From Scenedesmus sp. PABB004 (lineage: Eukaryota), in assembly GCA_014905635.1 (NCBI GenBank), contig JABVCE010000024.1, positions 62,001 through 126,000 of the forward strand: a stretch of 64,000 nucleotides of DNA. The letters run 5' to 3'. The notes beneath the pieces are model-generated. The model searched no databases and had not been told where the DNA came from. It saw nothing but the letters and a program-made list of their open reading frames with translations. Positions 1-64,000 of this stretch are shown here, piece by piece. Both the position numbers and the translations under genes were made by a program. The stretch's first letter is position 1. The number at the start of each line of letters is the position of its first letter.

Positions 1-3000
1 CGGGCCGCCATAGCCGCGGCGCTGCATGCGCTGGTCGCCCCGGCGGCGGCGGCGGCGGCGGCGCAGCCTGCGATGGGGCCGCCTGCGGCGGCGCAGCCTG
101 TGGCGGCGCAGGCTGTGGCGGCGCAGGCTGCTGCGTCGCCGGCGCCGCTGGCGCCGCCGGCGGCCGCGCGGCAGCTGCCGCTGCAGCAGGCGCCGTCGCC
201 GGCGGCCGCGCGGCAGCTGCCGCTGCAGCAGGCGCCGTCGCCGGCGGCCGCGCGGCAGCTGCCGCTGCAGCAGGCGCCGTCGCCGGCGGCCGCGCGGCAG
301 CTGCCGCTGCAGCAGGCGCCGTCGCCGGCGGCCGCGCGGCAGCTGCCGCTGCAGCAGGCGCCGTCGCCGGCGGCCGCGCGGCAGCTGCCGCTGCAGCAGC
401 CGCAGGAGGAGCTGCAGCATGCGCCACCGCCGCGGCCGCAGCGGCCGCAGCAGGACCCGCAGCAGCAGCCGCAGCTGCAGCCGCTGCAGGAGCAGCTGCC
501 GCACCCGCAGCAGCCGCAGCCGCAGCCGCTGCAGGACCCGCTGCAGGGGCAGCTGCAGGAGCATGGTGAGGATGACTGGGAGGAGGAGATGGAGGAGGAG
601 GAGGAGGAGGAGGAGGAGGAGGAGGAGCAGGACCAGGAGATGGAGGGCCAGGAGGAGGAGGAGCAGCAGCAGCAGCAGCAGGCTGCGATGGCGCCTCCCG
701 TGCAGCGCCGGCAGCGGCTGCTGCAGCAACTGCAGCAGCTGCAGCAGCAGCAGCGCCAGAACGAGCAGGAGCAGCAGCAGCAGCAGCAGGCCGTGATGGC
801 GCTGCCCCCGCAGCAGCAGCAGCAGGCTGTGATGGCGCTGCCCCTGCCGCAGCAGCAGCAGCTGCTGCTCAAGCTGCTGCAGCAGCTGCAGCAGCAGCAG
901 CAGCCGGCCGCGCTGGCGCCGCCCCCGCAGCAGCAGCAGCAGCAGCAGCCGGCGGCGGCGATGGCCCCGCCCCCGCAGCAGCGGGGCAGCACGCACGGGC
1001 GCGCGACGCAGTCGCCTCGGGCGCTGGGCGAGGCGGCGTCCCCGGGGGAGAGCGCAGAGGCGGCCCTGGCCGCCAGCGTCGCGGCGGCGGCGGCCGCCGC
1101 CGCGGCGGCCGGCGGGGCGGGCCGGACGTACCAGGCGGTCCGAGCGCTGGCCCAGGCGCCGCCGCTGCAGGCGCACCGTCAGATGGCAGCAATGGTCGAC
1201 GCGCTGCGCCAGCCAGCGCACGCGCCCGCGGCGCCGCAGCCGGCGCCGCAGGAGGGCGGCGCGCAGCTGCAGGCCATGCTGCAGCGGGCGCTCGCGCACG
1301 CGCGGCCCCCGGCCGGCCGCTGCCGGCGGGCGTCGCGGCGCAGCTCGGCGCGCCCGCCGGCGCCGCGCCGCAGGGGCTGATGGTGGACGCGCTCATGACG
1401 CGAATGGAGCACGAGCTGCCCGGCGCGCTGGAGGCGGTGGCCGCGCTGGTCGGCGCGCCGGGGCGCGCCGCGCGGCCCGCGCCGCGCGGCGCCGGCCCGC
1501 GCGATGGCGACGGCGCCGCGCAGTCGCCGGCGCAGCTCGGCGGCAAGCGCCAGCGCGAGGCCGACCGCGCCGACCGCGCCCTCGACCTGCTGGCGGTCCT
1601 GGAGCAGCTGGCGCCGGAGCAGTGGGGCGAGCTCAAGAGTGCGATCGTCCGCCGCGTCGCGGGCGGCAGCGCGGGCAGCGACGCGGCGGCGGCGCCGGCG
1701 GCGCCGCGCCAGCCCACGCCCCAGAGCCGCGCGCTGGTGGCGGTGCCGGCGGACAGCGTGGGCTCGCTGACGACGGTCGACGTGCACATGGCGGGCCAGC
1801 TGCAGACCGCGGCGCACGCCGTGCGCGTCGCGCAGCAGCAGTACCAGGACCTGCGGGCCTTCGCCAAGGAGAAGGCGCGCGAGCTGCGGGCGCAGCGCGC
1901 CGCCGAGCTCGCGCGGCGCGAGGCGCAGGCGCTGCGCGCGCAGCAGCAGCAGGTGCTCTCGCTGCTGCACAGCCACGCCGCCGGGCTGGGCGGCCCGCCG
2001 GCGCGCGGCCTGCTCCGCGCTGGCGGCGAGGAGGAGCAGGAGGAGCAGGAAGAGGAGGAGGCGGAGCCGGGCAGCATCGTCCCTGAGTACGACATGCTGC
2101 TGGCGGTGGAGCAGACGCTGCGCGGCGACCCCGTGTGGGAGCGCCTCTCGCCAGACCAGCGCGCGGCGCAGCGGCGCCGCTCGCTGGCGGCCCTGCGCCG
2201 CTCGACGCCGCCCAGCGGTCTGCTCGCCCCGCCGGCGGCGGGAGCCGCGGCGGCGGCGGCGCCCGCTGCGCCGCCGCCGGCCGCTGCTCCTGGCGCCGGG
2301 CAGCGCCGGCGCTACCTGCCCGCGGGCAGCAAGCAGCTGCCGGGGCAGCACCACGCGCAGCAGCCGCCAGCGCCCGCGGCGGGGGCGGCGCCGGCGCCGC
2401 AGCAGCACGCGCGCGCACAGCCCGGCGCCGCGCGGCTCGCGGCGCCTGCGGCGCAGCAGCTGCCGCCGGCAGCGCCGCCCGCGGCCGCGGCGCAGCGGCG
2501 CCGGGTGTCGCCGGCGCCGGCGCCGGGCAGCGCGGCGTCCCCGGGCTCGCCGGCGCTGCAGCCGCTCATTCAGCAGTCGCAGCTGCACCCGGCGCGGCCG
2601 CAGCAGCGGCCGCCCGCGCAGGGCCGCGCGCGCTCCCGCCGGGCCAGGCGCAGGCCGGGGGCAGCCGCCGGCGCGCGCGCAGGCGGCGGCGGCGCCTCCC
2701 GCGCACGGCCGTGCGGAGGCGCAGCGCGCGCCGCCGCCGCTGCTGCCGCCGCCGCCGCCGCTCGCCGCGACGGCGGGGCTGGGCGCCGACGCGGGCGAGC
2801 CCTCGGGCGGCACCGGCGGCGCGCTGCAGCAGGCGCGGGCGGTGCTGTCGGCGCTGCCGCCGCCCGCCCAGATGAGCGAGAGTACCATGCTGCGCCTGCT
2901 TGCCGACATTCACCACGAGCACTGCACCGCCGAGGGCGCGGCCGAGGCGGCGGGCCGGGCCGAGGCCAAGCTCTTGCTGGCCGCCCGGTGCGGCGCCGGC

Positions 3001-6000
3001 CGCGGCGACGGGGCCTGGCGCTGGCCGCGGCGCGGCGCGAGCCCCGAGTCCGGCGACGACGACGGCGACGACGACGACGAGGATTACGATTACGACGACG
3101 CGGCCGCGGCGGCCGCCGCCGCGGGGGCGACGCGGCGCGAGCAGCAGGCGGCGCTCCTCGCGCGGCTTGGCCAGGCGGAGCAGCGGTCGGCGCGCGAGGA
3201 GTCGCCCGGCTGGGAGCCCACGCCCGTGCGGCGCGGCCGCGGCCGCGGCCGCGGCGGCGGCCGCATGCGCAGCCGGCTGCGCCGCGTGGACGGCGAGGCC
3301 TACGGCGACGCCGGCGCTGCGTCGGCCGGCAGCGGCGGCGACGAGCGCGCCGCCGCGGCCGCGCCCGGCACCGCCGTGCCTCCTGGCGCCGCGCCGCCCA
3401 GCGGCCTCGTGCTGCTGCCCAACGGCCAGCTGCTGGCGCTGCACAGCCTCATCGCGGAGGGCCTGCAGGGTCAGCCGCCCAAGAGGAAGCGGGGGCGGCC
3501 GCGCAAGAACCCCCTGCCGCCGGGGGCGCACCCGCCGGGCGCGCCGCTGCCGCAGCTGTCCCTGCTGTCCGGGCAGGGAGTGCTGCCGGGGCAGCTCGGC
3601 GTCGCGTGCGCGCCCGGCGGGCAGCTGGCCCTGGTCCAGCTCGCGCCGCCGGCCGGCTCGGCGCCCGGCGTGGCGCTGCCGGCGGGGCTGTCAGCGCTGG
3701 GCGACGCCGGGCTGCACCAGCAGCTGTCGCTGCAGCACTTGCAGCTGCACTACCAGCAGCAGCTGCAGCGCCAGCAGCAGGCGGCGGCGCAGGGGCAGGA
3801 GCGGCTGCTGGCGCTGCCCGCGCCGCCTGGCGAGGCGCAGCCCGACGGCGCCCCGGCGGGCGCGGGCGCGCTGGCGATCGTTCCGCAGGACGGTGCGCAG
3901 CACGAGGGGCTGCTGCTGACGGCGGCGGGCGCGGCCCAGGGCGCCGACGGCGTGGCGGCGCAGGGGCAGCCCGGCTCGCCGCCGCCGGCCGACGGCCTGC
4001 GCCACATCCCGCTGCTGACGCCGGTGCGGCAGCCCCAGCTGCAGCAGCAGGCGGCGCAGGTCCTGCCAGGCCCTGGCCTGGTGGCGCTGGTGCCGGGCCT
4101 GGTGCAGGCACCGCCGGCGCCCCAGGGGCACGTGGACGTGCCGCCAAAGCCCAAGCGCGGCAGGCCGCCGTGGAAGCACCTGCGCGCCGCGGCGGCCGTG
4201 GGGCCGGAGCCGGCAGCCCCGGGCGCCGCCGCGGCCGCGCGGCGCGCCGCTGCTGCGGCCGCGCCGGACGCGCCGGGCGCCACCGCGGCGCAGGGCGGCC
4301 GCGGCGGCGACGGCACGGAGGCGGCGGCGGATGTCGCCGCTGTCAGGCCGGGCAAGCGCCTGCGTCCTGCTGCGGGCGAGGACGAGCCCGTCGCGGCCGC
4401 CGAGCCGGCCGCCGAGCCGGCCGCCGAGCCGGTGGCCCAGCCCGCCGCCGAGCCGGCCGCCGAGCAGGCTGAGCCGGCCCAGTCGGCTGAGCCCGAGCGC
4501 GTCAGCCTGGCGACTCCGCCCGACGAGGCAGCGCCGGCGGCTGCGCCTGCGGGTGCGGCGCTCGCGCACGGGAGCGGGGAGCCTGCAGGCGCTGCTGAGC
4601 AGAGCGGCGCCACACAGGCGGCGGCGGGCCCTGCGGCCATGCCTGACGCGCCGGCGCGCGCCGTCGCTGCAGTCAGCAGCAAGGCGGCGCAGGCCGACCC
4701 CGGCGCGCCCAGCGGGCAGCGGCTGGCGGCCGAGGAGCTGCGCCGGCGGCACCACCGCCCGCCCAAAAAGCGGCCGCTGGTCGACCTGCTCGCAGCCGAC
4801 AGGGCGGCGGGCGTGCCGGCGGCCGACGCCGGCGGCGCGGCGGGCCCCGCGGGCGCCCCCGCGCCGGCAGCCAGCGAGGGCGCAGTGGGCGCAGGCGAGC
4901 CCGCCGAGGGCAGCGAGCGGGCGGCGCTGGGCGCGCAGCAGGCGCCGACGGCGAACGACAGCGAGGCTGCGGCGAGCAGGGCCAAGCTGCGCATCAAGCT
5001 GCCCTCGGCCTCCACCAAGGGCGGCGCCGCCAGCGCCGCAGCTGCGGCCGCTGGCGAGCCGAGCGACGCGGGGCCTGCTGCGCAGCAGGCGGCGCCGGCG
5101 GCGGCGGCGCACGGCGAGCCTGCGCGGCTGGTCAAGGGGCGGGGCAGGGCGGCCCGCGACGGCGAGGCGCCCGCGCCGGCCAACGAGGCGCAGCCGCAGG
5201 GTGCAGAGCCACCGCCGCCGGGCGACAAGGCCGGCGCGGGCGCGGCCGGCCGCACCGACGACGCCGCGCCCAAGCGGCGGCGGCTGGCAGCGCCGGCGCC
5301 GGCGCCCGCCGAGGCCGAGGCCGGTGCCGAACCGTCGCCCGCCGCGCGGCGCGGCCGGGCGGCCCGGCCGGGCGCGGAGGGGGAGCCGGCGGCCAGCGGC
5401 GACGACGCGGCGCCGCCGACCGGCGGGGCCGGCGAGCCTGCGGCGCTCGACGCCCCGACGGCTATCTGTGGCGCGGTGATCGCTAGCGATGCCGCCGCAG
5501 CCATGGCAGCCGCCGCGGCGGACAACGCCGAGCGCAAGCGGCGCCGCGAGCAGGAGGAGCGCGGCGGCGTGTCGCCGCCGCGGCCGCCGGGGCGCGACGC
5601 CCCCGCTGCGGCCTCTGGCACGGGCCGCGGCCGAGGCCGCGGCAGGCGCGGCGGGCGCGGCGGGCGCGGCGGGCGCGGCGGGCGCGGCGGCGCGCGGGCC
5701 GGCGAGCGCGGCGACTCGCCCGACGCCGCACCCGACGCCGCCGCCCTCCCGCCGAGCCGGGGGCGTGGCCGCGGGCGCGGGCGCGGCCGTGGCCGCTGCC
5801 GCGGCGCGCGCGAGGTGGGCTGCGCGCCGCTGGCGCCTGGCGCGGCCGAGGAGGCTGCGGCGCCGGCCGAGGACGCAGCGCCGGGCAAGGCGCACGCCGG
5901 CAGCGACAGCGACGAGCTCGTTGCGCCGGCTGCGGCGCAGGCCGTGCAGCAGGGCGCCGCGGCCGAGGCGGCGGCGGCCGCCGCAGCGCCTGGTGCCCCG

Positions 6001-6565
6001 CCTGCCGCTGCCGGGGCTGCGCCAGCCGAGCGCGCGGTCGCGGAGCCGGGCGCTCAGGTGCAGCTGCAGGGCGAGGCGCAGGAGCAGCAGGCGCGCGAGC
6101 CGAGCGCTGCACCCGGCAGCGCCCACAGGGCGCGCAAGGCCAGGGCGGCGGCGGCCAAGGCCGGCCAGCCGCCAGCGCCGCGCCAGACGCGCGCGCGGCT
6201 CGCTGCGCCGTCGGCGCCGGAGGCCGGCGCCCAGGGCGCGGGGCCCGCGGCGCAGGGCCGCAAGTCGGGGCCCGCGCAGGGCCGGCTGGGCAGCCTGCTG
6301 GCGGCTGCCGCGGCCGCTGAGGCGGCGGACGCGCGCGCCGAGGCGGCCGGCGACGAGTCTGAGCCGGAGGGCCTGCCGCGGCGCAGGGTCACGCGGGCGA
6401 GCCGCGGCGGCTGCGCTGCGACGTCGCCGCGGCACGAGCAGCCAGACAGCGAGTCGGACACGGACGAGGAGGCGTCGGACGGCGCGCCGCAGACCATACG
6501 GCGGCGCCGCGCTGCCGCCTCGCGCCGGCCCGCCCCGCGCCAGCGCGCGCCGGCGCGCGGCAAGG

Positions 6566-6645
<80 letters not shown>

Positions 6646-8828
6646 GAGGGCGAGGGCTCGAGCTCCGACCTGGAGGAGGGCAGCGAGGAGGGCAGCGAGG
6701 AGGGCAGCGAGGGCGAGCAGCCCGAACTGCGCGACCTCAGCGTGCCGCGCCCCAGCTGGGCGTTCCTCGACGGCAGCGCCTTCACCGGGGACCTCGAGGC
6801 GGCGGCCCGCGCGAGCGGCGTGCGCCTCGCAGACACGGCCGCGCTGCACCGCCGCGTCCCGCGCGGCCGCGGCGGGGCCAAGGCCGCGCCGCAGCCGGCC
6901 AGGGCCGCGGCGCGGGCGGCGCCGCGCGCGCGGCCGCCCCGGGCCGCCAAGGCGGGCGCGCGTGGCGCCGGCGGCCGGCGCGGGGGCCGCGCCGCCGCGC
7001 AGCCGCAACCGGCCCCCTCCCCGGGCGACAAGGCGGAGGCGCAGGCGGAGGCGCACACCGGCGCCGCCAGCGACGACGGCGAGGCCGCGGCTCCGGCCGC
7101 GGCGGCCGCGGCGCCGGCGGGCGCCGCGGAGGGCCGCCCCGCGCCGAGCGGCGGCGCGGCGCGCACCTGGCTGGACGGGAGCGACGTGGATGACGGGCAG
7201 GCGCTGGTCGAGGCCACGGACAGCGACGGCAACGGCGACGGCGACAGCGACGGCGAGCCGGAGCCCTGCGGGCGCGCCAAGCACCCGCGCGGCGGCAGCG
7301 ACGACGGCGGCGCCGACAGCAGCGGCGGCGGCGCGGGGCCGCCGGCGCGCGGCGCGCCGCGCGGCGGCCGCGCGCGCCAGCAGCCGGCGCGGCGCGCCGG
7401 CGCGCCTGAGCAGCGGCAGGGGCCGGCGCAGGGGGCGCAGCGCAGCGAGGCGCCGGCCGGGCGCAAGCAGCAGGCGCAGCAGCAGCCGGCCGAGGCATCG
7501 CCGGCCGTCGCACCCGCGTCCACAGCGGCATCGGGCGCGCTGCAGCAGCCGGAGCAGGCGCAGCCGGCGCCCGCCGCCGCCGCCGCGGGTGAGCAGGCCG
7601 CGCCCGGCGGCGGCGGCGGCGCCAGCGCCACCGCCGGTGCTGTGCCGCTGAAGAAGTCTGCCGCGCTCGCCGCGCTCGCGGAGGAGCTGCGCGGGCCGCG
7701 CGGCGACGAGGCGCTGCAGTTTGCGCGGCCCTTCCTGCCGGCCGGGTGGCGGCTGCCGCCGCCCGGGGACTTTGTGCCTCCGGGCACGGGCAGGGAGCTG
7801 CTGTCGCGGCCGATGCGCCTGCACGAGGTCCTGCCCGGCGTGCGTGCGAGCCCGGAGGAGGCCGCGGTCACCATGGCGGGCGGCAGCCCCGCCGCGTACC
7901 GCGCCGCGCGCGCGGTTGCGTTTGAGGCTGCCGCCGCGGCCGTCGAGGCGGCGGCGGCCGCAGCGGCAGAGGCCGAGGCGGCAGAGGCGGCGGCGGCCGA
8001 GGCAGAGGCAGCGCAGGCGGCGGCCGAGGCCAAGGCGGACGCGGCCGAGGCGGCGCCCGCGGACGGGGGCGCCCCGCCGCAGGCCGCCGCCGTGGAGCCG
8101 GGCGGCAGCGACGCGGGCGGCAGCGGCGGCAGCGACGCGGGCGGCAGCGGCGCGAGCACGCGCGCGTCGCGGCGCGAGGCCGCCGGCCGCGCCGCCGACG
8201 GCGGCCGGGTCCGGGAGGCGCTGTGGGAGCCGGGGGACGAGGCCGGCGTGCTCGCCGAGCTGCGCGCCACAACCGCGGCGGCCAGGCCGAGCGCGGAGCA
8301 CCTGCACACCGCGCGGCAGCTGCTGCTCAAGCTGCGCTGGTTCACGGGCAAGGTGCGCCGCAGCGCGCGCGCTGGGTCGGCCGGGGCGGGGGCGGGCGCC
8401 CGCCCCCACCGCGCCCCGCCGCCCCCGCAGCGCCGCCGTGCCTGCCCTGACCGCGCGCGCCGCCCGCCCCGCCCCGCCCCGCCCCGCCTAAATCCTAACC
8501 CCGCCAGATCGACTGGGACTTTGGGCGCCGCATCGGCCTGGACGGGACGGTCTACGCGCTGCGCGGCCACGCACACCCCAAGCTGGCCGAGCTGGCGACC
8601 AAGCTCAGCGCCGCGTTTGAGCGCAGCATCGCCGCGTGGGACGCCGCCGCGGCCGCGCGCGAGGCGGCGGGCGCGCGCGAGGCGGCGGGCGCGCGCGAGG
8701 CCGCGACGCGCGAGGCGGCGGCGCAAGAGACGGGCGCTTCTGCGCAGACCGGCTGGTCGGGGGCAGGGGAGGGGGCGGCTCCGGCGGGCTGCCTTGGCGG
8801 CGACGCGCAGCTGCAGCGCGTGGGGTGA
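1..8828 (+). CDS. 5'-partial very large low-complexity (Ala/Pro/Gln/Gly) nuclear protein with two AT-hooks, RG/RGG tracts, poly-Ser/acidic tracts and a C-terminal TFIIS N-terminal (TND/LW)-like domain
   Basis: Frame open from base 1; coding-like segments 1-~1310, ~1310-~2620 and ~2620-8352 are joined by two 1-nt frame breaks. AT-hooks KRKRGRPRK (~3481) and KPKRGRPPW (~4147). Intron 8353-8507 (GT..AG). Last exon IDWDFGRRIGLDGTVYALRGHAHPKLAELATKLSAAFERSI...QRVG* ends 8828; TGTAA at 8945. Confidence 0.6.
156..399 (+). repeat. Coding minisatellite, 42-bp unit x ~5.8 (PAAARQLPLQQAPS)
   Basis: Identical units start at 156, 198, 240, 282, 324 and 366. Confidence 0.95.
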
Positions 8829-8944
8829 GCAGTGGGGGCGCGGGGATAGCTGCACTGCTTGCCAGCGGCGCCGCGCGCGCTCTGCCTGGGACTGTACATG
8901 CGTGCCCTGCAGCGCGGCGAGGCGGCGAGGCGGCGACGCCGGAC

Positions 8945-8949
8945 TGTAA
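8945..8949 (+). promoter_or_regulatory. TGTAA chlorophyte-type polyadenylation signal of the AT-hook gene
   Basis: TGTAA ~115 nt after the stop at 8828; UGUAA is the established green-algal poly(A) signal. Confidence 0.6.
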
Positions 8950-9187
8950 AATCGCTGTTGCCTCTCCTCGCAAATGCATGCTTTGCAGTTCCACCGTCCC
9001 CAGCACAGCGCGCAGAGCCACAGTGCGCGCCCCCCTCCCCCGCCCTCAGCCGCGCGATCGTCAGCCCGGCTCAGTCCATGGACTCAATCCAGTTCTCTGG
9101 CGCACCCCCTCGCCCACCAGTGCCGGCCATGTCCCGCGTGCGCTGCCGCCGCCCGGCCGTGCGTTGCCCCCATGGTCTCCAGGGAGT

Positions 9188-9192
9188 TTACA
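9188..9192 (-). promoter_or_regulatory. TGTAA polyadenylation signal of the lipase gene (convergent with the previous gene)
   Basis: TTACA on + strand ~80 nt downstream of the lipase stop at 9272. Confidence 0.6.
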
Positions 9193-9271
9193 GCGCCTCG
9201 TTCATAGCGCCTCGTGCGTTTCGCCGCCGCCGCCCGCCGCGGCGGCCGCCCCGCCCCCCGCCGCCGCGCGC

Positions 9272-12047
9272 TCACGCCCCGAGCGCGAGCAGCAGCAGCG
9301 CCGCGCCGCCCGCCGCCGCGAGCGCGCCGGCAGCGCCGCCGGCGCCGCGGCGCGCGGCCGCCGCGCCGCTCGCGGCCGACGCGTTGGCCGCGGCCGCGAG
9401 CACAGCGTCGCTCTCGTTTGCGAGCGTGCCCTCCCCTGGACGCGCGGCCTTGAGCGCGTAATTGGTCGGCGCCAGCAGGCGGCCCTGGGGGCACGCGGAC
9501 ACGTCGAGCGCTCTCTCGCGCACCGCGCAGCCGTACCTGCGCGCGCGGGCGGGCGGCCGGCGGGCCGACAGCGGCGGGGCGGGGCGACGGTCTGGGCCCG
9601 TGGCGCGGCCGCGAGTTGGCGCTGCTGCCGCCGCCGGCAGCGATGTGGCACAGCGGCGGCGCGCAGGCAGGGGGGCGGCAGCGCGCACGTTGCGTTGAGG
9701 TATGCGTCCGTCCAGTGGTCCGCCACCTCTGGGCCGGGCCAGGGCTCGGTCTCGTTGGTGCTGAGGGCGCAGCCGGGGGCGCTGGCGTTCATGAAGACCT
9801 CGACGCCCACGTGGCGGTACGCTGGGGGCGCAGGCGAGTGTGAGGGTGGGTGTGTGAGCGTAGTATGTGCGATGGGAGCGTGAGTGTGTGTAGAGAGGGG
9901 ATGGACAGGGGCGCGCACGCGCGTGCGGCTGCGCGGCGGCGCGCGGCCGTGCGGCGGCGGCGGCGGCGCAGAGCCGCGCGGCGCGGCTCACTGAGGGTCT
10001 GCAGCGGCACGCGCGGCACGGGGTCGTTGTCGTGGACCAGGCGCCACGTCGTGTTGCGGCCGCCGAGCTCGTCGTTGAAGCTGCGGGCGCGGGCGGGCGT
10101 GTGTGTGGGTGTTTTGGGGAGGAGGGAGGCGGCAGCGGCGGCGGCGCGGGCAGGAGGCTGGGCCACTGCGCCTGACCTCCCTCCCCCAAAAAATCACAAA
10201 CACTGGCGCACGCGCGGCTTTCGCCGCGCTCACAGCTTGACCCAGTCCTTGTCGCCGACGCGCGGTCCGCCGAGCGTGTAGGTCAGCGGCGCGTAGCCGG
10301 CGCGCCACAAGTCGGCGGCCGCGAGCGTCGCGAGCGCGCCGCCGAGGCTGTGCCCCGTCACCCACACGACTGGCACGCCGGGCGTGGCGCTCGCGTTGGC
10401 CACGCCCGCCTTGACCAGCACGCCGCGCATGGACGTGAGCTCGCCCGCGTACTGCTTGACGCAGCGCAGCATCTCCTCGCGCACCGGCGAGTAGCTGCGT
10501 GTGTGTGTGTGTGGGGGGGGGGGGCGTGAGGGAGTGAGTCGGCGTGTGAGCAGGTTTAGGCGTGTGTGTTTGGTTGTGAGGCGAGACGGGGCGCAGGACG
10601 AGAGAGGGCGGCGCGGCGGCGCGGGCAAAGCCCCAGCGCGCGCGCGCGCGCTGGCCGGCGGCGGCGGCGCACGGCGCCCCGCGCGCGGGCGCGTGCGGCT
10701 CACGCGTCTGTGAAGCCGTCGTGCAGCTGCGGCCGCGAGAGCGGGCGCGGGGGCGGGCGGGGCGGTGGGCCAGCGGTGGCGCCCGCGGCTGCCCCCCCCC
10801 CCCACACACACACACACCAGGGCCCACCCTCTGCGTGCGCGGCGGCGGCGCTCACGTTGACCCCTGAGCCACCAAACATCTTGTTCCGCGCCGGCAGGAA
10901 CGACCCGAAAAAGTCGGCGTCCGTCGCCGCGTCGGCGCGGCTCGACGTGCCCCTGCGCGCGCACCGGCGGCGGCGGCGGCGGACCGGCACGTCGGCCCCT
11001 GCGGTGGCCGCTGCCGCACCCGCCCCGCTGCCGCCCGGGCCCGCCGTGCGCGCGCGCGCTCCTTGCCCCCCGCCGCCCCTGGCCCCCCGCCGCGTGCGTG
11101 CGCGCCTGAACACTATGAATACATGTTCCCTGCCGCCCTCCCCCCCCCCCCCCCCCCCCGCCCGCCCTTGCCCCCCGCCGCCTTGCCCCCCCCCCCCCGC
11201 CCCGCCGCGCCCCGCCGCGTGCGCGCCTGAACACCACGAATATGTTCCCGCCGTCGTCGCGCATGCAGAGGCCCTCGGTGTCGACCTCGTGCCGCCTGTC
11301 CACGGCGCTGAGGAAGGTCGCGCGCGTGATGCCGTGCGGCGCGGCCCACGCCGCAAAGCTCGACCCCACCTGCGCGAGTGTGCGCGCGCGCGTGCACGTG
11401 CGTGTTTGTGTGTGTGTTTTGGGGGGGCGGGGGGGGGGGGGGGACGCGCGCGCCAGCCGGCGGCAGCGCCGGCGGCCGGCGGCAGGCGGCGTCGGGTGCG
11501 GGCGCGGGTGCGCACGAGCGTGTCGTTGTCGGGCAGGGCCCAGGTGTCTGGGTAGACCGCCTTGCTGAGCACGGCCATCACATAGGCGTTGGCGGGGTTG
11601 AAGCGCGTGGTGTTGACCAGCAGCTGCGCGGCGGCGGCAGGAGGGCGGGGGCGGGGGCGGCAGCACCGCCGGCGTCGGCCCCCGCTCCGCGTGAGCGCGT
11701 GAGCGCGCAGCGCGGGCCGGGGGCGGCGACCGCCGCGCACGGCCGCAGGCAGGGGAGGGGCGTTGGTGGCGGCGGCGGCGCCGGCGCGCGTGCACCCGCT
11801 GCGCCGGCGCGCTGCGGCGCGGCTGGGGTGGGGCGCGGCGGCGCTGCGGGGCGGGGCGCGCGCCTTGGCGAACGTGCACTCCGGCTTGGCGCCCTTGGCG
11901 CCGCAGGCCGCCTCGGGCAGCGTGGCGTTGTAGGGTGCGGCGACGCAGGTCGCGTTGCAGCAGGTCAGGCCGGGGTCGATGCAGGCGTTGCCCCACGCGC
12001 CGCAGCAGATGGCGCCCTCCCTGCCGGCGCGACGGCAGCGGCAGGCA

Positions 12048-12090
<43 letters not shown>

Positions 12091-12270
12091 CGCGGCACGG
12101 GCCCGACGGCTGGCGGCACCCGCCCCACCCGCTGCTGGGCTGGCGCGCTGCGGCGCGGCGCGCCTATTGCCGCAGCGCCGGGGGTCCTCCTTGGCCCCGG
12201 ACGCGCCGTGCCAAGCCAGGCAGGCCGCCAGCGCCAGCGCCAGCGCGGCGCGGCGGCGGCCGCGGGCCAT
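9272..12270 (-). CDS. Secreted class-3 (fungal-type) triacylglycerol lipase with N-terminal Cys-rich module and probable GPI-anchor signal; 10 exons
   Basis: Spliced model: signal peptide MARGRRRAALALALAACLAWHGASGA; Cys-rich ICCGAWGNACIDPGLTCCNATC; IFVVFRGT; LHDGF; nucleophile motif VTGHSLGGALA; YTLGGPRVGD; RLVHDNDPVPRVP; YRHVGVEV; DHWTDAY; hydrophobic tail AALLLLALGA*. Confidence 0.9.
10499..10817. repeat. 26-bp perfect inverted repeat (GT)7G12 / C12(AC)7 in two adjacent lipase introns
   Basis: 10499-10524 is the reverse complement of 10792-10817; the arms bracket the 23-nt exon 10704-10726. Confidence 0.8.
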
Positions 12271-12951
12271 CGCAGCGGCACTGCGCGGCGGCGAGCAGCG
12301 GCGGGCGGCGGGTGAGCTGCCCGCCACGCGGCGCGGAGCGCATCCACGCAACGCAAAGCTGAAGTTTCAGACGTTGCTCCGGGAACGAGCGGCCCCTGCA
12401 GCACTCACCGGCTGCTGCTGCTGCTGCAGGCCCGCCGCCAACTGCCGCGCGGCGCGATCGCACGCACAGCCCGCCACGCTCCCGGCGCCGACGCAGCCTA
12501 TCAACGCGGTCGCGCGCTGCCGCAACTGCGGTCGAATCAGTCAAGAGTCGGCGTTTTACACTGCGGGCCCCGAGCCCTGCACCCCACACAACTCCTGCCT
12601 AGCCCCGCACGCGGGTGATACAGAGTGTGATGCCTCGTGGGTGGGCCGCCCCCGGCTTGTGAGGTGGTGGGTGTGAGCTGTACAAATGCGAGCGCGCACG
12701 CACACGCCTGGGCGGCGGCGGCGGCGGCGGTGCAGCGGGTGCGCCGCCGCCGCGCCTGCGCGCGCAAAACACAGAGACGCGATGCGAGCCGCCCAGCCGC
12801 CAGCCCCCCTCTCTGTGCGCCCGCCCGCCCGCCCTCCCGCTCACCCACCGGGCCGCCCGTCCCCGCCGGCGCGCGCGGGCTTGCGGCGACGCGTCAGGGC
12901 CCGCGCAGGAGACGGGGCCTCAACGGCCCTTCATGGCCCTCCATGGCCCTT

Positions 12952-14523
12952 TCAGGGCTCGAGGGGCCAGTCGAGGTATGCGTAGCCTTCGAGCCGCGAG
13001 CGACAGAAGGGGCAGCTCGCGGCGCCGCCGCTCAGCTCCCACACGCGGCGGTAGCAGTCGACGCACAGGCGGTGCCCGCAGTACTTGATGGCCACGTGGT
13101 TGCGGCTGTCAAAGCACACGCCGCAGCACTCCTCGTCGCCGCTGCTCAGCGACGCGGGCGGGCTTGCGCCGCAGAGCGACGAGCCGACGCTGCCGCCGCC
13201 GGCGGCGAGCGGGCTCGCAGGCGCGCGCGGCGGCGCCGGCGCGGCGGGCGCAGTGACCGCAGCCGGCTGCTGCTGCGCCGCCACCGGCGGCGGCGGGGCC
13301 TCGATGTCAGCCGCGCCGCCAGTGGTGGCCTCCGCCCGAGCCGCTGCCACTGCCGCTACCGCCGCCGCCCTGCGCCCGCTGCGGCTGCTGCGCCGCGCAG
13401 CGCGCGCTGCCGCCTGGCGCTCGTAAAACTCAGCCGCGCGCGCCGCCTGCGCGGCGTCGCCCGCGCGCTGCAGCGCCTCCACCGCCTCGCCCGGCTCCTC
13501 CACCAGCACCAGGCGGCAGTGCGGGGCCGCGGCCTCGGCCTGCGCCGTGTGCGGGCGCGCAGCGGGGCGGGGCGGGGCGGCCGTCGGCCGCCGCGCCGGC
13601 GCGCGCCGCGCCGCCTGCTGCCGCGCACCGCCCCGCGCCCCGCCGCCGCCGCGCCGCGCGGCCGCCGCGCGGGTGCCGCCGCGCCTGCACGAGCTGCCGC
13701 AGCGCGGGCAGGCCGAAGGGGATCTTGTTGCCCAGGAGGCGCAGCTGGCGCAGGCCGCGCGCGGCCGCCGTGGCGCACGCGAGCGCGGCGACGCCCCCCT
13801 CGCTGAGCTCGTTGGCGCTCAGGTCGAGCACCTGCCGGCGGCGCGTGCGCGCGCGTGCGCGTGCGCGTGAGAGTGAGCAAGCAAATCAGTGTGTGTGGGT
13901 GAGCGAAAGGGAGAGGGAGGGAGAGCGAGTGGAGGGAGCGGCCGTCGCACACCGTGCGCGGGGCGCTGCCAGCGGCGCCGCGCGCGCGGCAAAAAACACA
14001 GGCGCGCGGGCTGCGCGGCGCGGCGCGGCGCGGCGCGGCGCGCCGCCGTGCCTGCAGCGTGGCGTTGACCGCGAGCGCGCTGCTCAGCGCCGCGCCGCCG
14101 GCGTCGCCGATGCGGTTGTCCGCCAGCACGAGCCGGCGCAGCGGCGGGCTCGCGCGCAGCACGTCGGCCATCACGCCCGCGCCCTCGTCGCCGAGGCCCA
14201 GGCCGGTGAGATCGAGCGTGTCGAGCTCCCGGAAGAGCAGCGGCGCGCGCGCCATGCAGCGCGGCACGTCGTCGCCCGCGACGACGAGCACCAGCTCAGG
14301 CCCGGCGCCCGGGGGACCGGCCCCGCGCCGCCGCCCTTGCTGCCGGCGCTGCCGGGCGGCGAGCTGAGCTCGCCGCCCGCGGGCGCGGGCGCGGCGGCGC
14401 CGCTGAACCACGCGCCCGCCGCGGCGCTGCTGCCCGCCGCCGCGGGCCGGGGCTCACGACGCCAAACGCTGCGGCCGGGTGGTGCGGCACCTCGACCGGC
14501 GGCGGCGCCGTCCACGCGCGCAC

Positions 14524-14575
<52 letters not shown>

Positions 14576-17334
14576 GCCGCCGCCGCCGGCCGGCGCGAGC
14601 AGCGGCGCGCGCTCGTCGTCGTCGCCCGGCGTCGCCGGCGGCGGCGCGCCCGCGCCGGGCGCCGCCGGCGCGAGCGGCGCCGCGTCGCCGCCGCCGCCGC
14701 CCCCGCCGTCGTGCTCGTCCGCGTCCGGCCCTGCCAGGCCCTGCCACGCGTCCATGATGAGGGCATCCTGGTCTGACACCGCGAGCCACCGCACGCGCTC
14801 CAGGCCCTGCACCGTGAAGGTGCCGATCGGGAGGTTGCAGGCGAGGCTGGGCGGCGCCTTGGGCGCCGCCTGCGCGGCCACCGCGGCGAGCAGCTTGCGC
14901 GCGCCGTCGGTCGCGAGGTCGGCCTGTGAGACCGCGAGCACGCGCAGGCTGCTGCTGCTCGTGAGCGCCTGGGCGGCGGCGCGGCCGGCGGCGGCGGGTG
15001 GTGGTGAGAGGGGCAGCAAGCAAGCCGCGCGCCCCCCAATCCCCTGCCACCCATCACACACCCACGCCACACACAGACAGACGCGCGCCGCCCGCGCGCG
15101 CGCACCTGCGCGAGGCTGTCGGTCGCCGCCGGGCCGAGCGCGACAAAGGCCACGTTGAGCCCCGTCAGCACCTTGCTGCACGCGGCCGCCGCCGCGATGG
15201 CCGCCGCGCCGTCCTCGCCGAGGCCCTGGCTGCCGGCCAGGTTGAGCTGGCGCAGCGTCTTGTTGCCGCGCAGGCCGGCCGCGAGCGCCGCGGCGGGCGG
15301 CGCGGCGGAAGCGGCAGCGGCACAGCTCCAGCTGCTGCAGCGTCGGCGTCGCCTCCAGCAGCCGCGCGAGCGCGGCGGCGGCCGCGCTCGTCAATGACGA
15401 CCTGCGCGGCGGGCGGCGGGCGGCGGATGGAGGGCCCGCGCTCGGCGGCGCTCGGCGGACCTGCCCACACACACACGCCTCGCATGCCCCCATCCCCCCC
15501 CCCCCCCCCCACACACACACTCCAACACCCACCTGGTGGAGCTGCAGGCTGCGCAGCGCGGCGCAGCCGAGCAGCGCGGGCGGCAGCTTGGCCGCGTCGC
15601 GGCCGGCGAGGCTCGCGCTGACGAGGCGCACGACCGAGGCGTTGGGCACGTGCGGCAGCGCCTCGGCCAGCAGCTGCGCGCGCGCGCGCGCGCACGAGCG
15701 GGTGGCGGCGGCGGGGGCAGCCGAGCGCGGTGTCAGCAACACGGAACCTCCTGCCGCCTGCCCCTCGCCGCCGTGGGCTTCAACCCTAAACCCTCAACAC
15801 CCAACCCCCTATACCCCGGCCGCCCACCTGGCCGAGCATGACGTCGGGCGTGACCTCCAGCACCACCTCTGCCACGCCCGGCCCGCCGTGCGCGCCAAAG
15901 ACGACGCGCGCGAGCGCCATGAGCTGCCCCGGGGCCAGCAGGCCGCCGTTGGAGGGCGTGAGGTACTCGGGGACCATGCTCGCAGCCTGGGCGGCCGCGA
16001 CGCCAGCGTGAGACAAGACGTGTGCGGTGGAGGCGGCGGCGGCGCTGCGTGAGACAAGACGCGCGCGGCGCTGCGTGGCGCTGCGCTGCGCTGCACGGCA
16101 CTGCGCCGCGAGCTGGGGGGCGCGCGCTGCCGCCGCCGCCCCCGCCCCAGCGCCCCGCCCCCCGCTCCCCACCACCCAGCACCCGCGCCGCACCGCGTCC
16201 GAGGCGTCGTCGGGCGGCTCCTCCGCGCTGCAGAGGTGCACGACGCGGCCGAGCGCCGCGCCGCCGGCGCCGCCGCCGCCGCGCAGCACGCGCGCCAGGT
16301 TGTCGCGCAGCACCGGCAGGCTGAGCCGCGCCGAGCCGCGCACGCGGAGCAGCGCGAGCGCGTGGCGCGGCCAGCCCGCGCCGCTCGCGGCCGCGGCGGC
16401 GCTGAAGAGCATGGACTTGTCCACCAGGTTGGCGGCGTGCGCGACCAGCGCCTGCGGGGGATGGGGGGCGGGGTTAAGGGTTTGAAGAGGGGAAGGCGAG
16501 GGGACGCGCGGCGCGGGCGGCGGCGGTGCAGGCGCAGGGCGGCGCAGGGGGAGGGCGACGCGCGCGGCCGCGGCGCGCCGCGCCTGCAGCAGGATGGGCC
16601 AGGGCACGGGCACGGCGGGGCCGGCGGGGCTGGCGTTGCGCGCGAGCAGCGCGGCGATGACGCACAGCTCGGGGGCGGACTGCAGCCAGGCCTGCAGCAC
16701 GAGGCGGCTCGTCTTGAAGTTCTCTGTGTGGGTGGGGTGGGGGGGAACGGGCGTGGGGGAAAGGGGGAGGGGGGAGTGTGGGTGGGCGGGCGGTGGGGCG
16801 TGTGTGGGGGTGTGGGTGGGTGTGTGGGGGGGGGGGAGGTTGAAGCACACACACACCACTGGCAACACAGGCCCTTGCGCGGCCAGCAAGGCCCCCCCTA
16901 ACACTCACACAACACAACACACAACACACACACACGACACGCACAGCACACAATAATAATACACTCACCGACGTAGACGAGGTCTGTGTACTTGAACAGT
17001 CCCTTGCGCGGCGCGGCGGTCACGACCGCGGCGGCGAGGTCTAGAATGAGAAGCGAGAAGAGCAGCGCGGTCGCGAGGTAGCACACGACGCAGTAGGCCA
17101 CAAACAGCAGGCCTGGGTGGGGTGAGCGGGGGTGAGCGGGGGTGAGCGGGTGCGTGGGGTGGGGGGGGGGGGGTGGGGTGTGTGTGTGTGTGGGGGGGAT
17201 GTGTGTGAGTGTGAGTGTGGGCGTGTGTGGCCGCCCGCCGCGCGCGCCCGCCGCGCCGCCGCGCCCCCTTGCGCGCGCGGCGGGCGGCCCCGCGCACAGA
17301 GGCGGCTGCTTTGCTTGGCCTCCCCACGCGGTGC

Positions 17335-17380
<46 letters not shown>

Positions 17381-18534
17381 CCAACCCACTCCCATAGCCC
17401 TATCCGACCGCCGCACAGCCCTGAACCGCGGCGGGCGGCGCGCCGCGCACCCGAGGCGGCGATGAGCACATAGGCCACAAACCCCACCACGAGCACGGCG
17501 AGCCCCGCGACGCCCTGGGGCAGGGGCGCGAGGCTCTCAAAGGGGTTTAGGCTGAGAATGAACCCGCACGCCTGCGCCGCGGCGGAGAGCCAGCCCTGGC
17601 GCACGATGAGCAGGAGCGACATGACCACGTGGGGCCCGAGCGTGAAGCCGGTGCCCAGCCCCGCAAACAGCAGCGACCCCGCGCCGTACAGCTCCTGCGG
17701 GGCGGGAGGGGGGGGGGGGGGGGCGGCAGGACGGGCGCGGCGCCGGTTGGTCGGAGAGAGAGAGAGGGGGGGGGGGGGGCGCGGCGAGGCTGCTGCGCCG
17801 GGCGGCCGGGCGGCACGGCGGCCGACCACTCCCGAGACACACCCACACCCACACCCCACCACCCCCACCCCCCCCACCCCCACAGCCCCACCCACCTTGA
17901 GCAGCAGCGCGTCGGCCACGATGGCCCAGTAGAAGAGGGCCAGGCGCGCCACGTCAGCGACGTAGCACGCGACGCCCGACCCGCACGACGCGCGCGCCGC
18001 CTGCGCGGCACCGGCGCGGCGCGCGCGTGCGCGGTGGGCGCGCGAGCACGGCGCGCGGGCAGGCTCCGCCGCCACCGCGCGCAGCTGCCGCCGCGCGCGG
18101 GCGCGCCGGCGCCGCACCGCGTCGATCACGCCGCGCTCGTCGTCGCTCTTGCGCGACGCGTCCTCGCCGCCCTCGCTGCCGCTGCTGAGCAGGCCCGTCT
18201 CGATGTCGGCGCCGCCGCCGCTGCCGCGCTCCGACGCGATCTCGCCGCCCCAGTCGCTGCCGGCGGCGCGGGCGCGTCGCCGGCGTCGGCGGGCTCGCCG
18301 CCGAGCAGCGGCGCCGACAGCTCATCGTCCTGCGCGCGGCGCCGGCGCGCGGGCGCGGGGCGGGCGGGCGCGCGTGTGAGGCGCGCCCCCGGCGCTGCGG
18401 GGCGGCGGCAGGGCTGCGGCGCGGCGCGCTGGCGGCGGCGGAACGCGCCCGCCGCGCGGCGCCACTGCCGCCGCCGCCGCCGCCGCCGCCGGGGCGCGCT
18501 CGCGGCGCCGCCGCACCCGCGCTGCCCTTGCCAT
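12952..18534 (-). CDS. Multi-pass membrane protein: XK-related-like TM region + ribonuclease-inhibitor-type LRRs + C-terminal C3HC4 RING finger; ~13 exons
   Basis: TM exons FYWAIVADALLLK|ELYGAGSLLFAGLGTGFTLGPHVVMSL and RLVLQAWLQSAPELCVIAALL. LRRs LRSLQLHQ, LQQLELCRC, LRQLNLAGSQGLGEDGAAAIA, LDTLDLTGLGLGDEGAGVMA, LRRLVLADNRIGDAGGAALS, LDLSANELSEGGVAALA. RING CGVC..CGHRLCVDC..CPFCRS, stop at 12952. The start exon (MARAAR, 18517-18534) and four 1-nt frame breaks are inferred. Confidence 0.75.
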
Positions 18535-18867
18535 GCCGCCGGCGCTGATCCGCCCGGGCGTCAGGCCATGCGGCTCCGTGAGCGGGCCGAGAGCTGCTGC
18601 TGCTGCCGCGGCGCCCTGGCCAGCGCCTGCGCCCGCCGCGTGCGTGGCGGCTTTGCGCGACTCTGCCGGCTCACCCGGACTGCCTCGCGGGGGCCGCTTG
18701 AATCGGGATTCCCGCCCTGCAGACAGGGCGCGCCCGCCCCGCTGCCGTCGCCTCGCGCAACAAGGCCGCGGCGCGCCCCCCTCCACCTCCACCTTTCTTC
18801 TCGCCCCCCGCACCCAGCCGGCCGCAGCGCCGAGCCCGCCACCCACCCGCAGCAGCCAGGCGCCAAA
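18535..18867. promoter_or_regulatory. Compact divergent (bidirectional) promoter region between the XK-LRR-RING gene and NDP kinase
   Basis: Head-to-head ATGs at 18534(-) and 18868(+), 333 nt apart; depends on the inferred start exon of the minus-strand gene. Confidence 0.5.
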
Positions 18868-20130
18868 ATGGCCACCGAGCGCAGCTACATCATGATCAAG
18901 GTGCGGTCGCCTCGCAGCCAGCCCGGCCGGCGTGGCCGGCGTGGCCGGCGCAGGGACGCGCCGCGCGCAGGCGCCCGCCAATCGTTGATGGCCGCCGGCG
19001 GGCGCGCCCGGGCGCGGCTGGGCCCAGGCGCCGCGCCCACGGCTAGGCAACAGCGAGGGCAACCGCGGGCGCGCCGACGTGGGGCGCGCCCGCGCCCCGT
19101 CACGCCGCGCCGCCGCCCGACGCCCCGCCGCGCCCGCCGCCGCAGCCGGACGGCGTGCAGCGCGGCCTCGTGGGCGAGGTCATCAAGCGCTTCGAGCAGG
19201 TGCGGCTGGGAGCGGCCCCGGCGCGCCCGCGCCCGTGCGCCCGCGCCCCGCGCGGCCGCGCAGCAACCGCCCGCGCCGCAGCGCGGCTACAAGCTCGTCG
19301 GCCTCAAGATGCTCAACGTCGAGCGCAGCCTCGCGGAGAAGCACTACGCCGACCTCAGCTCCAAGCCCTTCTTCGGCGCGCTCGTCGACTACATCGTCTC
19401 CGGCCCCGTCGTCGCGATGGTGCGCGCCGCAGCCGCAGCCGCCGGCGCCGCCGCCGCGCCGCCGGCGCTGCCGCTGCGCGCTGCGCGCCGCGACGGCGCG
19501 CCCGCACGGCGCGCGGCACGTGGGCCAGGCCCAGCGCGTGCCGCCCAGCGCGCCGCCGCGGGCCGGCTCCGGGCTGTGCCGCCGCCGACGCCGCGGGCGC
19601 CGCCGCCGCCGCCGGCGCCGCAGGTGTGGGAGGGCCGCAACGTGGTGCTGACCGGGCGCAAGATGATCGGCGCGACCAACCCCCAGGCCAGCGAGCCCGG
19701 CACGATCCGCGGAGACTACGCCATCGAGGTGCGCAGCGCGCAGCGCGCGGGGCGGGCGGGGCGGGGCGTGCGCGCGGCGCTTGCAGGACAGGGCACGCGC
19801 GCGGCGCGGGCGGCGGCGGCGGCTGCCCGCTGCGGCGGCGCCGCCCGAACAGCGCGCCGCCGCCGTGCGCGCAGGTCGGCCGCAACGTGATCCACGGCAG
19901 CGACAGCGTCGAGAACGCGCAGAAGGAGATTGCGCTCTGGTTTGGCGGTGAGCGGGCCGGCAGGCAGCGCGGGCGTGCGCGCGGGAGGCAGGCGGCGCGC
20001 CGGCGGGGTGTGCGGCGGCCGCGGCGGGCACGCCGCGTGCCGCGCCGCTCACCGTGCGCCGCGGCGCCGGCCGGCCGCAGAGGAGCTGGCCGACTGGACC
20101 CCCGCCGCGCGGCCCTGGATCTACGAGTGA
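18868..20130 (+). CDS. NDPK1: Cytosolic nucleoside diphosphate kinase (type I), 6 exons
   Basis: [39 protein letters not shown]...[11 protein letters not shown]...[11 protein letters not shown]...[60 protein letters not shown]; active-site HGSD; all introns GT-AG. Confidence 0.97.
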
Positions 20131-20805
20131 TGCCCTCGGCGCGCAGCGGCAGCGGCGTGCGAGCGTAGGCAGGAGCGGACGCGGCGGTCCCAGGCGGGCT
20201 CCGGGCGCAGCTCAGGGATGTGCGCCGGCGCACCGGGTTGCGCCGAGCTGCGCCTGGGTTGCGCCAGCAGAGCGCCTCCTGCGGGCACAAGGTGCAACCG
20301 GCTGACGTCGGGTGACGGCGAGTGGTCGGTCGGGCCGGCCTGCGCCGCCACTGCTCCGCAATGAGGCGCAGTGTCCACCATTCAGCCAGAGTCCGTCGCC
20401 CGTCTTTCAAGGCCCAGCATGGCGGACGACTGTCGAAGCAGCAGCGCGCCGCCGCCGGTGCTGCCGCACCGGCAGCCGCGCGGCGACCGTCAAACACACA
20501 GCGCTGCCATCTTTCCGGTTGACAGCGGTGCCTCCGCCGCTGCCGGCGCGGCAGACTCCGTTCTTTTGTCTGGCCGGCCCCGGAACCCGCGCAAGGGGGT
20601 CATAGACTATGATTCATAGTGTTTGGTGCCCCGGCACGCCTGCTGCGCCGCCATCCTCGCTCATTGAATGTGTACAGGAGCACTGGGCACGCGCGGGGCA
20701 CGCCAGCGTCGCCAGCTGAGCGGGGAGCGGAGATGATTGGTTTCGCCCGAGCCGCTCCCCGCCTGTAGCCGCTCCGCGACGGGCGCTGTGCCACAGGATC
20801 CATAG

Positions 20806-23800
20806 ATGGGCTGTGTGGGGTCCAAATCCGAGCCGGCGGGCGCCGATGATGCGGCGCTGCCCGCGGCGGAGCCCAGCGACCTGGCCGCTCCAGCCGCTGC
20901 CCAGGCGCCGCTGCCGAGCGAGGAGCCGGAAGCCAAGAGCCAGCCTGAGCCCGGCCCCAGGGACCTCAGCGAGCTCATGCGCCAGGTAGGTGGGCAGCAG
21001 CGCCGGGTACGCTGCTGCCGCGAGTGCCGCCGCGCCCTCTGCTCCGCCGCCGCCGCCAACCGGCCCGCCGCACCTCCCGCACAGGTCCTGAACACGCTGC
21101 GGGAGCTGGCGGTGATCGAGGCGGACGGCTCGCGTGCGTCAGCCGACGCCGCGGCCGCCGTGCTGCTGGCGAGCTTCCCCGAGGCCGACCACGCCGCGAT
21201 CTCCATGTGCCGGGGCAGCATGAGCGTGCTGGCGGGCGTGGCCGGCGAGGGCACGGCGCTGGCGCGGGAGCGGCCGCTGAGCACGGACCCGCGCGTGGCG
21301 GCGGCGGTGGTGGACGCGCAGGGGACCGCCCGCGCGTCGCTGCTGATGACCGTCGCCGCCGGGCAGCCGCCCCCCGACGCGCTGCCGCCGGTGGGTTGGC
21401 GTGTGGGCGGCGCGCGGGGCGCCGCTCGTGCGCGTGCGCGCCGCGACCGCCGCCCGCGCGTCCGGACGCGCCCGCCGCCCCCTCGCAGGACTGGCGCCGC
21501 CTGCACGAGCGCGCGGGCCTGTCGTCGTTCGTGGCGGTGATGCTGTGCGCCGCGGGCGAGCCCCTGGGCGTGGTCACGCTGGCGTCCAAGCAGGCGGGCG
21601 CGTTTGACGAGCCGTGGTGGGACTTGATCCTCGGCATGCTGTCGCCGGGCTTCAGGGCGCTGCTGGGCCACCACCTGTTTGGGGGCCTGCTGGAGCTCGT
21701 CCACGGGCTGCACAGCCGCCGAGACGACGACCCGCACGTCTTCACGGCGCAGCTGCTGCAGGTGCGGCGCGCGCCTGCCCGCCAGCGCGCCGCTGCTGCA
21801 GAGCCTGCGTCACGTGCTGCCGTCGGTGTCCGCACGCAGGGCGCTGCCGCGCTGCTTTGGAGCGCCACAAAGCACCATGTGCACGTGCGGCTGGGGCTGG
21901 TCACCCCCGACGGCAGCACGGTGCTGCTGCAGCACCTCGTGCAGCACCAGGAGACCAGCAATGGCAGCGCCCCAGGTGTGTGGCGCCGCTGACGTCTGCG
22001 GCGGGCGGCCGGGAGGCCCCGCCGGCTGGCGCGCCCACCGCAGGCTGCCGCGCCGCGCGCGTGCGCTGGCCGCAGGTGGCGCGCGTCTGCGGGCCATGCG
22101 CCTGGATGCGGAGCGGTGCATTCTGCAGGACGCGCTGCAGAGCAGGGCGCCCCGGCTCGTGAACGACCCAGCCAAGCTCGCACAGGTGAGGGCCGGGGGT
22201 GTTGCGCGGGGGGGGGGGGGGGGGGCGCCGCCGCGCAGCGGCGCTGCACGAGGGCCGCGGGCCGAGCCCGCGCCGCGCGCGCGCGCGCGCGGCCCGCAGG
22301 AGTCCACGCGCCCGCCCCTGGACCTGCTGGTCAGCGGGCAGGAGGGCGCGGCGGTGCTCGCCGTCATCCCGTTCACGCTCACGCACGCGTCCGCGGCGGC
22401 CGGCGGCCTCTACTTTGCGTTCGACGCCCCCGGCGCCCTGATGTCAGGGCCCGTGCGGCTGGCGATCACCAACGTGGCTTCAATGCTTGAGCTCGCCGTC
22501 CTGGACGACAAGCTGCAGCCCGGCGGCCTCCTCGCGCGCGCACTCGGCGACGGCGCGTCGCCCGCGGGCACGCCCCCGCCCGTGCCGGCGGCCGCGGCGC
22601 GGCTCGACATTGCACACATGGTGCAGGTGCGGCGCCCGCGGGGGCAGCCGCCGCCCCGCACGCTCCGCTGGTGCGGCGGCTGAGGGCTGCCACGCGCGCG
22701 CGCTTCGCCCCGCAGCTGATGCAGGCGCAGGTGCGGCAGCTGCAGGACCAGGCTGGCGGCGACGGCGACGGCGACGGCGGCGGCGGCAGCCGCCGCCGCA
22801 GCAGCGGCGGCGGCGGGGAGTACCTGCGAGAGCTGCAGCTGCTGCAGGTCATCGGGCGCGGGGGCTTTGGCGTGGTGTACAAAGGCACCTGGCAGGGCTG
22901 CGTGTGCGCGGTCAAGGTCGTGGCCGTGCCGCAGCAGCAGCGCCGCATGATGAAGGGCGCGATGGAGATGGCGGTGCAGCACACGCTCAGCCACCCCAAC
23001 GTCGTGCGTGCCCGCCCCGCGCCGCGCCCGGCGCGCGCGCACAGCACGCTTGCAGCGCAGCCCCCCGCGCCGCGCGCCGCCTGCCTGGCACCCCGCGCCT
23101 TCCTGCGCGCCAACCCGCGCCTGCCCGCGCCACAGGTGCGTGTGTTTGCTGTCTACTGTGACATGGTCGAGGAGAGGGGTGCGCGCCGCGCACTGTGCAC
23201 GCCCCCGGCGCGCTGCGCGCCGCGCCGCGCGGCCTGGCCGAGCCCGCCCGCGCGCCGCGCGCCGCGCGCCGCGCGTTGCAGTGAGCAGCGGCCGCGCCAG
23301 CTTCGACCCGACCGCGCTGCGCTACCGGCCGGTGGGGCCGGGCGACGCTGCGGGCGGCATGACCGTCAACATCATCGTCCAGGAGCTCTGCCGCGAGGGC
23401 TCGCTCAGCGCGGCCACGCGGCGCGGGCTGCTGCTGCTGCGCCGGCCGGCCGGCGGCGTGGAGGTCCACACGCAGCGCCTGCTGCTGGTGCGCGCGCGCC
23501 TGCGCCGCCGTGCGGCGCCTGCGCCGTGTGCGCGCGCGCCGGCGCGTCCTGAACCCCGCTGCGCCCCGTTGCAGGTGCTGCTGGACGTGGCGCGCAGCCT
23601 CGAGTACGTGCACGGTGTGGGACTGCTGCACAATGACCTCAAGTCGGGCAACGTGCTGCTGCAGGCCAGCGCCGGCAGCCCGCTGGGCGTCGTGTGCAAG
23701 GTGGGCGGGGCGGGGCGGGGCGGCCGGGTGGCGCCGGCGCGCGGCCGGCGGGCGCCGCGCAGCCCGTGCCGCCTGCCGCCTGGCTGCCACCGACGCCCTG

Positions 23801-24908
23801 CCGTCGCCGCGCTGCCCCTGCTGCTGCGCAGCTGGCCGACTTTGGGCTCGTCAAGGTGTGTGGGGGGGGGGGGGGGGTGTCTGTGCGTGCGCGCGTGTGT
23901 CAGGGAGGAAGCACCTGCGGGCGTGCACGGCAGTGCGCGCCCAACGTCGCGACACCCCGGCGGCCTCCACTCACCCACACCCACACCCACCCGCCCTCAC
24001 CCGCCCACCCGCACCCACCCACGCCCGCCACACAGATGATCGCCGAGCGCATGTACATCCGCAACAAGAGCGTGAGCGGCACGTGAGTGCGGCGGCCGCC
24101 GGGGCGCGCGCACGCCCCCGCGCGCTGGCCCCCGCGCAGCGCTCACCGCACCCCGCGATCCCCCTTCCCCCGCCCACGCGCGCCGCACGCAGCATCAACC
24201 ACCTCGCGCCCGAGCGCTTTGAGCCAGGCAGCCGCGTCGGCAAGGGCGTGGTGAGCGCCGGCGCCGCGCGGGCAGTGCTCGGGCCGCGCGCGCCGCCGCC
24301 GCCACACGCCGCCGCCGCTCAGGCTCGACCCCACCGCATGCCGCCGCTTGTGTCTGTGCCTGTGTCTGTCTGTCTGCGTCTGTGTGTCTGTTTGTTGTGA
24401 CTGCGCGCGACTGACTCGCAGGACATATACGCCTTTGGCATGCTCATGTTTGAGCTCTACACCCAGCGGCAGCCGTTTGACGGCCTGCACCCCATCGGCC
24501 TCGTGCGCGCGTGAGCGGCGGCGCGCGCCGCCGCGCCTGCTCACCCGCGGCGCACGCCCAGCGCGCCGCCCAGCGCTCGCCGCGCCGCCCAGCGCGCGCC
24601 GCCCAGCGCTCGCCGGCGCCGCCGCCGCGCGCAGCGTGATGCGCGGGGCGCGGCCCGAGTTCCCGCCCGGTACGCCGGCTGCCTACCGCGCCCTGGCTGC
24701 GGCGTGCTGGGCGCACAAGGCGGAGCAGCGCCCGACGGCGGCGTTCCTGGTGTCGACGCTGCAGGTGCGCGCGGCGGCGCCGACGACCGCCGCCGCGCGG
24801 CTGCGCACCGCTCACGCAGCCGCCGCCGCCGCCGCCGGCCATGCGCGCGCGCAGGGCATGCTCAGCCTGGGCCCGCCGGCTGCCGGCGCGGCTCGCGGTC
24901 AGTCATAA
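20806..24908 (+). CDS. N-myristoylated/palmitoylated GAF-like sensor + tyrosine-kinase-like Ser/Thr protein kinase; ~16 exons
   Basis: MGCVGSK start; GAF-like DWRRLHERAGLSSFVAVMLCAAGEPLGVVTLASKQAGAF; kinase motifs IGRGGFGVVYKG, CAVK, HPNV, HNDLKSGNVLL, ADFGL, GTINHLAPE, DIYAFGMLMFE, CWAHKAEQRPTA; TAA at 24906-24908. Confidence 0.88.
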
Positions 24909-24979
24909 ATAACTGCGCGTGCACGTGGCGCGTGCGTGGAGGAGGCTTGTGGCCCGGGAGGGGGAGGGGGAGGGGGCGA

Positions 24980-25714
24980 GTGCATCTGTGTGCTGCCGAA
25001 GTGCTGGAGCCGCGCGCGACGCAACGCAGCGCGCTGACGACGATGACTATGTTGAGGGTTTTTTTGGGGGGCGGGGGATCATCTGCTCGCCTGGCGCCCC
25101 TGCCCCGGCGGCCACGCTCAAGTGCTGGAGGCGCGACGCGCGCGGCGCTGGGACGAGAGGGTGCCCGGCTGCTCAAGCGCTGGAGGCGCCCCGCGTGATG
25201 TGCCAGCGCTGCGGCGCGGGCTCAGATTTGTTGGTGGCTGAATTGTGTGTGCGGCCGACGGCGGCGCAACCGCACCCGGCATGCCAGGACTATGCGATCA
25301 ATGTGCGCCTGCTTTGAGAATGCTCGTTGTTGTTTGGCGCTGGACGCTCAACCGCCCGCGCCCCTCGGGTGCAGGGGGGTTGGAGCTGCTGCCTGTGTCA
25401 CACTCATTTTCTGCTGCTAAAAAGAGCTGGAGAACGGGCGCGCCCTGCGCCCCAGCGCGCGCGACCGCTGCGGCGCCGTGCGCCGGGCAGGCGCTGCTGG
25501 CGTTGACGCCAGTCAGCGGCTGCAGCTCTCACAAACAAATGTGGGTGTTGCGGGTGCGTGAACGCTGCACAGTGTTCACAACGCGTGCATTTGCGAGTGG
25601 GAGAGCTGGTGGAGAGGTGAAAGCGATCGACCTCCAGCTGGCGGCCCGCCGCCCTCTCTGCTCGCGCTCCGCCCAGCCGCGCCCCGGGCCCTCGCTGCAG
25701 CGCATCCGCGAGCT
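24980..25714 (+). repeat. ~0.73 kb direct repeat, copy 1 (upstream of the SBP gene)
   Basis: Aligns over its length with 28280-28985, from GTGCATCTGTGTGCTG to CAGCGCATCCGCGAGCT, with long identical blocks. Confidence 0.92.
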
Positions 25715-25828
25715 CGCTGAGCAGAGACAAGCGCCGCATCCGATACGACGGACCTGCCTCTTCGGCTGCCGGCCAGGACACATGCCCCCCCCCGCGTGAC
25801 CACGCGCCTGCTTTCGCAGCCAGTGCCC

Positions 25829-28127
25829 ATGGACGCTGTGAACCTCCAGGCGCGCGCGGAGTCGGCCGGCGACCCCGATGGTGCGCAGGCGCCTCGTGGA
25901 CGCCGCACGCGCAGGGCGCCCCCTGCGCGCGCACACGCGCCGGGCCTCACCTCGCCTCCCCCAGAGCCGCCGCGTATGGCTGTGGTGCCAACGGACGCGC
26001 GCCCGCCGTCGCGCAGGCAGCAGCAGCCCGGGCAGCAGCCCCCGGGCGGGGCGCTCCTCGGCGCCCTCCTCCTCGGCCGGCGGGGGCCCGCCCCGCCGCG
26101 GCGGGATGCTCTGCCAGGTGCGTGGCCGAGCGTCGCGCGGAGATCGTGGCGAGCGAGCATGAGTCACTCGCGCCGCAACTCGCGCCGCTGTCCGCGCGCA
26201 GGTCGAGGGCTGCGCCGCCGACCTCGCGGCCGAGGGCGCCTACTGCGTGAAGCGCCGGCTGTGCAAGGACCACCTCAAGGCGCGCGCCACGAAAAAGCAG
26301 CTCTCTGAACCAGCTATCTGCTCGCCAGCGCCGCAGCGCGAGGCGCGGCACGCGCCGCTGAGCGGCGCCCGCCCGCCGCTCGCGTGCAGGCGGACGCCGT
26401 GGTGCGCAGGCGGCACGGCGACGGGCTGTGGCGCTTCTGCCAGCAGTGCGGCAAGCTCGAGCCGCTCGCGCAGTTTGACGGCGCCAAGCGGTGAGCAGGC
26501 AGGCCTCCGGCCCCGAGGCGGCGGCGCGCGCTCGACGCCTGTGCGCGCTGCCCCGCGCGACCCGACCGCGCGCCGACGCCCGCGCCGCGGCCGCCGCCGC
26601 GCGCAGGAGCTGCCGCGCCAAGCTCGAGCGCCGCCGCTTTGCGTCGAGCGCAGCGGCCAAGCGCGGCAGCGGGGGCGGAGAGCAGGCGGAGGACGAGGTC
26701 GCGCAGCTGCAGCTGCAGGTGTGGATGTACCAGCTCAAGGAGATGTCACGTGCGATGGAGTTGCGGCAGCAGCAGCAGGCGCAGCAGGGCCTGCCCTGGC
26801 CCCTGAGCGCCGCCGCCGGCCCGGCGTGCCCGGCACGCCTGGCGCCCCCGGCGTGCTCAACGCGCCCGCTGCGTCCAACGTGCGCGTGCCCTCGGCGGCA
26901 GGCGTGCCCGGCGTGCCCGGCGTGCCTGGCGTGCCCATTGTGCCCGCTGCTGCGCCCGACGTGCGCGTGCCCTCCGCGGCAGGCTTGCCCGGCATGCCGG
27001 GCGTGCCCGCCGCGCCCGCCTTCCTGCCGCCCGAGCCAGTGCCCGGCGTGCCGGCGCTGGGCGGCGCGCCGTTCCGCGGTGCAGGGAGGGCGCAGCCGAG
27101 CGGCCCGTGGCAGGCGGAGGCAGCGTCGCAGCTGCAGGCGCTCGTCAGCCTGGCCACACCCGGCGCCGCCGGGCCGGCGGGCCTGCCAGGCGGGGGCCTG
27201 TGGCCGGCCGGCGCTGGGCTTGCTGGCACGGCGCAGGGCGCGCCGGCTGCGGCGCACGGCGGCGCTCTGGCGCGGGGCGCTGCGCCGGCGCCGGTGCCGG
27301 GCCCCAGCACCGTTGACATGAGCCTGGAGCAGGACTCATTCATGGGCCTGCTCAGCCTCCTGCCCAGCGCCGCCGAGCAGCCTAGCTCGGCGGAGGGCCT
27401 GCTGCAGGCCCTGCAGGTGGCGCTGAACGACGCGGCGCCGCACGAGGTGCAGCCGCCGCAGGCCGCGCAGCCGCTGCTGCAGCCTGTGGTGGCGACCACG
27501 CTGCCGACCCCGGTGGCCGCGGGCGAGGGCACTGCCGAGCATGGCGCGCCGGCGACCGAGGCGGCCGAGGCGGGCACCGGCCAGCTGCGCCGCCCCAGCG
27601 CGTCCGCGGCGGTCGGCGCCGCGGCGGCGGCCGTTGCGGCGGCGATGGGGGGGCAGACGACGCTGGAGGCGTGCGCGTCGTTCCTCGCGGCCCTCCCCGC
27701 GCCCGGGGAGGGCAGCGGGAGCTTCATGGAGCTGCTGACCACGCTGCCCGGCGCGGACGCCCCCGAGCCGGCCAACACCTTTGACGACCTCGCCGCGGTG
27801 CTGGAGGCGGCGCTCGTCGAGGCGGGCGTCGCCGGCTGGGGCGCGGCGGGCGGCGACGGCGCCGGGCCCGTGCGCGGCGGCGACGGAGACGGCGACAGCG
27901 CGCGCAGTGGCGCTGCGCCCGCGCCGCCGGCGCGGCAGGTGGCGCTGCTGGCGGCGGCGCCTGCCGGCGCCCAGGCGCCGGCGCGCGCCCAGGCGCGCGC
28001 CGGCCAGGCATCAGCTGCGGCGCTGCAGCCTGCGCAGGGTGACGCGCGCCGCAGCTGCAGCTGGCATGGCGCTCCGTGCAACAGCTTGCTCAGCAGCACC
28101 GACGATTGGCAGCTCGGCTGGCAGTGA
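25829..28127 (+). CDS. SBP (SQUAMOSA promoter-binding) domain transcription factor with Pro/Gly/Ala-rich C-terminal region
   Basis: Spliced SBP domain MLCQ|VEGCAADLAAEGAYCVKRRLCKDHLK|ADAVVRRRHGDGLWRFCQQCGKLEPLAQFDGAKR|SCRAKLERRR. Start codon and frame breaks near 26000 and 26820 are inferred; stop at 28127. Confidence 0.85.
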
Positions 28128-28279
28128 CGCTTCACTGTTGCTGTTCGCGCGGGGATTGCCCTTCCTGCTTAACCTGACTGCTAATGAATAAGACAACCAT
28201 TCTCTCGTCATTGTTGTTTTGCGGCCCTGCCTTGACCCGTCAGGCGGCTGGCTGGTTGCCGAGCTGAAAGGCGGTGCCC

Positions 28280-28985
28280 GTGCATCTGTGTGCTGCGAAA
28301 GTGCTGGAGCCGCGCGCGCGACGCAACGCAGCGCATTGACGACGTTGACGGATGTTGAGGCTGGCGCGGTGTGAATCGTGTGCTCGCCTGGCGTCCCTGC
28401 CCCGGCGGCCACGCTCAGGTGCGGGAGGCGCCCCGCATGTCCACGCTGAATGACGTGCCAGCGCTGCGGCGCGGGCTCAGATTTGTTGGTGGCTGAATTG
28501 TGTGTGCGGCCGACGGCGGCGCAACCGCACCCGGCATGCCAGGACTATGCGATCAATGTGCGCCTGCTTTGAGAATGCTCTTCTCTGTTGTTTTGCGCTG
28601 AACGCTCAACCGCCCGCGCCCCTCGGGTGCAGGGGGGTTGGAGCTGCTGCCTGTGTCACACTCATTTTCTGCTGCTAAAAAGAGCTGGAGAACGGGCGCG
28701 CCCTGCGCCCCAGCGCGCGCGACCGCTGCGGCGCCGTGCGCCGGGCAGGCACTGCTGGCGGTGACGCCAGTCAGCGGCTGCAGAACAACTGGTGGGTGTT
28801 GCGGGTGCGTGAACGCTGCACAGTGTTCACAACGCTGTATTTGCGAGTGGGAGAGCTGGTGGAGAGGTGAAAGCGATCGACCTCCAGCTGGCGGCCCGCC
28901 GCCCTCTCTGCGCGCGCGCGCTCCGCCCAGCCGCCACGCTCCCGCCGTGGGGCCCCAATCCCTCGCTGCAGCGCATCCGCGAGCT
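28280..28985 (+). repeat. ~0.7 kb direct repeat, copy 2 (downstream of the SBP gene)
   Basis: Second copy of 24980-25714, offset 3300 nt at the 5' end. Confidence 0.92.
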
Positions 28986-29071
28986 GGTCGAGGCGGTGCC
29001 GCGGCCGGGCGTGCACGCCCGGCCGGCACGTGCCGGCGCCGCGTTGCCCGCCGCCGGCAACCACCCCGCCG

Positions 29072-29632
29072 CCGCGGCCTGCCCCTCGACCCCCGCCATC
29101 TCCGGTCATCGCGCCCCTGCCCGCGCTGCTGCGCCCGCGCCGGGCCGGCGTCCGAGGCGGCCGCGCGCGGAGGGCTGCCCGAGGCGCAGGCGCTCACCAT
29201 TGACTCGGGCGCCCCGCCGCACCGCACGCACCTGCTTGGCTCAGGCGCGGCCGCGGCGCAGGCCGCTGCCCCGGCGGCCCCGCGCGCGCTGGCAGCCGGC
29301 GCGCCGCGCCACCGCCAGGCGGTGTTTGAGGACGCCGGCGCGCCGAGCAGATGCTGCTCAGCCTCCTGGCGCGCGGCTGCCGCCCTCGCGCGCCAGCGCG
29401 GCCAAGGTGCTGCAGCACCGTGCGCCGCCAGCTGGCGGCGCACGGCCGCCGGCAGCGCGGGCGCCCAGCGCTAGTTGCTGCGCGGCGGCAGCACGGCGCT
29501 CCTGGTCGGCCTGCCGCGTGGCGGGAGGCTGGCTGCCCGTGGCGGCGCCGGCGCCGAGCCGCAACTGCTGCAGGAGGCGGGCCGCCGGCGCGCGCGCGCG
29601 TGGCCGCGGTCGTTCGGCGGGCCGCTCGGCGG
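29072..29632 (+). pseudogene. Dispersed repeat / decayed armadillo-like gene fragment, copy 1
   Basis: Reverse complement matches 49637-50210, 62496-62940 and 46681-46945; frame-broken translation includes GLPEAQALTIDSG and HRQAVFEDAGA..MLLSLL. Confidence 0.55.
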
Positions 29633-29999
29633 CTGGTGGGTGGTGGGTAGGCCGTGGTGCGCGTGACTTGCCAGCTCCTGGGTTGACGATCGGCGTCCGC
29701 GGCAGGTTTTCGGGGCGTGAGTCGCGACTTCCGCTTGCCGGCCGAAGCCTCCTGCCGCGCCCCGCACTCTCCCGCGCGCTTCAGCGCTCCCGCCACCGAA
29801 CAAGCACCACAGAAGTGCGCCCCTGCGCCATTCTCTATCGGCGCGCGAGGGCGGCCGCGCCGGCGAGCCAAATCTCGCCCCCCGGCGCGCGAGGGGTCTC
29901 GGCATCCCGCCCATGGCTAGAATTGCGTGGTCGGTACGCTAAACCGGCGCGACAGGCAGGCAGCGGCCGCGGTGGCGACAGCAGCAGCGCGGCGCAGCA

Positions 30000-30617
30000 A
30001 TGGCCGCGAGCGGCGAGGCTGCGGCCCAGGCGTTCGTCGACAGCCTGGCGTGTGACTCGCCACCACCGACGCCCGATCCTGGCGTGGGCGGCGGCGGCGT
30101 GATCGACGAGGGCGCGGCGGCGGGCGCGCTGAGCGGCCTGCCTGGCCTCCCGGCCCTTGCGCCCCTGGGCGTGCCGGTGCAGGGCGTGCCCGCCGCCGCA
30201 CTGCAGGGCGTGCCCGCGGCGGCGCTGCTGCCCGCGGCGCCCGCGCTCGGCGCGCCCGCGCTCGGCGCGGCGATGCCCGCGGCGACGAGCGCGGGGCTGG
30301 CGGCGGCGCTGCAGCAGTCGGCGCCGCTGCTCGCGGCGGGCCTGGCGGCGGGCACGGCGCTCGTGCCGACGGGCGCCACGGCGGAGCAGGTGGCGGGCGG
30401 CGCGCCGCAGCTGGCGGCGGTGCCGGTGCTGCTGCCGGCCGCGCAGCAGCTGGCCGTGGCGCAGCCGCCGGGCGCGAGCGGCCCCTGCGCTGCAGTGGCG
30501 GCGGCCGTGCAGGCGCAGGCGGCGGCCGCGGCGCAGGTGCAGGCCGCCGCCGCTGCGCAGGCGCACGCCGCGGCGGCGCAGGCGCAGGCACAGGCGCAGG
30601 CCGAGCAGCAGCAGGCG

Positions 30618-30663
<46 letters not shown>

Positions 30664-33600
30664 TGGCGGCGGCGGTGCAGGCGGCGGCGTCGCAGGTCGC
30701 GGCGGCGCAGGTCGCCGCGACCCAGGCCGCGGCGGCGCAGGCCGCGGCCACGCGCGAGCTCACGCAGACCCTGGTGGTGGGGCAGCTGGTCAGCCAGGCG
30801 CTCGGCGCGCCGCCCGGCTCCGCCGCGCAGCAGGCGGCGCTGGACGGCGCGCGCGGCCTCGGCGCGCTCCCCCCGCTCGGCTCGGCGGGGCTCGCGCACG
30901 CGGCGGCGCTGGGCGGGCTCAGTGACGCGCGCAGCCTCAGCGCGCTCTCGGCGCAGCTCCAGTCGGCGGGGCTGTCGGCTGGCGCCGGTGGCATGCTGCT
31001 CGCCGCCCCCAGCTTCAGCAGCAGCCCCACCGGCAGCAGTGCAGCGGCCGCGGCGGCCGCCGCGGCTGCCACGCCGGCACCGCCCAAGCGCGTGCGCGTG
31101 CTCCTGAGCTCGGGGGGCGAGTTTGCGGCCGCGCCGGACGCCGCGCCGGACGCCTCGGGCAGCAGCCGGCGCTACTCGGGCGGCGAGACGCGGCTGGTGG
31201 GCCTGGAGCGCACGACCTGCTTTGCCACCCTCCTGCAGGCGCTCAGCAAGGCCACGGCTGCCGTGTGGGACGAGGTGCGCCGACGAGCGCCGCCGCGCCT
31301 GCCTGCCGCGCCCGCGCGCCGCGCCCGCCCGACGTGCGGCTGCGGCTGCCGCCGCGCCGGCGGGCGCTCACCGCGCCGCGGCCCGCGCCGCCGCCGCCGG
31401 CGCGGCGCGGCAGGACTGCCGGCTGATGTACGATCTGCCCGGCGAGGGCGGCGGCGGGGTGCTTGTGGACCTCATAGATACGGACGACCTGGCCATGATG
31501 TGGGAGGAGCTCGACGCGGCTGTCGCGGCGCGGCCCGGCCACCGGCTGCACATCTACGCCCAGCTCGGCAGGCAGCGCGGCTCCGCGGGCGGCGGCGCCA
31601 GCGCCGGCGGCGGCGGCGGCTGCAGCAGCACCGACAGCGCGCCCCGGGACGGCGGCGGCGGCGCCGACGCTGCGCCGGGGCGGCCGAGCGCGGCGGCGCA
31701 GCACGCCGGCGCGGGCGCGGGGCGCGCGTCTGGCGGCGGCGGCGGCGGCAGCGACCGCACGGCCGCGACCTTCACGCCCAGCGAGTACGATGACATACTG
31801 GCGGGCGACGGCAGCGGTGGCGGCGGCGGCGGCGGCGCCAGCGGCGCGCCGCAGCTGGCGCTGTCCGACCTGGAGAGCAAGCTTGAGATCATCGCGCCCG
31901 ACGCGCTGCAGGTGCGACCGACCGCCCGCGCCGCGCCGCGCCGCGCTGCGTGGGCGCGGGCGCGGGGGCGGCTGACGGCGCGGCTGACGCCCCTGCCACC
32001 CGCCCGCCCGCCCGCGCCGCGGCTACGCCCAACCACCACGGCAGCCTGTGCGGCTGCTGGGCTGCGGGGGCTTTGGCGAGGTGCGCCGCGCTTGTGCCTG
32101 CGCGGCCGGCGGGCAGGGCGCGCACGCGCCGCCGCCGCCTCGTCGCCGCCTCGTCGCCGCCGCACCAACACCTCGCCGGCGTGCCGTCGTGGCTGGTGTC
32201 AGGTGTACCTGTGCACGTGGCACTCGTGCGAGGTGAGCGGCGGTGAGGCAGCGCGGCGGCTGCTGCGCCCGCCTGTGCATGGGTGCTCAGCGCCCGCCTG
32301 GCCAGGCAGCAGCACCAGCCACCAGAGGGCACCAGCAGCAGCAGCGCGCCCACCTCAGTGCCGCCACCGCGTCACCGGGCGCCTCGCCTGCCGCAGGTGG
32401 CGGTCAAGTGCCTCAGCAGCAGCCTGCTGCTCACCGACGGCGGCATGGGCACCGTCAGCGAGGTGCGGCCTGCGGGAGCGGGGGAGGGGGAAGGGGCGGC
32501 TGCCTGCCGGGGTCGCCGGGGCGCATGGGGCTCCGGTTGCGCAGCGCGTGGCGCCCCGCGCTCACCCCCCCCCCCTCTTCCCTCACCCTGCGCGCGCGCG
32601 GCGCCGTGCTGCGCTGCGCTGCGTCTTGCAGGACAGCGTGAGGGAGTTGCTCAAGGAGGCGGCCACGCTGGCGAGGTGCGGCCGGGCGCCGGGGCGCAGG
32701 TGTTGAGGCGCTGGGCAGGTGTTGGGGCGCACCGCCGCGGGCTGCTCACGCGCCGCCGCCGCCGCCGCCGCTGCCCGCCGCCAGCGTGCGCCACCCCAAC
32801 ATCGTTTTCGTGTATGGGTGAGCCACCCCAGGGTTTAGGTGCCCCCGCGCTCCCCCCTCTCTCCGCTGCGCCGCGCGATCACAGCCGCCGCCGCCGCCGC
32901 CGCCGCCGCGCCCGCCAGGCTGGTGCTGCCGCCGCTGGACCCCGCGCAGCAGCACGCCAAGGACTCGCTGCGCCCGGGGCAGTCGCTGGACGCCGTGAGC
33001 ATCGCGACGCAGCTCGCCAACCGGTGCGGCCGCCGGGTCGCGCGCGAGGCGCGCGCGTGACGGGCGCGCGCGGCCGCCCCGCACCGCTTTGCGCCGGGGC
33101 GGCCGCGGGGCACGGGGCCGCTGAGCGCGCCGCTGCTGCCGGCGCGCCACGGCAGGCACCGCGCCGAGGCTCCGAGCAGCCAGGTCCGGCCGCCGGCGCT
33201 CGTCACAGAGTATATGGCCAGCGGCAGGCGAGTGCTGGGCAGCGGCAGGCAGGCGCAGGGGCCGAGCCCGCACCGCCGACGGGGGAGGAGGCGGGGGAGG
33301 GGAACTTGGGCTGCGCGCGCGCGCGCCCCGGCCCCGCTGCCGCGGGCGGCGGCGGGCTCGGGGTCCCTCGCGCCGCCCCTGACGCACCGCCGGCGCGCGC
33401 CGCGCCGCGCCGCGCTGCAGCCTGCGCGGCGCCATCGCGCGGCGCGCCGACTTCCTGTTGCGGGCCAGCGTGCGCATCAAGCTCGCCCTCGACGCGGCGC
33501 GGGTGCGGCGGCGTGGGCGCGGGTGGGGGAGCGGGGCACGTGAGGGCGGCCGCACCTGGGGGGCTGCAGCAGCCGCGCGCTCGCGCCCTCCCGCGCCGCG

Positions 33601-35229
33601 CGCCGCTCGCTGCTGCCGCCCGCCGCGGCGCCCGTCGCTTTCGGACGAGCTGGAGCGCACACGTCACTTTTTGAGCGCACTAAACCGCAACCCCCGCCAC
33701 CCGTATCTCCTCCCGCCGGGCCAGGGCATGGCGTACCTGCATGACAAGAGCATTGTGCACTTCGACCTCAAGGTGACCCAGGGGTGGAGGGGGACATGGG
33801 GAGGGGGGGGGGGCAGGGGGAACAAGAGGAGGAGGCCAGGTCGCTGCCCGGCCAGGGCGCTGGCGCGGCGGCGCGCGCACGTGCCGTCGCGCGCCGGCGG
33901 CGGTGCCAGCAGTGCCGCCCGGCGGCCGCGCGCCGCCGCCGCGCCAGCGGTGCCGGCCTGCGCGCAGCCGCCGCGCCGGCAAGCCCGCGTCGCCGCTGCC
34001 GCGGCCGCCGCGGCCGCCGCAGACGGCCAACCTGCTGGTGGGCATGCGGGACAAGACGCCGCTGGCCAAGGTGCGCGGCGGCGTGTGGTGGTTGTGGCTG
34101 TGGTGGTTGTGGCTGCGCCGGCGCGTGCTCCCCCGCTCACGCGCGCTCACGCCGCCCGCCCCGCGCCGCGTCCGCGCGCCGCCAGGTCGCCGACTTTGGG
34201 CTGAGCAAGCAGCGGCAGCAGACCTTTGTCACCGGTGCGCCGCGCCGCCCTCCCCTCGTGCCCGCGCGCGCGCGGCGCGGGCCGCGGGGCGCGGGCCTCG
34301 TGCCGCGCGCCGCGCGCCGCGCGCGCCGGCCGAGCGCCGGCGCCCGCGCGCGCGCGCGCGCGCCGCGCCCGCTGCGTGCGCGGGCAGGCGTGGCGTCGCT
34401 GCGGGGCACGCTGCCGTGGATCGCGCCCGAGATCATCAAGACCCCTTCCGCCGTCACCGGTGCGCGCAACATGGCGTGTGCGCGCGCGACGGCGCCGGCT
34501 GCGTGCACAGCGGCAGCGGCGGCGCGGGGGCCGCTTGCTCGGCGAGGCGCCCCGACCCGCCGCGCCCCGCCGCGCAGAGAAGGTCGATGTCTTTAGTTTC
34601 GGCGTGGTGCTCTGGGAGCTCTGGTGCGCGCCGCCCCGGGGCGGCCCCGCGCGGCGGCGCCCGCGCCCCGCGCCCCGCACCCACGCGCGGCCGGCGCCCG
34701 CCTCGCCCCGCCCGCCGCGCGCCCTTTACCCTGAACCCTTGAACCCTAAACCCGGCAGGACGCTGCGTGAGCCGCACGAGGGCGTCAACTATCACGCCCT
34801 TCTGCACGCGATGTCCGCGTCGGCCGACGCAGTGCGCCCGCCCATGCCAGGCGCGCGCCCCCCACCCCACCCTACACGCCCCTCCCGCGGCGGCGGCGCC
34901 TGCGCCCTGCCCACGCCCAACGCGCGCCGCGCTGCGCTGCGCTGCGCAACCGCCGGGTCGCCACTGCGCCGCTGCCCGACCCCGCGCGCCGCGCTGCGCG
35001 TCGCGCAGGCAGCCCTGAGTTTGAGGGCGACGCGGGGCCGGAGCCCGCGCCCGGCTGGGCGGCGCTAATCGGCGAGTGCCTCGCGACCGCGCCGGCCGCG
35101 CGGCCAGCGTTCAGGGAGGTGGTCGGCCGCCTGGAGGGCATGCTGCGCGCCAACCGCGCGACCAGGCGCCGCACCGCGAGCGGCCCGCCGGGCGCGGGCG
35201 CCGCGGCGGCAGCGGCGGGGCCGGCCTGA
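30000..35229 (+). CDS. PB1-domain Raf-like MAP3K (B4 subfamily type); ~17 exons
   Basis: PB1: KRVRVLLSSGGEF..RYSGGETRLV..LMYDLPGE..LVDLIDTDDLAMMWEE..RLHIY. Kinase: LGCGGFGEVY, VAVK, RHPNIVFVYG, VTEYMASGSL, GMAYLHDKSIVHFDLKTANLLV, VADFGLSK, RGTLPWIAPE, EKVDVFSFGVVLWELWT. TGA at 35227-35229. Confidence 0.92.
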
Positions 35230-36149
35230 AGGTGCCGGCGCGCGGCGCGGCAGAGAGAGCAAGCGGGGGGATTGATCGGGTGGTGCGGTCAAACTGCGTG
35301 GGCGGGCAGGCGAGGGGGGGGGGTGCTTCAGCAATTGCAGGGTGCCCTGGGACTGGCGCGAGCAGCCCCACACCTCAGGCCTGGCCGAGCCAGGCGTCGG
35401 GCGCTTGTGCTGTGCCCAGGCGCTCGCCAGCCGTGACCCGGCGGCGCCGCCGCAGCTCGCCAGCGCAGGTGCCGGGCACAGCCGAGCCGATCGCGGCTGC
35501 TCAGGCAGGGTGGCGGCGGAAGCCCCACCCCCACGCCGCAGGGGCAGCACCGCTGCAGCGCCGTACGGCGTGGCGGCGACTAGGCGGCCGCCTCCCGGCG
35601 GGCGGGCGGGCGCCGGGCGGCGCAAAGGGCGCTGGCGAGCGCGGCAGCAGCGCCACAGGCGCTTCCCGGGCCTGCGCCTTGCACAAGCGCTCCCAAACCT
35701 GCCGAGCTGCACAGCCGTCGTGCACGACGCCCGCGGGGAGGCGTGGCAGCGGGTTATACCAGCGGCCGGGGTCGCACACGCGCGCGCGCGGTCGCACATT
35801 TGCCGTCGCCGCCCAGCGCGCCCATACCCCGCCGCTTGCCTCGCAACGCGTGCGCAGACACCGTGCGTGCACGCTGGCGAGAGCTTGCGGTCGCAGAGCA
35901 AGCGAGCGCGGCGCACTGGGCGAACTAACTTTCGGTCGCACAAAGGCGGTCGCCTGGCGCGCGCTACCCGGCGACCGCGCGCGCCCCGCCACCATTCGCT
36001 GGCCCTCTCGCCCCCGACCCGCTTCGACGGATCGCCCCGTCATCCTGCCGCGGACCGCCGCGCCCTCTGCCGCCTGCCGCGGGTCCTGCAGCCCCTCAGG
36101 CGAGCGCCGGCGGCTTCGACTACCGCGGCTCCGCGCTCACACGCACGGG

Positions 36150-39100
36150 ATGCGGGCTGGGGCAGCCGCGCTGCTGCTGCTGGCGTGCTGCGCGGCGGCG
36201 GTGCGCGCGCAGACCTGTGGGGTGGCCATCTGCGTCACGATCGACGAGAGCGGCAGCATCGGGTCTACCAACTTCGTGAAGGTCAAGAATTTTGTGGTCG
36301 ACCTGTTCAACCGGACCAGCGCCGTGGCCAACAGTACGGCGGGCGTGCGCTGCGCACGACCGCCCGTTGCGGCCGACCAAGGGCGGGCTGGGCCGCCGCA
36401 TGCCACACGTGGAGCCCGCGTCCGCGGGCCGACCACGGGCGCCGTCCTTGAGCCGACCGCGCTCGCCCGCCCGCCCTGCCCCCCCCCCCCTCGCCCCCGG
36501 CTCGACCCGCAACAGCGTACGAGTTTGGCGCGGCCCGGTTCTCGACGGGCGCGTCGGACCTGGTCACTCCGATGACGGCCAACGCTGCGACCGCCATGTC
36601 CGCGGTCAGCAGCATGATTTACGGTGGCGGGAGCACCAACATGGTGTGCTGGGAGGGGAGAACTGCTTTAAAGCATTGTTGTTTTAGGGTGCAGGAGTTG
36701 TTATTCATGCGCGCGCCTGCGGGGGGGGGGGGGGGGGGGGCTGTGGCTCTGCTGCGCAGCGCGCGCCTGCCGCCGCGCCTCGCGCGCACTGAGCTGCCGC
36801 CGCGCCGCCGCGCTGCCCGCAGGAGGGCGGCATCGCGCGTGAGCCCTGCGCGAGCGCGCCACGGTGCTGGCCGTGCGGCGCTTGCGGAGTCCACTGATCT
36901 CACCGATGCGCGTGCCGCCGTGCGTGCGCAGGCTGCTTCAACAAGGACTCTGGCTCAGACGCCGGCATCCTGACAACCACCAGCAATGCCGCCCTGTCCC
37001 GGATCCTGGTCTTGCTCACCGGTGCGGTGGCGGCGGCAGCTGCGGCCAGGGCTGCGCGGCGCAGCGGAGCCGCGAGGGCTAGCGCCGCAAAGCGCAATCC
37101 AACGGCCAGCGGGGGGAAAGCTCTCAGCCAGCCGCCGCCTCACCACCCCGCTCCCTCCGTGCTGGCCGCCCCCGCCGCCACACGCAGATGGCAAGCCAAA
37201 CCGGGTGTATTCATCAACCCCGCCGGGCTGCTGCTCCGGTAGTACGACTTGCCAGCCGTCCGACTACATCTCTGGCTCAGACATCTCGGCATGCGCCAAG
37301 GACACCGTCACACGCAGGGGTGGGTGCTGGCGCTGCTAGCGGCTGAGCGTGCGGCGCCGCCGGGGGGCCGGCCCGCCCCCGCACCAACCGCGGCGCGCGC
37401 GCCCCCGCTCCGCCCACCCCTGCCTCTGCCTCCCTCTCTCTCTCTTACGCCCCAAGCCGCCACGGTGCGGGCCGCTGGCATCACCTTTGTCACCGTCGGT
37501 GTATCATCGGGCGTTGACGACACCTTCCTGGGAGGCCTGGGCCAGTACTACAAGGTCTCCAACTTTTCCGGCCTGGCGGCATACGTCGAGTCGGTCGCCA
37601 CGGGCGTCTGCACCGACGCGAGCGTGACCAAGGCCGTCGCATCTACATCTGAGCCGCTCGGGAACAACTTCACGTTTACGGTGACCATCACCAACACGGG
37701 CAAGTTCGACATCGCGTCAGCGGCAGCCAGCCCCATGGTTTTCACCGACACGCTGCCGTCGGGTCTCACGTTCCAGGCCGGCAGCGTCGCGCCCGGCGCC
37801 GGCAGCCCGCCAGGTGCGGGGTGGGGCGGCGGCGCTCCCCGCCGGGGCGCCGTTGGCGTGCGGCGACTGGCCCGCCGCGCCACGTGTGTGGAGGTGCAGG
37901 CTGCGCGGTGCCGTCGCACCAACGGCGGCACCACGCTGCTGTTGCGACGTGGCCGTGGCGCCCCAGCGCCTGCCTACCAGTGGGCGCTGCCAGCCCGAAG
38001 CGCCTAGCTTCTGCTGACACGCCCCTCACCCCCGTGCTGCCGTGTTGCGCGCAGCCAATTGCTCCTACACGAGTGCCACGCGCGCACTGCGGTGTTCAAT
38101 CACAAGCGGCACCCTGCCAGTGGGCGGCGCCACCTCCTGGTCCTACACGTACACCGCGGCCGCCACCACGGCCGGCACCTTCAGCGTCCCAACCGTGCTG
38201 TCACCATTCCGTGACAACAACGCGGGGAACAATTACGCCTCGTTGGCCGTGACGGTGACGGGGGCAGCCACCCCAGTCTCAGGTGCGCGTGCGCACTCGC
38301 TGCGGTCAGGCCCTGGTGGCCAGGTTGCGGCAGGCCCTGCCTGGCTGGCTGGCGTGTGCCGGCAGCAGCTGCGCACATCGCTCGCTGCAGCGCTGGGCGC
38401 GTCGGCGAGACAGCGCGCACGCTGCCCCGCAGACCCGACGGTCAGCGTGTCCCTGTCTGCGTCCACCGTGCTCATTGGGAGCAAGCTCAATGCCACAGTC
38501 ACTGTGACAAACCAGAGCCCCTCCGTTCAGGCCATCAACGTGGTCACTGAGTACACACTGCCGGCTGGGCTCGACTTTGACAACAGCACGTCGCCACCAG
38601 CCGGTGCGCGGGGTGCCGGCTCCTCCCAGGGCTGCACAGATGTGTGAAGCCGGGCGCCACTCCATGACGCGCCTGCTGCGCTGCCGCGCCGCCACGCGCG
38701 CAGGCTGCTCGGTGAGCGGCAAGGTCCTCACCTGCGCAGCCGGCAACATGTCAGCGAGCGGCAGCGCGGCGCATGTCGTCGGCCTGGTGGCCGTCCAGGA
38801 GGGCGTGTGGGACAGCGAGGCCGTTGTCGATGCGGACAATGACGGAGATGCCACCAATAACGGACCGGTGGTAGCAACGGTGACTGTCTTGGCCACGTGT
38901 GATGTGTACAACCCCGATGGCACTCGGTTTGGATGCAGCGCTGGCTCCATCTTCAACACCACGGCCGGCAGTGACCCGGGGCCTGACCAGGATACGTGCT
39001 GCGTGAGTGGCTTGCTTGGTGGGAGGGGTGGCTGCCACGCGGCAGCCAGCCAGCGCTGGCTGCACTGCGCTGCCAAGCTGCGCTCCAGCTCAAGGACATG

Positions 39101-42100
39101 CCGCCTGCCGAGCGCCAGTACCGCCGCCTCCGCCATCCCTGCTGCCGCCACGGCCGACGCCGCCACTGCCGCCACCCGCTGCCGCGCAGATTACTTGCCA
39201 GGTGTGCGCGGACTTTGTCGACCAGTGCGGCAGCTTTAACAACCTCTGCGGCGCCACGATCAACTGCACCTGCTCGGCGCCCAAGCCCTTCTGCCACATG
39301 CCCCAAACGCCGCTGCAGCCCGCGGGGCCTGGCTTCTGCTCCAACAGCTCCTTCAACCCGAGTCCCGACCTCGACGTTGCCATCACGCGCACGGTGCCGG
39401 CCGCCCCGGTGCTCATCAACACCACGTTTGACACGAACCTCACTGTGCGCGTCGTCAGCGGGCAGAGCGGCGCCAATGACGTCGTCGTGGTGGACACGCT
39501 GCCGCCGGGGCTGGTGCTCGTGTCGGTGCAGACGCCGGTCGGCACCTGCACGCCTGCTGGCTCGACCATCACCTGTGCGATCGGCGCGATGGCGCTGTCG
39601 CAGTCGGTGGTCGTGTCTGTCCGCGTGCGCGCGACGGCGCAAGGCACGCAGTCTACAAACGCCACTGTCACCGCCACGGGCGACACCGTCGCTGCCAACA
39701 ACGTCGACAGCCAGGCCATCACGGTCATCTGCGCCAGTTGCGCCTCGTTCGCCACTGCTGTGTGCGGCAACATCAGCAATGGCTGCGGCGCCACGATCAA
39801 CTGCACCTGCTCGGCGCCCAAGCCCTTCTGCCACATGCCCCAGACGCCGCTGCAGCCCGCGGGGCCTGGCTTCTGCTCCAACAGCTCCTTCAACCCGAGT
39901 CCCGACCTCGACGTTGCCATCACGCGCACGGTGCCGGCCGCCCCGGTGCTCATCAACACCACGTTTGACACGAACCTCACTGTGCGCGTCGTCAGCGGGC
40001 AGAGCGGCGCCAATGACGTCGTCGTGGTGGACACGCTGCCGCCGGGGCTGGCGCTCGTGTCGGTGCAGACGCCGGTCGGCACCTGCACGCCTGCTGGCTC
40101 GACCATCACCTGTGCGATCGGCGCGATGGCGCTGTCGCAGTCGGTGGTCGTGTCTGTCCGCGTGCGCGCGACGGCGCAAGGCACGCAGTCTACAAACGCC
40201 ACTGTCACCGCCACGGGCGACACCGTCGCTGCCAACAACGTCGACAGCCAGGCCATCACGGTTGTCTGCATCAGTTGCACCTCGTTCGCCACTGCGGTGT
40301 GCGGCACCATCAGCGATGGCTGTGGCGGCACCGTGGCCTGCACCTGCCCCTCAGACAGGCCGGTCTGCAGCCAGCCAGGCCCGCTGCAGCCGGGGTCGTG
40401 CTCTCCTCTTGTTCTGGCACAACCTGACGTTTCCATTCGCCAGCGCGCCGTGTACGCCGACCCGGCGCTCGGGTATGCGCGGACGGGGGAAGCGTTTGAC
40501 CTCTTGCTCACGGTGCAGCCAGAGAATGGCCCGGCCGGCGCGCAAGACGTGGTCCTCCAAACCACGCTGCCAGCAGGGCTGGAGCTGATTTCTGTCAACC
40601 CACGTGCGCGCGCCTCGCGCCGCGCAGCGCGGCCGCGCGGCTGCTGCGCGCTGGCCGCCCTCATCGAACTGACCGCGCCCCGCCGGCCTGCTGGCCTGCT
40701 CCAGTTGACGGCTGCGTCATCACGTACCCCCTGGTCAAGTGCACGTATGCCTCCCTGTCTGGCAGCCGTGACATCACCATCCGCGTCAAGGCCGACAGCC
40801 CCGGCACGTTCACCTGCGTGGCTGAGGTGACTGCCATAAACGACGGCAACCCTGCAAACAACAGAGACAGCGGGGTGGTTGTGGTGAAGAGGGATGTAGA
40901 CATCTCCATCACCGCGACAATGCCTAACGCCACCGTCCTTATTGGCAGCAAGCTCGACTGCACGCTTGTCGTGGCCAACCTCGGCGTGCAGCTGGCTACT
41001 GGCGTGGTTGCCAAGTACACGCTGCCGCATGGGCTGGCGTTTGACCCCAGCACCCCCCTGCCTGCAGGTGCGCGCGCGCAGGGTGCCAGGCGCTGGGTTT
41101 GAGCCCAGAACCAGCTGCACCCACGCGCAGGCCAGCTGAACATTGAGGCCGCGCTCACGCGCTGCTGCCGTGCGGGCGCAGGTTGCACCATCGTTGCCCG
41201 CCGCATTGCTGGGGCGCCCCGGGCTGCCCAGGCCGGCGGGACGCTGTCCTGCGGGCCCGGCAGCGTCCCGCCGGGCGGCAATGTGGCGTACGTCGTGGGC
41301 GTGGTGGCCGTCCAGGAGGGCTCGTGGGACAGCACGGCCCGCGTGTCAGCGACCAACGACACCAACCCGAGCAACGACGGCCCCGTCAAGCTTTCAATCA
41401 CCGTGCGCAGGACGTGCGGCCAGAACAGCGCAGACGGCGCACCCTTCACCTGCAGCAATGGCACAGCGCTCGATGCAATCCAAACCAGCAACGCGAGCCC
41501 CAGCCAGGCGACTTGCTGCGAGGTGAGCTGTCGCCTGCCAGCACTCCCTGCATGGCGCGGTGCAGGCCCCACTGCTCCTTGAACTACTCGCCCGCACTGG
41601 CCTGCGGCCGCCTGCAGGTCGCCATCACATCCGAAGGCAATAGTCGACCAGACGTCTCCATCACTGCATCCACGCTGAACACCGCTGTGCTCATTGGCAG
41701 CAAGCTCAACTGCACGCTGGTCGTGGCCAACCTCGGCGCGCTGCCGGCCACGGGCGTGGTTGCCAAGTACACGCTGCCGCCTGGGCTGGCGTTTGACCCC
41801 AGCACCCCCCTGCCTGCAGGTGCGCGCGCACAGGGTGCCAGGCGCTGGGTTTGAGCCCAGGACCGGCTGCGCCCGCGCGCAGGCCAGCTGAACATTGAGG
41901 CCGCGCTCACACGCCGCTGCCGTGCGGGCGCAGGTTGCACCATCGGCGGCCGTCGTACTGCCAGGCAGCCCAGGTCGCCCCGGGCTGCCCAGGCCGGCGG
42001 GACGCTGTTCTGCGGGCCCGGCAGCGTCCCGCCGGGCGGCAATGTGGCGTACGTCGTGGGCGTGGTGGCCGTCCAGGAGGGCTCGTGGGACAGCACGGCC

Positions 42101-45100
42101 CGCGTGTCAGCGACCAACGACACCAACCCGAGCAACGACGGCCCCGTCAAGCTTTCAATCACCGTGCGCAGGACGTGCGGCCAGAACAGCGCAGACGGCG
42201 CACCCTTCACCTGCAGCAATGGCACAGCGCTCAATGCAAACCAGGTCAATGCAAGCCCCAGCCAGGCGGCTTGCTGTCAGGTGAGCTGCCGGCTGCCAGC
42301 GCTGCCCGCATGGCGCGGTGCAGGCTCACTGCTCTATCAGCAAGCAGGCCACCACACTCGGCTCGCCCTCACGGCCCCGCTGTGCGGCTCGCAGGTCGCT
42401 GATGGCGCGCCTGACGTCTCCATCACTGCAACCACGCCCAGCGCCTCCATCCTTATCGGCAGCAAGCTCAACTGCACGCTTGTCGTGGCCAACCCAGGCA
42501 CGCTGCCGGCCACGGGCGTGGTTGCCAAGTACACGCTGCCGCCTGGGCTGGCGTTTGACCCCAGCACCCCCCTGCCTGCAGGTGCGCGCGCACAGGGTGC
42601 CAGGCGCTGGGTTTGAGCCCAGGACCAGCTGCACCCACGCGCAGGCCAGCTGAACATTGAGGCCGCGCTCACGCGCCGCTGCCGTGCGGGCGCAGGTTGC
42701 ACCATCGCTGCCCGCGCTGCTGGGGCGCCCCAGGCCGGCGGGACGCTGTCCTGCGGGCCCGGCAGCGTCCCGCCGGGCGGCAATGTGGCGTACGTCGTGG
42801 GCGTGGTGGCCGTCCAGGAGGGCTCGTGGGACAGCACGGCCCGTGTGTCAGCGACCAACGACACCAACCCGAGCAACGACGGCCCCGTCAAGCTTTCAAT
42901 CACCGTGCGCAGGACGTGCGGCCAGAACAGCGCAGACGGCGCACCCTTCACCTGCAGCAATGGCACAGCGCTCAATGCAAACCAGGTCAATGCAAGCCCC
43001 AGCCAGGCGGCTTGCTGTCAGGTGAGCTGCCGGCTGCCAGCGCTGCCCGCATGGCGCGGTGCAGGCTCACTGCTCTATCAGCAAGCAGGCCACCACACTC
43101 GGCTCGCCCTCACGGCCCCGCTGTGCGGCTCGCAGGTCGCTGATGGCGCGCCTGACGTCTCCATCACTGCAACCACGCCCAGCGCCTCCATCCTTATCGG
43201 CAGCAAGCTCAACTGCACGCTTGTCGTGGCCAACCCGGGCACGCTGCCGGCCACGGGCGTGGTTGCCAAGTACACGCTGCCGCCTGGGCTGGCGTTTGAC
43301 CCCAGCACCCCCCTGCCTGCAGGTGCGCGCGCACAGGGTGCCAGGCGCTGGGTTTGAGCCCAGGACCAGCTGCACCCACGCGCAGGCCAGCTGAACATTG
43401 AGGCCGCGCTCACGCGCCGCTGCCGTGCGGGCGCAGGTTGCACCATCGCTGCCCGCGCTGCTGGGGCGCCCCAGGCCGGCGGGACGCTGTCCTGCGGGCC
43501 CGGCAGCGTCCCGCCGGGCGGCAATGTGGCGTACGTCGTGGGCGTGGTGGCCATCCAGGAGGGCTCGTGGGACAGCACGGCCCGCGTGGCAGCGACCAAC
43601 GACACCAACCCGAGCAACGACGGCCCCGTCAAGCTTTCAATCACCGTGCGCAGGACGTGTGCCAAGTACTACGCTGACGGCACTCGGTTTGGATGCAGCA
43701 CTGGCTCCAGCTTCAACGCCACGGCTGCCAACGACCCCACGCCTGGCCAGCAGACGTGCTGCGTGAGTGGCTTGCTTGGCGGGAGGGGTGTGGCTGCCGC
43801 GCGGCAATGCTGGCTGCCAAGCTGCGCTCCCGCTCGGGCACGCACTGCCCGACAATGGTGGCGCCTGGACCAGCGCCGGTGCTGTGCCCATCCTTCCTTT
43901 CGCAGCCGCCGCCATCCCTGCTGCCGCCGACGCTGCCGCCATCGCTGTCCCGCTGCCGCGCAGATCGACTGCAAGGGTTGCGCGGACTTTGCGTCTGGGT
44001 GTGGCACCATCAGCGACGGCTGCGGTGGCACCCTCGACTGTGGCTGCTCGGGCGCCACGCCGTTCTGCCACCAGTCGCAGGCCCTCCAGGCCCTGTCCGA
44101 GTTGGGCTACTGCGACGCTGCGCCCTTCAACCCGGGGTCCAAGCTGGACGTGCTCGTGGACAAGGTCGGCCCGAGCGAGCCGGTCGAGCTCGGGTCCGAG
44201 TTCAACTTCCTCGTCACCGTGCGCGTCGTCTCCGGCCCCAAAGGCGCCAACGACGTCACCGTGGTGGACACGCTGCCGCCAGGGCTGGAGCTGGTCTCGC
44301 TGCGGACGCCGCGCGGCACCTGCACGCCGTCGGGCTCCACCATCACGTGCGCGTTTGGGAACATGGTACTGTCGCAGTCGGTCGTCGTGACGATGCGTGT
44401 GCGGGCGACGGCGAAGGGCATGCACAACACGAGCATTGCCACCAAGGCGAGCGACAGCAACCCATTGAACAACAACGCCATCCTGGGGGTGCAGGTGCGA
44501 ACTGCACCCAAATCTCTTTGAAGAAGTGCAGGGCCTGCCGCGGCGCTCCTCTCTGACTGCCAACCGCGCGGCGCAGGTGATTTGCAGCACGTGCGACAGC
44601 TTTCCCGGCCGGTGCGGCGCCATCGCCACCGGGTGTGGCACCATCCAGTGCGGCTGCCCCAGCGAGCGCCCCGTGTGCGTGCAGCTGCCAGGGGCCCCCA
44701 CCAGCAGCAGCGTGTGCAACACTCGGTCTGTCAGCCCGAGCGGGCGCGTGGACGTCGCCGTCATGGTCACCGGGCCCACCTCAGCCGTGGTGGTTGGCCG
44801 CGAGTTTGAGTTGCTGATCACTGCCACTGTCCTGAGCGGCGCGAAGGGCGCAAGCAACGTCGTCGTCACCGGTCACATCCCCGACGGTCTCGAGGTGGTA
44901 GGCGTGGTGCCTGGTGCGCGCGCACTGCGCGTCCCCCTGCGCGCGCTGCGTTCCCCTGCACGCGCTGCGTGCCCCTGGGGCTCGACACCCAGCCTGCTGC
45001 CTGGCCGGTGCACCGACTGCGTTGCCGCCGCTGCCCGCAGACGCGCAATGCACGATCCAGTACCCCTCAATCTCTTGCGCCGTGGGCGCGCTGGGTGTGG

Positions 45101-46177
45101 GTGAGAGCTACTCCCTCACGGTGCGCGTCAAGGCGTCACGCGATGGATCCTTCACCAGCAGTGCCACGGTCAGCGCCACCGGCGACGGCCAGAAAGCCAA
45201 CAACCGATACAACGCAAGAGTCACCGTGGTGCGTGGTTCCGCCCCGCGCGCAGCCTGGCACCCGGTCTAGGCGCTGGCCCGGCTTGCAGGCGTGCCCGCT
45301 CGCATCAGGCTGACCAGGCAATGATGTGCCGACGCCTGCTTGCAGGTCAACGGCGCGTGTTGTGCGCCCGACAAGACCTGCCGGCTGGTTGACGAGTCTG
45401 CCTGCGTTGCCGGCACCTACATGCCTGGCCAGACGTGCGACAGCGCGACTTGCAGGCTCGTGCCGGCTGCGCTTCCCCTCGGCGCGTGCTGCGACGTGCA
45501 GCGCGGCCAGTGCGCGGTGGTGACACAGGCTAGCTGCGCATCAGGCGCCTGGACGCAGGGCGCCAACTGCACCGTGGACGTCTGCCCGCAGGCAGTGAGT
45601 GGCGGCTGAGCGCAGCGCGGCTGCTTGTCCCTCTTGGCCCTGCTGGCCAATTAGCGCGCGCAGCTGCCGACGTGCGGCGTCCCCGCCCCTCCCGCAGTTC
45701 TGCACGCCGGACTGGCGCATGTGCACGCCGTCCGTTGGGAGCGGCTCCAGCCCCTGCTGCAACCCCACGAGCGCGTGCAAGCCCGTGCAGGGCCTCAAGA
45801 CGCGTTGGTACGCCTGCACGCTCGGCGAGGCCTGCCGCGCTGAAGGCCAGGCCTGCGGCTCGTGCCCCGGTGGCGCTTCGTGCTGCGACGGGCTCACCTG
45901 CAAGTGGGAGCACAAGCGCGGCAACGGCGTGTGCACAAAGCCGTTCACGTGCGCCCAAGACGGCGCGTCCTGCGCCTCAGCGCAAGACTGCTGCCCCGGC
46001 TCCACCTGCGGCTCCGACGGCAGGTGCCGCGCCTGCGACTGCAACCGCGCGTGCGCGAAGCACGACAAGGCATGCGAGGCGGAGCGGGAGTCAGAGTGCA
46101 AGAGCCTGTCGGCGGTTGTTGCCAGCGCCGTTTTGCCCGGCCCAGGCGGCGCCGTCATCCAAGTGCGGGGGGCCTGA
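36150..46177 (+). CDS. Giant secreted adhesin-like glycoprotein, paralog 1: signal peptide, vWA domain with MIDAS, 11 DUF11/Ig-like modules with Cys-rich linkers, Cys-rich C-terminus
   Basis: MRAGAAALLLLACCAAAVRA signal; IDESGS..GGSTNM..ILVLLTDGKPN..ITFVTVGV; modules such as DASVTK..FTFTVTITNTG..FTDTLPSGLTF..DNNAGNN; CGxxxDGCGGT and GACC repeats; no TM segment seen; stop 46177. Confidence 0.85.
39247..40330 (+). repeat. Intron-less 537-bp exonic tandem duplication (Cys module + DUF11) x2 in paralog 1
   Basis: TGCGGCGCCACGATCAAC at 39247 and 39784; nearly identical units. Confidence 0.95.
40890..43660 (+). repeat. ~740-765 bp exon+intron tandem array x4 (DUF11 + Cys linker) in paralog 1
   Basis: GGCAGCAAGCTC anchors at ~40944, 41696, 42458, 43199; introns are repeated with the exons. 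Confidence 0.93.
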
Positions 46178-46680
46178 GCCCCGCCGCCTGTCAATAAGGC
46201 TTGGTAGCACACACACCAGGGTAGAGAGCATGGGGAAGGCACGTTTTCTTTGCCCCACCCAGTGCAAGGCTGTCATAAAACAGATGCAATTGCAACTTCT
46301 ATTCTCCAACTGTTTGCAGCAAAGCCCTGCAAAGACAGCGTTAAATGAACGCACGGGCTCGCTTGACGAGGTGGTGTTGTTGTCGCCAACCCTTTACCCT
46401 AAATGCTACCCCCTCTCTCGCTCTACAACGTTGTTGCATGCCTGGCTAGCTTCGGCGACCACACCTGCTGCATGTTCGTGATTGGCCTGTTGTACAACAA
46501 GCCACTCCTTGGTGGCTGGGTGATGCGGGGCTCGTCGAGCCCCGGTCTGTTGCCAGGGCTCAGCTCAGCTAGCAACGATGCCTAGCACTATCTTGGTGGG
46601 TATCGCATCAACGCATGCACTCGCATCAACGCATGCAACAACGCCACTAACCGCCGACAGTTGCAGCTCTGGCGTTGAGC

Positions 46681-46945
46681 CCCGCCAAAGACCGCGGCCA
46701 TCACGCCGCGCGCGCACCGTCAGCCGCAACCAGCAGCCTCCCGCCGCGCAGCAGGCCGACCAGCAGCGGCGTGCTGCCGCGCAGCAGCTGGCCCAGGTGG
46801 ACGCCCGCGTTGCCGCCGGCCAGCGCTGCCAGCACCTGCGCCGCGCTGGCACGCGCGGGAACAGGAGGCTGAGCAGCATCTCCAGCGTGCCAGCGCCCTC
46901 AAACACGGCCTGGTGGTGGCGCGGCGCGCCGACTGCACAGCGCGC
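46681..46945 (-). pseudogene. Dispersed ARM-like remnant, copy 2 (short, next to the duplication junction)
   Basis: Matches 62520-62820 and 49660-49980; minus strand reads HHQAVFEGAGTLEMLLSLL. Confidence 0.55.
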
Positions 46946-47053
46946 GCAGGGCCACCGCGGCGGCGGCCTGCGTCGCAGGCGCGCCCGAGCCGAGCAGGCG
47001 CGTGAGGCGGGGTAGGGGAGGCGGCGGCAACGGGTCGTTGTCACGTGCCGCTG

Positions 47054-49277
47054 CCGCCAGGCTGGTGCTGCTGCCGCTGGACCCCGCGCAAGCACGCCAA
47101 GGACTCGCTGCGCCCAGGGCAGTCGCTGGACGCCGTGAGCATCGCCACGCAGCTCGACCGGGCAGCCGCGGGGCGCGGGCAGCTCAGCGCGCCGCTGCCG
47201 CCGGCGCGCCTCGGCACCGCGCAGAGGCTCCGAGCAGCCAGGTCCGGCGCTCGTCACAGAGTACATGGTCAGCGGCAGGCGAGTGCCGGGGCAGCGGCAG
47301 GCGCAGGGCCCGAACCTGCACCGCCGACGGGGGAGGAGTGGGAGGGAGGGGAAGCGCTGCGCGCGCACCCCGGCCCCGCTGCCGCGGGCGGCGGCGGGGT
47401 CGGGGGTCCCTCGCGCCGCCCCTGATGCAGCGCCGGCGCGCGTCGCGTCGCTTCGCTCCCCGCCGCGCCGCGCCGCAGCCTGCGCGGCACCATCGCGCGG
47501 CGCGCCGACTTTCTCGCCCGCGACAGCGTGCGCATCAAGCTCGCCCTCGATGTGGCACGGGCGCGGCGGCGCGGGCACGGGCGGGGACGCGGGGGCGCGC
47601 GCGTGCGGGGGACGCACGGGGGGCTGCAGCAGCCGCGGGCGCGCGCGCGGCGGGCGGCGGGCGGCGTGCGCGCCCTCCCGCGCCGCGCGCCGTCGCTGCT
47701 GCCCGCCGCGGCGCTTGTCACTGTCAAACGAGCTGAAGTTCAAACGTCACTTTTAAATCAAACTGAGCCGTAAGTGAACCGCAAACCCCATCGCCTGTGT
47801 CCTTCCTGACAGGGTATGGCCAAATTGCATGACAAGAGCATCGTGCACTTCGACCTCAAGGTGGGCCAAGGGTTTAGGGGAACGGGGAAGGGGGGGGGGG
47901 GCCCAGGTGGTCGCTCACAGGCCAGGGCGCTGGCGCGCTCGCGCGTGCGCCGTCGCGCGTCGACGGCGGCGCCAGCAGCGCGGCCGCCGGCGGCCGAGCG
48001 CCGCGCGCCGCTCGCCGCCGCGCCAGCACGCCCGGGCCGCCGCCGCGGCCGCCGCCGCAGACGGCCAACCTGCTGGTGGGCATGCGGGACAAGACGCCGC
48101 TGGCCCAGGTGCGCGGCAGCGTGTGTGGTGGTGGCTGTGGCGGTGCGCGTGCGCGTGCGTGTGCGCGTGCTCCGCTCACACGTGCTCGCGCCGCCCGCGC
48201 CGCGCCGCGGCGTCCGCGCGCCGCCAGGTCGCCGACTTTGGCCTGAGCAAGCAGCGGCAGCAGACGTTTGTGACAGGTGCGCCGCCCTGCCCCTCCCCTC
48301 CTCCCCTCCTGCCCTCATGCCCGTGCGCGCGCGGCGCGGCGCGGGCCGCGCGGCCGGCCGGCCGCCGCGCGCGCCGGCCGAGCGCCGGTGCCCGCTGCGT
48401 GCCGGGCAGGCGTGGCGTCGCTGCAGGGCACGCTGCCGTGGATCGCCCCCGAGATCATCATGACCCCTTCCGGTCACCGGTGCGCGCGCGCGACATGGCG
48501 CGTGCGCGCGACGGCCCCGGCGGCGTGCACAGCGGCAGCGGCGGCGGGGGCGCGGCTTGCTCGGCGAGGCGCCCCGACCCGCAGCGCCCTGCCCCAAGCC
48601 CCGCCGCGCGCGCCTCGCCCGCGCCCCGACCCGCCGCGCCCGCGCCCGCGCCTGCGCCCGCGCCCGCGCCCGCGCCCGCCCGCCGCGCAGAGAAGGTGGA
48701 CGTCTTCAGCTTTGGCGTGGTGCTGTGGGAGCTCTGGTGCGCGCCGCCCCGGGGCGGCCCCCGCGCGGCCGCGCGCCCTTGACCCTGAACCCTTGAACCC
48801 TAAACCCGGCAGGACGCTGCGTGAGCCGCACGAGGGCGTCAACTATCACGCCCTTCTGCACGCGATGTCCGCGTCGGCCGACGTTGTGCGGCACCCGATG
48901 CCAGGTGCGTGCCCCCCACCCCACACTCCACGCCCCTCCCGCGGCGACGGCGGCGACGCTGCCCCGCCCGCGCCCCGCGCGCGCCGCGCGGCCGGCCGCC
49001 GGCCCGCCGCCGCGCCGCTGCCGACCGACCCCTGTGCCGCACCGCGCGTCGTGCAGGCAGCCCCGAGTTTGAGGGTGACGCGGGGCCGGAGCCCGCGCCC
49101 GGCTGGGCGGCGCTAATCGGCGATTGCCTCGCAACCGCGCCGGCCGCGCGGCCGGCGTTCAGGGAGGTGGTCGGCCGCCTGGAGGGCATGCTGCGCGCCA
49201 ACCGCGCGACCAAGCGCCGCACCGCGAGCGGCCCGCCGGGCGCGGGCGCCGCGGCGGCAGCGGCGGGGCCGGCCTGA
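47054..49277 (+). pseudogene. 5'-truncated duplicate of the PB1-Raf kinase (C-terminal part of the kinase domain only)
   Basis: Homology begins at the acceptor CCGCCAG|GCTGGTGCTG (cf. 32912). No PB1, Gly-loop or VAVK exons. Frame-breaking deletions near 47090, 47247 and 48471; donor GT>GC at 47561; MAYLH>MAKLH. Confidence 0.85.
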
Positions 49278-49636
49278 GGGCGTGGGGCGCGCGGCGCGGC
49301 AGAGAGCAAGAGGGGGGATTGATCGGGCGGCGTGGTCAAACTGCGCGGGCGGCGGGGCGGCCGGCGGGGGGGGGGGACCCAGGCATTGCTTCAGCGATTG
49401 GGTTAGGGTGCCCTGGGACTGGCGCGCGCAGCCCGCAACTCAGGCCCGGCCGAGCCGGGCGTCGGGCGCTTGTGCTGCGCCGACAGCGCTCGCGAGCGCT
49501 CGCCAGCCTGGCGCTCCCAGCGGCGCCGCCGCAGCTCGCCAGCGCAGGCACCTGTCGAGCGCAAGCCAGCGTGCGATCTCTCGCAGCTCGCCGCCGGCCG
49601 CGCCCAGGGTGCCAGCGTGTCGCCGCCTCGGCCAGC

Positions 49637-50210
49637 GCGGCGCAGCGCTCCGCCGAGCGGCCCGCCACGACCGCGGCCTTCACGCCGCGCGCGCGCTGCC
49701 GGCCGCACCTGCAGCAGCTGCGGCTCGGCGCCGGCGCTGCCGCCGGCAGCCAGCCTCCCGCCGCGCGGCAGGCCGACCAGCGGCGGCGTGCTGCCGCCGC
49801 GCAGCAGCTGGCCCTGGACGCCCGCGCTGCCGGCGGCCGTGCGCCGCCAGCACCTTCGCCGCGCTGGCGCGCGAGGGCGCGCAGCCGCGCGCCAGGAGGC
49901 CGGGCAGCATCTGCGGCGCGCCGGCGCCCTCAAACACCGCCTGGCGGTGGCGCGGCGCGCCGGCTGCCAGCGCGCGCGGGGCCGCCGCGGCGGCGGCCCG
50001 CGCCGCGGCCGCGCCAGTGCCTGAGCCGAGCAAGCGCGTGCGGTGCGCCGCACCGGGTGCGGCAGGGCGCCCGAGTCAATGGTGAGCGCCTGCGCCTCGG
50101 ACAGCCCTCCGCGCGTCCACAGCGCGGCCTCGGACGCCGGCCCGGCGCGGGCGCAGCAGCGCGGGCAGGGGCGCGATGACCGGAGATGGCGGGGGTCGAG
50201 GGGCCGGCCG
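49637..50210 (-). pseudogene. Dispersed ARM-like remnant, copy 3
   Basis: Inverted match to 29072-29632; absent at the syntenic position of unit A (shared anchor GCGGCGACTAGG at ~35573 and ~50210). Confidence 0.55.
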
Positions 50211-50901
50211 CGGCGACTAGGTTTTCCCTTTTTTTAACTTGGCGTCAGCGGCGCTGACCCCGGCGCTCAGCAGCAGTCGATCCGGCGTTGCTCGGCCCTG
50301 GCCGGCGGTCGACGGTGGCACAAGCAGGCTGGTCGCCCGGCCTGTGCGCCTGCCAGGCGCGCAGGGAGGCCGGGGCGGCGCAGCGCTGGCGGGCGGTGGG
50401 CTGAGCCAGCGCCCTGGCCAGCCGCTCACGGCCCGCGCCGTGGCTCGTGCGACGGAGCTGATGGAGAGCACCGCAGGCGTGCACGACGGCCGTGGCAGCG
50501 GGTGTTCGGCGTCGGGCGACGCCGGCAGTCGCCGAATTCGCTTGCGAGCTCACACAAATGCCGTTCTGCCTGCGCGCCGATGCCCCAAACGGTGCGCGTC
50601 TCCATCGTCCGCGCTCGTCCCCGCCGCGCGCGCGGTCGCAGAGCAAGCAGGCGCGGCGCACTCGGCCGCGTACCGAGCGCGCGCGCTACCCGACTGCTCC
50701 CCCCGGCGCAGAGACGCCATCACTCTGCGCCCCCTGCTGAGCGTGCTCGCCCCTGTGCGCTCCGCTCATCGCGCCGCGGGCCGCGCCTCTGCGACGCCCT
50801 GGCGCGCGGGGGTGCGCCGACGACCGTGAAGCCCTAGCGAGCGCCCTACGCCGCTGGTGCCGGCGGCACCCTCTTCCTCGGCCCCGCGCGACTCGCACGG
50901 G

Positions 50902-53900
50902 ATGCGGGCGTGGGCGGCCGCGCTGCTGCTGCTGGCGTGCTGCGCGGCGTCGGTGCGTGCGCAGACCTGCAAGGTGGCCATCTGCGTCGCAATCGACGAG
51001 AGCACCAGCATCACCGCCCCCAACTTCGCGTTGGTCAAGAGCTTTGTGGCCAACCTGTTCGTCCGTACCAGCAGCGTCGTGGGCAGCTCCAATTGTGCGG
51101 CGCGCGTGCGCTGCGCGGCCGGCCCGCAGCGACTGCGGCGGCGCCGCGCCGGGCGGGCTTGGCCGCCGCATGCCGCTCGTAGGACCCGCGTCCGCGGGCC
51201 GACCACGGGCGCCACTCTTGAGCTGACCGCGCTCGCCCGCTGCGCCTCCCGGCCCGCCTCGACTCGGTCCAGCGTACCTGTTTGGTGCGTCCCGGTTCAG
51301 CACGACCGCAGCCAGCTTTATCAGTCCGTTGAACAACAACATTCAGACCACCAATACCACGATACTTAACATGAATTATGCCGGCGGGGCCACCAACATG
51401 GTGTGCTGGGAAGGGGGGAGGGGAGAGGGGGAGGGGGGGCTGGGGCTCGCACGCAGTGCGCGCCTGCCGTCGCACCTCGCACACACTGAGCTGCCCCCGT
51501 GCCGCCGCGCCCCCGCAGGAGGGCGGCATCAAGAGTGAGGCCTGCGCGGGCGCGCCGCGGTGCTGGCCGTGCGGCGCCGCGGAGTCCACTGATCTCACCG
51601 ATGTGCGTGCCCCCGCCGCGCGCGCGCGCGCAGTGTGCTTCAACAAGGACTCTGGCTCGGAAGCCGGCACCCTGAGATCCAGCTCGGCCGGCACCCTGAC
51701 CCGCATCCTGGTCTTGCTCACCGGTGCGGCGGCGGCGGCGGCGCCGTCGCCGTCGTCGGCGGCGGTGGCGAGCAGGCGGCCAGCGCAGCGCAGTGCAGCG
51801 GTGCCGCGCTCCCACGGCCAGCTAAGGGCGAGCTCTCCACCCGCCGCCGCCTCAACACCACCCTCTGCTGGCCGCCCCCGCCGACGTACAGATGGCAAGC
51901 CAAACTATGTGTATAGACTCACTCCGCCGAACTGCTGCCTCAGCAACGCCACGACAGATGTTTGCCTGCCTGCCGACTACAACAGCACCACAGACGTCTC
52001 GGCATGCGCCCAGGGCACGGTCAAGAACAGGGGTGGGTGTTGCCGCTGCCGCTGCTCCGCGCGCAGCGCCGCCCGGCCCGCCCCCGCACCAACCGCGGCG
52101 CGCGCGCCCCCACTCCGCCCACCCCTGCCTCTGCCTCCCCCTCTCCCCCACGCCCCAAGCCGCCGTGGCGCGGGCCGCTGGCATCACCTTTATCAGCGTC
52201 GGCGTCTCCCCAGCCGTTGACGACACCTTCCTGGGAAGCCTGGGCCAGTACTACAAGATTGATGACTTTGCCAGCATGGCGGCACAGGTCGAAACAATCG
52301 CCACGGGGTTCTGCACCGACGCGCGCGTGACCAAGGTGGTCTCGGCGACAAACCAGACGGTCGGCGGCAGCTTCACGTTTACGGTGACCATCACCAACAC
52401 GGGCAAGTTTGCTATCGCGCCCACGGCAGCCAGACCCATGGTTTTCGCCGACACGCTGCCGTTGGGGCTCACGTTCCAGGCCGGCAGCGTCGCGCCCGGC
52501 GGCGCCGGCAGCCCGTCAGGTGCGGGGCGGGGCGGCGGCGATCCCGCCGGGGCGCCGTCGGCGCGCGGCGGCTGGCCCGCCGCGCCGCGTGTGCGGAGGC
52601 GCAGGCCGCGCGGTGCCGTCGCACCAACGGCGCGCAGCGGCGGCACCACGCTGCAGTTGCGGCGCGGCCGTGGCGCCCCAGCGCCTGCCTGCCGGTGGGC
52701 GCTGCCAGCCCGAAGCGCCTAGCTTCGACTGACACGCCCCTCGCCCCCCGCGCTGCCGTGCTGCGCGCAGCCACATGCTCCTACGACAGCGTCGCCCGCT
52801 CGCTGAGGTGCTCAGTCACGAGCGGCACCCTGGCAGTGAGCGGCACCGCCAGCACCTGGTCCTACACGTACACCGCGGCCGCCACCGGGCCTGGCACCTT
52901 CAGCGTCCCAACCGTGCTGTCCCCATTCCTGGACAACACCGCCGGAAACAACAATGCCGCAGTCCAGGTGAGCGCCGCGGCCGCCGGGAACACGCGGGCG
53001 ACCCGTTTGGGCGCACCACGCGGTCGGAGCAGCAGCAGGTGGCCAGCGACGCCGAGCTGCTGCGCTGCTGGCGGCGGCGGCGCGCTGCAGGCGCCTTGCC
53101 ACGCGCGCGCGCGCCCCGACCCGCCTGGGGCCGACCGCCCACCACGGCTGCGCGCGCAACTGACTGTTGTTGTGCGACGCCGCCGTGCAGGTGACGGTGA
53201 CGGGGGTGGCCAACACCAACACCCCAGTCTCAGGTGCGCGCGCCCGCTCGCTGCGGTCAGGCCCTGGGCAGGTTGCGGCAGGCCCTGCCTGACTGGCTGT
53301 GGCGTGTGCCGGCAGCAGCTGCGCTCGTCGCTCGCCGCAGCGCTGGGCGCATCGGCGAGACACCGCGCACGGCCGCCCCGCAGACCCGACGGTCTCCGCG
53401 TCCCTGTCTGCGTCCACCGTGCTCATCGGGAGCAAGCTCAATGCCACAGTCACTGTGACAAACCAGAGCCCCTCTGTTCAGGCCATCAACGTGGTCACTG
53501 AGTACACGCTGCCGGCTGGGCTGGACTTTGACAACAGCACGTCGCCACCAGCCGGTGCGCGGGGTGCCGGCTCCTCCCAGGGATGCACAGATGTGTGAAG
53601 CCGGGCGCCACTCCATGACGCGCCTGCTGCGCTGCCGCGCCGCCACGCGCGCAGGCTGCTCGGTGAGCGGCAAGGTCCTCACCTGCGCAGCCGGCAACAT
53701 GTCAGCGAGCGGCAGCACGGCGTACGTCGTCGGCCTGGTGGCCGTCCTGGGGGACACGTGGGACAGCGAGGCCATTGTCGATGCGGACAATGACGGAGAT
53801 GCCACCAATAACGGACCGGTGGTAGCAACGGTGACTGTCTTGGCCACGTGTGACGTGTACAACCCCGATGGCACTCGGTTTGGATGCAGCGCTGGCTCCA

Positions 53901-56900
53901 TCTTCAACACCACGGCCGGCAGTGACCCGGTGCCTGACCAGGATACGTGCTGCGTGAGTGGCTTGCTTGGTGGGAGGGGCGTGGCTGCAACGCGGCAGCC
54001 AGCCAGCGCTGGCTGCACTGCGCTGCCAAGCTGCGCTCCAGCTCAAGGACATGCCGCCTGCCGAGCGCCAGTACCGCCGCCTCCGCCATCCCTGCTGCCG
54101 CCACGGCCGACGCCGCCACTGCCGCCACCCGCTGCCGCGCAGATTACTTGCCAGGTGTGCGCGGACTTTGTCGACCAGTGCGGCAGCTTTAACAACCTCT
54201 GCGGCGCCACGATCAACTGCACCTGCTCGGCGCCCAAGCCCTTCTGCCACATGCCCCAGACGCCGCTGCAGCCCGCGGGGCCTGGCTTCTGCTCCAACAG
54301 CTCCTTCAACCCGAGCCCCGACCTGGACGTTGCCATCACGCGCACAGTGCCGGCCGCCCCGGTGCTCATCAACACCACTTTTGACACCAACCTCACCGTG
54401 CGCGTCGTCAGCGGGCAGAGCGGCGCTAATGACGTCGTCGTGGTGGACACGCTGCCGCCGGGGCTGGCGCTCGTGTCGGTGCAGACGCCGGTCGGCACCT
54501 GCACGCCTGCTGGCTCGACCATCACCTGTGCGATCGGCGCAATGGCGCTGTCGCAGTCGGTGGTGATGTCCGTCCGCGTGCGCGCGACGGCGCAGGGCAC
54601 GCAGTCTACAAACACCACTGTCAGCGCGACGGGCGACACCAACGCTACCACCAGCGTCGACAGCCAGACCATCACGGTCATCTGCGCCAGTTGCGCCTCG
54701 TTCGCCACTGCTGTGTGCGGCAACATCAGCAATGGCTGCGGCGGCACGATGAACTGCACCTGCTCGGCGCCCAAGCCCTTCTGCCACATGCCCCAGACGC
54801 CGCTGCAGCCCGCGGGGCCTGGCTTCTGCTCCAACAGCTCCTTCAACCCGAGCCCCGACCTGGACGTTGCCATCACGCGCACAGTGCCGGCCGCCCCGCT
54901 GCTCATCAACACCACGTTTGACATGCCCATCACTGTGCGCGTCGTCAGCGGGCAGAGCGGCGCTGATGACGTCGTCGTGGTGGACACGCTGCCGCCGGGG
55001 CTGGCGCTCGTGTCGGTGCAGACGCCGGTCGGCACCTGCACGCCTGCTGGCTCGACCATCACCTGTGCGATCGGCGCAATGGCGCTGTCGCAGTCGGTGG
55101 TGATGTCCGTCCGCGTGCGCGCGACGGCGCAGGGCACGCAGTCTACAAACACCACTGTCAGCGCGACGGGCGACACCAACGCTACCACCAGCGTCGACAG
55201 CCAGACCATCACGGTCATCTGCGCCAGTTGCGCCTCGTTCGCCACTGCTGTGTGCGGCAACATCAGCAATGGCTGCGGCGGCACCGTGGCCTGCACCTGC
55301 CCCGCAGACAGGCCTGTCTGCAGCCAGCCAAGCCCGCTGCAGCCGGGGTCGTGCTCCTCTCCCGTTCCCGTTCCGCCGAGCGTCGGGAACCCTGCCGTGT
55401 CCGTGCGCCAGCGCGCCGTGTACGCCGACCCGGCGCTCGGCTACGCGCGCACCGGGGAGGCGTTTGACCTCGTGCTCACGGTGCAGCCAGAGAATGGCCC
55501 GGCCGGCGCGCAGGACGTGGTCCTCCAAACCACACTGCCAGCAGGGCTGGAGCTGATTTCTGTCAACCCACGTGCGCGCGCCTCGCGCCGCGCAGCGCGG
55601 CCGCGCGGCTGCTGCGCGCTGGCCGCCCTCATCGAACTGACCGCGCCGGCCTGCTGGCCTGCTGCAGGTGGCGGCTGCGCCATCACGTACCCCCTGGTCA
55701 AGTGCACGTATGCCTCCCTGTCTGGCAGCCGTGACATCTCCATCAGCGTCAAGGCCAACAGCCCCGGCGCGTTCATGACCGTGGCCGAGGTGACTGCCTC
55801 TGGCGGGCTCACGAACAGAGACAGCAATACGTTAGTTGTTGTGAAGAGGGATGCGGGCGTCTCCATCGCCGTGACCACGCCCAGCGGCTCCGTGCTCATT
55901 GGCAGCAAGCTCAACTGCACGCTGGTCGTGACCAACCCGGGCACGCTGCCGGCCACGGGCGTGGTTGCCAAGTACACGCTGCCACCTGGGCTGGCATTTG
56001 ACCCCAGCACCCCCCTGCCTGCAGGTGCGCGCGCACAGGGTGCCAGGCGCTGGGTTTGAGCCCAGGACCAGCTGCGCCCGCGCGCAGGCCAGCTGTGCCT
56101 CAAGAGGCCGCGCTCATGCGCCGCTGCCGTGCGGGCGCAGGTTGCACCATCGGCGGCCGTCGTGCTGCCAGGCAGCCCAGGTCGCCCCGGGCCGCCCAGG
56201 CCGGCGGGACGCTGTCCTGCGGGCCCGGCAGCGTCCCGCCGGGCGGCAATGTGGCGTACGTCGTGGGCGTGGTGGCCATCCAGGAGGGCTCGTGGGACAG
56301 CACGGCCCGCGTGGCAGCGACCAATGACACCAACCCGAGCAACGACGGCCCCGTCAAGCTTTCAATCACCGTGCGCAAGACGTGTGCCATGTACAGCGCT
56401 GACGGCGCACCCTTCAACTGCACCGCTGGCACAGAGCTTGACGCAACCCAAACCAGTAACGCGAGCCCCAGCCAGGCGACTTGCTGCGAGGTGAGCTGTC
56501 GCCTGCCAGCACTGCCGCATGGCGCGGTGCAGGCTCACTGCTGCGTCAGCAAGCAGGCCAACAGGGCACCACACTCGTCTCGCCCTCACGGCCCCGCTGC
56601 GCGGCTTGCAGGTTGCTGATGGCGCGCCGGACGTCTCCATCGCCGTGACCACGCCCAGCGGCTCCGTGCTCATTGGCAGCAAGCTCAACTGCACGCTGGT
56701 CGTGACCAACCCGGGCACGCTGCCGGCCACGGGCGTGGTTGCCAAGTACACGCTGCCGCCTGGGCTGGCGTTTGACCCCAGCACCCCCCTGCCTGCAGGT
56801 GCGCGCGCACAGGGTGCCAGGCGCTGGGTTTGAGCCCAGGACCAGCTGCACCCACGCGCAGGCCAGCTGTGCCTCAAGAGGCCGCGCTCACGCGCCGCTG

Positions 56901-59900
56901 CCGTGCGGGCGCAGGTTGCACCATCGGCGGCCGTCGTGCTGCCAGGCAGCCCAGGTCGCCCCGGGCCGCCCAGGCCGGCGGGACGCTGTCCTGCGGGCCC
57001 GGCAGCGTCCCGCCGGGCGGCAATGTGGCGTACGTCGTGGGCGTGGTGGCCATCCAGGAGGGCTCGTGGGACAGCACGGCCCGCGTGGCAGCGACCAATG
57101 ACACCAACCCGAGCAACGACGGCCCCGTCAAGCTTTCAATCACCGTGCGCAAGACGTGTGCCATGTACAGCGCTGACGGCGCACCCTTCAACTGCACCGC
57201 TGGCACAGCGCTCAATGCAACCCAAACCAGTAACGCGAGCCCCAGCCAGGCAACTTGCTGCGAGGTGAGCTGCCGCCTGCCAGCACTCCCTGCATGGCGG
57301 TGCAGGCCCACCGCCATTGCTGCTCCTTGAACTACTTGCCCGCACTGGCCTGCTGCTGCCCGCAGGCCGCCGTCATGCCCGAAGACACTAGCGGGCCAGA
57401 CGTCTCCATCACCGCATCCACGCTGAACACCGCTGTGCTCATTGGCAGCAAGCTCAACTGCACGCTGGTCGTGACCAACCCGGGCGCGCTGCCGGCCACG
57501 GGCGTGGTTGCCAACTACACGCTGCCGCCTGGGCTGGCGTTTGACCCCAGCACCCCCCTGCCTGCAGGTGCGCGCGCACAGGGTGCCAGGCGCTGGGTTT
57601 GAGCCCAGGACCAGCTGCACCCACGCGCAGGCCAGCTGTGCCTCAAGAGGCCGCGCTCACGCGCCGCTGCCGTGCGGGCGCAGGTTGCACCATCGGCGGC
57701 CGTCGTGCTGCCAGGCAGCCCAGGTCGCCCCGGGCCGCCCAGGCCGGCGGGACGCTGTCCTGCGGGCCCGGCAGCGTCCCGCCGGGCGGCAATGTGGCGT
57801 ACGTCGTGGGCGTGGTGGCCGTTCAGGAGGGCTCGTGGGACAGCACGGCCCGCGTGGCAGCGACCAACGACACCAACCCGAGCAACGACGGCCCCGTCAA
57901 GCTTTCAATCACCGTTCGCAGGACGTGCGTCCAGTACAGCGCTGACGGCGCACCCTTCAACTGCACCGCTGGCACAGCGCTCAATGCAACCCAAACCAGT
58001 AACGCGAGCCCCAGCCAGGCAACTTGCTGCGAGGTGAGCTGCCGCCTGCCAGCACTCCCTGCATGGCGGTGCAGGCCCACCGCCATTGCTGCTCCTTGAA
58101 CTACTTGCCCGCACTGGCCTGCTGCTGCCCGCAGGCCGCCGTCATGCCCGAAGACACTAGCGGGCCAGACGTCTCCATCACCGCATCCACGCTGAACACC
58201 GCTGTGCTCATTGGCAGCAAGCTCAACTGCACGCTGGTCGTGACCAACCCGGGCGCGCTGCCGGCCACGGGCGTGGTTGCCAAGTACACGCTGCCACCTG
58301 GGCTGGCGTTTGACCCCAGCACCCCCCTGCCTGCAGGTGCGCGCGCACAGGGTGCCAGGCACTGGGTTCGAGCCCAGGACCGGCTGCGCCCGCGCGCAGG
58401 CCAGACGCGCCTCAAGGTCGCGCTCACACGCCGCTGCCGTGCGGGCGCAGGTTGCACTGTCGCCGTCCGCAGTGCTGCCGGGTCGCCCCGGGCTGCCCAG
58501 GCCGGCGGGACGCTGTCCTGCGGGCCCGGCAGCGTCCCGCCGGGCGGCAATGTGGCGTACGTCGTGGGCGTGGTGGCCGTTCAGGAGGGATCGTGGGACA
58601 GCACGGCCCGCGTGACAGCAACCAACGACACCAACCCGAGCAACGACGGCCCCGTCAAGCTTTCAATCACCGTGCGCAGGACGTGCGGCCAGAACAGCGC
58701 TGACGGCGCACCCTTCAACTGCAGCGCCGGCACAGAGCTTGACGCAACCCAGGTCAACGCAAGCCCTAGTCAAGCAACGTGCTGTCAGGTAAGCTGCCGC
58801 CTGCCAGCACTCCCTGCTTGGCGCGGTGCAGGCTCGCTGCTGCAGCCACCTGCTGCTGCACCTTGAACTGACCCGCACTGGCCTGCTGCCCGCAGGTCGC
58901 CTTCGCGCCCGAGGTCACTGGCGCACCGGACGTCTCCATCGCCGTGACCACGCCCAGCGGCTCCGTGCTCATCGGCAGCAAGCTCAACTGCACGCTGGTC
59001 GTGGCCAACCCGGGCGCGCTGCCGGCCACGGGCGTGGTTGCCAACTACACGCTGCCGCCTGGGCTGGCATTTGACCCCAGCACCCCCCTGCCTGCAGGTG
59101 CGCGCACGGCCATGCGCTGGGTTTGAGCCCAGGACCGGCTGCGCCCGCGCGCAGGCCAGACGCGCCTCAAGGTCGCGCTCACATGCCGCTGCCGTGCGGG
59201 CGCAGGTTGCACTGTCGCCGTCCGCAGTGCTGCCGGGTCGCCCCGGGTTGCCCAGGCCGGCGGGACGCTGTCCTGCGGGCCCGGCAGCGTCCCGCCGGGC
59301 GGCAATGTGGCGTACGTCGTGGGCGTGGTGGCCGTTCAGGAGGGCTCGTGGGACAGCACGGCCCGCGTGACAGCGACCAACGACACCAACCCGAGCAACG
59401 ACGGCCCCGTCAAGCTTTCAATCACCGTGCGCAGGACGTGCGGCCAGTACAGCGCTAATGGCACTCGGTTTGGATGCAGCACTGGCTCCAGCTTCAACAC
59501 CACGGCTGCCAACGACCCCACGCCTGGCCAGCAGACGTGCTGCGTGAGTGGCTTGCTTGGCGGGAGGGGCGTGGCTGCAATGCGGCAGCGCTGGCTGCCA
59601 AGCTGCGTTCCCGCTCGAGCACGCACTGCTCGACGGTTCTTCCTTGCCAAGCGCCGGTGCTGCGGCCATTCTCCCTTTTGCAGCCGCGGCCGTCCCCGCT
59701 GCCGCCGACGATGCCGCCGCCACTGCCCCACCCGCTGCCGCGCAGATTGACTGCAAGGGCTGCGCGGACTTTGCGTCTGGGTGTGGCACCATCAGCGACG
59801 GCTGCGGTGGCACGCTCGACTGTGGCTGCTCGGGCGCCACGCCGTTCTGCCACCAGTCGCAGGCCCTCCAGGCCCTTTCCGAGTTGGGCTACTGCGACGC

Positions 59901-61900
59901 TGCGCCCTTCAACCCGGGGTCCAGCCTGGACGTGCTCGTGGACAAGGTCGGCCCGAGCGAGCCGGTCGAGCTCGGGTCCGAGTTCAACTTCCTCGTCACC
60001 GTGCGCGTCGTCTCCGGCCCCAAAGGCGCCAACGACGTCACCGTGGTGGACACGCTGCCGCCAGGGCTGGAGCTGGTCTCGCTGCGGACGCCGCGCGGCA
60101 CCTGCACGCCGTCGGGCTCCACCATCACGTGCGCGTTTGGGAACATGGTACTGTCGCAGTCGGTTGTCGTGATGATGCGTGTGCGGGCGACGGCGAAGGG
60201 CATGCACAACACGAGCATCGCCACAAAGGCGAGCGATGACAACCTATTGAACAACAAGGCCATGGCCGCGGTGCAGGTGGGTGTCGCATCCAGCTCTCCC
60301 AAGATGGGAGCAGCGCAGGGCCTGCCGCGGCGCTCCTCTCTGACTGCCAACCGCGCGTCGCAGGTGATTTGCAGCACGTGCGACAGCTTTCTTGGCCGGT
60401 GCGGCGCCATCGCCACCGGGTGTGGCACCATCCAGTGTGGATGCCCCAAGAAGCGCCCCGTGTGCGTGCAGCTGCCAGGGGCCACCAGCAGCAGCGTGTG
60501 CAACACGCGGTCTGTCAGCCCGGGCGGGCGCGTGGACGTCGCCGTCATGGTCACCGGGCCCACCTCAGCCGTGGTGGTTGGCCGCGAGTTTGAGCTGCTG
60601 ATCACTGCCACTGTCCTGAGCGGCGCAAAGGGCGCACGCAACGTCGTCGTCACCAGTCGCATCCCCGACGGTCTGGAGGTGGTGGGCGTGGTGCCTGGTG
60701 CGCGCGCATGCCCCTGTGCGCCCCTGCGCGCGCTGCGCGTGCCCCTACATGTGCTGCGTGCCCCCGCGCGCTCGACACCCACCCGGCCCGCTGCCGGCCG
60801 GTGCACCGACTGCGTCGCCGCCGCTGCCCGCAGACGCGCAATGCACAATCCAATACCCCTCAATCTCTTGCGCCGTGGGCTCGCTGGGCATGGGCGAGAG
60901 CTTCTCCCTCAGGGTGCACGTCAAGGCGACGCGCGCCGGGTCCTTCTCCAGCAGTGCCACGGTCAGCGCGACCGCCGACGCCCAGAAAGCCAACAACCGC
61001 TACGACGTGAGAGTCACCGTGGTCAACGGCGCGTGCTGTGCGCCCGATCGGGCCTGCCGGCTGGTCGATGAGTCTGCGTGTGTTGGCACCTACATGCCTG
61101 GCCAGGCGTGCGACAGCGCAACTTGTAGGCTCGTGCCGGCTGCGCTCCCCCTCGGCGCGTGCTGCGACGTGCAGCGCGGCCAGTGCTCGGTGATGGCCAG
61201 GGCCAGCTGCGCGTCAGGCGCCGCCTGGTCGCAGGGTGCCAACTGCACCTTGGACGTCTGCCCGCAGGCAGTAAGTGGCGGCTGAGCGCCGCGCGCGCGC
61301 CGCGCGCCGCTTGTCCTTTTGGCCCTGGTGGCCAGTTCGCGCACACAACTGCTGACGTGCGGCGTCCCCGCCCCCCTCCCGCAGGCGTCCCCGCCCCCCT
61401 CCCCGGCCCCCTCCTGCACGCCGGACTGGCGCATGTGCACGCCGTCTGTGGGAAACGGCTCCAACCCCTGCTGCAATCATCCCACGAGCGCGTGCATGCC
61501 CGTGCAGGGCCTGACAACGCGCTGGTACGCCTGCACGCTGCTCGGCGAGGCCTGCCACGGTGAAGGCCAGGCCTGCGGCTCGTGCCCCGGTGGCGCGTCA
61601 TGCTGCGACGGGCTCACCTGCAAGTGGGACCACAAGCACGGCGGCAACGGCGTGTGCACAAAGCCGTTCACGTGCGCCCAAGACGGCGCGTCCTGCGCCG
61701 CAGCGGAGGACTGCTGCCCCGGCTCCACCTGCAGCTCCGACGGCCGGTGCCGTCCGTGCGACTGCGACCGACGGTGCCACAAGCACGACAAGGCGTGCGA
61801 GGCGGAACGCGAATCAGAGTGCAAGAGCCTGTCTGCGGTTGTTGCAAGCGCCGTCCTGCCCGGCCCGGGCGGCGCCATCATCCAAGTGCGGGGGGCGTGA
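50902..61900 (+). CDS. Giant secreted adhesin-like glycoprotein, paralog 2: signal peptide, vWA (MIDAS), 12 DUF11/Ig-like modules, Cys-rich linkers and C-terminus
   Basis: MRAWAAALLLLACCAASVRA; IDESTS..GGATNM..LLTDGKPN; same module order as paralog 1 with one extra stalk unit; stop 61900. Confidence 0.85.
54199..55290 (+). repeat. 537-bp exonic tandem duplication x2 in paralog 2
   Basis: Two near-identical CTCSAPKPFC..DLDVAITR..TTSVDSQTITVICASC units. Confidence 0.93.
55850..59440 (+). repeat. ~760-775 bp exon+intron tandem array x5 in paralog 2
   Basis: GGCAGCAAGCTC anchors at ~55901, 56675, 57444, 58213, 58974. Confidence 0.93.
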
Positions 61901-62495
61901 GCCCTGTTGCATGCCAATAAGGCTCGGGCCTCAAGCGGGAGATCGTCAGGCGTCCGTCCTCAACATCCGGGGAGAGAGCATGGGAGGGCAGGAGGGCAGG
62001 TTTATCTGCCCGCACTGTGCGGGGCTTTCACAAATCAGCGACAAACGCAGCTGTTGTTCTTTATCTGTGTTGAACTGTTCGCAGCAGCAGGGCCCTGCAG
62101 CAGCAGCAGCGCAGCGCCCTGCAGACAGCGCAGCGCCCTGCGGATAGCGCCAATCAAACGCGCGCGTGTATCGCCTGCAGTCATGGTGTGTGCAAAAATG
62201 GTGTTCCTGTCATCAACCTTTTACCATATGCCGCCCCTCTCACCCCAGATCCTTTGTGTTGCTTGCCTGACATTCTTCGCCCACTTAACTTGCTGGCGCT
62301 CCCTCCTCACTTGCTGGCTGTGTGATGTTCTGCATTGAGACTCCTTGCTGGCTGGCCTGGCCGATGCGGGGCTGGTGGAGCCCGCGTCAGGTACCTACGC
62401 CGGCAGCAGCGATGTGTGGCCCTATCTTTCCTGGTGAGTGTCGCAGCAGCGCACGCCTGTGCAACCAACATTTGCAGCTCCGTGGCCGCGCCCTG

Positions 62496-62940
62496 CGGCG
62501 CAGCGCTCCGCCGAGTGGCCCGCCACGACCGCGGCCATCACGCCGCGCGCGCGCCGGCGGCCCGCATCCTGCAGCAGCTGTAGCTCGGCGGCGCCGGCGC
62601 CGCCACCGGCAGCCAGCCTCCCGCCGCGCGGCAGGCCGACCAGCGGCGGCGTGCTGCCGCCGCGCAGCAGCTGGCCCTGGACGCCCGCGCGCTACCGGCG
62701 GCCAGCGCCGCCAGCACCTTCGCCGCGCAGCCGCGCGCCAGGAGGCTGAGCATCTGCTCAGCGCGCCGGCGTCCTCAAACACCGCCTGGCGGTGGCACGG
62801 CGCGCGGCTGCCAGCGCGCGCGGGGCCGCCGGGGCAGCGGCCCGCGCCGCGGCCGCGGCCGCACCCGAGCCGAGCAAGCGCGTGCGGTGCGGCAGGGCGC
62901 CCGAGTCGATGATGCGCGCCTGCGCCTCAGGGGGAGCCGA
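62496..62940 (-). pseudogene. Dispersed ARM-like remnant, copy 4 (end of duplication unit B)
   Basis: Matches 49637-50100 directly and 29165-29632 inverted; minus strand reads AVFEDAGAL..MLSLL. Confidence 0.55.
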
Positions 62941-63364
62941 GGGCTCAGCGAGCACCCACACCACGGCAGCCTCGGACGCCAGCCAGCTCGGACGCCAGCG
63001 TGCTGCACCCGAGCCACCCGGCAGCGCTCGCCAGCCTGGCGCTCCCGGCGGCAGCGCCGCAGCTCGCCAGCGCAGGTGCCGGGCGCAGTCCAGCTGTGTG
63101 CGACTGCTGGGCCAGGCAGCTGCGCCAAGTGCGCCGGGGCGGGGCATCGCGCGCTGCTGATACCCGTCACGGGAGCCGCCGCCACGGCGCGGTTGTGCGC
63201 CGCCACCTCGCCGCGCCACGCCGCCGCTCCCTGATCGAGCTCGCGATTTGCCGGGGCGCACGAGCTCGGCCAGCCAGGGCCAGCCCGCGCACGGCTCCCA
63301 CTGCTGCCGCGCTCCGAGACTGATGCGCGGCGCCTGCTAGCGCCCTCCACGCGCTCTCGGCGCC

Positions 63365-64000
63365 ATGACGGGTGCCGCCGTGCCGCCGTCGCCGGAGGCG
63401 GGCGCCGCGGAGGTGGGCCCGCGCGCGGAGGACGCGATCGTGTTCATCTTGAGCTGCTTCTCCATCGGCATCCTGCTGCGCCTGACCCTGGTGCGCTGGG
63501 TCCGCGTCCCCTACACCGCCATGCTGCTGGTGAGCACGCGGCCAGGCCGCCGCCGGCGCGCTGCGGCGGCCGGCCGGCTGCTGCCGCTGCTGCCGCTGCC
63601 GCCGCCGTTGTGTTGGTGACGCGGCGGGCCCGCGCCCCCCGCGCAGCTGGTGGGCCTGGGCATCGGCTTCCTGCAGCTGGCCAACCCCGCGACCGAGGCG
63701 TTCACCAACTCGCTGCGCATCTGGCTGGTGCGCAGCGCGGCGGCGCCCGCCGCCCGACCTCGCGCCGCTCCCTCGCCGCCGCGCGCGCGCGCGCGTCCCG
63801 CCGCCCCCGAGCCCCGCGCGCCCCTCCTGCGCGCCCCTCCTGCGCGCCCCGCAGAGCATGGAGCCGCACCTGCTGCTGCTCATCTTCTTGCCGGTCATTG
63901 GCTTCAGCGCCGCGATCGGCCAGGAGCCCCACATGCTGCGCAAGAGCTGGCTCCAGGCGCGCCCCGCCGCCGGCGCCCGCGCGGGCGCGCCTGCCTGTGT
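63365..64000 (+). CDS. SOS1: SOS1/NHX7-like CPA1 Na+/H+ antiporter, 3'-partial (first three exons)
   Basis: EDAIVFILSCFSIGILLR..RVPYTAMLL|LVGLGIG..NSLRIWL|SMEPHLLLLIFLPVIGFSAAIGQEPHMLRKSWLQ follows the SOS1 N-terminal pattern PYT-LL-G..W..P.LLL..FLP...F. Confidence 0.78.

Follow-up and report, generated by a model that had tools for sequence, protein, structure and literature searches.

What protein is encoded on the minus strand at positions 12952-18534 of the 64,000-nucleotide stretch of Scenedesmus sp. PABB004 DNA analyzed here (the window)? A preliminary description placed at this locus a gene joining an XK/scramblase-like membrane domain to RI-type LRRs and a RING E3 ligase, and proposed that its product senses ligands at the membrane and possibly scrambles lipids in defence or cell death. 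The location and strand were borne out: a minus-strand gene of 12 exons runs from an ATG at 18534-18532 to a stop codon at 12954-12952, with introns of 131-338 nt. Its conceptual product was 63-67% identical to the Scenedesmaceae orthologues over 745-801 aligned columns, a homology that, judged from the alignments, is far beyond chance. The same order of a multi-pass membrane domain, RI-type LRRs, and a C-terminal C3HC4 RING was found in orthologues from seven Sphaeropleales species, including four full-length ones (Tetradesmus obliquus, Hariotina reticulata, Raphidocelis subcapitata, and Monoraphidium minutum) and a partial one from M. neglectum, as well as in a divergent cluster, P0015. The earlier statement that no such three-part architecture had been described agrees with our literature searches, in which no paper on the family was found. 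These proteins constitute a real, small, and hitherto undescribed green-algal family.

The membrane domain comprises the N-terminal 230-260 residues, in which hydropathy and structural models placed six membrane helices and one re-entrant element. A hypothetical exon 1 (18517..18534; MARAAR with the start ATG) was proposed for the sole reason that no in-frame ATG precedes the conserved DDELSAPLL sequence; downstream of the ATG at 18534, the donor (GTGCGG) is at 18516 and the acceptor (CAG) at 18330. Exon 2 (17896..18329), assigned by orthologue tblastn and three-frame translation, encodes the conserved acidic N-terminus (DDELSAPLL, ADIETG) and TM1 (FYWAIVAD). Exon 3 (17451..17694), with 72-74% identity to Tetradesmus and invariant columns, encodes TM2, the next hydrophobic span, and the most conserved stretch, RQGWL..AA.QA.GFIL.LNPFE, which is likely a re-entrant helix. 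Both XK-like strings quoted previously were located. The first is split between exons, FYWAIVADALLLK closing exon 2 (to 17896) and ELYGAGSLLFAGLGTGFTLGP beginning exon 3 (from 17694), and its halves adjoin only once a 201-nt GT-AG intron is spliced out; the second, LQAWLQSAPELCV, lies in exon 5. Exon 4 (16969..17112; 83% identity, hydropathy) encodes a span of very high hydrophobicity, in which the intramembrane Asp of LLILDLAA is invariant, followed by FKYTDLVY, and exon 5 (16584..16723) encodes a hydrophilic helix, ENFKTSRLVLQAWLQSAPEL, that resembles XKR TM3 with its PQL kink. The 132 nt on the 3' side of exon 5 (16452-16583) are in frame and either form an intron of the GC-AG type or encode a loop rich in Pro and Ala. 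Exon 6 (16194..16451) carries the last membrane helix (ALVAHAANLVDKSMLF; helix 213-241 in models 1 and 2) and an acidic linker.

The LRR solenoid starts in exon 7 (15828..15986; SMVPEYLTP..., 78% identity), where the alignment of the family profile with known LRRs begins, and continues through exon 8 (15533..15673) and exon 9 (15106..15401), which gave a weak LRR_6 match. Exon 10 (14052..14968) runs from the last part of LRR block 1 through a low-complexity, (GCG)n-containing linker into block 2, and its equivalent in the relative P0044 is one continuous genomic ORF; the last LRRs (VLDLSANELSEGG..LRQLRLLGNKIPF) are in exon 11 (13685..13831). The assignment to the RI type, which calls for tandem 28-29-residue repeats like those of LRR_6 or ribonuclease inhibitor, was confirmed by an LRR_6 match of 24.7 bits on the window itself, in exon 10 (cut-off 23.4), and one of 52.5 bits on P0010 (Pfam). 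The family profile matched ribonuclease inhibitor and the LRRs of NLRP1/3/5/9/14 with E values of 2e-26 to 1e-8, the match to RNH1 having an E value of 3.6e-23 over ~190 residues. The repeats, read from the alignment, number about 10 in two blocks (6 + 4) and not 8 as first counted. Despite this likeness to RNH1 and the NLRP proteins, no Pfam match to NACHT or NB-ARC (STAND NTPase) was obtained in any member, and the algal protein further differs from NLRs in combining RI-type LRRs with a CBL-like RING on a membrane anchor.

Exon 12 (12952..13539) encodes a helical stalk, a low-complexity spacer, the RING (~12988-13134), and the stop codon (12952-12954). The C3HC4 assignment was upheld by a match to zf-C3HC4_3 (PF13920; E 2.9e-8; 33.8 bits, cut-off 27), with eight Zn ligands spaced C-x2-C-x11-C-x-H-x2-C-x2-C-x14-C-x2-C (12988-13134). 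Its best solved relative was the CBL-B RING (E 4.6e-7), and it aligned with the CBL-B and c-CBL RINGs, sharing with them the Trp and a CPFCR ending, which we take to be the E2-contact and linchpin positions. Unlike CBL proteins, the algal protein had no TKB or SH2-like domain in Pfam searches. LRSAM1 is a soluble protein with a SAM domain and coiled coils. The algal protein differs from it in its RI-type LRRs and polytopic membrane domain, and has no Pfam SAM match. The two are alike in that an LRR recognition module is followed by a C-terminal RING in one polypeptide, LRSAM1 being described as an animal LRR-SAM-RING E3 that marks cytosolic bacteria (PMC8567218, PMC11863841). RNF145 and TRC8, described as polytopic lipid-sensing RING ligases (PMC6292692, PMC5656429), likewise fuse a multi-pass membrane domain to a cytosolic RING, and offer a functional analogy in linking membrane or lipid state to ubiquitination. 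Their membrane fold is unrelated to the algal domain, and they have no LRRs. That fold is of the sterol-sensing type, and their RING is of the RING-H2 type.

We then compared the membrane domain with XKR proteins (XKR8, XKR9, XKR4, XK, and CED-8; PF09815), weighing a relationship against the serious though less favored possibility that a helical anchor specific to this lineage, and unrelated to XKRs, owes its XKR likeness to generic tilted-bundle similarity and a chance short motif. Two predicted structures of middling confidence (pLDDT 63.7 and 67.9) were searched against 48,161 chains, and the best structural matches were XKR proteins: XKR9, Xkr4, and XKR8 ranked 1, 2, and 16 with model 1 and 3, 1, and 5 with model 2. 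The placing of three separate XKR clusters within the top 16 and top 5 argues against an unrelated anchor, although the scores (VIA-align, model 2: Xkr4 8.6, XKR9 8.4, XKR8 7.7) fell within the helical-bundle noise band and, in model 2, were tied with an unrelated chain. The suggested Foldseek comparison gave XKR9 as the best match for model 1, but at an E value of 1.1 (prob 0.72); no match at E <= 0.001 was obtained with either model, XKR E values being at least 1.1, as expected of an unrelated anchor. The same reading is favored by the helix register, which was inconsistent among XKR matches (model 15-243 vs chain 4-191; model 15-256 vs chain 4-253). The best alignments covered XKR9 residues 3-191, that is, the ND or N-terminal repeat only.

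Sequence-level tests, every one of which failed or remained at noise level, also favor an unrelated anchor. PF09815 matched none of the membrane ORFs and exons of the window itself and 1 of the 16 family sequences scanned, P0003, with 13.4 bits (E 0.037; cut-off 24.8 bits), a level that an equally strong TMEM260-like match on P0004 marks as noise. A TM-only profile found nothing among PDB sequences at E <= 10 and no XKR protein among its 53 matches, and hhalign detected no internal repeat in the membrane domain. For P0011, the folds matched by the ESM Atlas's own model were those of claudin and MARVEL rather than XKR. Against this stand the ESM features of two members only 44% identical to each other, whose neighbors both belong to PF09815 clusters, and the order of the TM1 motif and Pro-kinked helix, which is that of XKR proteins; the weak Pfam alignment of P0003, with residues 93-271 set against profile positions 4-150, also runs colinear to the family model. 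The TM1 pattern F-x2-(A/S)-x3-D was present in all eight members and the window, and an aromatic-x6-Asp pattern is common to TM1 of both families. With a mean hydropathy of 0.36, the exon 5 motif helix is hydrophilic, and its motif is LQSxPxL. The two Monoraphidium species have PQL at the kink, the window and the Scenedesmaceae have PEL, and the metagenomic lineage has PSL or PAV. This long helix (LQSxPQL in Monoraphidium) parallels XKR TM3, described as long, hydrophilic, and kinked at a conserved PQL motif (PMC8298096), with the equivalence drawn from alignment by eye. A partly inserted helix after TM2 and a cytosolic location of both ends, predicted for the algal domain, are further shared features.

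The XKR fold is described as two related repeats (ND and CD) with eight TM helices and partly inserted helices (PMC8298096, PMC12334663), whereas the algal protein corresponds approximately to the N-terminal repeat alone and is longer by ~30 hydrophobic residues in the interval from TM2 to the kinked helix. An LRR-RING ligase stands where XKRs have a caspase- or kinase-regulated tail; moreover, the family is algal and XKRs are metazoan, with a match below the Pfam threshold. The proposed XK likeness thus stood as regards the top-ranked XKR chains, the PF09815 ESM neighbors, and the PQL-like kink helix, but every score was sub-threshold or in the noise band and nothing beyond the N-terminal repeat was matched. 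In the models, the membrane domain appears to resemble, faintly, half of an animal XK-type scramblase, in an arrangement most like the XKR ND.

As assembled, the window copy does not yield the conserved protein on translation. Relative to the orthologues it has six frame changes: near 18264 in exon 2, where the frame set at the proposed exon 1/2 junction, if kept, runs into a TGA at ~18126; near 15380 and 15298 in exon 9 (both +1), with VVIDERG, AAALARLLEATPTLQQLELCRCRF, and LRGNKTLRQLNLAG each in a different frame; and near 14510, 14441, and 14320 in exon 10, the first two of which cancel out. In addition, 3 of the 11 introns have GC donors, among them those of exon 10 (14051) and exon 11 (13684). 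These frame breaks and GC donors reflect either assembly indels or a recent pseudogene. Most likely, assembly indels in GC-rich repeats account for all six frame changes, and the gene represents a functional orthologue. That the copy is instead a recently inactivated pseudogene, in which the frame changes and the three GT-to-GC donors are real mutations, is possible if doubtful. So many anomalies in a single gene, and the unlikelihood that assembly produces substitution errors at three donor sites, speak for inactivation, but two of the GC donors have in common the sequence CAG/GCGCGGCG, a counterpart of the GT consensus found locally (CAG/GTGCGG), which suggests usable GC-AG introns. Obvious frame jumps were likewise absent from the NDK, kinase, and SBP pieces nearby, but these exons, being short and non-repetitive, make for a weak comparison. 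At least some anomalies coincide with or adjoin short GC-rich repeats (15281-15308; (CGC)60 at 14525-14708), a frequent site of consensus indels. Of the 234 columns invariant in the four orthologues, 220 are retained in the window, and conservation 3' of the breaks matches that of intact orthologues (100 of 104 invariant columns beyond the first exon-9 frameshift, and 34 of 34 in RING exon 12); real orthologues, left out singly, keep 59-93% of invariant columns. The branch length of the window copy, too, is ordinary, as expected of a functional orthologue.

Hydropathy and charge distribution fit an N-in/C-in topology, with R/K in cytosolic loops and D in outer loops. Both ends of the membrane domain would be cytosolic, and everything after it would face the cytosol. 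The two LRR blocks (~6 + 4) may bind a substrate or ligand, and, beyond the helical stalk, the CBL-like RING at the extreme C-terminus would recruit an E2; the LRRs would capture a target at the protein's own membrane for ubiquitination by the RING. The XKR-like module would serve as an anchor, perhaps as a lipid- or partner-sensing element, rather than as an XKR8-type scramblase. We consider it fairly probable that the product is, as predicted here, a polytopic-membrane-anchored, cytosol-facing LRR-RING E3 ligase, and not a demonstrated scramblase. If "membrane sensor" is taken to mean an extracellular receptor, that description is not borne out, as the LRRs share a side with the RING, presumably the cytosol.

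The model of the preliminary description, an LRR ligand sensor coupled to ubiquitination and XKR-type scrambling in defence or cell death, is by comparison very unlikely. In its favor, the membrane module resembles the XKR ND, which is described as holding the proposed scrambling vestibule (PMC12334663), the polar helix is kept, and the equivalent of Xkr8 D30 remains Asp in all eight members and the window. However, of the intramembrane acidic residues reported as needed for scrambling by hXkr8 (D26, D30, E137, and E141), three whose alanine mutants abolish it (D26, E137, and E141; PMC8500837) are replaced in every member seen, by A/S, Q/H, and Q, respectively, in the motif alignment, which leaves the scrambling claim unsupported. 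The C-terminal repeat and the short inhibitory C-terminal tail of XKRs are also absent, the algal chain running on into >700 residues of LRR, stalk, and RING. With no NACHT, TIR, or death-fold domain found by Pfam and nothing tying the family to defence, a defence or cell-death role is pure speculation.

The claim that one gene encodes all three parts was substantiated by two intron-less metagenomic green-alga-like loci, L001 and L002, with the parts in single stop-free ORFs of 1603 and 1749 codons, and by a Flechtneria rotunda transcript ORF (P0200; 1025 aa) that spans the N-terminus and membrane domain through LRR block 2, uninterrupted across 8 of the 11 proposed junctions. A gene-model chimera, in which prediction fused a small membrane-protein gene to a separate LRR-RING gene, is therefore extremely improbable, even though none of the transcripts seen covers the RING and two transcriptome ORFs (P0001, 217 aa; P0006, 181 aa) end after the membrane exons, since a retained intron is what ends both of these ORFs, the species of P0006 also yielded P0200, which extends further, and introns of 131-338 nt leave no space for a promoter or terminator.

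For the predicted membrane-anchored ligase, a bolder and unlikely extension is that its membrane module is a free-standing, homodimeric, single-repeat "half-XKR," ancestral to the two-repeat animal scramblases, with a lipid-facing vestibule that in these algae is gated or read out by the LRR-RING portion. If so, membrane lipid state and ubiquitination would be coupled in one polypeptide, and the family would place the XKR fold outside Metazoa and provide a tractable minimal system for the XKR mechanism.

Around the finding, the G+C content of the window is about 78% and all six reading frames are open over long stretches, so that ORF openness is uninformative; homology was used instead. A protein search with the translation of 17386–17691 (minus strand) returned 13 proteins, including four long homologues of 869–1180 amino acids from Tetradesmus obliquus (A0A383V493), Hariotina reticulata (a gene model), Raphidocelis subcapitata (Rsub_07777), and Monoraphidium minutum; a partial homologous protein was found in M. 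neglectum. All five named species belong to Sphaeropleales (the order was looked up for three). The homologues shared an acidic N-terminus with (D/E)ELxVPLL, a hydrophobic region, LRR_6 repeats, and a C-terminal RING, and their database names were only "RING-type domain-containing" or "hypothetical". A precomputed PF27087 annotation was present on all four full-length orthologues (P0003, P0004, P0010, and P0012) and absent from the TM-only M. neglectum fragment (P0011), which maps it to the LRR–RING part.

The orthologues aligned colinearly to the minus strand of the window in tblastn, and these matches and splice signals yielded a 12-exon model with 11 introns of 131–338 nt each. The ends that the preliminary description had assigned to the gene proved to be an ATG (18534) and a stop codon (12952), and both peptide strings quoted there were found, the first as a spliced product over a 201-nt intron (17695–17895). 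All 11 acceptors were CAG, while eight donors were GT and three were GC (16583, 14051, and 13684, minus strand). Two of the GC donors read CAG/GCGCGGCG, resembling the local GT consensus CAG/GTGCGG, and one read CAG/GCACGG; they may be a sign of a large share of GC-AG introns in a very GC-rich genome. Homopolymer C/G runs of 29 nt (17338–17366) and about 25 nt (17699–17723) were present in introns 3 and 2, respectively, and CA/GT and GGGGTG-type microsatellites occupied several introns of the gene.

A nucleoside diphosphate kinase (NDK) gene (18880–20100, plus strand; Pfam NDK E 3.5e-24) and the finding are divergently transcribed. By reading of frames, their start codons are about 350 nt apart, and the minus strand holds a three-codon uORF (ATGGCCTGA) at about 18569. 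A class-3 lipase piece was located at 10233–12404 (minus strand), protein-kinase domain pieces at 22800–24800 (plus strand), and a squamosa-promoter-binding-like (SBP-domain) gene, interrupted by a roughly 113-nt intron, at 26200–26500 (plus strand). Large DUF11 (PF01345) repeat arrays covered 37200–45300 and 51800–61100 (plus strand). Of 148 stop-to-stop ORFs scanned, 21 matched DUF11 (E 6e-6 to 4.5e-37); many of these matches covered only profile positions 1–57 and stopped at the ORF end. Single stop codons parted adjacent ORFs, as though each repeat had an intron at an equivalent position. DUF11 is mostly prokaryotic and would therefore be unusual in an alga.

The RING of the preliminary description was recovered on the window's own last exon (PF13920, 33.8 bits; cut-off 27). 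Among solved sequences, the RINGs of CBL-B and c-CBL came closest (E 4.6e-7), and the alignment included a Trp and the CPFCR ending, positions that we take to be E2 contacts. For the LRRs, the proposed RI type held (LRR_6, 24.7 bits in the window against a cut-off of 23.4) and the proposed count of eight did not, as reading of the aligned sequence gave about ten: about six repeats, a low-complexity linker, and about four more. The family LRR profile matched ribonuclease inhibitor, NLRP LRRs, and axonemal LRR proteins (E 2e-26 to 1e-8), and the matches began exactly at the SMVPEYLTP exon. Pfam scans detected no NACHT, TIR, SAM, or death-fold domain in any member. No hydrophobic span was found between the LRRs and the RING, so that both face one side of the membrane, which for a RING should be the cytosol. 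When an LRR_6 plus RING pairing without the membrane domain was looked for, none of 13 generic LRR proteins carried a RING, a sample too small to speak of rarity. By domain content, the prediction that the protein is a ubiquitin ligase is well founded.

Only four full-length members were found in a near-length search of a 5.8-billion-protein set, and a profile search of a 1.84-billion set added a divergent cluster (P0015). The profile used in the latter search (alignment A1) retained LRR columns and its best 150 matches were mostly giant LRR proteins, with P0015 and exon fragments the only informative ones, so remote relatives of the membrane domain may be missed. No relative was found in the viral contigs searched. 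When metagenomes were scanned with the TM-only alignment, three loci emerged (L001, L002, and L003); a single-exon query gave no match there. The L001 and L002 proteins were only 41–42% identical to that of the window, and the homologue on these contigs of 72–75% G+C was intron-less, forming one stop-free ORF of 1749 codons in L001 (5714–10963) and of 1603 codons in L002 (9215–14026). From the membrane domain on, L003 and L002 did not differ, and dN/dS from this pair was uninformative. L001 and L002 were syntenic, with LpxC-like and DAAF5-HEAT genes flanking the homologue in the same order, and RRM, ApaG, and RPA-OB genes were also present on the metagenome contigs. These neighbors point to a eukaryotic, intron-poor, flagellate green-alga-like genome; the metagenomic loci are a second, intron-poor green-alga-like lineage.

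In the window copy, conserved peptide blocks lay in different frames without room for an intron between them. DDELSAPLL and ADIETG differed in frame, with a break near 18264; VVIDERG, AAALARLLEATPTLQQLELCRCRF, and LRGNKTLRQLNLAG occupied three frames, with breaks near 15380 and 15298; and the exon 10 blocks APLL, AAAFGVVSP, AWFSG, and ELVLVVAGDD required three further changes, the first two of which cancel. Although the exon lengths total 3486 nt, which is divisible by three, reading straight from the proposed exon 1/2 junction met a stop at about 18126, and no alternative splice site rescuing the exon-9 frame was seen by inspection. These breaks could be those of a recent pseudogene or indels in the assembly; at least some of the sites were in or beside short GC-rich repeats. 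In the neighboring NDK, kinase, and SBP genes, intron-sized gaps lay between the pieces, and comparison of indel rates argued neither way. On prior grounds we favor assembly indels as the probable cause and regard a recent pseudogene as the less probable, still serious, alternative. The locus will require read-level checking before annotation as a gene or a pseudogene.

The linkage of the TM, LRR, and RING parts in a single gene, as originally described, was borne out in relatives. A 1025-amino acid ORF on one transcript contig of Flechtneria rotunda (P0200, found by cluster-member look-up and sister of the short P0006) spanned the N-terminus, the membrane domain, the linker, and LRR blocks 1 and 2 before a retained intron after "...NTSLQ", and was unbroken over the equivalents of 8 of the 11 junctions in the 12-exon model. 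Every tblastn segment in L001 and in L002 lay in one frame ending in the same RING, and the counterpart of the large exon 10 in a relative was a continuous genomic ORF (P0044). A chimeric model, in which gene prediction had joined separate membrane-protein and LRR–RING genes, would accommodate the short transcriptome ORFs P0001, P0006, and P0199, which seemingly encode the membrane part alone; however, all three run into an intron at their ends, so that these ends represent intron read-through, and we consider a chimera very improbable. An old pseudogene was excluded because the read-through product of the window retained 220 of the 234 columns invariant in the four orthologues and 100 of 104 beyond the first exon-9 break (genuine orthologues, each left out in turn, retained 59–93%) and its branch length was ordinary in a tree of 807 columns.

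The layout of the membrane domain was derived from two AlphaFold models (pLDDT 63.7 and 67.9) and the hydropathy of P0011, the M. neglectum fragment. In P0011 numbering, TM1 (residues 15–45) and TM2 (49–74) were followed by a short helix pair (76–96) containing the most conserved stretch of the family (RQGWL..AA.QA.GFIL.LNPFE), a very hydrophobic segment (103–155) containing an invariant Asp, a hydrophilic helix (164–201), and a last helix (213–241). Arg/Lys loops alternated with acidic loops, which fits the N-in/C-in expectation. No internal repeat was detected in the domain with hhalign (probabilities <1%).

The domain had been described as XK/scramblase-like. When the TM region was examined with Foldseek, the best of 350,542 chains was XKR9 (E 1.1, prob 0.72); alignments to XKR proteins covered mainly XKR residues 3–191, the N-terminal repeat, and differed in register among matches. 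ESM-feature neighbors of P0011 and the divergent P0015 were clusters with the XK-related domain PF09815 in 12–25% of members (scores 0.86–0.90). According to a published account (PMC8298096), TM3 of XKR proteins is long and hydrophilic, has a kink at a conserved PQL motif, and is overlooked in hydropathy-based prediction. The hydrophilic helix of the algal proteins, with ...SRLxLQAxLQSxP(Q/E/S/A)L, may be comparable to this TM3. PF09815 itself matched P0003 weakly and colinearly (residues 93–271 to profile positions 4–150 of 337). The score was 13.4 bits, below the cut-off of 24.8; P0003 alone of 16 sequences gave this match, which was not stronger than a TMEM260-like one on P0004. The TM-only profile (A3) had no match among PDB sequences at E ≤ 10, and its 53 matches in the 5.8-billion set included neither an XKR protein nor a stand-alone relative. 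These 53 were short, 49–100% identical to the query, and without Pfam annotation; from their identity and length, they are taken to be fragments of the same family. A structure search of the ESM Atlas with the Atlas's own low-confidence model returned claudin/MARVEL folds (TM 0.43–0.45) and no XKR. A remote relationship of the domain to half of the XKR fold is reasonable but unproven, and we rate the odds that the domain is truly homologous to the N-terminal repeat of XKR as slightly better than even.

A study of Xkr8 states that scrambling requires D26, D30, K/R134, E137, E141, and R183 (PMC8500837). With residue equivalences anchored on the TM1 F-x2-x-x3-D pattern and LxSxPxL, the D30 equivalent was the only one kept in the algal family, in all eight members and the window. 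In contrast, D26 was replaced by Ala/Ser, E137 by Gln/His, and E141 by Gln, and the algal proteins lacked the C-terminal repeat and regulatory tail of XKR. The protein may resemble half an XKR, but XKR8-type scrambling is unsupported; the defense idea was not supported either.

The observation itself is genuine, and its architecture is novel relative to the literature, as the preliminary description had proposed: searches on three accession names, on XK-related/scramblase in Chlamydomonas and green algae, and on LRR/RING/transmembrane in Chlorophyta did not find the family. If our reading holds, an XKR-like half-domain, cytosolic RI-type LRRs, and a CBL-like RING, a trio never described together, are combined in a family present in Sphaeropleales and an uncultured intron-poor relative. 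This family is small, is single-copy where seen, and has culturable hosts that include Tetradesmus, Raphidocelis, and Monoraphidium, making ideas about it testable. If true, the family would define a new class of E3 ligase that resides in the membrane and carries its own recognition solenoid. It could also extend the XKR fold beyond animals for the first time, bearing on the origin of the two-repeat scramblase fold and on the role of the N-terminal repeat alone.

Follow-up and report, generated by a model that had tools for sequence, protein, structure and literature searches.

The window, a 64,000-nucleotide stretch of DNA from the very GC-rich green alga Scenedesmus sp. PABB004, contains two tandem paralogues, g1 and g2, both on the plus strand (Table 1). 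With a truncated kinase duplicate between them, they fill the region from 36150 to 61900, where an earlier note had placed a pair of adhesin-like proteins; the region opens with an ATG at 36150 and closes with a stop codon at 61898-61900. The unit that has been duplicated comprises the 3′ part of the kinase and one adhesin-like gene. The splice models were refined through homology between modules and paralogues, and their exon borders are predictions. In these models all 46 introns are GT..AG, in agreement with the spliceosomal introns noted earlier, measure 82-251 nt and share one consistent donor and acceptor consensus, and the protein modules are complete only once spliced. Retention would break the frame for 36 of the 46 introns. 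The other ten are in frame and stop-free, so that only homology and splice signals speak for their removal. Between g1 and g2, exons and introns have similar identities, so conservation does not single out the exons.

Table 1. Genes and features in the window (positions counted from its first nucleotide).
Feature	Position	Strand	Details and basis
Tandem segmental duplication	33097..61924	none	33097-46201 against 47160-61924, 79-90% nucleotide identity (self-BLASTN)
g1	36150..46177	+	23 exons, 22 GT..AG introns, 2360 aa; splice-aware dynamic-programming model
g1 exons 1-12	36150-36333, 36516-36643, 36823-36838, 36932-37021, 37188-37319, 37457-37813, 38055-38282, 38433-38603, 38704-39002, 39190-40603, 40705-41067, 41182-41522		
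g1 exons 13-23	41618-41819, 41934-42280, 42395-42581, 42696-43021, 43136-43322, 43437-43762, 43964-44494, 44577-44913, 45041-45228, 45346-45594, 45698-46177		
g1 signal-peptide-like N-terminus	36150..36209	+	aa 1-20; read from translation
g1 vWA-like head	36213..37617	+	aa 22-237, 6 exons; Pfam, PDB, motifs, alignment with paralogue P0044
g1 MIDAS motifs	DESGS 36243-36257; GGSTNM 36626-36643; LLTDG 37012-37192	+	LLTDG across an intron
g1 stalk	37585..45204	+	11 DUF11/CLIPPER modules; HMM built from modules
g1 modules	37585-38233, 38252-38861, 39343-39702, 39880-40239, 40411-40862, 40869-41378, 41621-42139, 42269-42880, 43010-43621, 44117-44476, 44721-45204		
g1 GACC exon	45346..45594	+	two GACC Cys-rich repeats
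g1 tail exon	45698..46177	+	Cys-rich, includes stop codon
Kinase duplicate	47250..49274	+	truncated duplicate of upstream protein kinase, between g1 and g2
g2	50902..61900	+	25 exons, 24 GT..AG introns, 2586 aa; predicted splice model
g2 exons 1-13	50902-51094, 51273-51400, 51519-51534, 51634-51723, 51892-52032, 52160-52519, 52771-52967, 53191-53233, 53384-53554, 53655-53953, 54143-55571, 55668-56024, 56141-56490		
g2 exons 14-25	56612-56798, 56915-57264, 57366-57567, 57684-58033, 58135-58336, 58451-58788, 58896-59097, 59206-59543, 59746-60276, 60364-60697, 60834-61270, 61385-61900		
g2 vWA-like head	50965..52320	+	aa 22-243; Pfam on exon 1, motifs
g2 MIDAS motifs	DESTS 50995-51009; GGATNM 51383-51400; LLTDG 51714-51896	+	
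g2 stalk	52288..60997	+	12 DUF11/CLIPPER modules; HMM built from modules
g2 GACC repeats and tail	61013..61900	+	GACC repeats 61013-61270; Cys-rich tail exon 61385-61900

Both genes are already deposited under this organism, as 'hypothetical protein' and 'drkD', in mis-spliced form and placed on a 539,907-base contig. The deposited g1 (P0200, 'drkD') has the same ATG as our model and is identical across 2170 aa; the deposited g2 (P0001) is identical across 2243 aa and is without the first exons. With their 46 spliceosomal-type introns, an algal contig and an adjoining duplicated eukaryotic kinase, g1 and g2 are eukaryotic coding sequences, two tandemly duplicated nuclear genes of predicted structure. 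Ka/Ks between them is 0.97 in the head, 0.54 in the early stalk and 0.21 in the tail (last 250 aa), and the head value near 1 could reflect relaxed constraint rather than diversification.

Domain architecture of the two proteins

Both proteins begin with the signal peptide-like N-terminus described earlier, MRAGAAALLLLACCAAAVRA followed by Q and MRAWAAALLLLACCAASVRA followed by Q, as read from the translations of the two genes. In both, the motifs DES[GT]S, GG[SA]TNM and LLTDG then follow one another as in vWA domains, at aa 32, 99/102 and 137/140, and supply the residues DxSxS ... T ... D of the complete MIDAS that the earlier note had recognised, with positions assigned by reading the motifs. 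Scanned as a single exon against PF00092 (cut-off 23.8), exon 1 reached 22.9 bits in g1 (E 1.1e-4) and 19.4 bits in g2 (E 1.3e-3), and no vWA match in Pfam came from the remaining head exons scanned singly. Among PDB entries, which are biased towards eukaryotes, the best match of g1 exon 1 was the collagen VI alpha-2 vWA (E 1.6e-7), and its other leading matches were likewise eukaryote-type vWA domains, from MIC2 (E 0.08-0.17), factor B and integrin. The head is accordingly termed vWA-like here, from these exon 1 matches, just under the Pfam cut-off in g1, and from the motifs. GG(S/A)TNM and LLTDG are conserved in the paralogue P0044, whose head (aa 1-175) gave no Pfam, PDB or database match and a weak language-model lead to VWA clusters (score 0.87). 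The C-terminal two thirds of the head, in the P0044 version, matched nothing in the PDB or among proteins of 96-307 aa. In g1, a Cys-rich insert lies C-terminal to LLTDG.

The stalk comprises 11 modules in g1 and 12 in g2, the numbers given in the earlier note, as counted by an HMM made of the modules themselves. Their membership of DUF11, a family treated as a stalk domain (PMC9210967), is strongly supported. PF01345 matches exon 39190-40602 in three stretches with 119.4 bits (E 1.2e-34; cut-off 24.6), gives half-module matches on split exons, and scores 410-413 bits on the deposited models P0001 and P0200 (E 8e-125 with 11 stretches and E 1.3e-125 with 10); TIGR01451 matches exon 37459-37812 with 37.7 bits. 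The modules align end-to-end with 20 bacterial modules at 25-39% identity. An AF2 model of 39190-39876 (pLDDT 87.6, with 87-98 in the module blocks; pTM 0.72) predicts the CnaA-like Ig beta-sandwich fold of DUF11/CLIPPER domains. In Foldseek its top PDB match (E 2.7e-8; target TM 0.78) is 9ifr, the only solved CLIPPER domain, with integrin alpha stalk domains and pilins next; a profile search also found 9ifr_A (E 1.1e-4).

Many, though not all, DUF11 domains carry an isopeptide triad of Lys, Asp and Asn (CLIPPER paper). With triad columns assigned by alignment and the Lys equated with chain position 10 of 9ifr_A, none of the 23 window modules has the strict triad and two (g1 module 10 and g2 module 11) have it with the Asn one column off, against 26/30 modules from paralogues and 189/211 from bacteria. 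The triad has thus been lost in nearly all modules of g1 and g2. A conserved mid-module Cys pair is present in 23/23 window modules; its two positions are kept in 190/211 and 192/211 bacterial modules.

Cys makes up 5.3-5.7% of residues in the two proteins, and small Cys-rich spacers interleave with the DUF11 modules. Linker A (CG...GCGGT..C.C), an 8-Cys knot that corresponds to the linker motif listed in the earlier note, occurs five times in each gene; linker B (TC..DG..F.C..G....CC), a 4-5-Cys knot, occurs five times in g1 and six in g2. Two GACC repeats per gene lead into the Cys-knot-like tail, both of them elements recorded earlier. This tail, of about 160 aa, is conserved across all paralogues and has knottin-like spacings and a hydrophobic C-terminal end in g1; the last 20 aa of the proteins are moderately hydrophobic. 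The last two exons of g1 and g2 have no Pfam or NCBIfam match, nothing recognisable as a wall anchor, transmembrane segment or sorting signal (LPXTG, OmpA-like, T9SS) was identified, and the fold model of the tail is unreliable (pLDDT 47).

Relatives and origin of the stalk

Besides g1 and g2, the genome encodes at least five DUF11 proteins that carry the spacers and tail described above. P0044 is the one with a vWA head, which is partial, and the head of P0002-P0005 is of another kind; spacers, GACC repeats and tail are common to all of them, at 45-58% identity. The 'pair' of the earlier note is therefore a pair within the window but not in the genome. An exhaustive phmmer search gave 3278 matches, and of the best 150, those with more than 5% Cys or linker A were all proteins named Scenedesmus sp. 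PABB004. Twenty relatives were looked up by name: one is Scenedesmus sp. PABB004, and seven of the 19 others have an organism name, all bacterial and from several different bacterial groups. A tree of 53 algal and 211 bacterial modules places the algal ones with each other and needs only 2 label changes, against a shuffled mean of 48. No vWA domain was found in the 20 best bacterial relatives scanned (0/20) or among the 62 listed matches (41 + 21) with precomputed Pfam.

These sequence comparisons point to a bacterial affinity of the stalk. The head-on-stalk combination appears to have been put together in the alga and not acquired as a unit, since the vWA is eukaryote-type and absent from the bacterial relatives scanned; of the 'prokaryote-style parts' named earlier, the description fits the stalk but not the head, whose best PDB matches are eukaryote-type. 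It is plausible that the stalk came horizontally from a bacterium and was later intronised and joined to this head. The possible horizontal origin raised in the earlier note thus gains from the organism-named relatives and the module tree, but neither these nor the other relatives examined yielded a donor lineage. We infer the direction and age of such a transfer. GC3 is 0.84-0.85 in g1 and g2 against 0.905 in 304 nearby kinase codons, only slightly lower, so composition lends no support to a recent event.

Contamination by bacterial DNA, or misassembly of a bacterial adhesin gene into the algal assembly, would suit a domain that is otherwise prokaryotic, and the CLIPPER survey, which places DUF11 in bacteria and archaea, set its eukaryotic matches aside as likely contamination. 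The intron structure contradicts it: the 46 GT..AG introns follow one consensus and interrupt modules that are whole only after splicing. With GC3 host-like, a eukaryotic kinase duplicated jointly with the gene and Cys-rich spacers found in no bacterial match examined, its probability is negligible. Vertical inheritance, or a family widespread in green algae but unsampled or unannotated, would require no horizontal transfer. It is consistent with intron-rich genes of host-like codon usage, and the window's deposited models are so badly mis-spliced that similar genes elsewhere could be missing or fragmented in protein databases. Moreover, the best 150 of the 3278 phmmer matches were inspected and the clusters of the search collection conceal relatives above 50% identity, so other algae may hold members. 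Against this, no other alga occurs among those 150 or among the 41 + 21 matches listed from a collection drawing on NCBI nr, a metagenome scan with the family-specific tail matched nothing but a knot motif of 35 aa in an unrelated protein rich in Cys, and the survey's range for DUF11 is prokaryotic; we consider vertical inheritance improbable. The earlier note had named two outcomes that would speak against its own reading, modules that do not match DUF11 and a known, vertically inherited green-algal family; instead, Pfam matches were obtained, and no other alga with the architecture appeared in the searches run. The genes of this system, called undescribed in the earlier note, were already deposited.

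Proposed function and comparison with known adhesins

We favour, as probable, a reading of the two tandem genes as encoding secreted, glycosylatable, disulfide-rich fibre proteins built like a microbial fibrillar adhesin. The signal peptide would target the protein for secretion, the N-terminal vWA with its complete MIDAS would form a tip that binds ligand via a divalent cation, and the 11 or 12 CnaA-like modules, spaced by the linker A and B knots, would form the stalk. The two GACC repeats and the conserved tail may serve to attach the protein to the wall or matrix or to cross-link it there. Covalent stiffening, if any, would come from disulfides, since hardly any module retains the isopeptide triad. 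Most likely, an ancient transfer from a bacterium brought the otherwise prokaryotic stalk family into this algal lineage, where it acquired introns, expanded by duplication of exon pairs and became joined to a vWA head of eukaryote type and to algal Cys-rich modules. An adhesion, recognition or matrix role is suggested by this architecture. The observations of the earlier note are confirmed and its interpretation is partly supported.

A structural role in the matrix or wall is a less likely but appreciable possibility. The vWA heads would then self-assemble with matrix proteins, as in collagen VI or matrilins, and stalk and tail would form a disulfide-linked network such as sheath or intercellular colony material. 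The collagen VI matches of exon 1, the high Cys content, a conserved tail under purifying selection and the many paralogues with different heads all fit such fibres, although a head Ka/Ks near 1 is more in keeping with ligands that change than with an assembly interface that stays fixed. Fibre and adhesin share a mechanism, a vWA head binding on a stalk, and the present data do not distinguish between them. A giant receptor kinase with a vWA-DUF11 ectodomain, made of g1 and the downstream kinase fragment as one gene ('drkD'), is very unlikely. P0200 does join ...AVIQ (46162) to a kinase exon at 47810 on the same strand. However, the kinase is cut by the duplication breakpoint at 47160; it keeps LVTEY, HFDLK, DFG and APE but lacks the Gly-loop, VAVK and HPN motifs carried by the upstream copy, and the Pkinase profile matches the fused model at positions 107-258 only. 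Neither a transmembrane exon nor, after it, a complete kinase domain is seen at g1, and g1 and g2 both end ...IQVRGA-stop, with no kinase behind g2.

As adhesin-like proteins, g1 and g2 look like a real eukaryotic copy of the microbial fibre-adhesin design, with a DUF11 stalk otherwise seen in bacterial and archaeal surface adhesins here encoded by intron-rich algal genes. They have the N-terminal adhesive-type domain and tandem Ig-like stalk of fibrillar adhesins; a bacterial or archaeal host is missing, as is a known surface anchor or sorting domain in the last two exons (Pfam and NCBIfam). CLIPPER-stalk adhesins such as Acinetobacter silvestris B9T28_05395 (PDB 9IFR) share the signal peptide, the N-terminal adhesive-type domain, the long tandem stalk, the module fold and the Cys pair. 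In contrast to these, the algal genes are eukaryotic with 22-24 introns, have Cys-rich spacers and a vWA head, have lost the triad in 21-23 of 23 modules, and encode a Cys-rich tail in place of an OmpA-like, LPXTG, T9SS or transmembrane anchor.

Among metazoan proteins, the match of exon 1 to collagen VI vWA covers its first strand, helix and DxSxS loop, and integrin alpha-X is a weaker match; this homology is limited to the vWA domain, and neither collagen parts nor an integrin propeller is present. The resemblance of the stalk module to integrin alpha thigh and calf domains, on which it superposes, is at the level of fold only (8-16% identity). Chlamydial OmcB (Chlam_OMP6), like other Cys-rich envelope proteins with DUF11, has a DUF11-type fold in a Cys-rich envelope setting, but differs in size and architecture; P0044 has a weak Chlam_OMP6 match below the cut-off (E 0.001), and the window's exons have none at E <= 1. 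Apicomplexan TRAP and MIC2 are also eukaryotic secreted adhesins, in which a disulfide-rich repeat stalk bears an N-terminal MIDAS vWA. Their repeats are of the thrombospondin type and their transmembrane tail is linked to a motor, whereas the algal proteins have a DUF11 stalk and no visible membrane span. Gram-positive pilus tip adhesins of the RrgA type carry a vWA on CnaA/CnaB stalk domains and so share with the algal proteins a vWA binding domain on an isopeptide-type Ig-like stalk. In the RrgA type the vWA sits within a stalk domain and sortase polymerises the protein, whereas the algal vWA is N-terminal and its stalk is one long chain. A figure legend of the CLIPPER paper names vWFa inserts in CnaA/CnaB folds.

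Gene models of the duplicated locus

On the + strand, stop-to-stop translation reveals long repeated coding stretches interrupted by short segments that start with GT and end with AG. We modelled the two neighbouring adhesin-like paralogues, g1 and g2, with our own splice-aware dynamic-programming predictor, which scores codons by log-odds trained on the long exons and splice sites by weights refitted to the first-pass models. Adjustment of three junctions by homology turned the first-pass models of 2378 and 2615 aa into the refined models listed in the table, which share 86% protein identity. All 46 introns in these predicted models are GT..AG and span 82–251 nt, with donors mainly GTGCG or GTGAG and acceptors mainly GCAG, bearing out the earlier note's claim that spliceosomal introns interrupt both genes. 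Retention of 36 of them would shift the frame or add a stop; removal of the other 10 is based on splice signals and homology only, and exon versus intron conservation between g1 and g2 gave no discrimination. Introns 1 and 2 of g1 carry long C and G homopolymer runs (~36480–36490 and 36721–36741).

Features of the two adhesin-like genes and their surroundings
Feature	Position	Strand	Remarks
g1	36150–46177	+	23 exons, 2360 aa; predicted splice model
g2	50902–61900	+	25 exons, 2586 aa; predicted splice model
TKL-like protein kinase, complete	32060–35226	+	upstream of g1; all motifs
Kinase motifs	Gly-loop 32060, VAVK 32397, HPN 32792, LVTEY 33199, HFDLK 33758, DFG 34192, APE 34423	+	
5′-truncated kinase duplicate	47250–49274	+	between g1 and g2; starts at LVTEY (47250)
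Dispersed repeat copies	29070–29632, 49650–50215 (inverted), 49637–50047, 62495–62891; also 25196–25680, 28451–28934		

Self-comparison places both genes in a tandem segmental duplication (33097–46201 versus 47160–61924, 79–90% identity), the breakpoint of which (33097/47160) cuts the kinase. Dispersed repeats of 400–600 bp with 85–95% identity, one copy inverted, flank the duplicated units and may represent a mobile element or a recombination substrate for the duplication. At the start of the window, 42–558 matches itself at a 75-base offset with 81% identity, which points to a degenerate tandem array.

Both deposited models at the locus are wrong, and their errors conceal the head domain, which is whole in neither. 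The largest exon, used as a database query, found P0001, the g2 model ('hypothetical protein HT031_005627 [Scenedesmus sp. PABB004]', NCBI name), which lies on g2 at 98–100% identity and is identical to our first-pass g2 model over 2243 aa; it starts within the head (MEGGIK...) and differs in five exons. P0200, the g1 model from the same organism, came from a second search under the name 'drkD'. It begins with the ATG at 36150 and matches g1 without a difference across 2170 aa; head exons 2, 3 and 5 are left out, and the model continues into the downstream kinase fragment by joining the g1 end at 46162 to the truncated kinase at 47810 across a 1.65-kb gap. The deposited 'drkD' model would make this protein a receptor kinase. 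The duplicate that it reaches lacks the ATP-binding N-lobe motifs, and Pfam on the 31 stop-to-stop ORFs at 46.5–50.8 kb gave one weak kinase match; the kinase region was read from a motif search and the deposited model. We regard the receptor-kinase reading as unlikely and the 'drkD' model as probably an annotation chimera.

Bacterial contamination is the other alternative, and the CLIPPER survey deems eukaryotic DUF11 matches probable contamination (bioRxiv 10.1101/2025.04.25.650565, PMC12617251). For these intron-rich genes it is unlikely. The 39.8-Mb Scenedesmus sp. PABB004 assembly is put at 78.5% GC in a genomics paper (PMC12571836), which fits the window (68–84% in 2-kb bins, with the minimum over g1 and g2). 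Across 36001–47000 and 50001–62000, GC runs 5–10 points under the flanks (0.68–0.73 versus 0.73–0.84), chiefly at codon positions 1 and 2, an effect of protein compositions enriched in T, S, N and V. Composition was also considered as a signal of transfer and rejected, as the gap in GC3 (0.84–0.85 in g1 and g2 versus 0.905 over 304 kinase codons next door) is too small.

A DUF11 stalk with cysteine-rich spacers

The DUF11 identity of the stalk modules is beyond doubt. The exon at 39190–40602 matches DUF11 (PF01345) in three stretches (E 1.2e-34), exons that hold half a module match half the profile, and the deposited models P0001 and P0200 score E 8e-125 and 1.3e-125. An HMM made from the modules themselves counts 11 in g1 and 12 in g2, as the earlier note had proposed. 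For structural comparison, we aligned a linker A–module–linker A unit (39190–39876) with three units from the window, two from paralogues and 20 bacterial modules, to which it is 25–39% identical. The AlphaFold2 model of this unit (pLDDT 87.6, pTM 0.72) is most confident over the module (87–98, versus 63–84 in the spacer). Its best Foldseek match is 9ifr (E 2.7e-8, target TM 0.78), followed by integrin alpha stalk domains, TTHA1873 and pilins, and the sequence profile of the unit also matches 9ifr_A (E 1.1e-4). According to its report, 9ifr comes from a fibrillar adhesin of a Gram-negative bacterium and is its CLIPPER domain, CLIPPER being the new name for DUF11 (bioRxiv 10.1101/2025.04.25.650565, PMC12617251).

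Two kinds of Cys-rich spacer separate the modules. Linker A, with eight Cys (C..C..F...CG....GCGGT..C.C), occurs five times in each gene; linker B (TC....DG..F.C..G......CC) occurs five times in g1 and six in g2. Every linker-B module carries two introns in common positions, one of phase 1 after ...PLPAG and one of phase 0 after the spacer CC; the modules therefore multiplied along with their introns. Two GACC repeats and a ~160-aa tail with knottin-like Cys spacings follow the last module. The Cys-rich linkers, GACC repeats and knot-like tail were all rightly noticed at the outset. Cys makes up 5.3–5.7% of residues in g1 and g2, which carry 38–49 N-x-S/T sequons.

GACC-like repeats may be common in Planctomycetota. 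The GACC repeats here had no match in Pfam or NCBIfam, a language-model search placed them nearest to Planctomycetota hypotheticals, with a score (0.76) under the usable level, and none of 36 pattern matches in prokaryote genomes was confirmed. The tail, modelled by AlphaFold2 on a five-row alignment, reached pLDDT 47, too low for use, and a metagenome scan confirmed 1 of 90 pattern matches and no family relative. The confirmed match is a 35-aa CCDGLTC knot motif in an otherwise unrelated Cys-rich ORF with no DUF11 nearby: an 816-aa frame on contig L001 (4882–7332, +, 48.7% GC) with repeated CGNG.C..GETA.NC..DC units and one such knot.

The candidate vWA head

Exon 1 of g1, scanned singly, aligns with Pfam VWA positions 2–33 at 22.9 bits (E 1.1e-4), just under the cut-off of 23.8, and exon 1 of g2, likewise scanned singly, gives E 1.3e-3. 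Against the PDB, exon 1 best matches the vWA domain of collagen VI alpha-2 (E 1.6e-7), with weaker matches to collagen VI alpha-3 and alpha-1, MIC2, factor B and integrin alpha-X, all spanning the first strand, DxSxS loop and first helix. GG(S/A)TNM and then LLTDG follow downstream in vWA order, also in a third paralogue, P0044; the remainder of the head is divergent and holds a Cys-rich insert. Residues 1–175 of P0044 gave only chance-level PDB matches and none among proteins of 96–307 aa (E up to 10), and a language-model search with this head pointed no more than tentatively to VWA clusters (score 0.87). Because the exon 1 matches and ordered motifs stand beside this P0044 result, we grade the vWA head as supported, not proven. 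The MIDAS described earlier as complete holds as a reading of the three motifs, within a putative domain.

Between g1 (aa 1–245) and g2, the heads (36150–37640 versus 50902–52340) are far more diverged than the rest, with Ka/Ks 0.97 and Ks 0.28, and keep their MIDAS motifs despite this divergence. Over the whole proteins Ka/Ks is 0.52; the early stalk has 0.54 and the final 250 aa 0.21. Selection at the binding end, whether diversifying or relaxed, would account for the head. As read from sequence, the proteins are built like a fibrillar adhesin or a fibre of the matrix: predicted to be secreted, they would bind through a cation-dependent head carried on a stiff Ig-like stalk, with a conserved Cys-rich foot. 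These genes are a eukaryotic variant of a known microbial fibre design.

Relatives, origin and the isopeptide triad

At least five further paralogues carry the organism name Scenedesmus sp. PABB004, and P0044 and P0002–P0005 all share the tail (45–58% identity). In P0044, a partial vWA head precedes nine DUF11 modules; P0002–P0005, on other contigs, have a different N-terminal repeat head (GTMWSCD...NSC..NKAGS), 5–8 DUF11 modules and 1–8 GACC motifs. In one deposited model of this second subfamily (AGO3), probably an annotation chimera as well, a Piwi domain has been fused on.

An exhaustive phmmer search of 1.84 billion representatives returned 3278 matches; among the best 150, a Cys content above 5% or linker A occurs only in Scenedesmus sp. 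PABB004 proteins. Of 20 top matches looked up, one is the alga, and all seven of the other 19 that carry an organism name are bacterial (Bacillota, Rhodothermales, Actinomycetota, Parabeggiatoa, Solirubrobacteraceae, Pedobacter), as are further organism-named relatives among the matches listed. A VWA domain was found in none of 20 bacterial relatives scanned, the other domains of which include subtilase, metallophosphatase and CBM96. A FastTree phylogeny was built from 53 algal modules and 211 bacterial ones, the latter limited to the best module of each protein, with P0001, P0200 and P0004 omitted as redundant. It required two label changes versus a shuffled mean of 48 and is poorly resolved; a single origin of the algal modules would be compatible with it. 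The accessible DUF11 literature (PF01345/IPR001434/TIGR01451; algae; horizontal gene transfer, eukaryotes) describes no algal DUF11 protein, and the available text of an S. obliquus cell-wall proteomics paper mentions neither DUF11 nor von Willebrand (PMC11839794).

The observation of a giant adhesin-like pair is confirmed and its first interpretation partly supported: 'prokaryote-style parts' describes the stalk, with its bacterial affinities, and not the head, the visible affinities of which are eukaryotic. The scenario we favour is an old transfer: a DUF11 repeat gene of bacterial affinity would have entered the algal lineage and then acquired introns, linker-B modules and introns would have multiplied together, and shuffling with host modules would have followed. 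DUF11 in intron-rich algal genes, with family-wide multiplication, an added eukaryote-type vWA head and re-engineered disulfide-rich spacers, would illustrate clearly how a eukaryote has domesticated a prokaryotic surface-fibre module. It also supplies candidate wall, matrix or adhesion proteins in the green-algal lineage Scenedesmaceae, whose wall proteins are, to our knowledge, little characterised.

Many CLIPPER domains carry an isopeptide-forming Lys/Asp/Asn triad, the columns of which we located by alignment with the 211 bacterial modules, 189 of which have it. The paralogues keep it in 26/30 modules (P0044 8/9, P0002 7/8, P0003 7/8, P0005 4/5) and because of this may form intramolecular isopeptide bonds in the eukaryotic secretory pathway; such bonds are, as far as we know, so far accepted only in bacteria and archaea. 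The strict triad occurs in none of the 23 window modules. With the triad gone from nearly all modules, g1 and g2 would rely on disulfide-knotted spacers inserted between modules. We suggest, tentatively and with more doubt than conviction, that the algal family is the first genuine eukaryotic use of CLIPPER/DUF11 stalks and records a switch in stalk stiffening from triad to disulfide-knotted spacers. Isopeptide-competent and isopeptide-dead forms of the same fold would coexist in one genome and invite a natural comparison. Allowing Asn to sit one column off brings in g1 module 10 and g2 module 11 and no others; Arg replaces Lys in modules 3 and 4, the linker-B modules are without all three triad residues, and a central Cys pair is present in all 23.

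Follow-up and report, generated by a model that had tools for sequence, protein, structure and literature searches.

The window analysed, a 64,000-nucleotide stretch of the Scenedesmus sp. PABB004 genome, contained a tandem duplication with a unit of ~14.5 kb, each unit carrying a kinase gene and a gene for a secreted vWA/DUF11-repeat protein (Table 1). Both gene models were rebuilt; the deposited ones skipped vWA exons: that of copy A (P0001, 'drkD') lacked exons 2, 3 and 5 and was merged with the next kinase gene, and that of copy B (P0002) began within an intron and lacked exons 1-2. In the rebuilt models, all introns were GT-AG (22/22 in copy A, 25/25 in copy B). Read-through at 46162 gave copy A an ...IQVRGA* end identical to that of copy B, and the last exon of copy B was set to start at 61385, behind a CAG. 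One environmental metatranscriptome contig (199 bases, 0 mismatches) joined 37813 to 38055 as modelled, covering one junction of copy A. No stops were found across the 2308 (A) and 2491 (B) codons, and a search of both copies for frameshifts and lost splice sites as signs of a pseudogene likewise found none. Within the window, the 223-base intron of copy B had no other copies. The kinase pair, used to gauge how old the duplication is, gave a dS of 0.20 and a dN of 0.02 over 167 codons, with 15/103 4-fold sites differing and p = 0.146 in non-exon columns.

Table 1. Features of the duplicated locus (positions in the window; all on the + strand)
Feature	Copy A	Copy B	Remarks
Kinase gene	33097-35469	47160-49548	One per duplication unit
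vWA/DUF11-repeat gene	36150-46177	50902-61900	Signal peptide, vWA head, DUF11 repeat stalk with Cys-rich linkers, Cys-rich C-terminus in both; A: 23 exons, 2308 aa, stop TGA 46175-46177; B: 26 exons, 2491 aa, stop TGA 61898-61900
vWA head	36150-37614	50902-52317	A: aa 1-236; B: aa 1-242
Head exon 1	36150-36333	50902-51094	
Head exon 2	36516-36643	51273-51400	Most diverged exon; beta2 to MIDAS Thr loop
Head exon 3	36823-36838	51519-51534	16-base microexon in A; microexon in B
Head exon 4	36932-37021	51634-51723	
Head exon 5	37188-37319	51892-52032	
Head exon 6	37457-37614	52160-52317	A: first part of exon 6
223-base GT-AG intron		52968-53190	Copy B only; homologous copy A exon 7 (38055-38282) unbroken
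A/B gene-conversion tract(s), proximal stalk	38283-40704	53234-55667	95.3% identical overall
Two 537-base tandem repeats	39225-40298	54178-55251	Cys linker + DUF11, within exon 10
~750-base repeat array	40898-43681	55854-59456	A: ~3.7 units; B: ~4.7 units
Distal stalk exons 19-20	43964-44913	59746-60697	Exons conserved, introns not

Both copies began with a signal-like N-terminus followed by the vWA head. Head exon 1 matched the vWA domains of collagen VI alpha-2 (E 5.8e-7), MIC2, complement factor B and integrin alpha-X/M, and DESGS (A) and DESTS (B), at the end of beta1, aligned with the DxSxS of collagen VI alpha-2. Against Pfam VWA (PF00092; gathering cut-off 23.8 bits), exon 1 alone scored 21.9 bits (A) and 18.9 bits (B), and the deposited P0001, missing vWA exons, 20.7 bits. 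GGGSTN (A) or AGGATN (B) followed by LVLLTDG came in order in the spliced models; these we take to hold the MIDAS Thr and Asp, from the motifs and the vWA fold topology. A third paralog, P0071, carried TRTN and LLTDG, and its protein (...TNMEGG..CFN..LLTDG.PN...) mirrored the joins of head exons 2-3-4-5-6. A comparison of the C-terminal part of the vWA domain with solved structures gave no hits, and among the length-limited searches and the matches listed, no protein beyond the three of this alga matched the head. The stalk was recognised as DUF11 (PF01345, an Ig-like repeat) above the gathering cut-off, with 412.6 bits over 10 stretches in P0001 and 410 bits over 11 in P0002 (E 1e-125 for both), and single exons gave E 4e-8 to 4e-34. 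From this architecture alone, we infer that the genes encode giant secreted adhesin-like proteins.

The two heads were 61% identical in amino acids (214 aligned codons). As a preliminary description of this DNA had claimed, they were more diverged than their flanking introns: 161 of 642 bases differed in the vWA exons (0.25) versus 137 of 902 in the six head introns (0.15; Fisher p=1.6e-6), and counting all head exons (235/1134, 0.21) the difference from the introns was still visible (Fisher p=0.0015). In 100-base sliding windows the head zigzagged, with p 0.19-0.36 in exon windows and 0.06-0.17 in intron windows, and this order was reversed in the windows of the 3' stalk. The strings quoted in that description were all located (exon peptides at 36518-36643 and 51275-51400; DESGSIGST at 36243-36269 and DESTSITAP at 50995-51021; DGKPN at 37187 and 51891; a 25-base intron block at 36884 and 51579), but two of its readings were overstated. 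The head introns, called almost identical, were 72-92% identical (divergence of individual introns 0.08 to 0.28), and the Cys-rich inserts after DGKPN, called different, were one common insert with all four Cys kept and a single 3-residue indel. The overall divergence of the head introns (0.152) equalled the duplication background, i.e. 0.137-0.171 in the 3' introns and the kinase non-coding and 4-fold values given above. The head exons thus look more diverged than introns that merely carry background divergence, and the excess resides in amino-acid replacements.

These changes were unevenly placed. In exon 2, 45 of 129 bases differed (pN 0.367, pS 0.292), pN reached 0.44 in the window of aa 71-100, and copy B was the more AT-rich (GC1 0.30 vs 0.47 in A; GC3 0.74 vs 0.88). 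Differences were clustered (dispersion 0.97 vs 0.61 in permutations, p=0.033). Over the part of the domain covered by P0071, 13 differences were specific to A, 18 to B, and 30 positions differed across all three paralogs. All five head exon indels were multiples of 3, compared with 2 of 19 intron indels (leaving aside two gaps from the extra intron of copy B). All eight Cys of the mature head were kept between the copies, and all five N-x-S/T sequons of the vWA domain were copy-specific (two in A, three in B). With MIDAS residues and Cys kept, exon indels in frame and both lineages changed, both heads look functional.

The vWA domain had a dN of 0.30, compared with 0.03-0.06 in the stalk and C-terminus, where dS was similar or lower. 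Its dN/dS was 0.99 by NG86 (bootstrap CI 0.69-1.50), and codon-bias-aware GY94-F3x4 ML gave an omega of 0.53, significantly below 1 (LRT 8.1), peaking at 0.88 over residues 61-110 (LRT against 1 = 0.07). ML omega was 0.10-0.25 in the stalk and C-terminus, and under both methods the head lay 4-5-fold above the C-terminus. No omega significantly above 1 was found in the vWA domain or its windows by either NG86 or ML. The diversifying selection on the head proposed in the preliminary description is neither shown nor refuted; a vWA dN/dS well below 1, named there as evidence against it, was arguably obtained by ML and not by NG86.

The outcome depended on the neutral yardstick. Replacement sites of the vWA domain (120.5/481.5) exceeded the head introns with an odds ratio of 1.86 (p=1.3e-5), and after base-composition matching the ratio was 1.6 (2.2 for aa 61-110). 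No excess of replacement over silent sites (N vs S, p=1.0) or over 4-fold sites (p=0.46) was detected in the domain. The genome is 70-84% GC, with a GC3 of 0.82-0.88, and intron W sites differed 2.7 times as often as S sites (0.247 vs 0.09). At such GC the yardstick is uncertain, and omega is 0.53 (ML), 0.99 (NG86) or 1.6 (composition-matched introns), so that "roughly neutral" covers everything from relaxed constraint through positive selection. The third codon positions of the vWA domain were also raised, to 1.84 times the intron-based expectation, which was unexpected under a purely protein-level explanation.

The stalk, previously described as near-identical, was so in the two regions cited, 38400-39350 vs 53350-54300 (97.5%, 24 differences in 951) and 43965-44450 vs 59746-60230 (97.9%, 10 differences in 486), but as a whole it was a mosaic with regional protein identities of 83-93%. 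Gene conversion, offered earlier as a possible cause, was supported for part of the stalk. In the proximal stalk, introns 8, 9 and 10 differed at 1/100, 1/187 and 1/96 bases (3/383 in total; 99.0-99.5% identical) against a background of ~15%, and stretches of 269 bases (39037-39306) and 133 bases (38633-38766) without a single difference crossed exon-intron borders, indicating recent interlocus gene conversion at 38.3-40.7 kb. The introns flanking 43965-44450 were 14.6% and 17.1% diverged, so its similarity did not come from a tract including them. In exons 19-20, 3.8-4.8% of bases differed (ML omega 0.20) beside introns with p 0.146, 0.171 and 0.157. Outside the conversion tract, where introns are 14-17% diverged, the stalk is thus under purifying selection.

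Repeats within the stalk added a third pattern. The 537-base repeats were more alike within genes (A1-A2 97.2%, B1-B2 96.6%) than between them (93.5-95.7%), indicating within-gene homogenisation. In the ~750-base array, of which copy B held one unit more than copy A, units A1-A3 were 93.9-96.6% and units B1-B3 96.4-98.3% alike, and these A and B units were 90.6-94.0% alike between genes.

We favour, with a probability of roughly 0.55, an intact adhesin-like gene pair whose head is weakly constrained and whose stalk is kept alike by selection, conversion and homogenisation. Since the duplication (neutral divergence ~0.15-0.2 per site), purifying selection on the head would have been far weaker than on the remaining protein, and head replacements would have gathered at about the neutral rate in both copies, concentrating at the MIDAS loops, the beta2-alpha2 segment and the Cys-rich insert with fold-defining residues retained. 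Ligand specificity and glycosylation of the heads may thereby have diverged between the copies. The stalk owes its similarity to purifying selection, to the recent A/B tract at 38.3-40.7 kb and, as the repeat pattern suggests, to homogenisation or independent expansion of repeats in each gene.

A somewhat unlikely alternative is true positive selection, in which a subset of head residues on the ligand-binding face has omega above 1, masked in averages by a conserved framework; the driving force would be an arms race over recognition, or the recognition of self and non-self, of gametes or of partners. The excess of replacements over introns, still 1.6 when composition-matched, and the 30 three-way differences fit this, as do changes clustering beside DxSxS, in beta2-alpha2 and in the Cys insert around invariant MIDAS residues and Cys, and the shift of copy B exon 2 to AT-rich Asn/Ile/Thr codons with a gained NTT sequon, against the genomic GC pressure. 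However, no window or model yielded omega significantly above 1 (ML estimates being those given for the domain and for aa 61-110), replacement sites did not exceed silent or 4-fold sites, and two genomic sequences were compared. Environmental relatives (40 of 61 differences listed) also argued against it: 23 of the listed differences fell in exons 4, 6, 7 and 8, and these were 14 replacement and 9 silent, giving omega below 1 there.

It is improbable that the duplication is older than it looks and that most of the unit, the head introns with it, was partly homogenised, leaving the vWA exons untouched either by chance or through selection against converted heads, so that these exons show its true, greater age. 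The raised third positions, an NG86 pS of 0.25 above the intron p of 0.15 (p=0.004), the range of head intron divergence, the clearly mosaic divergence of the locus and the conversion active in the stalk would all fit. But tracts would have to cover introns of 93-241 bases while sparing exons of 16-357 bases, six introns running; strict 4-fold sites of the vWA domain (14/70) were no different from those of the kinase and C-terminus (p=0.59) or from introns (p=0.30); and the kinase gene and the 3' introns also stood at 0.15 without signs of a tract. Decay of one head after duplication, or an excess produced by GC-biased gene conversion or composition, is just as improbable. An NG86 omega near 1, the extreme GC (in theory, silent sites of such a genome change less quickly than replacement sites that contain A or T, which would inflate omega) and the excess of W-site changes are in line with it, but both ORFs are intact with canonical splice sites, in-frame head indels and retained MIDAS residues and Cys, lineage changes are about symmetric (13 in A, 18 in B), the excess persists after composition matching, the more changed exon 2 of copy B became AT-richer and not GC-richer, and of 18 listed environmental differences with copy B's letter most were G/C there and A/T in reference copy A, a pattern opposite to a biased-conversion burst.

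The general plan of the proteins resembled prokaryote-type giant surface proteins with vWA and DUF11 ('conserved repeat domain', TIGR01451), in which an N-terminal vWA head is also followed by a long DUF11 array (e.g. P0083, a 2077-aa protein encoded on a metagenome contig, with Pfam VWA at 71-262 and 12 DUF11 stretches after it). Among the matches listed, the best non-self matches of the stalk were from metagenomes and bacteria (~25-49% identity), and head A aligned weakly with the vWA domain of P0083 (31% over 135 aa, E 0.027). The algal genes stand apart from these in their 22-25 spliceosomal introns and host-like GC, and their products in the Cys-rich linkers that separate the repeats and in a C-terminus rich in Cys. 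With MIDAS vWA and integrin I-type domains (those matched by exon 1; E 5.8e-7 to ~1) the heads shared beta1-alpha1 with an aligned DxSxS, then GGxT and LLTDG in the expected order; they differed from known vWA domains in a four-Cys insert behind the TDG loop, in low identity and in single exons below the Pfam VWA cut-off.

A fast head on a similar stalk is a pattern already familiar in adhesin families. Among fungal and animal cell-surface adhesion proteins, the yeast Hil and FLO families and CEACAM are described as combining a variable binding domain with a recombining, repeat-rich remainder (10.1101/2022.02.09.479577, PMC3512402, PMC8860441, PMC7042247). Such families share with the algal pair tandem or clustered paralogs, a fast-diverging N-terminal ligand-binding domain, repeat copy-number change and conversion or ectopic recombination; the domain families are unrelated. 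It is conceivable, though doubtful, that the three algal paralogs form a recognition system on a bacterial-type vWA-DUF11 scaffold acquired long ago, with MIDAS-face residues and glycan sites selected apart for distinct partners (such as same-colony cells, gametes or phycosphere bacteria) and with conversion keeping the stalks interchangeable but selected against in the head exons.

The locus offers a clean contrast inside one gene: a single domain evolves at 4-5 times the rate of those beside it, in a sequence shaped jointly by conversion, purifying selection and repeat homogenisation. It also carries a warning for a genome with ~85% GC3, where omega moved between 0.5 and 1.0 depending on how dN/dS was estimated. 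The deposited models of this green alga had missed a vWA head, so far unannotated, that is carried on DUF11 stalks; should the heads turn out to determine specificity, the genes would become candidates for a role in adhesion between Scenedesmus cells or between the alga and bacteria. The sexual agglutinins of Chlamydomonas are green-algal surface glycoproteins with a globular head, responsible for specific adhesion, on a long fibrous shaft; they are hydroxyproline-rich and are not known to have vWA or DUF11 domains. The Scenedesmus pair would share the head-on-shaft plan with them.

Self-comparison of the window (G+C content 68–84%) revealed a tandem duplication of ~14.5 kb, with unit A at ~33.1–46.2 kb, unit B at ~47.2–61.9 kb and block identities from 79% to 90%. 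On the + strand of each unit, a protein kinase gene preceded a very long one (copies A and B), which encodes a secreted protein with a vWA head, a DUF11 stalk and a Cys-rich C-terminus. The stalk ORF matched two deposited Scenedesmus sp. PABB004 proteins with 100% and 89% identity; an excerpt from one reference list gives the strain name as S. glucoliberatum PABB004.

The deposited gene models of both copies were wrong. P0001 (“drkD”, copy A, 36150–49274) joined exon 1 directly to exon 4 and missed exons 2, 3 and 5, and its 3′ end was spliced to the unit B kinase gene, a fusion spanning ~1.65 kb. P0002 (copy B, 51519–61897) started inside an intron, lacked exons 1–2 and read through an intron at 55572–55667. 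Because of these faults, neither protein carries a vWA annotation. Both models were rebuilt by using the A/B alignment, reading frames and splice sites (see table); internal stops were absent from the two of them, and GT-AG borders were present at 22 of 22 introns in A and 25 of 25 in B. Copy A, when read through at 46162, ended in ...IQVRGA-TGA, exactly matching the end of B, indicating that the kinase fusion of P0001 was an annotation artefact. The deposited protein of a third vWA-DUF11 paralog, P0071 (HT031_006692), encoded elsewhere in the genome on a separate contig, contained the run ...TNMEGG..CFN..RIL.LLTDG.PN..CC..ITF..., as in the rebuilt heads, which independently supports the 2-3-4-5-6 exon joins. 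P0071 shared 40–44% identity with heads A and B, and its deposited model was truncated N-terminally, beginning mid-vWA. The modelled join at 37813–38055 was covered by one metatranscriptome contig from an environmental sample (199 bases, 0 mismatches), the sole RNA evidence.

Three details of the models are added here. The microexon encoded EGGIA/EGGIK, centrally within the vWA domain. The intron stretches on either side of it (about 91% identical) were the most conserved in the head and may act as its splicing signals. A GT-AG intron of 223 bases was found in copy B only (52968–53190), the homologous A exon (38055–38282) being uninterrupted, indicating intron gain or loss after the duplication; no second copy of it was detected in the window, just short GC-rich chance matches. 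The last exon of B opened with a 27-base in-frame insert (ASPPPSPAP, 61385–61411), which looks like a duplicated pyrimidine-rich end of the preceding intron.

Features of copies A and B and their divergence (p, proportion of differences between A and B; omega, dN/dS by NG86)
Feature	Copy A	Copy B	Strand	Differences	p	omega	Remarks
Copy A gene	36150–46174		+				rebuilt model, 23 exons, 2308 aa
Copy B gene		50902–61897	+				rebuilt model, 26 exons, 2491 aa
vWA-head microexon, 16 bases	36823–36838	51519–51534	+				required by head models
Head exon 1				33/183	0.18		
Head exon 2				45/129	0.35		
Head exon 3				2/15	0.13		
Head exon 4				19/90	0.21		
Head exon 5				38/132	0.29		
Head exon 6				57/357	0.16		
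Head exon 7				41/228	0.18		
Head introns 1–6, individually					0.08–0.28		
Head introns 1–6, pooled				137/902	0.15		
A/B conversion tract	38283–40704	53234–55667					introns 8, 9 and 10 differ at 1/100, 1/187 and 1/96
First DUF11						0.63	
Proximal stalk						0.40	
Distal stalk						0.40	
C-terminus						0.25	
Kinase						0.10	

The assignment of the head to the vWA family was well supported, although the Pfam threshold was not formally passed: single exons stayed below the Pfam VWA cut-off of 23.8 bits, the first exon scoring 21.9. Among solved structures, exon 1 alone matched the vWA domain of collagen VI alpha-2 (E 5.8e-7), followed by collagen VI alpha-3 and alpha-1, and then MIC2, complement factor B and integrin alpha-X/M; the same search with the C-terminal vWA part of exon 6 gave 0 matches. 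Both copies carried the motifs of the metal site (MIDAS), DxSxS, GGxT and LLTDG, in the order expected. DUF11 repeats were detected along the long gene with Pfam E-values down to 4e-34 for single exons and 1e-125 for the deposited proteins.

The preliminary description had reported that the vWA heads diverge more than their flanking introns, and the strings it quoted were all present at their positions. This contrast was real and significant: against head introns, the odds ratio was 1.87 for vWA exons (p=1.6e-6), the full set of head exons gave p=0.0015, and in 100-base windows diverged exons alternated with less diverged introns along the head. Five 3′ introns showed the same divergence as the head introns (0.14–0.17), as did the non-coding DNA (124/847 differences) and 4-fold sites (15/103) of the kinase, indicating that the head introns were not specially conserved. 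Thus, fast head exons stood against ordinary introns, rather than ordinary exons against conserved introns. The intron blocks described as almost identical did contain an identical 25-mer, but this was a local block in an intron 91% identical overall, and it had 0 exact matches in metagenome contigs. A hidden RNA in these blocks was rejected, the single Rfam match in 36000–38500 scoring 21.8 against a 46-bit threshold (E 0.96). Intron 2 of A carried a 58-base insert absent from B, with no other copy in the window apart from short GC-rich chance matches. It contained a 41-base AT-rich piece (36667–36707) that showed 0 differences to long, deeper contigs in three DNA metagenome runs and 3 differences to a short RNA contig; the contigs sharing it continued into unlike sequence, and the piece resembles part of some widely distributed sequence.

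The excess divergence of the head exons consisted of replacement changes. Replacement sites of the vWA domain were 1.86 times more diverged than introns (p=1.3e-5), and showed no excess over 4-fold sites (p=0.46). Since A/T sites in introns differed 2.7 times as often as G/C sites, composition matching was applied; first and second vWA positions then reached 1.6 times the intron expectation (2.2 times for residues 61–110), and third positions also 1.84 times. Strict 4-fold sites of the vWA domain (14/70) differed neither from introns (p=0.30) nor from those of the kinase and C-terminus (p=0.59).

Two codon methods, NG86 and a GY94-F3x4 likelihood fit allowing for the strong codon bias (GC3 0.82–0.88), were employed to estimate dN/dS (omega) between A and B, including the C-terminus figures. 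For the 214 vWA codons, NG86 gave dN 0.304, dS 0.308 and omega 0.99 (CI 0.69–1.50), and the likelihood fit gave 0.53, significantly below 1 (LRT 8.1), with 0.88 for residues 61–110. Elsewhere the likelihood values were lower, at 0.35 in the first DUF11, 0.25 and 0.20 in the stalk and 0.105 in the C-terminus. The rate of the head was therefore about neutral (0.5–1.6 times, according to the yardstick used), and both methods put it at 4–5 times that of the protein's own C-terminus.

Both heads appear to be alive, as far as sequence can tell. Head indels were multiples of three in 5 of 5 exon cases and 2 of 19 intron cases (excluding two gaps from the extra intron of B), all 8 Cys of the mature head were conserved between A and B, and the MIDAS residues were kept. 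The 84 amino-acid differences among 214 vWA residues were clustered, not uniform (p=0.033). The hottest stretch was residues ~61–110 (pN 0.37–0.44), further variable segments lay just after DxSxS, before beta4 and in the four-Cys insert after DGKPN, and the last third of the domain (AAGITF..VGVS..VDDTFLG.LGQYYK) was calmer. By general vWA topology, these variable segments would lie on the MIDAS face. Against P0071, changes were roughly symmetric (13 in A only, 18 in B only), and 30 positions differed in all three proteins. All five N-glycosylation sequons of the vWA domain were copy-specific (NRT and NFS in A; NTT, NAT and NST in B).

The safest statement would be that constraint was strongly relaxed on two still-functional heads, whose specificities have probably diverged. 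Diversifying selection on the heads, one of the two readings put forward earlier, is an unlikely though possible explanation and is unproven, the comparison of the two copies giving no omega significantly above 1 by either method. Exon 2 of B, which had shifted towards AT (GC1 0.30 vs 0.47), speaks against GC-biased conversion as the driver. Adhesin families already show this kind of pattern, observed here for an unannotated algal vWA-DUF11 family.

The stalks had been described as near-identical, with gene conversion limited to the stalk as the other reading. The intervals named were indeed 97.5% and 97.9% identical, but over the whole gene the stalk was not uniform. Conversion was demonstrated for one part, the tract listed in the table, where introns were 99.0–99.5% alike and stretches of 269 and 133 identical bases crossed intron-exon borders. 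In the distal stalk, exons differed by 4–5% and introns by 14.6–17.1%, indicating purifying selection. The two 537-base repeats were 97.2% (A) and 96.6% (B) identical within a gene and 93.5–95.7% between genes. Likewise, ~750-base units, of which B had one more, were 93.9–96.6% (A1–A3) and 96.4–98.3% (B1–B3) identical, and 90.6–94.0% between those A and B units. Stalk similarity thus reflects recent A/B conversion, purifying selection and probable within-gene homogenisation acting jointly, and the divergence landscape is a mosaic, not a variable head plus a uniform stalk.

Contigs of two freshwater metagenome runs aligned to the head (exons 4, 6, 7 and 8) with 3–5% differences; some stretches of the head, such as exon 2, had no contig in any of four sequencing runs and are uninformative. 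Among the 40 of 61 differences listed, 23 were exonic (14 replacement and 9 silent), and the variant letter was that of B in 18 of the 36 comparable ones. This 50% was rejected as proof of conversion in the head, half being expected from simple divergence if the reference allele is derived.

Apart from self-matches, the stalk exons, for example at 39007–40599, were most similar to metagenome and bacterial proteins. The metagenome protein P0083 contained Pfam VWA (E 5e-12) and then 12 DUF11 stretches, the same layout as in the algal A and B proteins, and an old bacterial transfer into the algal lineage is possible. Searches with the P0001 and P0071 heads returned 3 proteins (2 of them the window's own) and 17 proteins, respectively, and an exon 6 HMMER search gave 1168 matches (150 of 1168 listed). 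BLASTP of both heads against 214 proteins found only P0001, P0002, P0071 and a weak vWA match in P0083, and a protein-pattern scan of metagenome contigs gave 586 pattern matches and 0 relatives. Among the matches listed, and within the length limits of the searches, there was no strong head relative beyond the three proteins of this alga, which is weak evidence of absence from other algae. Passages of two PABB004 papers made no mention of DUF11, drkD, Willebrand or adhesin, and, judged by title, none of three papers in which DUF11, von Willebrand and alga occur together dealt with algal genes.

Other repeats were also present in the window. One of ~300–560 bases (82–89% identical) occurred at 49637–50047, 62495–62891 and 46731–47017 and, inverted, at 29070–29632. 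One copy separates the kinase and vWA genes of unit B, one follows each vWA-DUF11 gene, and the inverted one is located upstream. The repeat is probably a dispersed element, through which the duplication may have arisen. Over ~490 bases, a direct repeat pair (25196–25680 and 28451–28934) was 94.7% identical. Close to the start of the window (29–558) lay a tandem array with 78–81% identity at offsets of ~75–120 bases.
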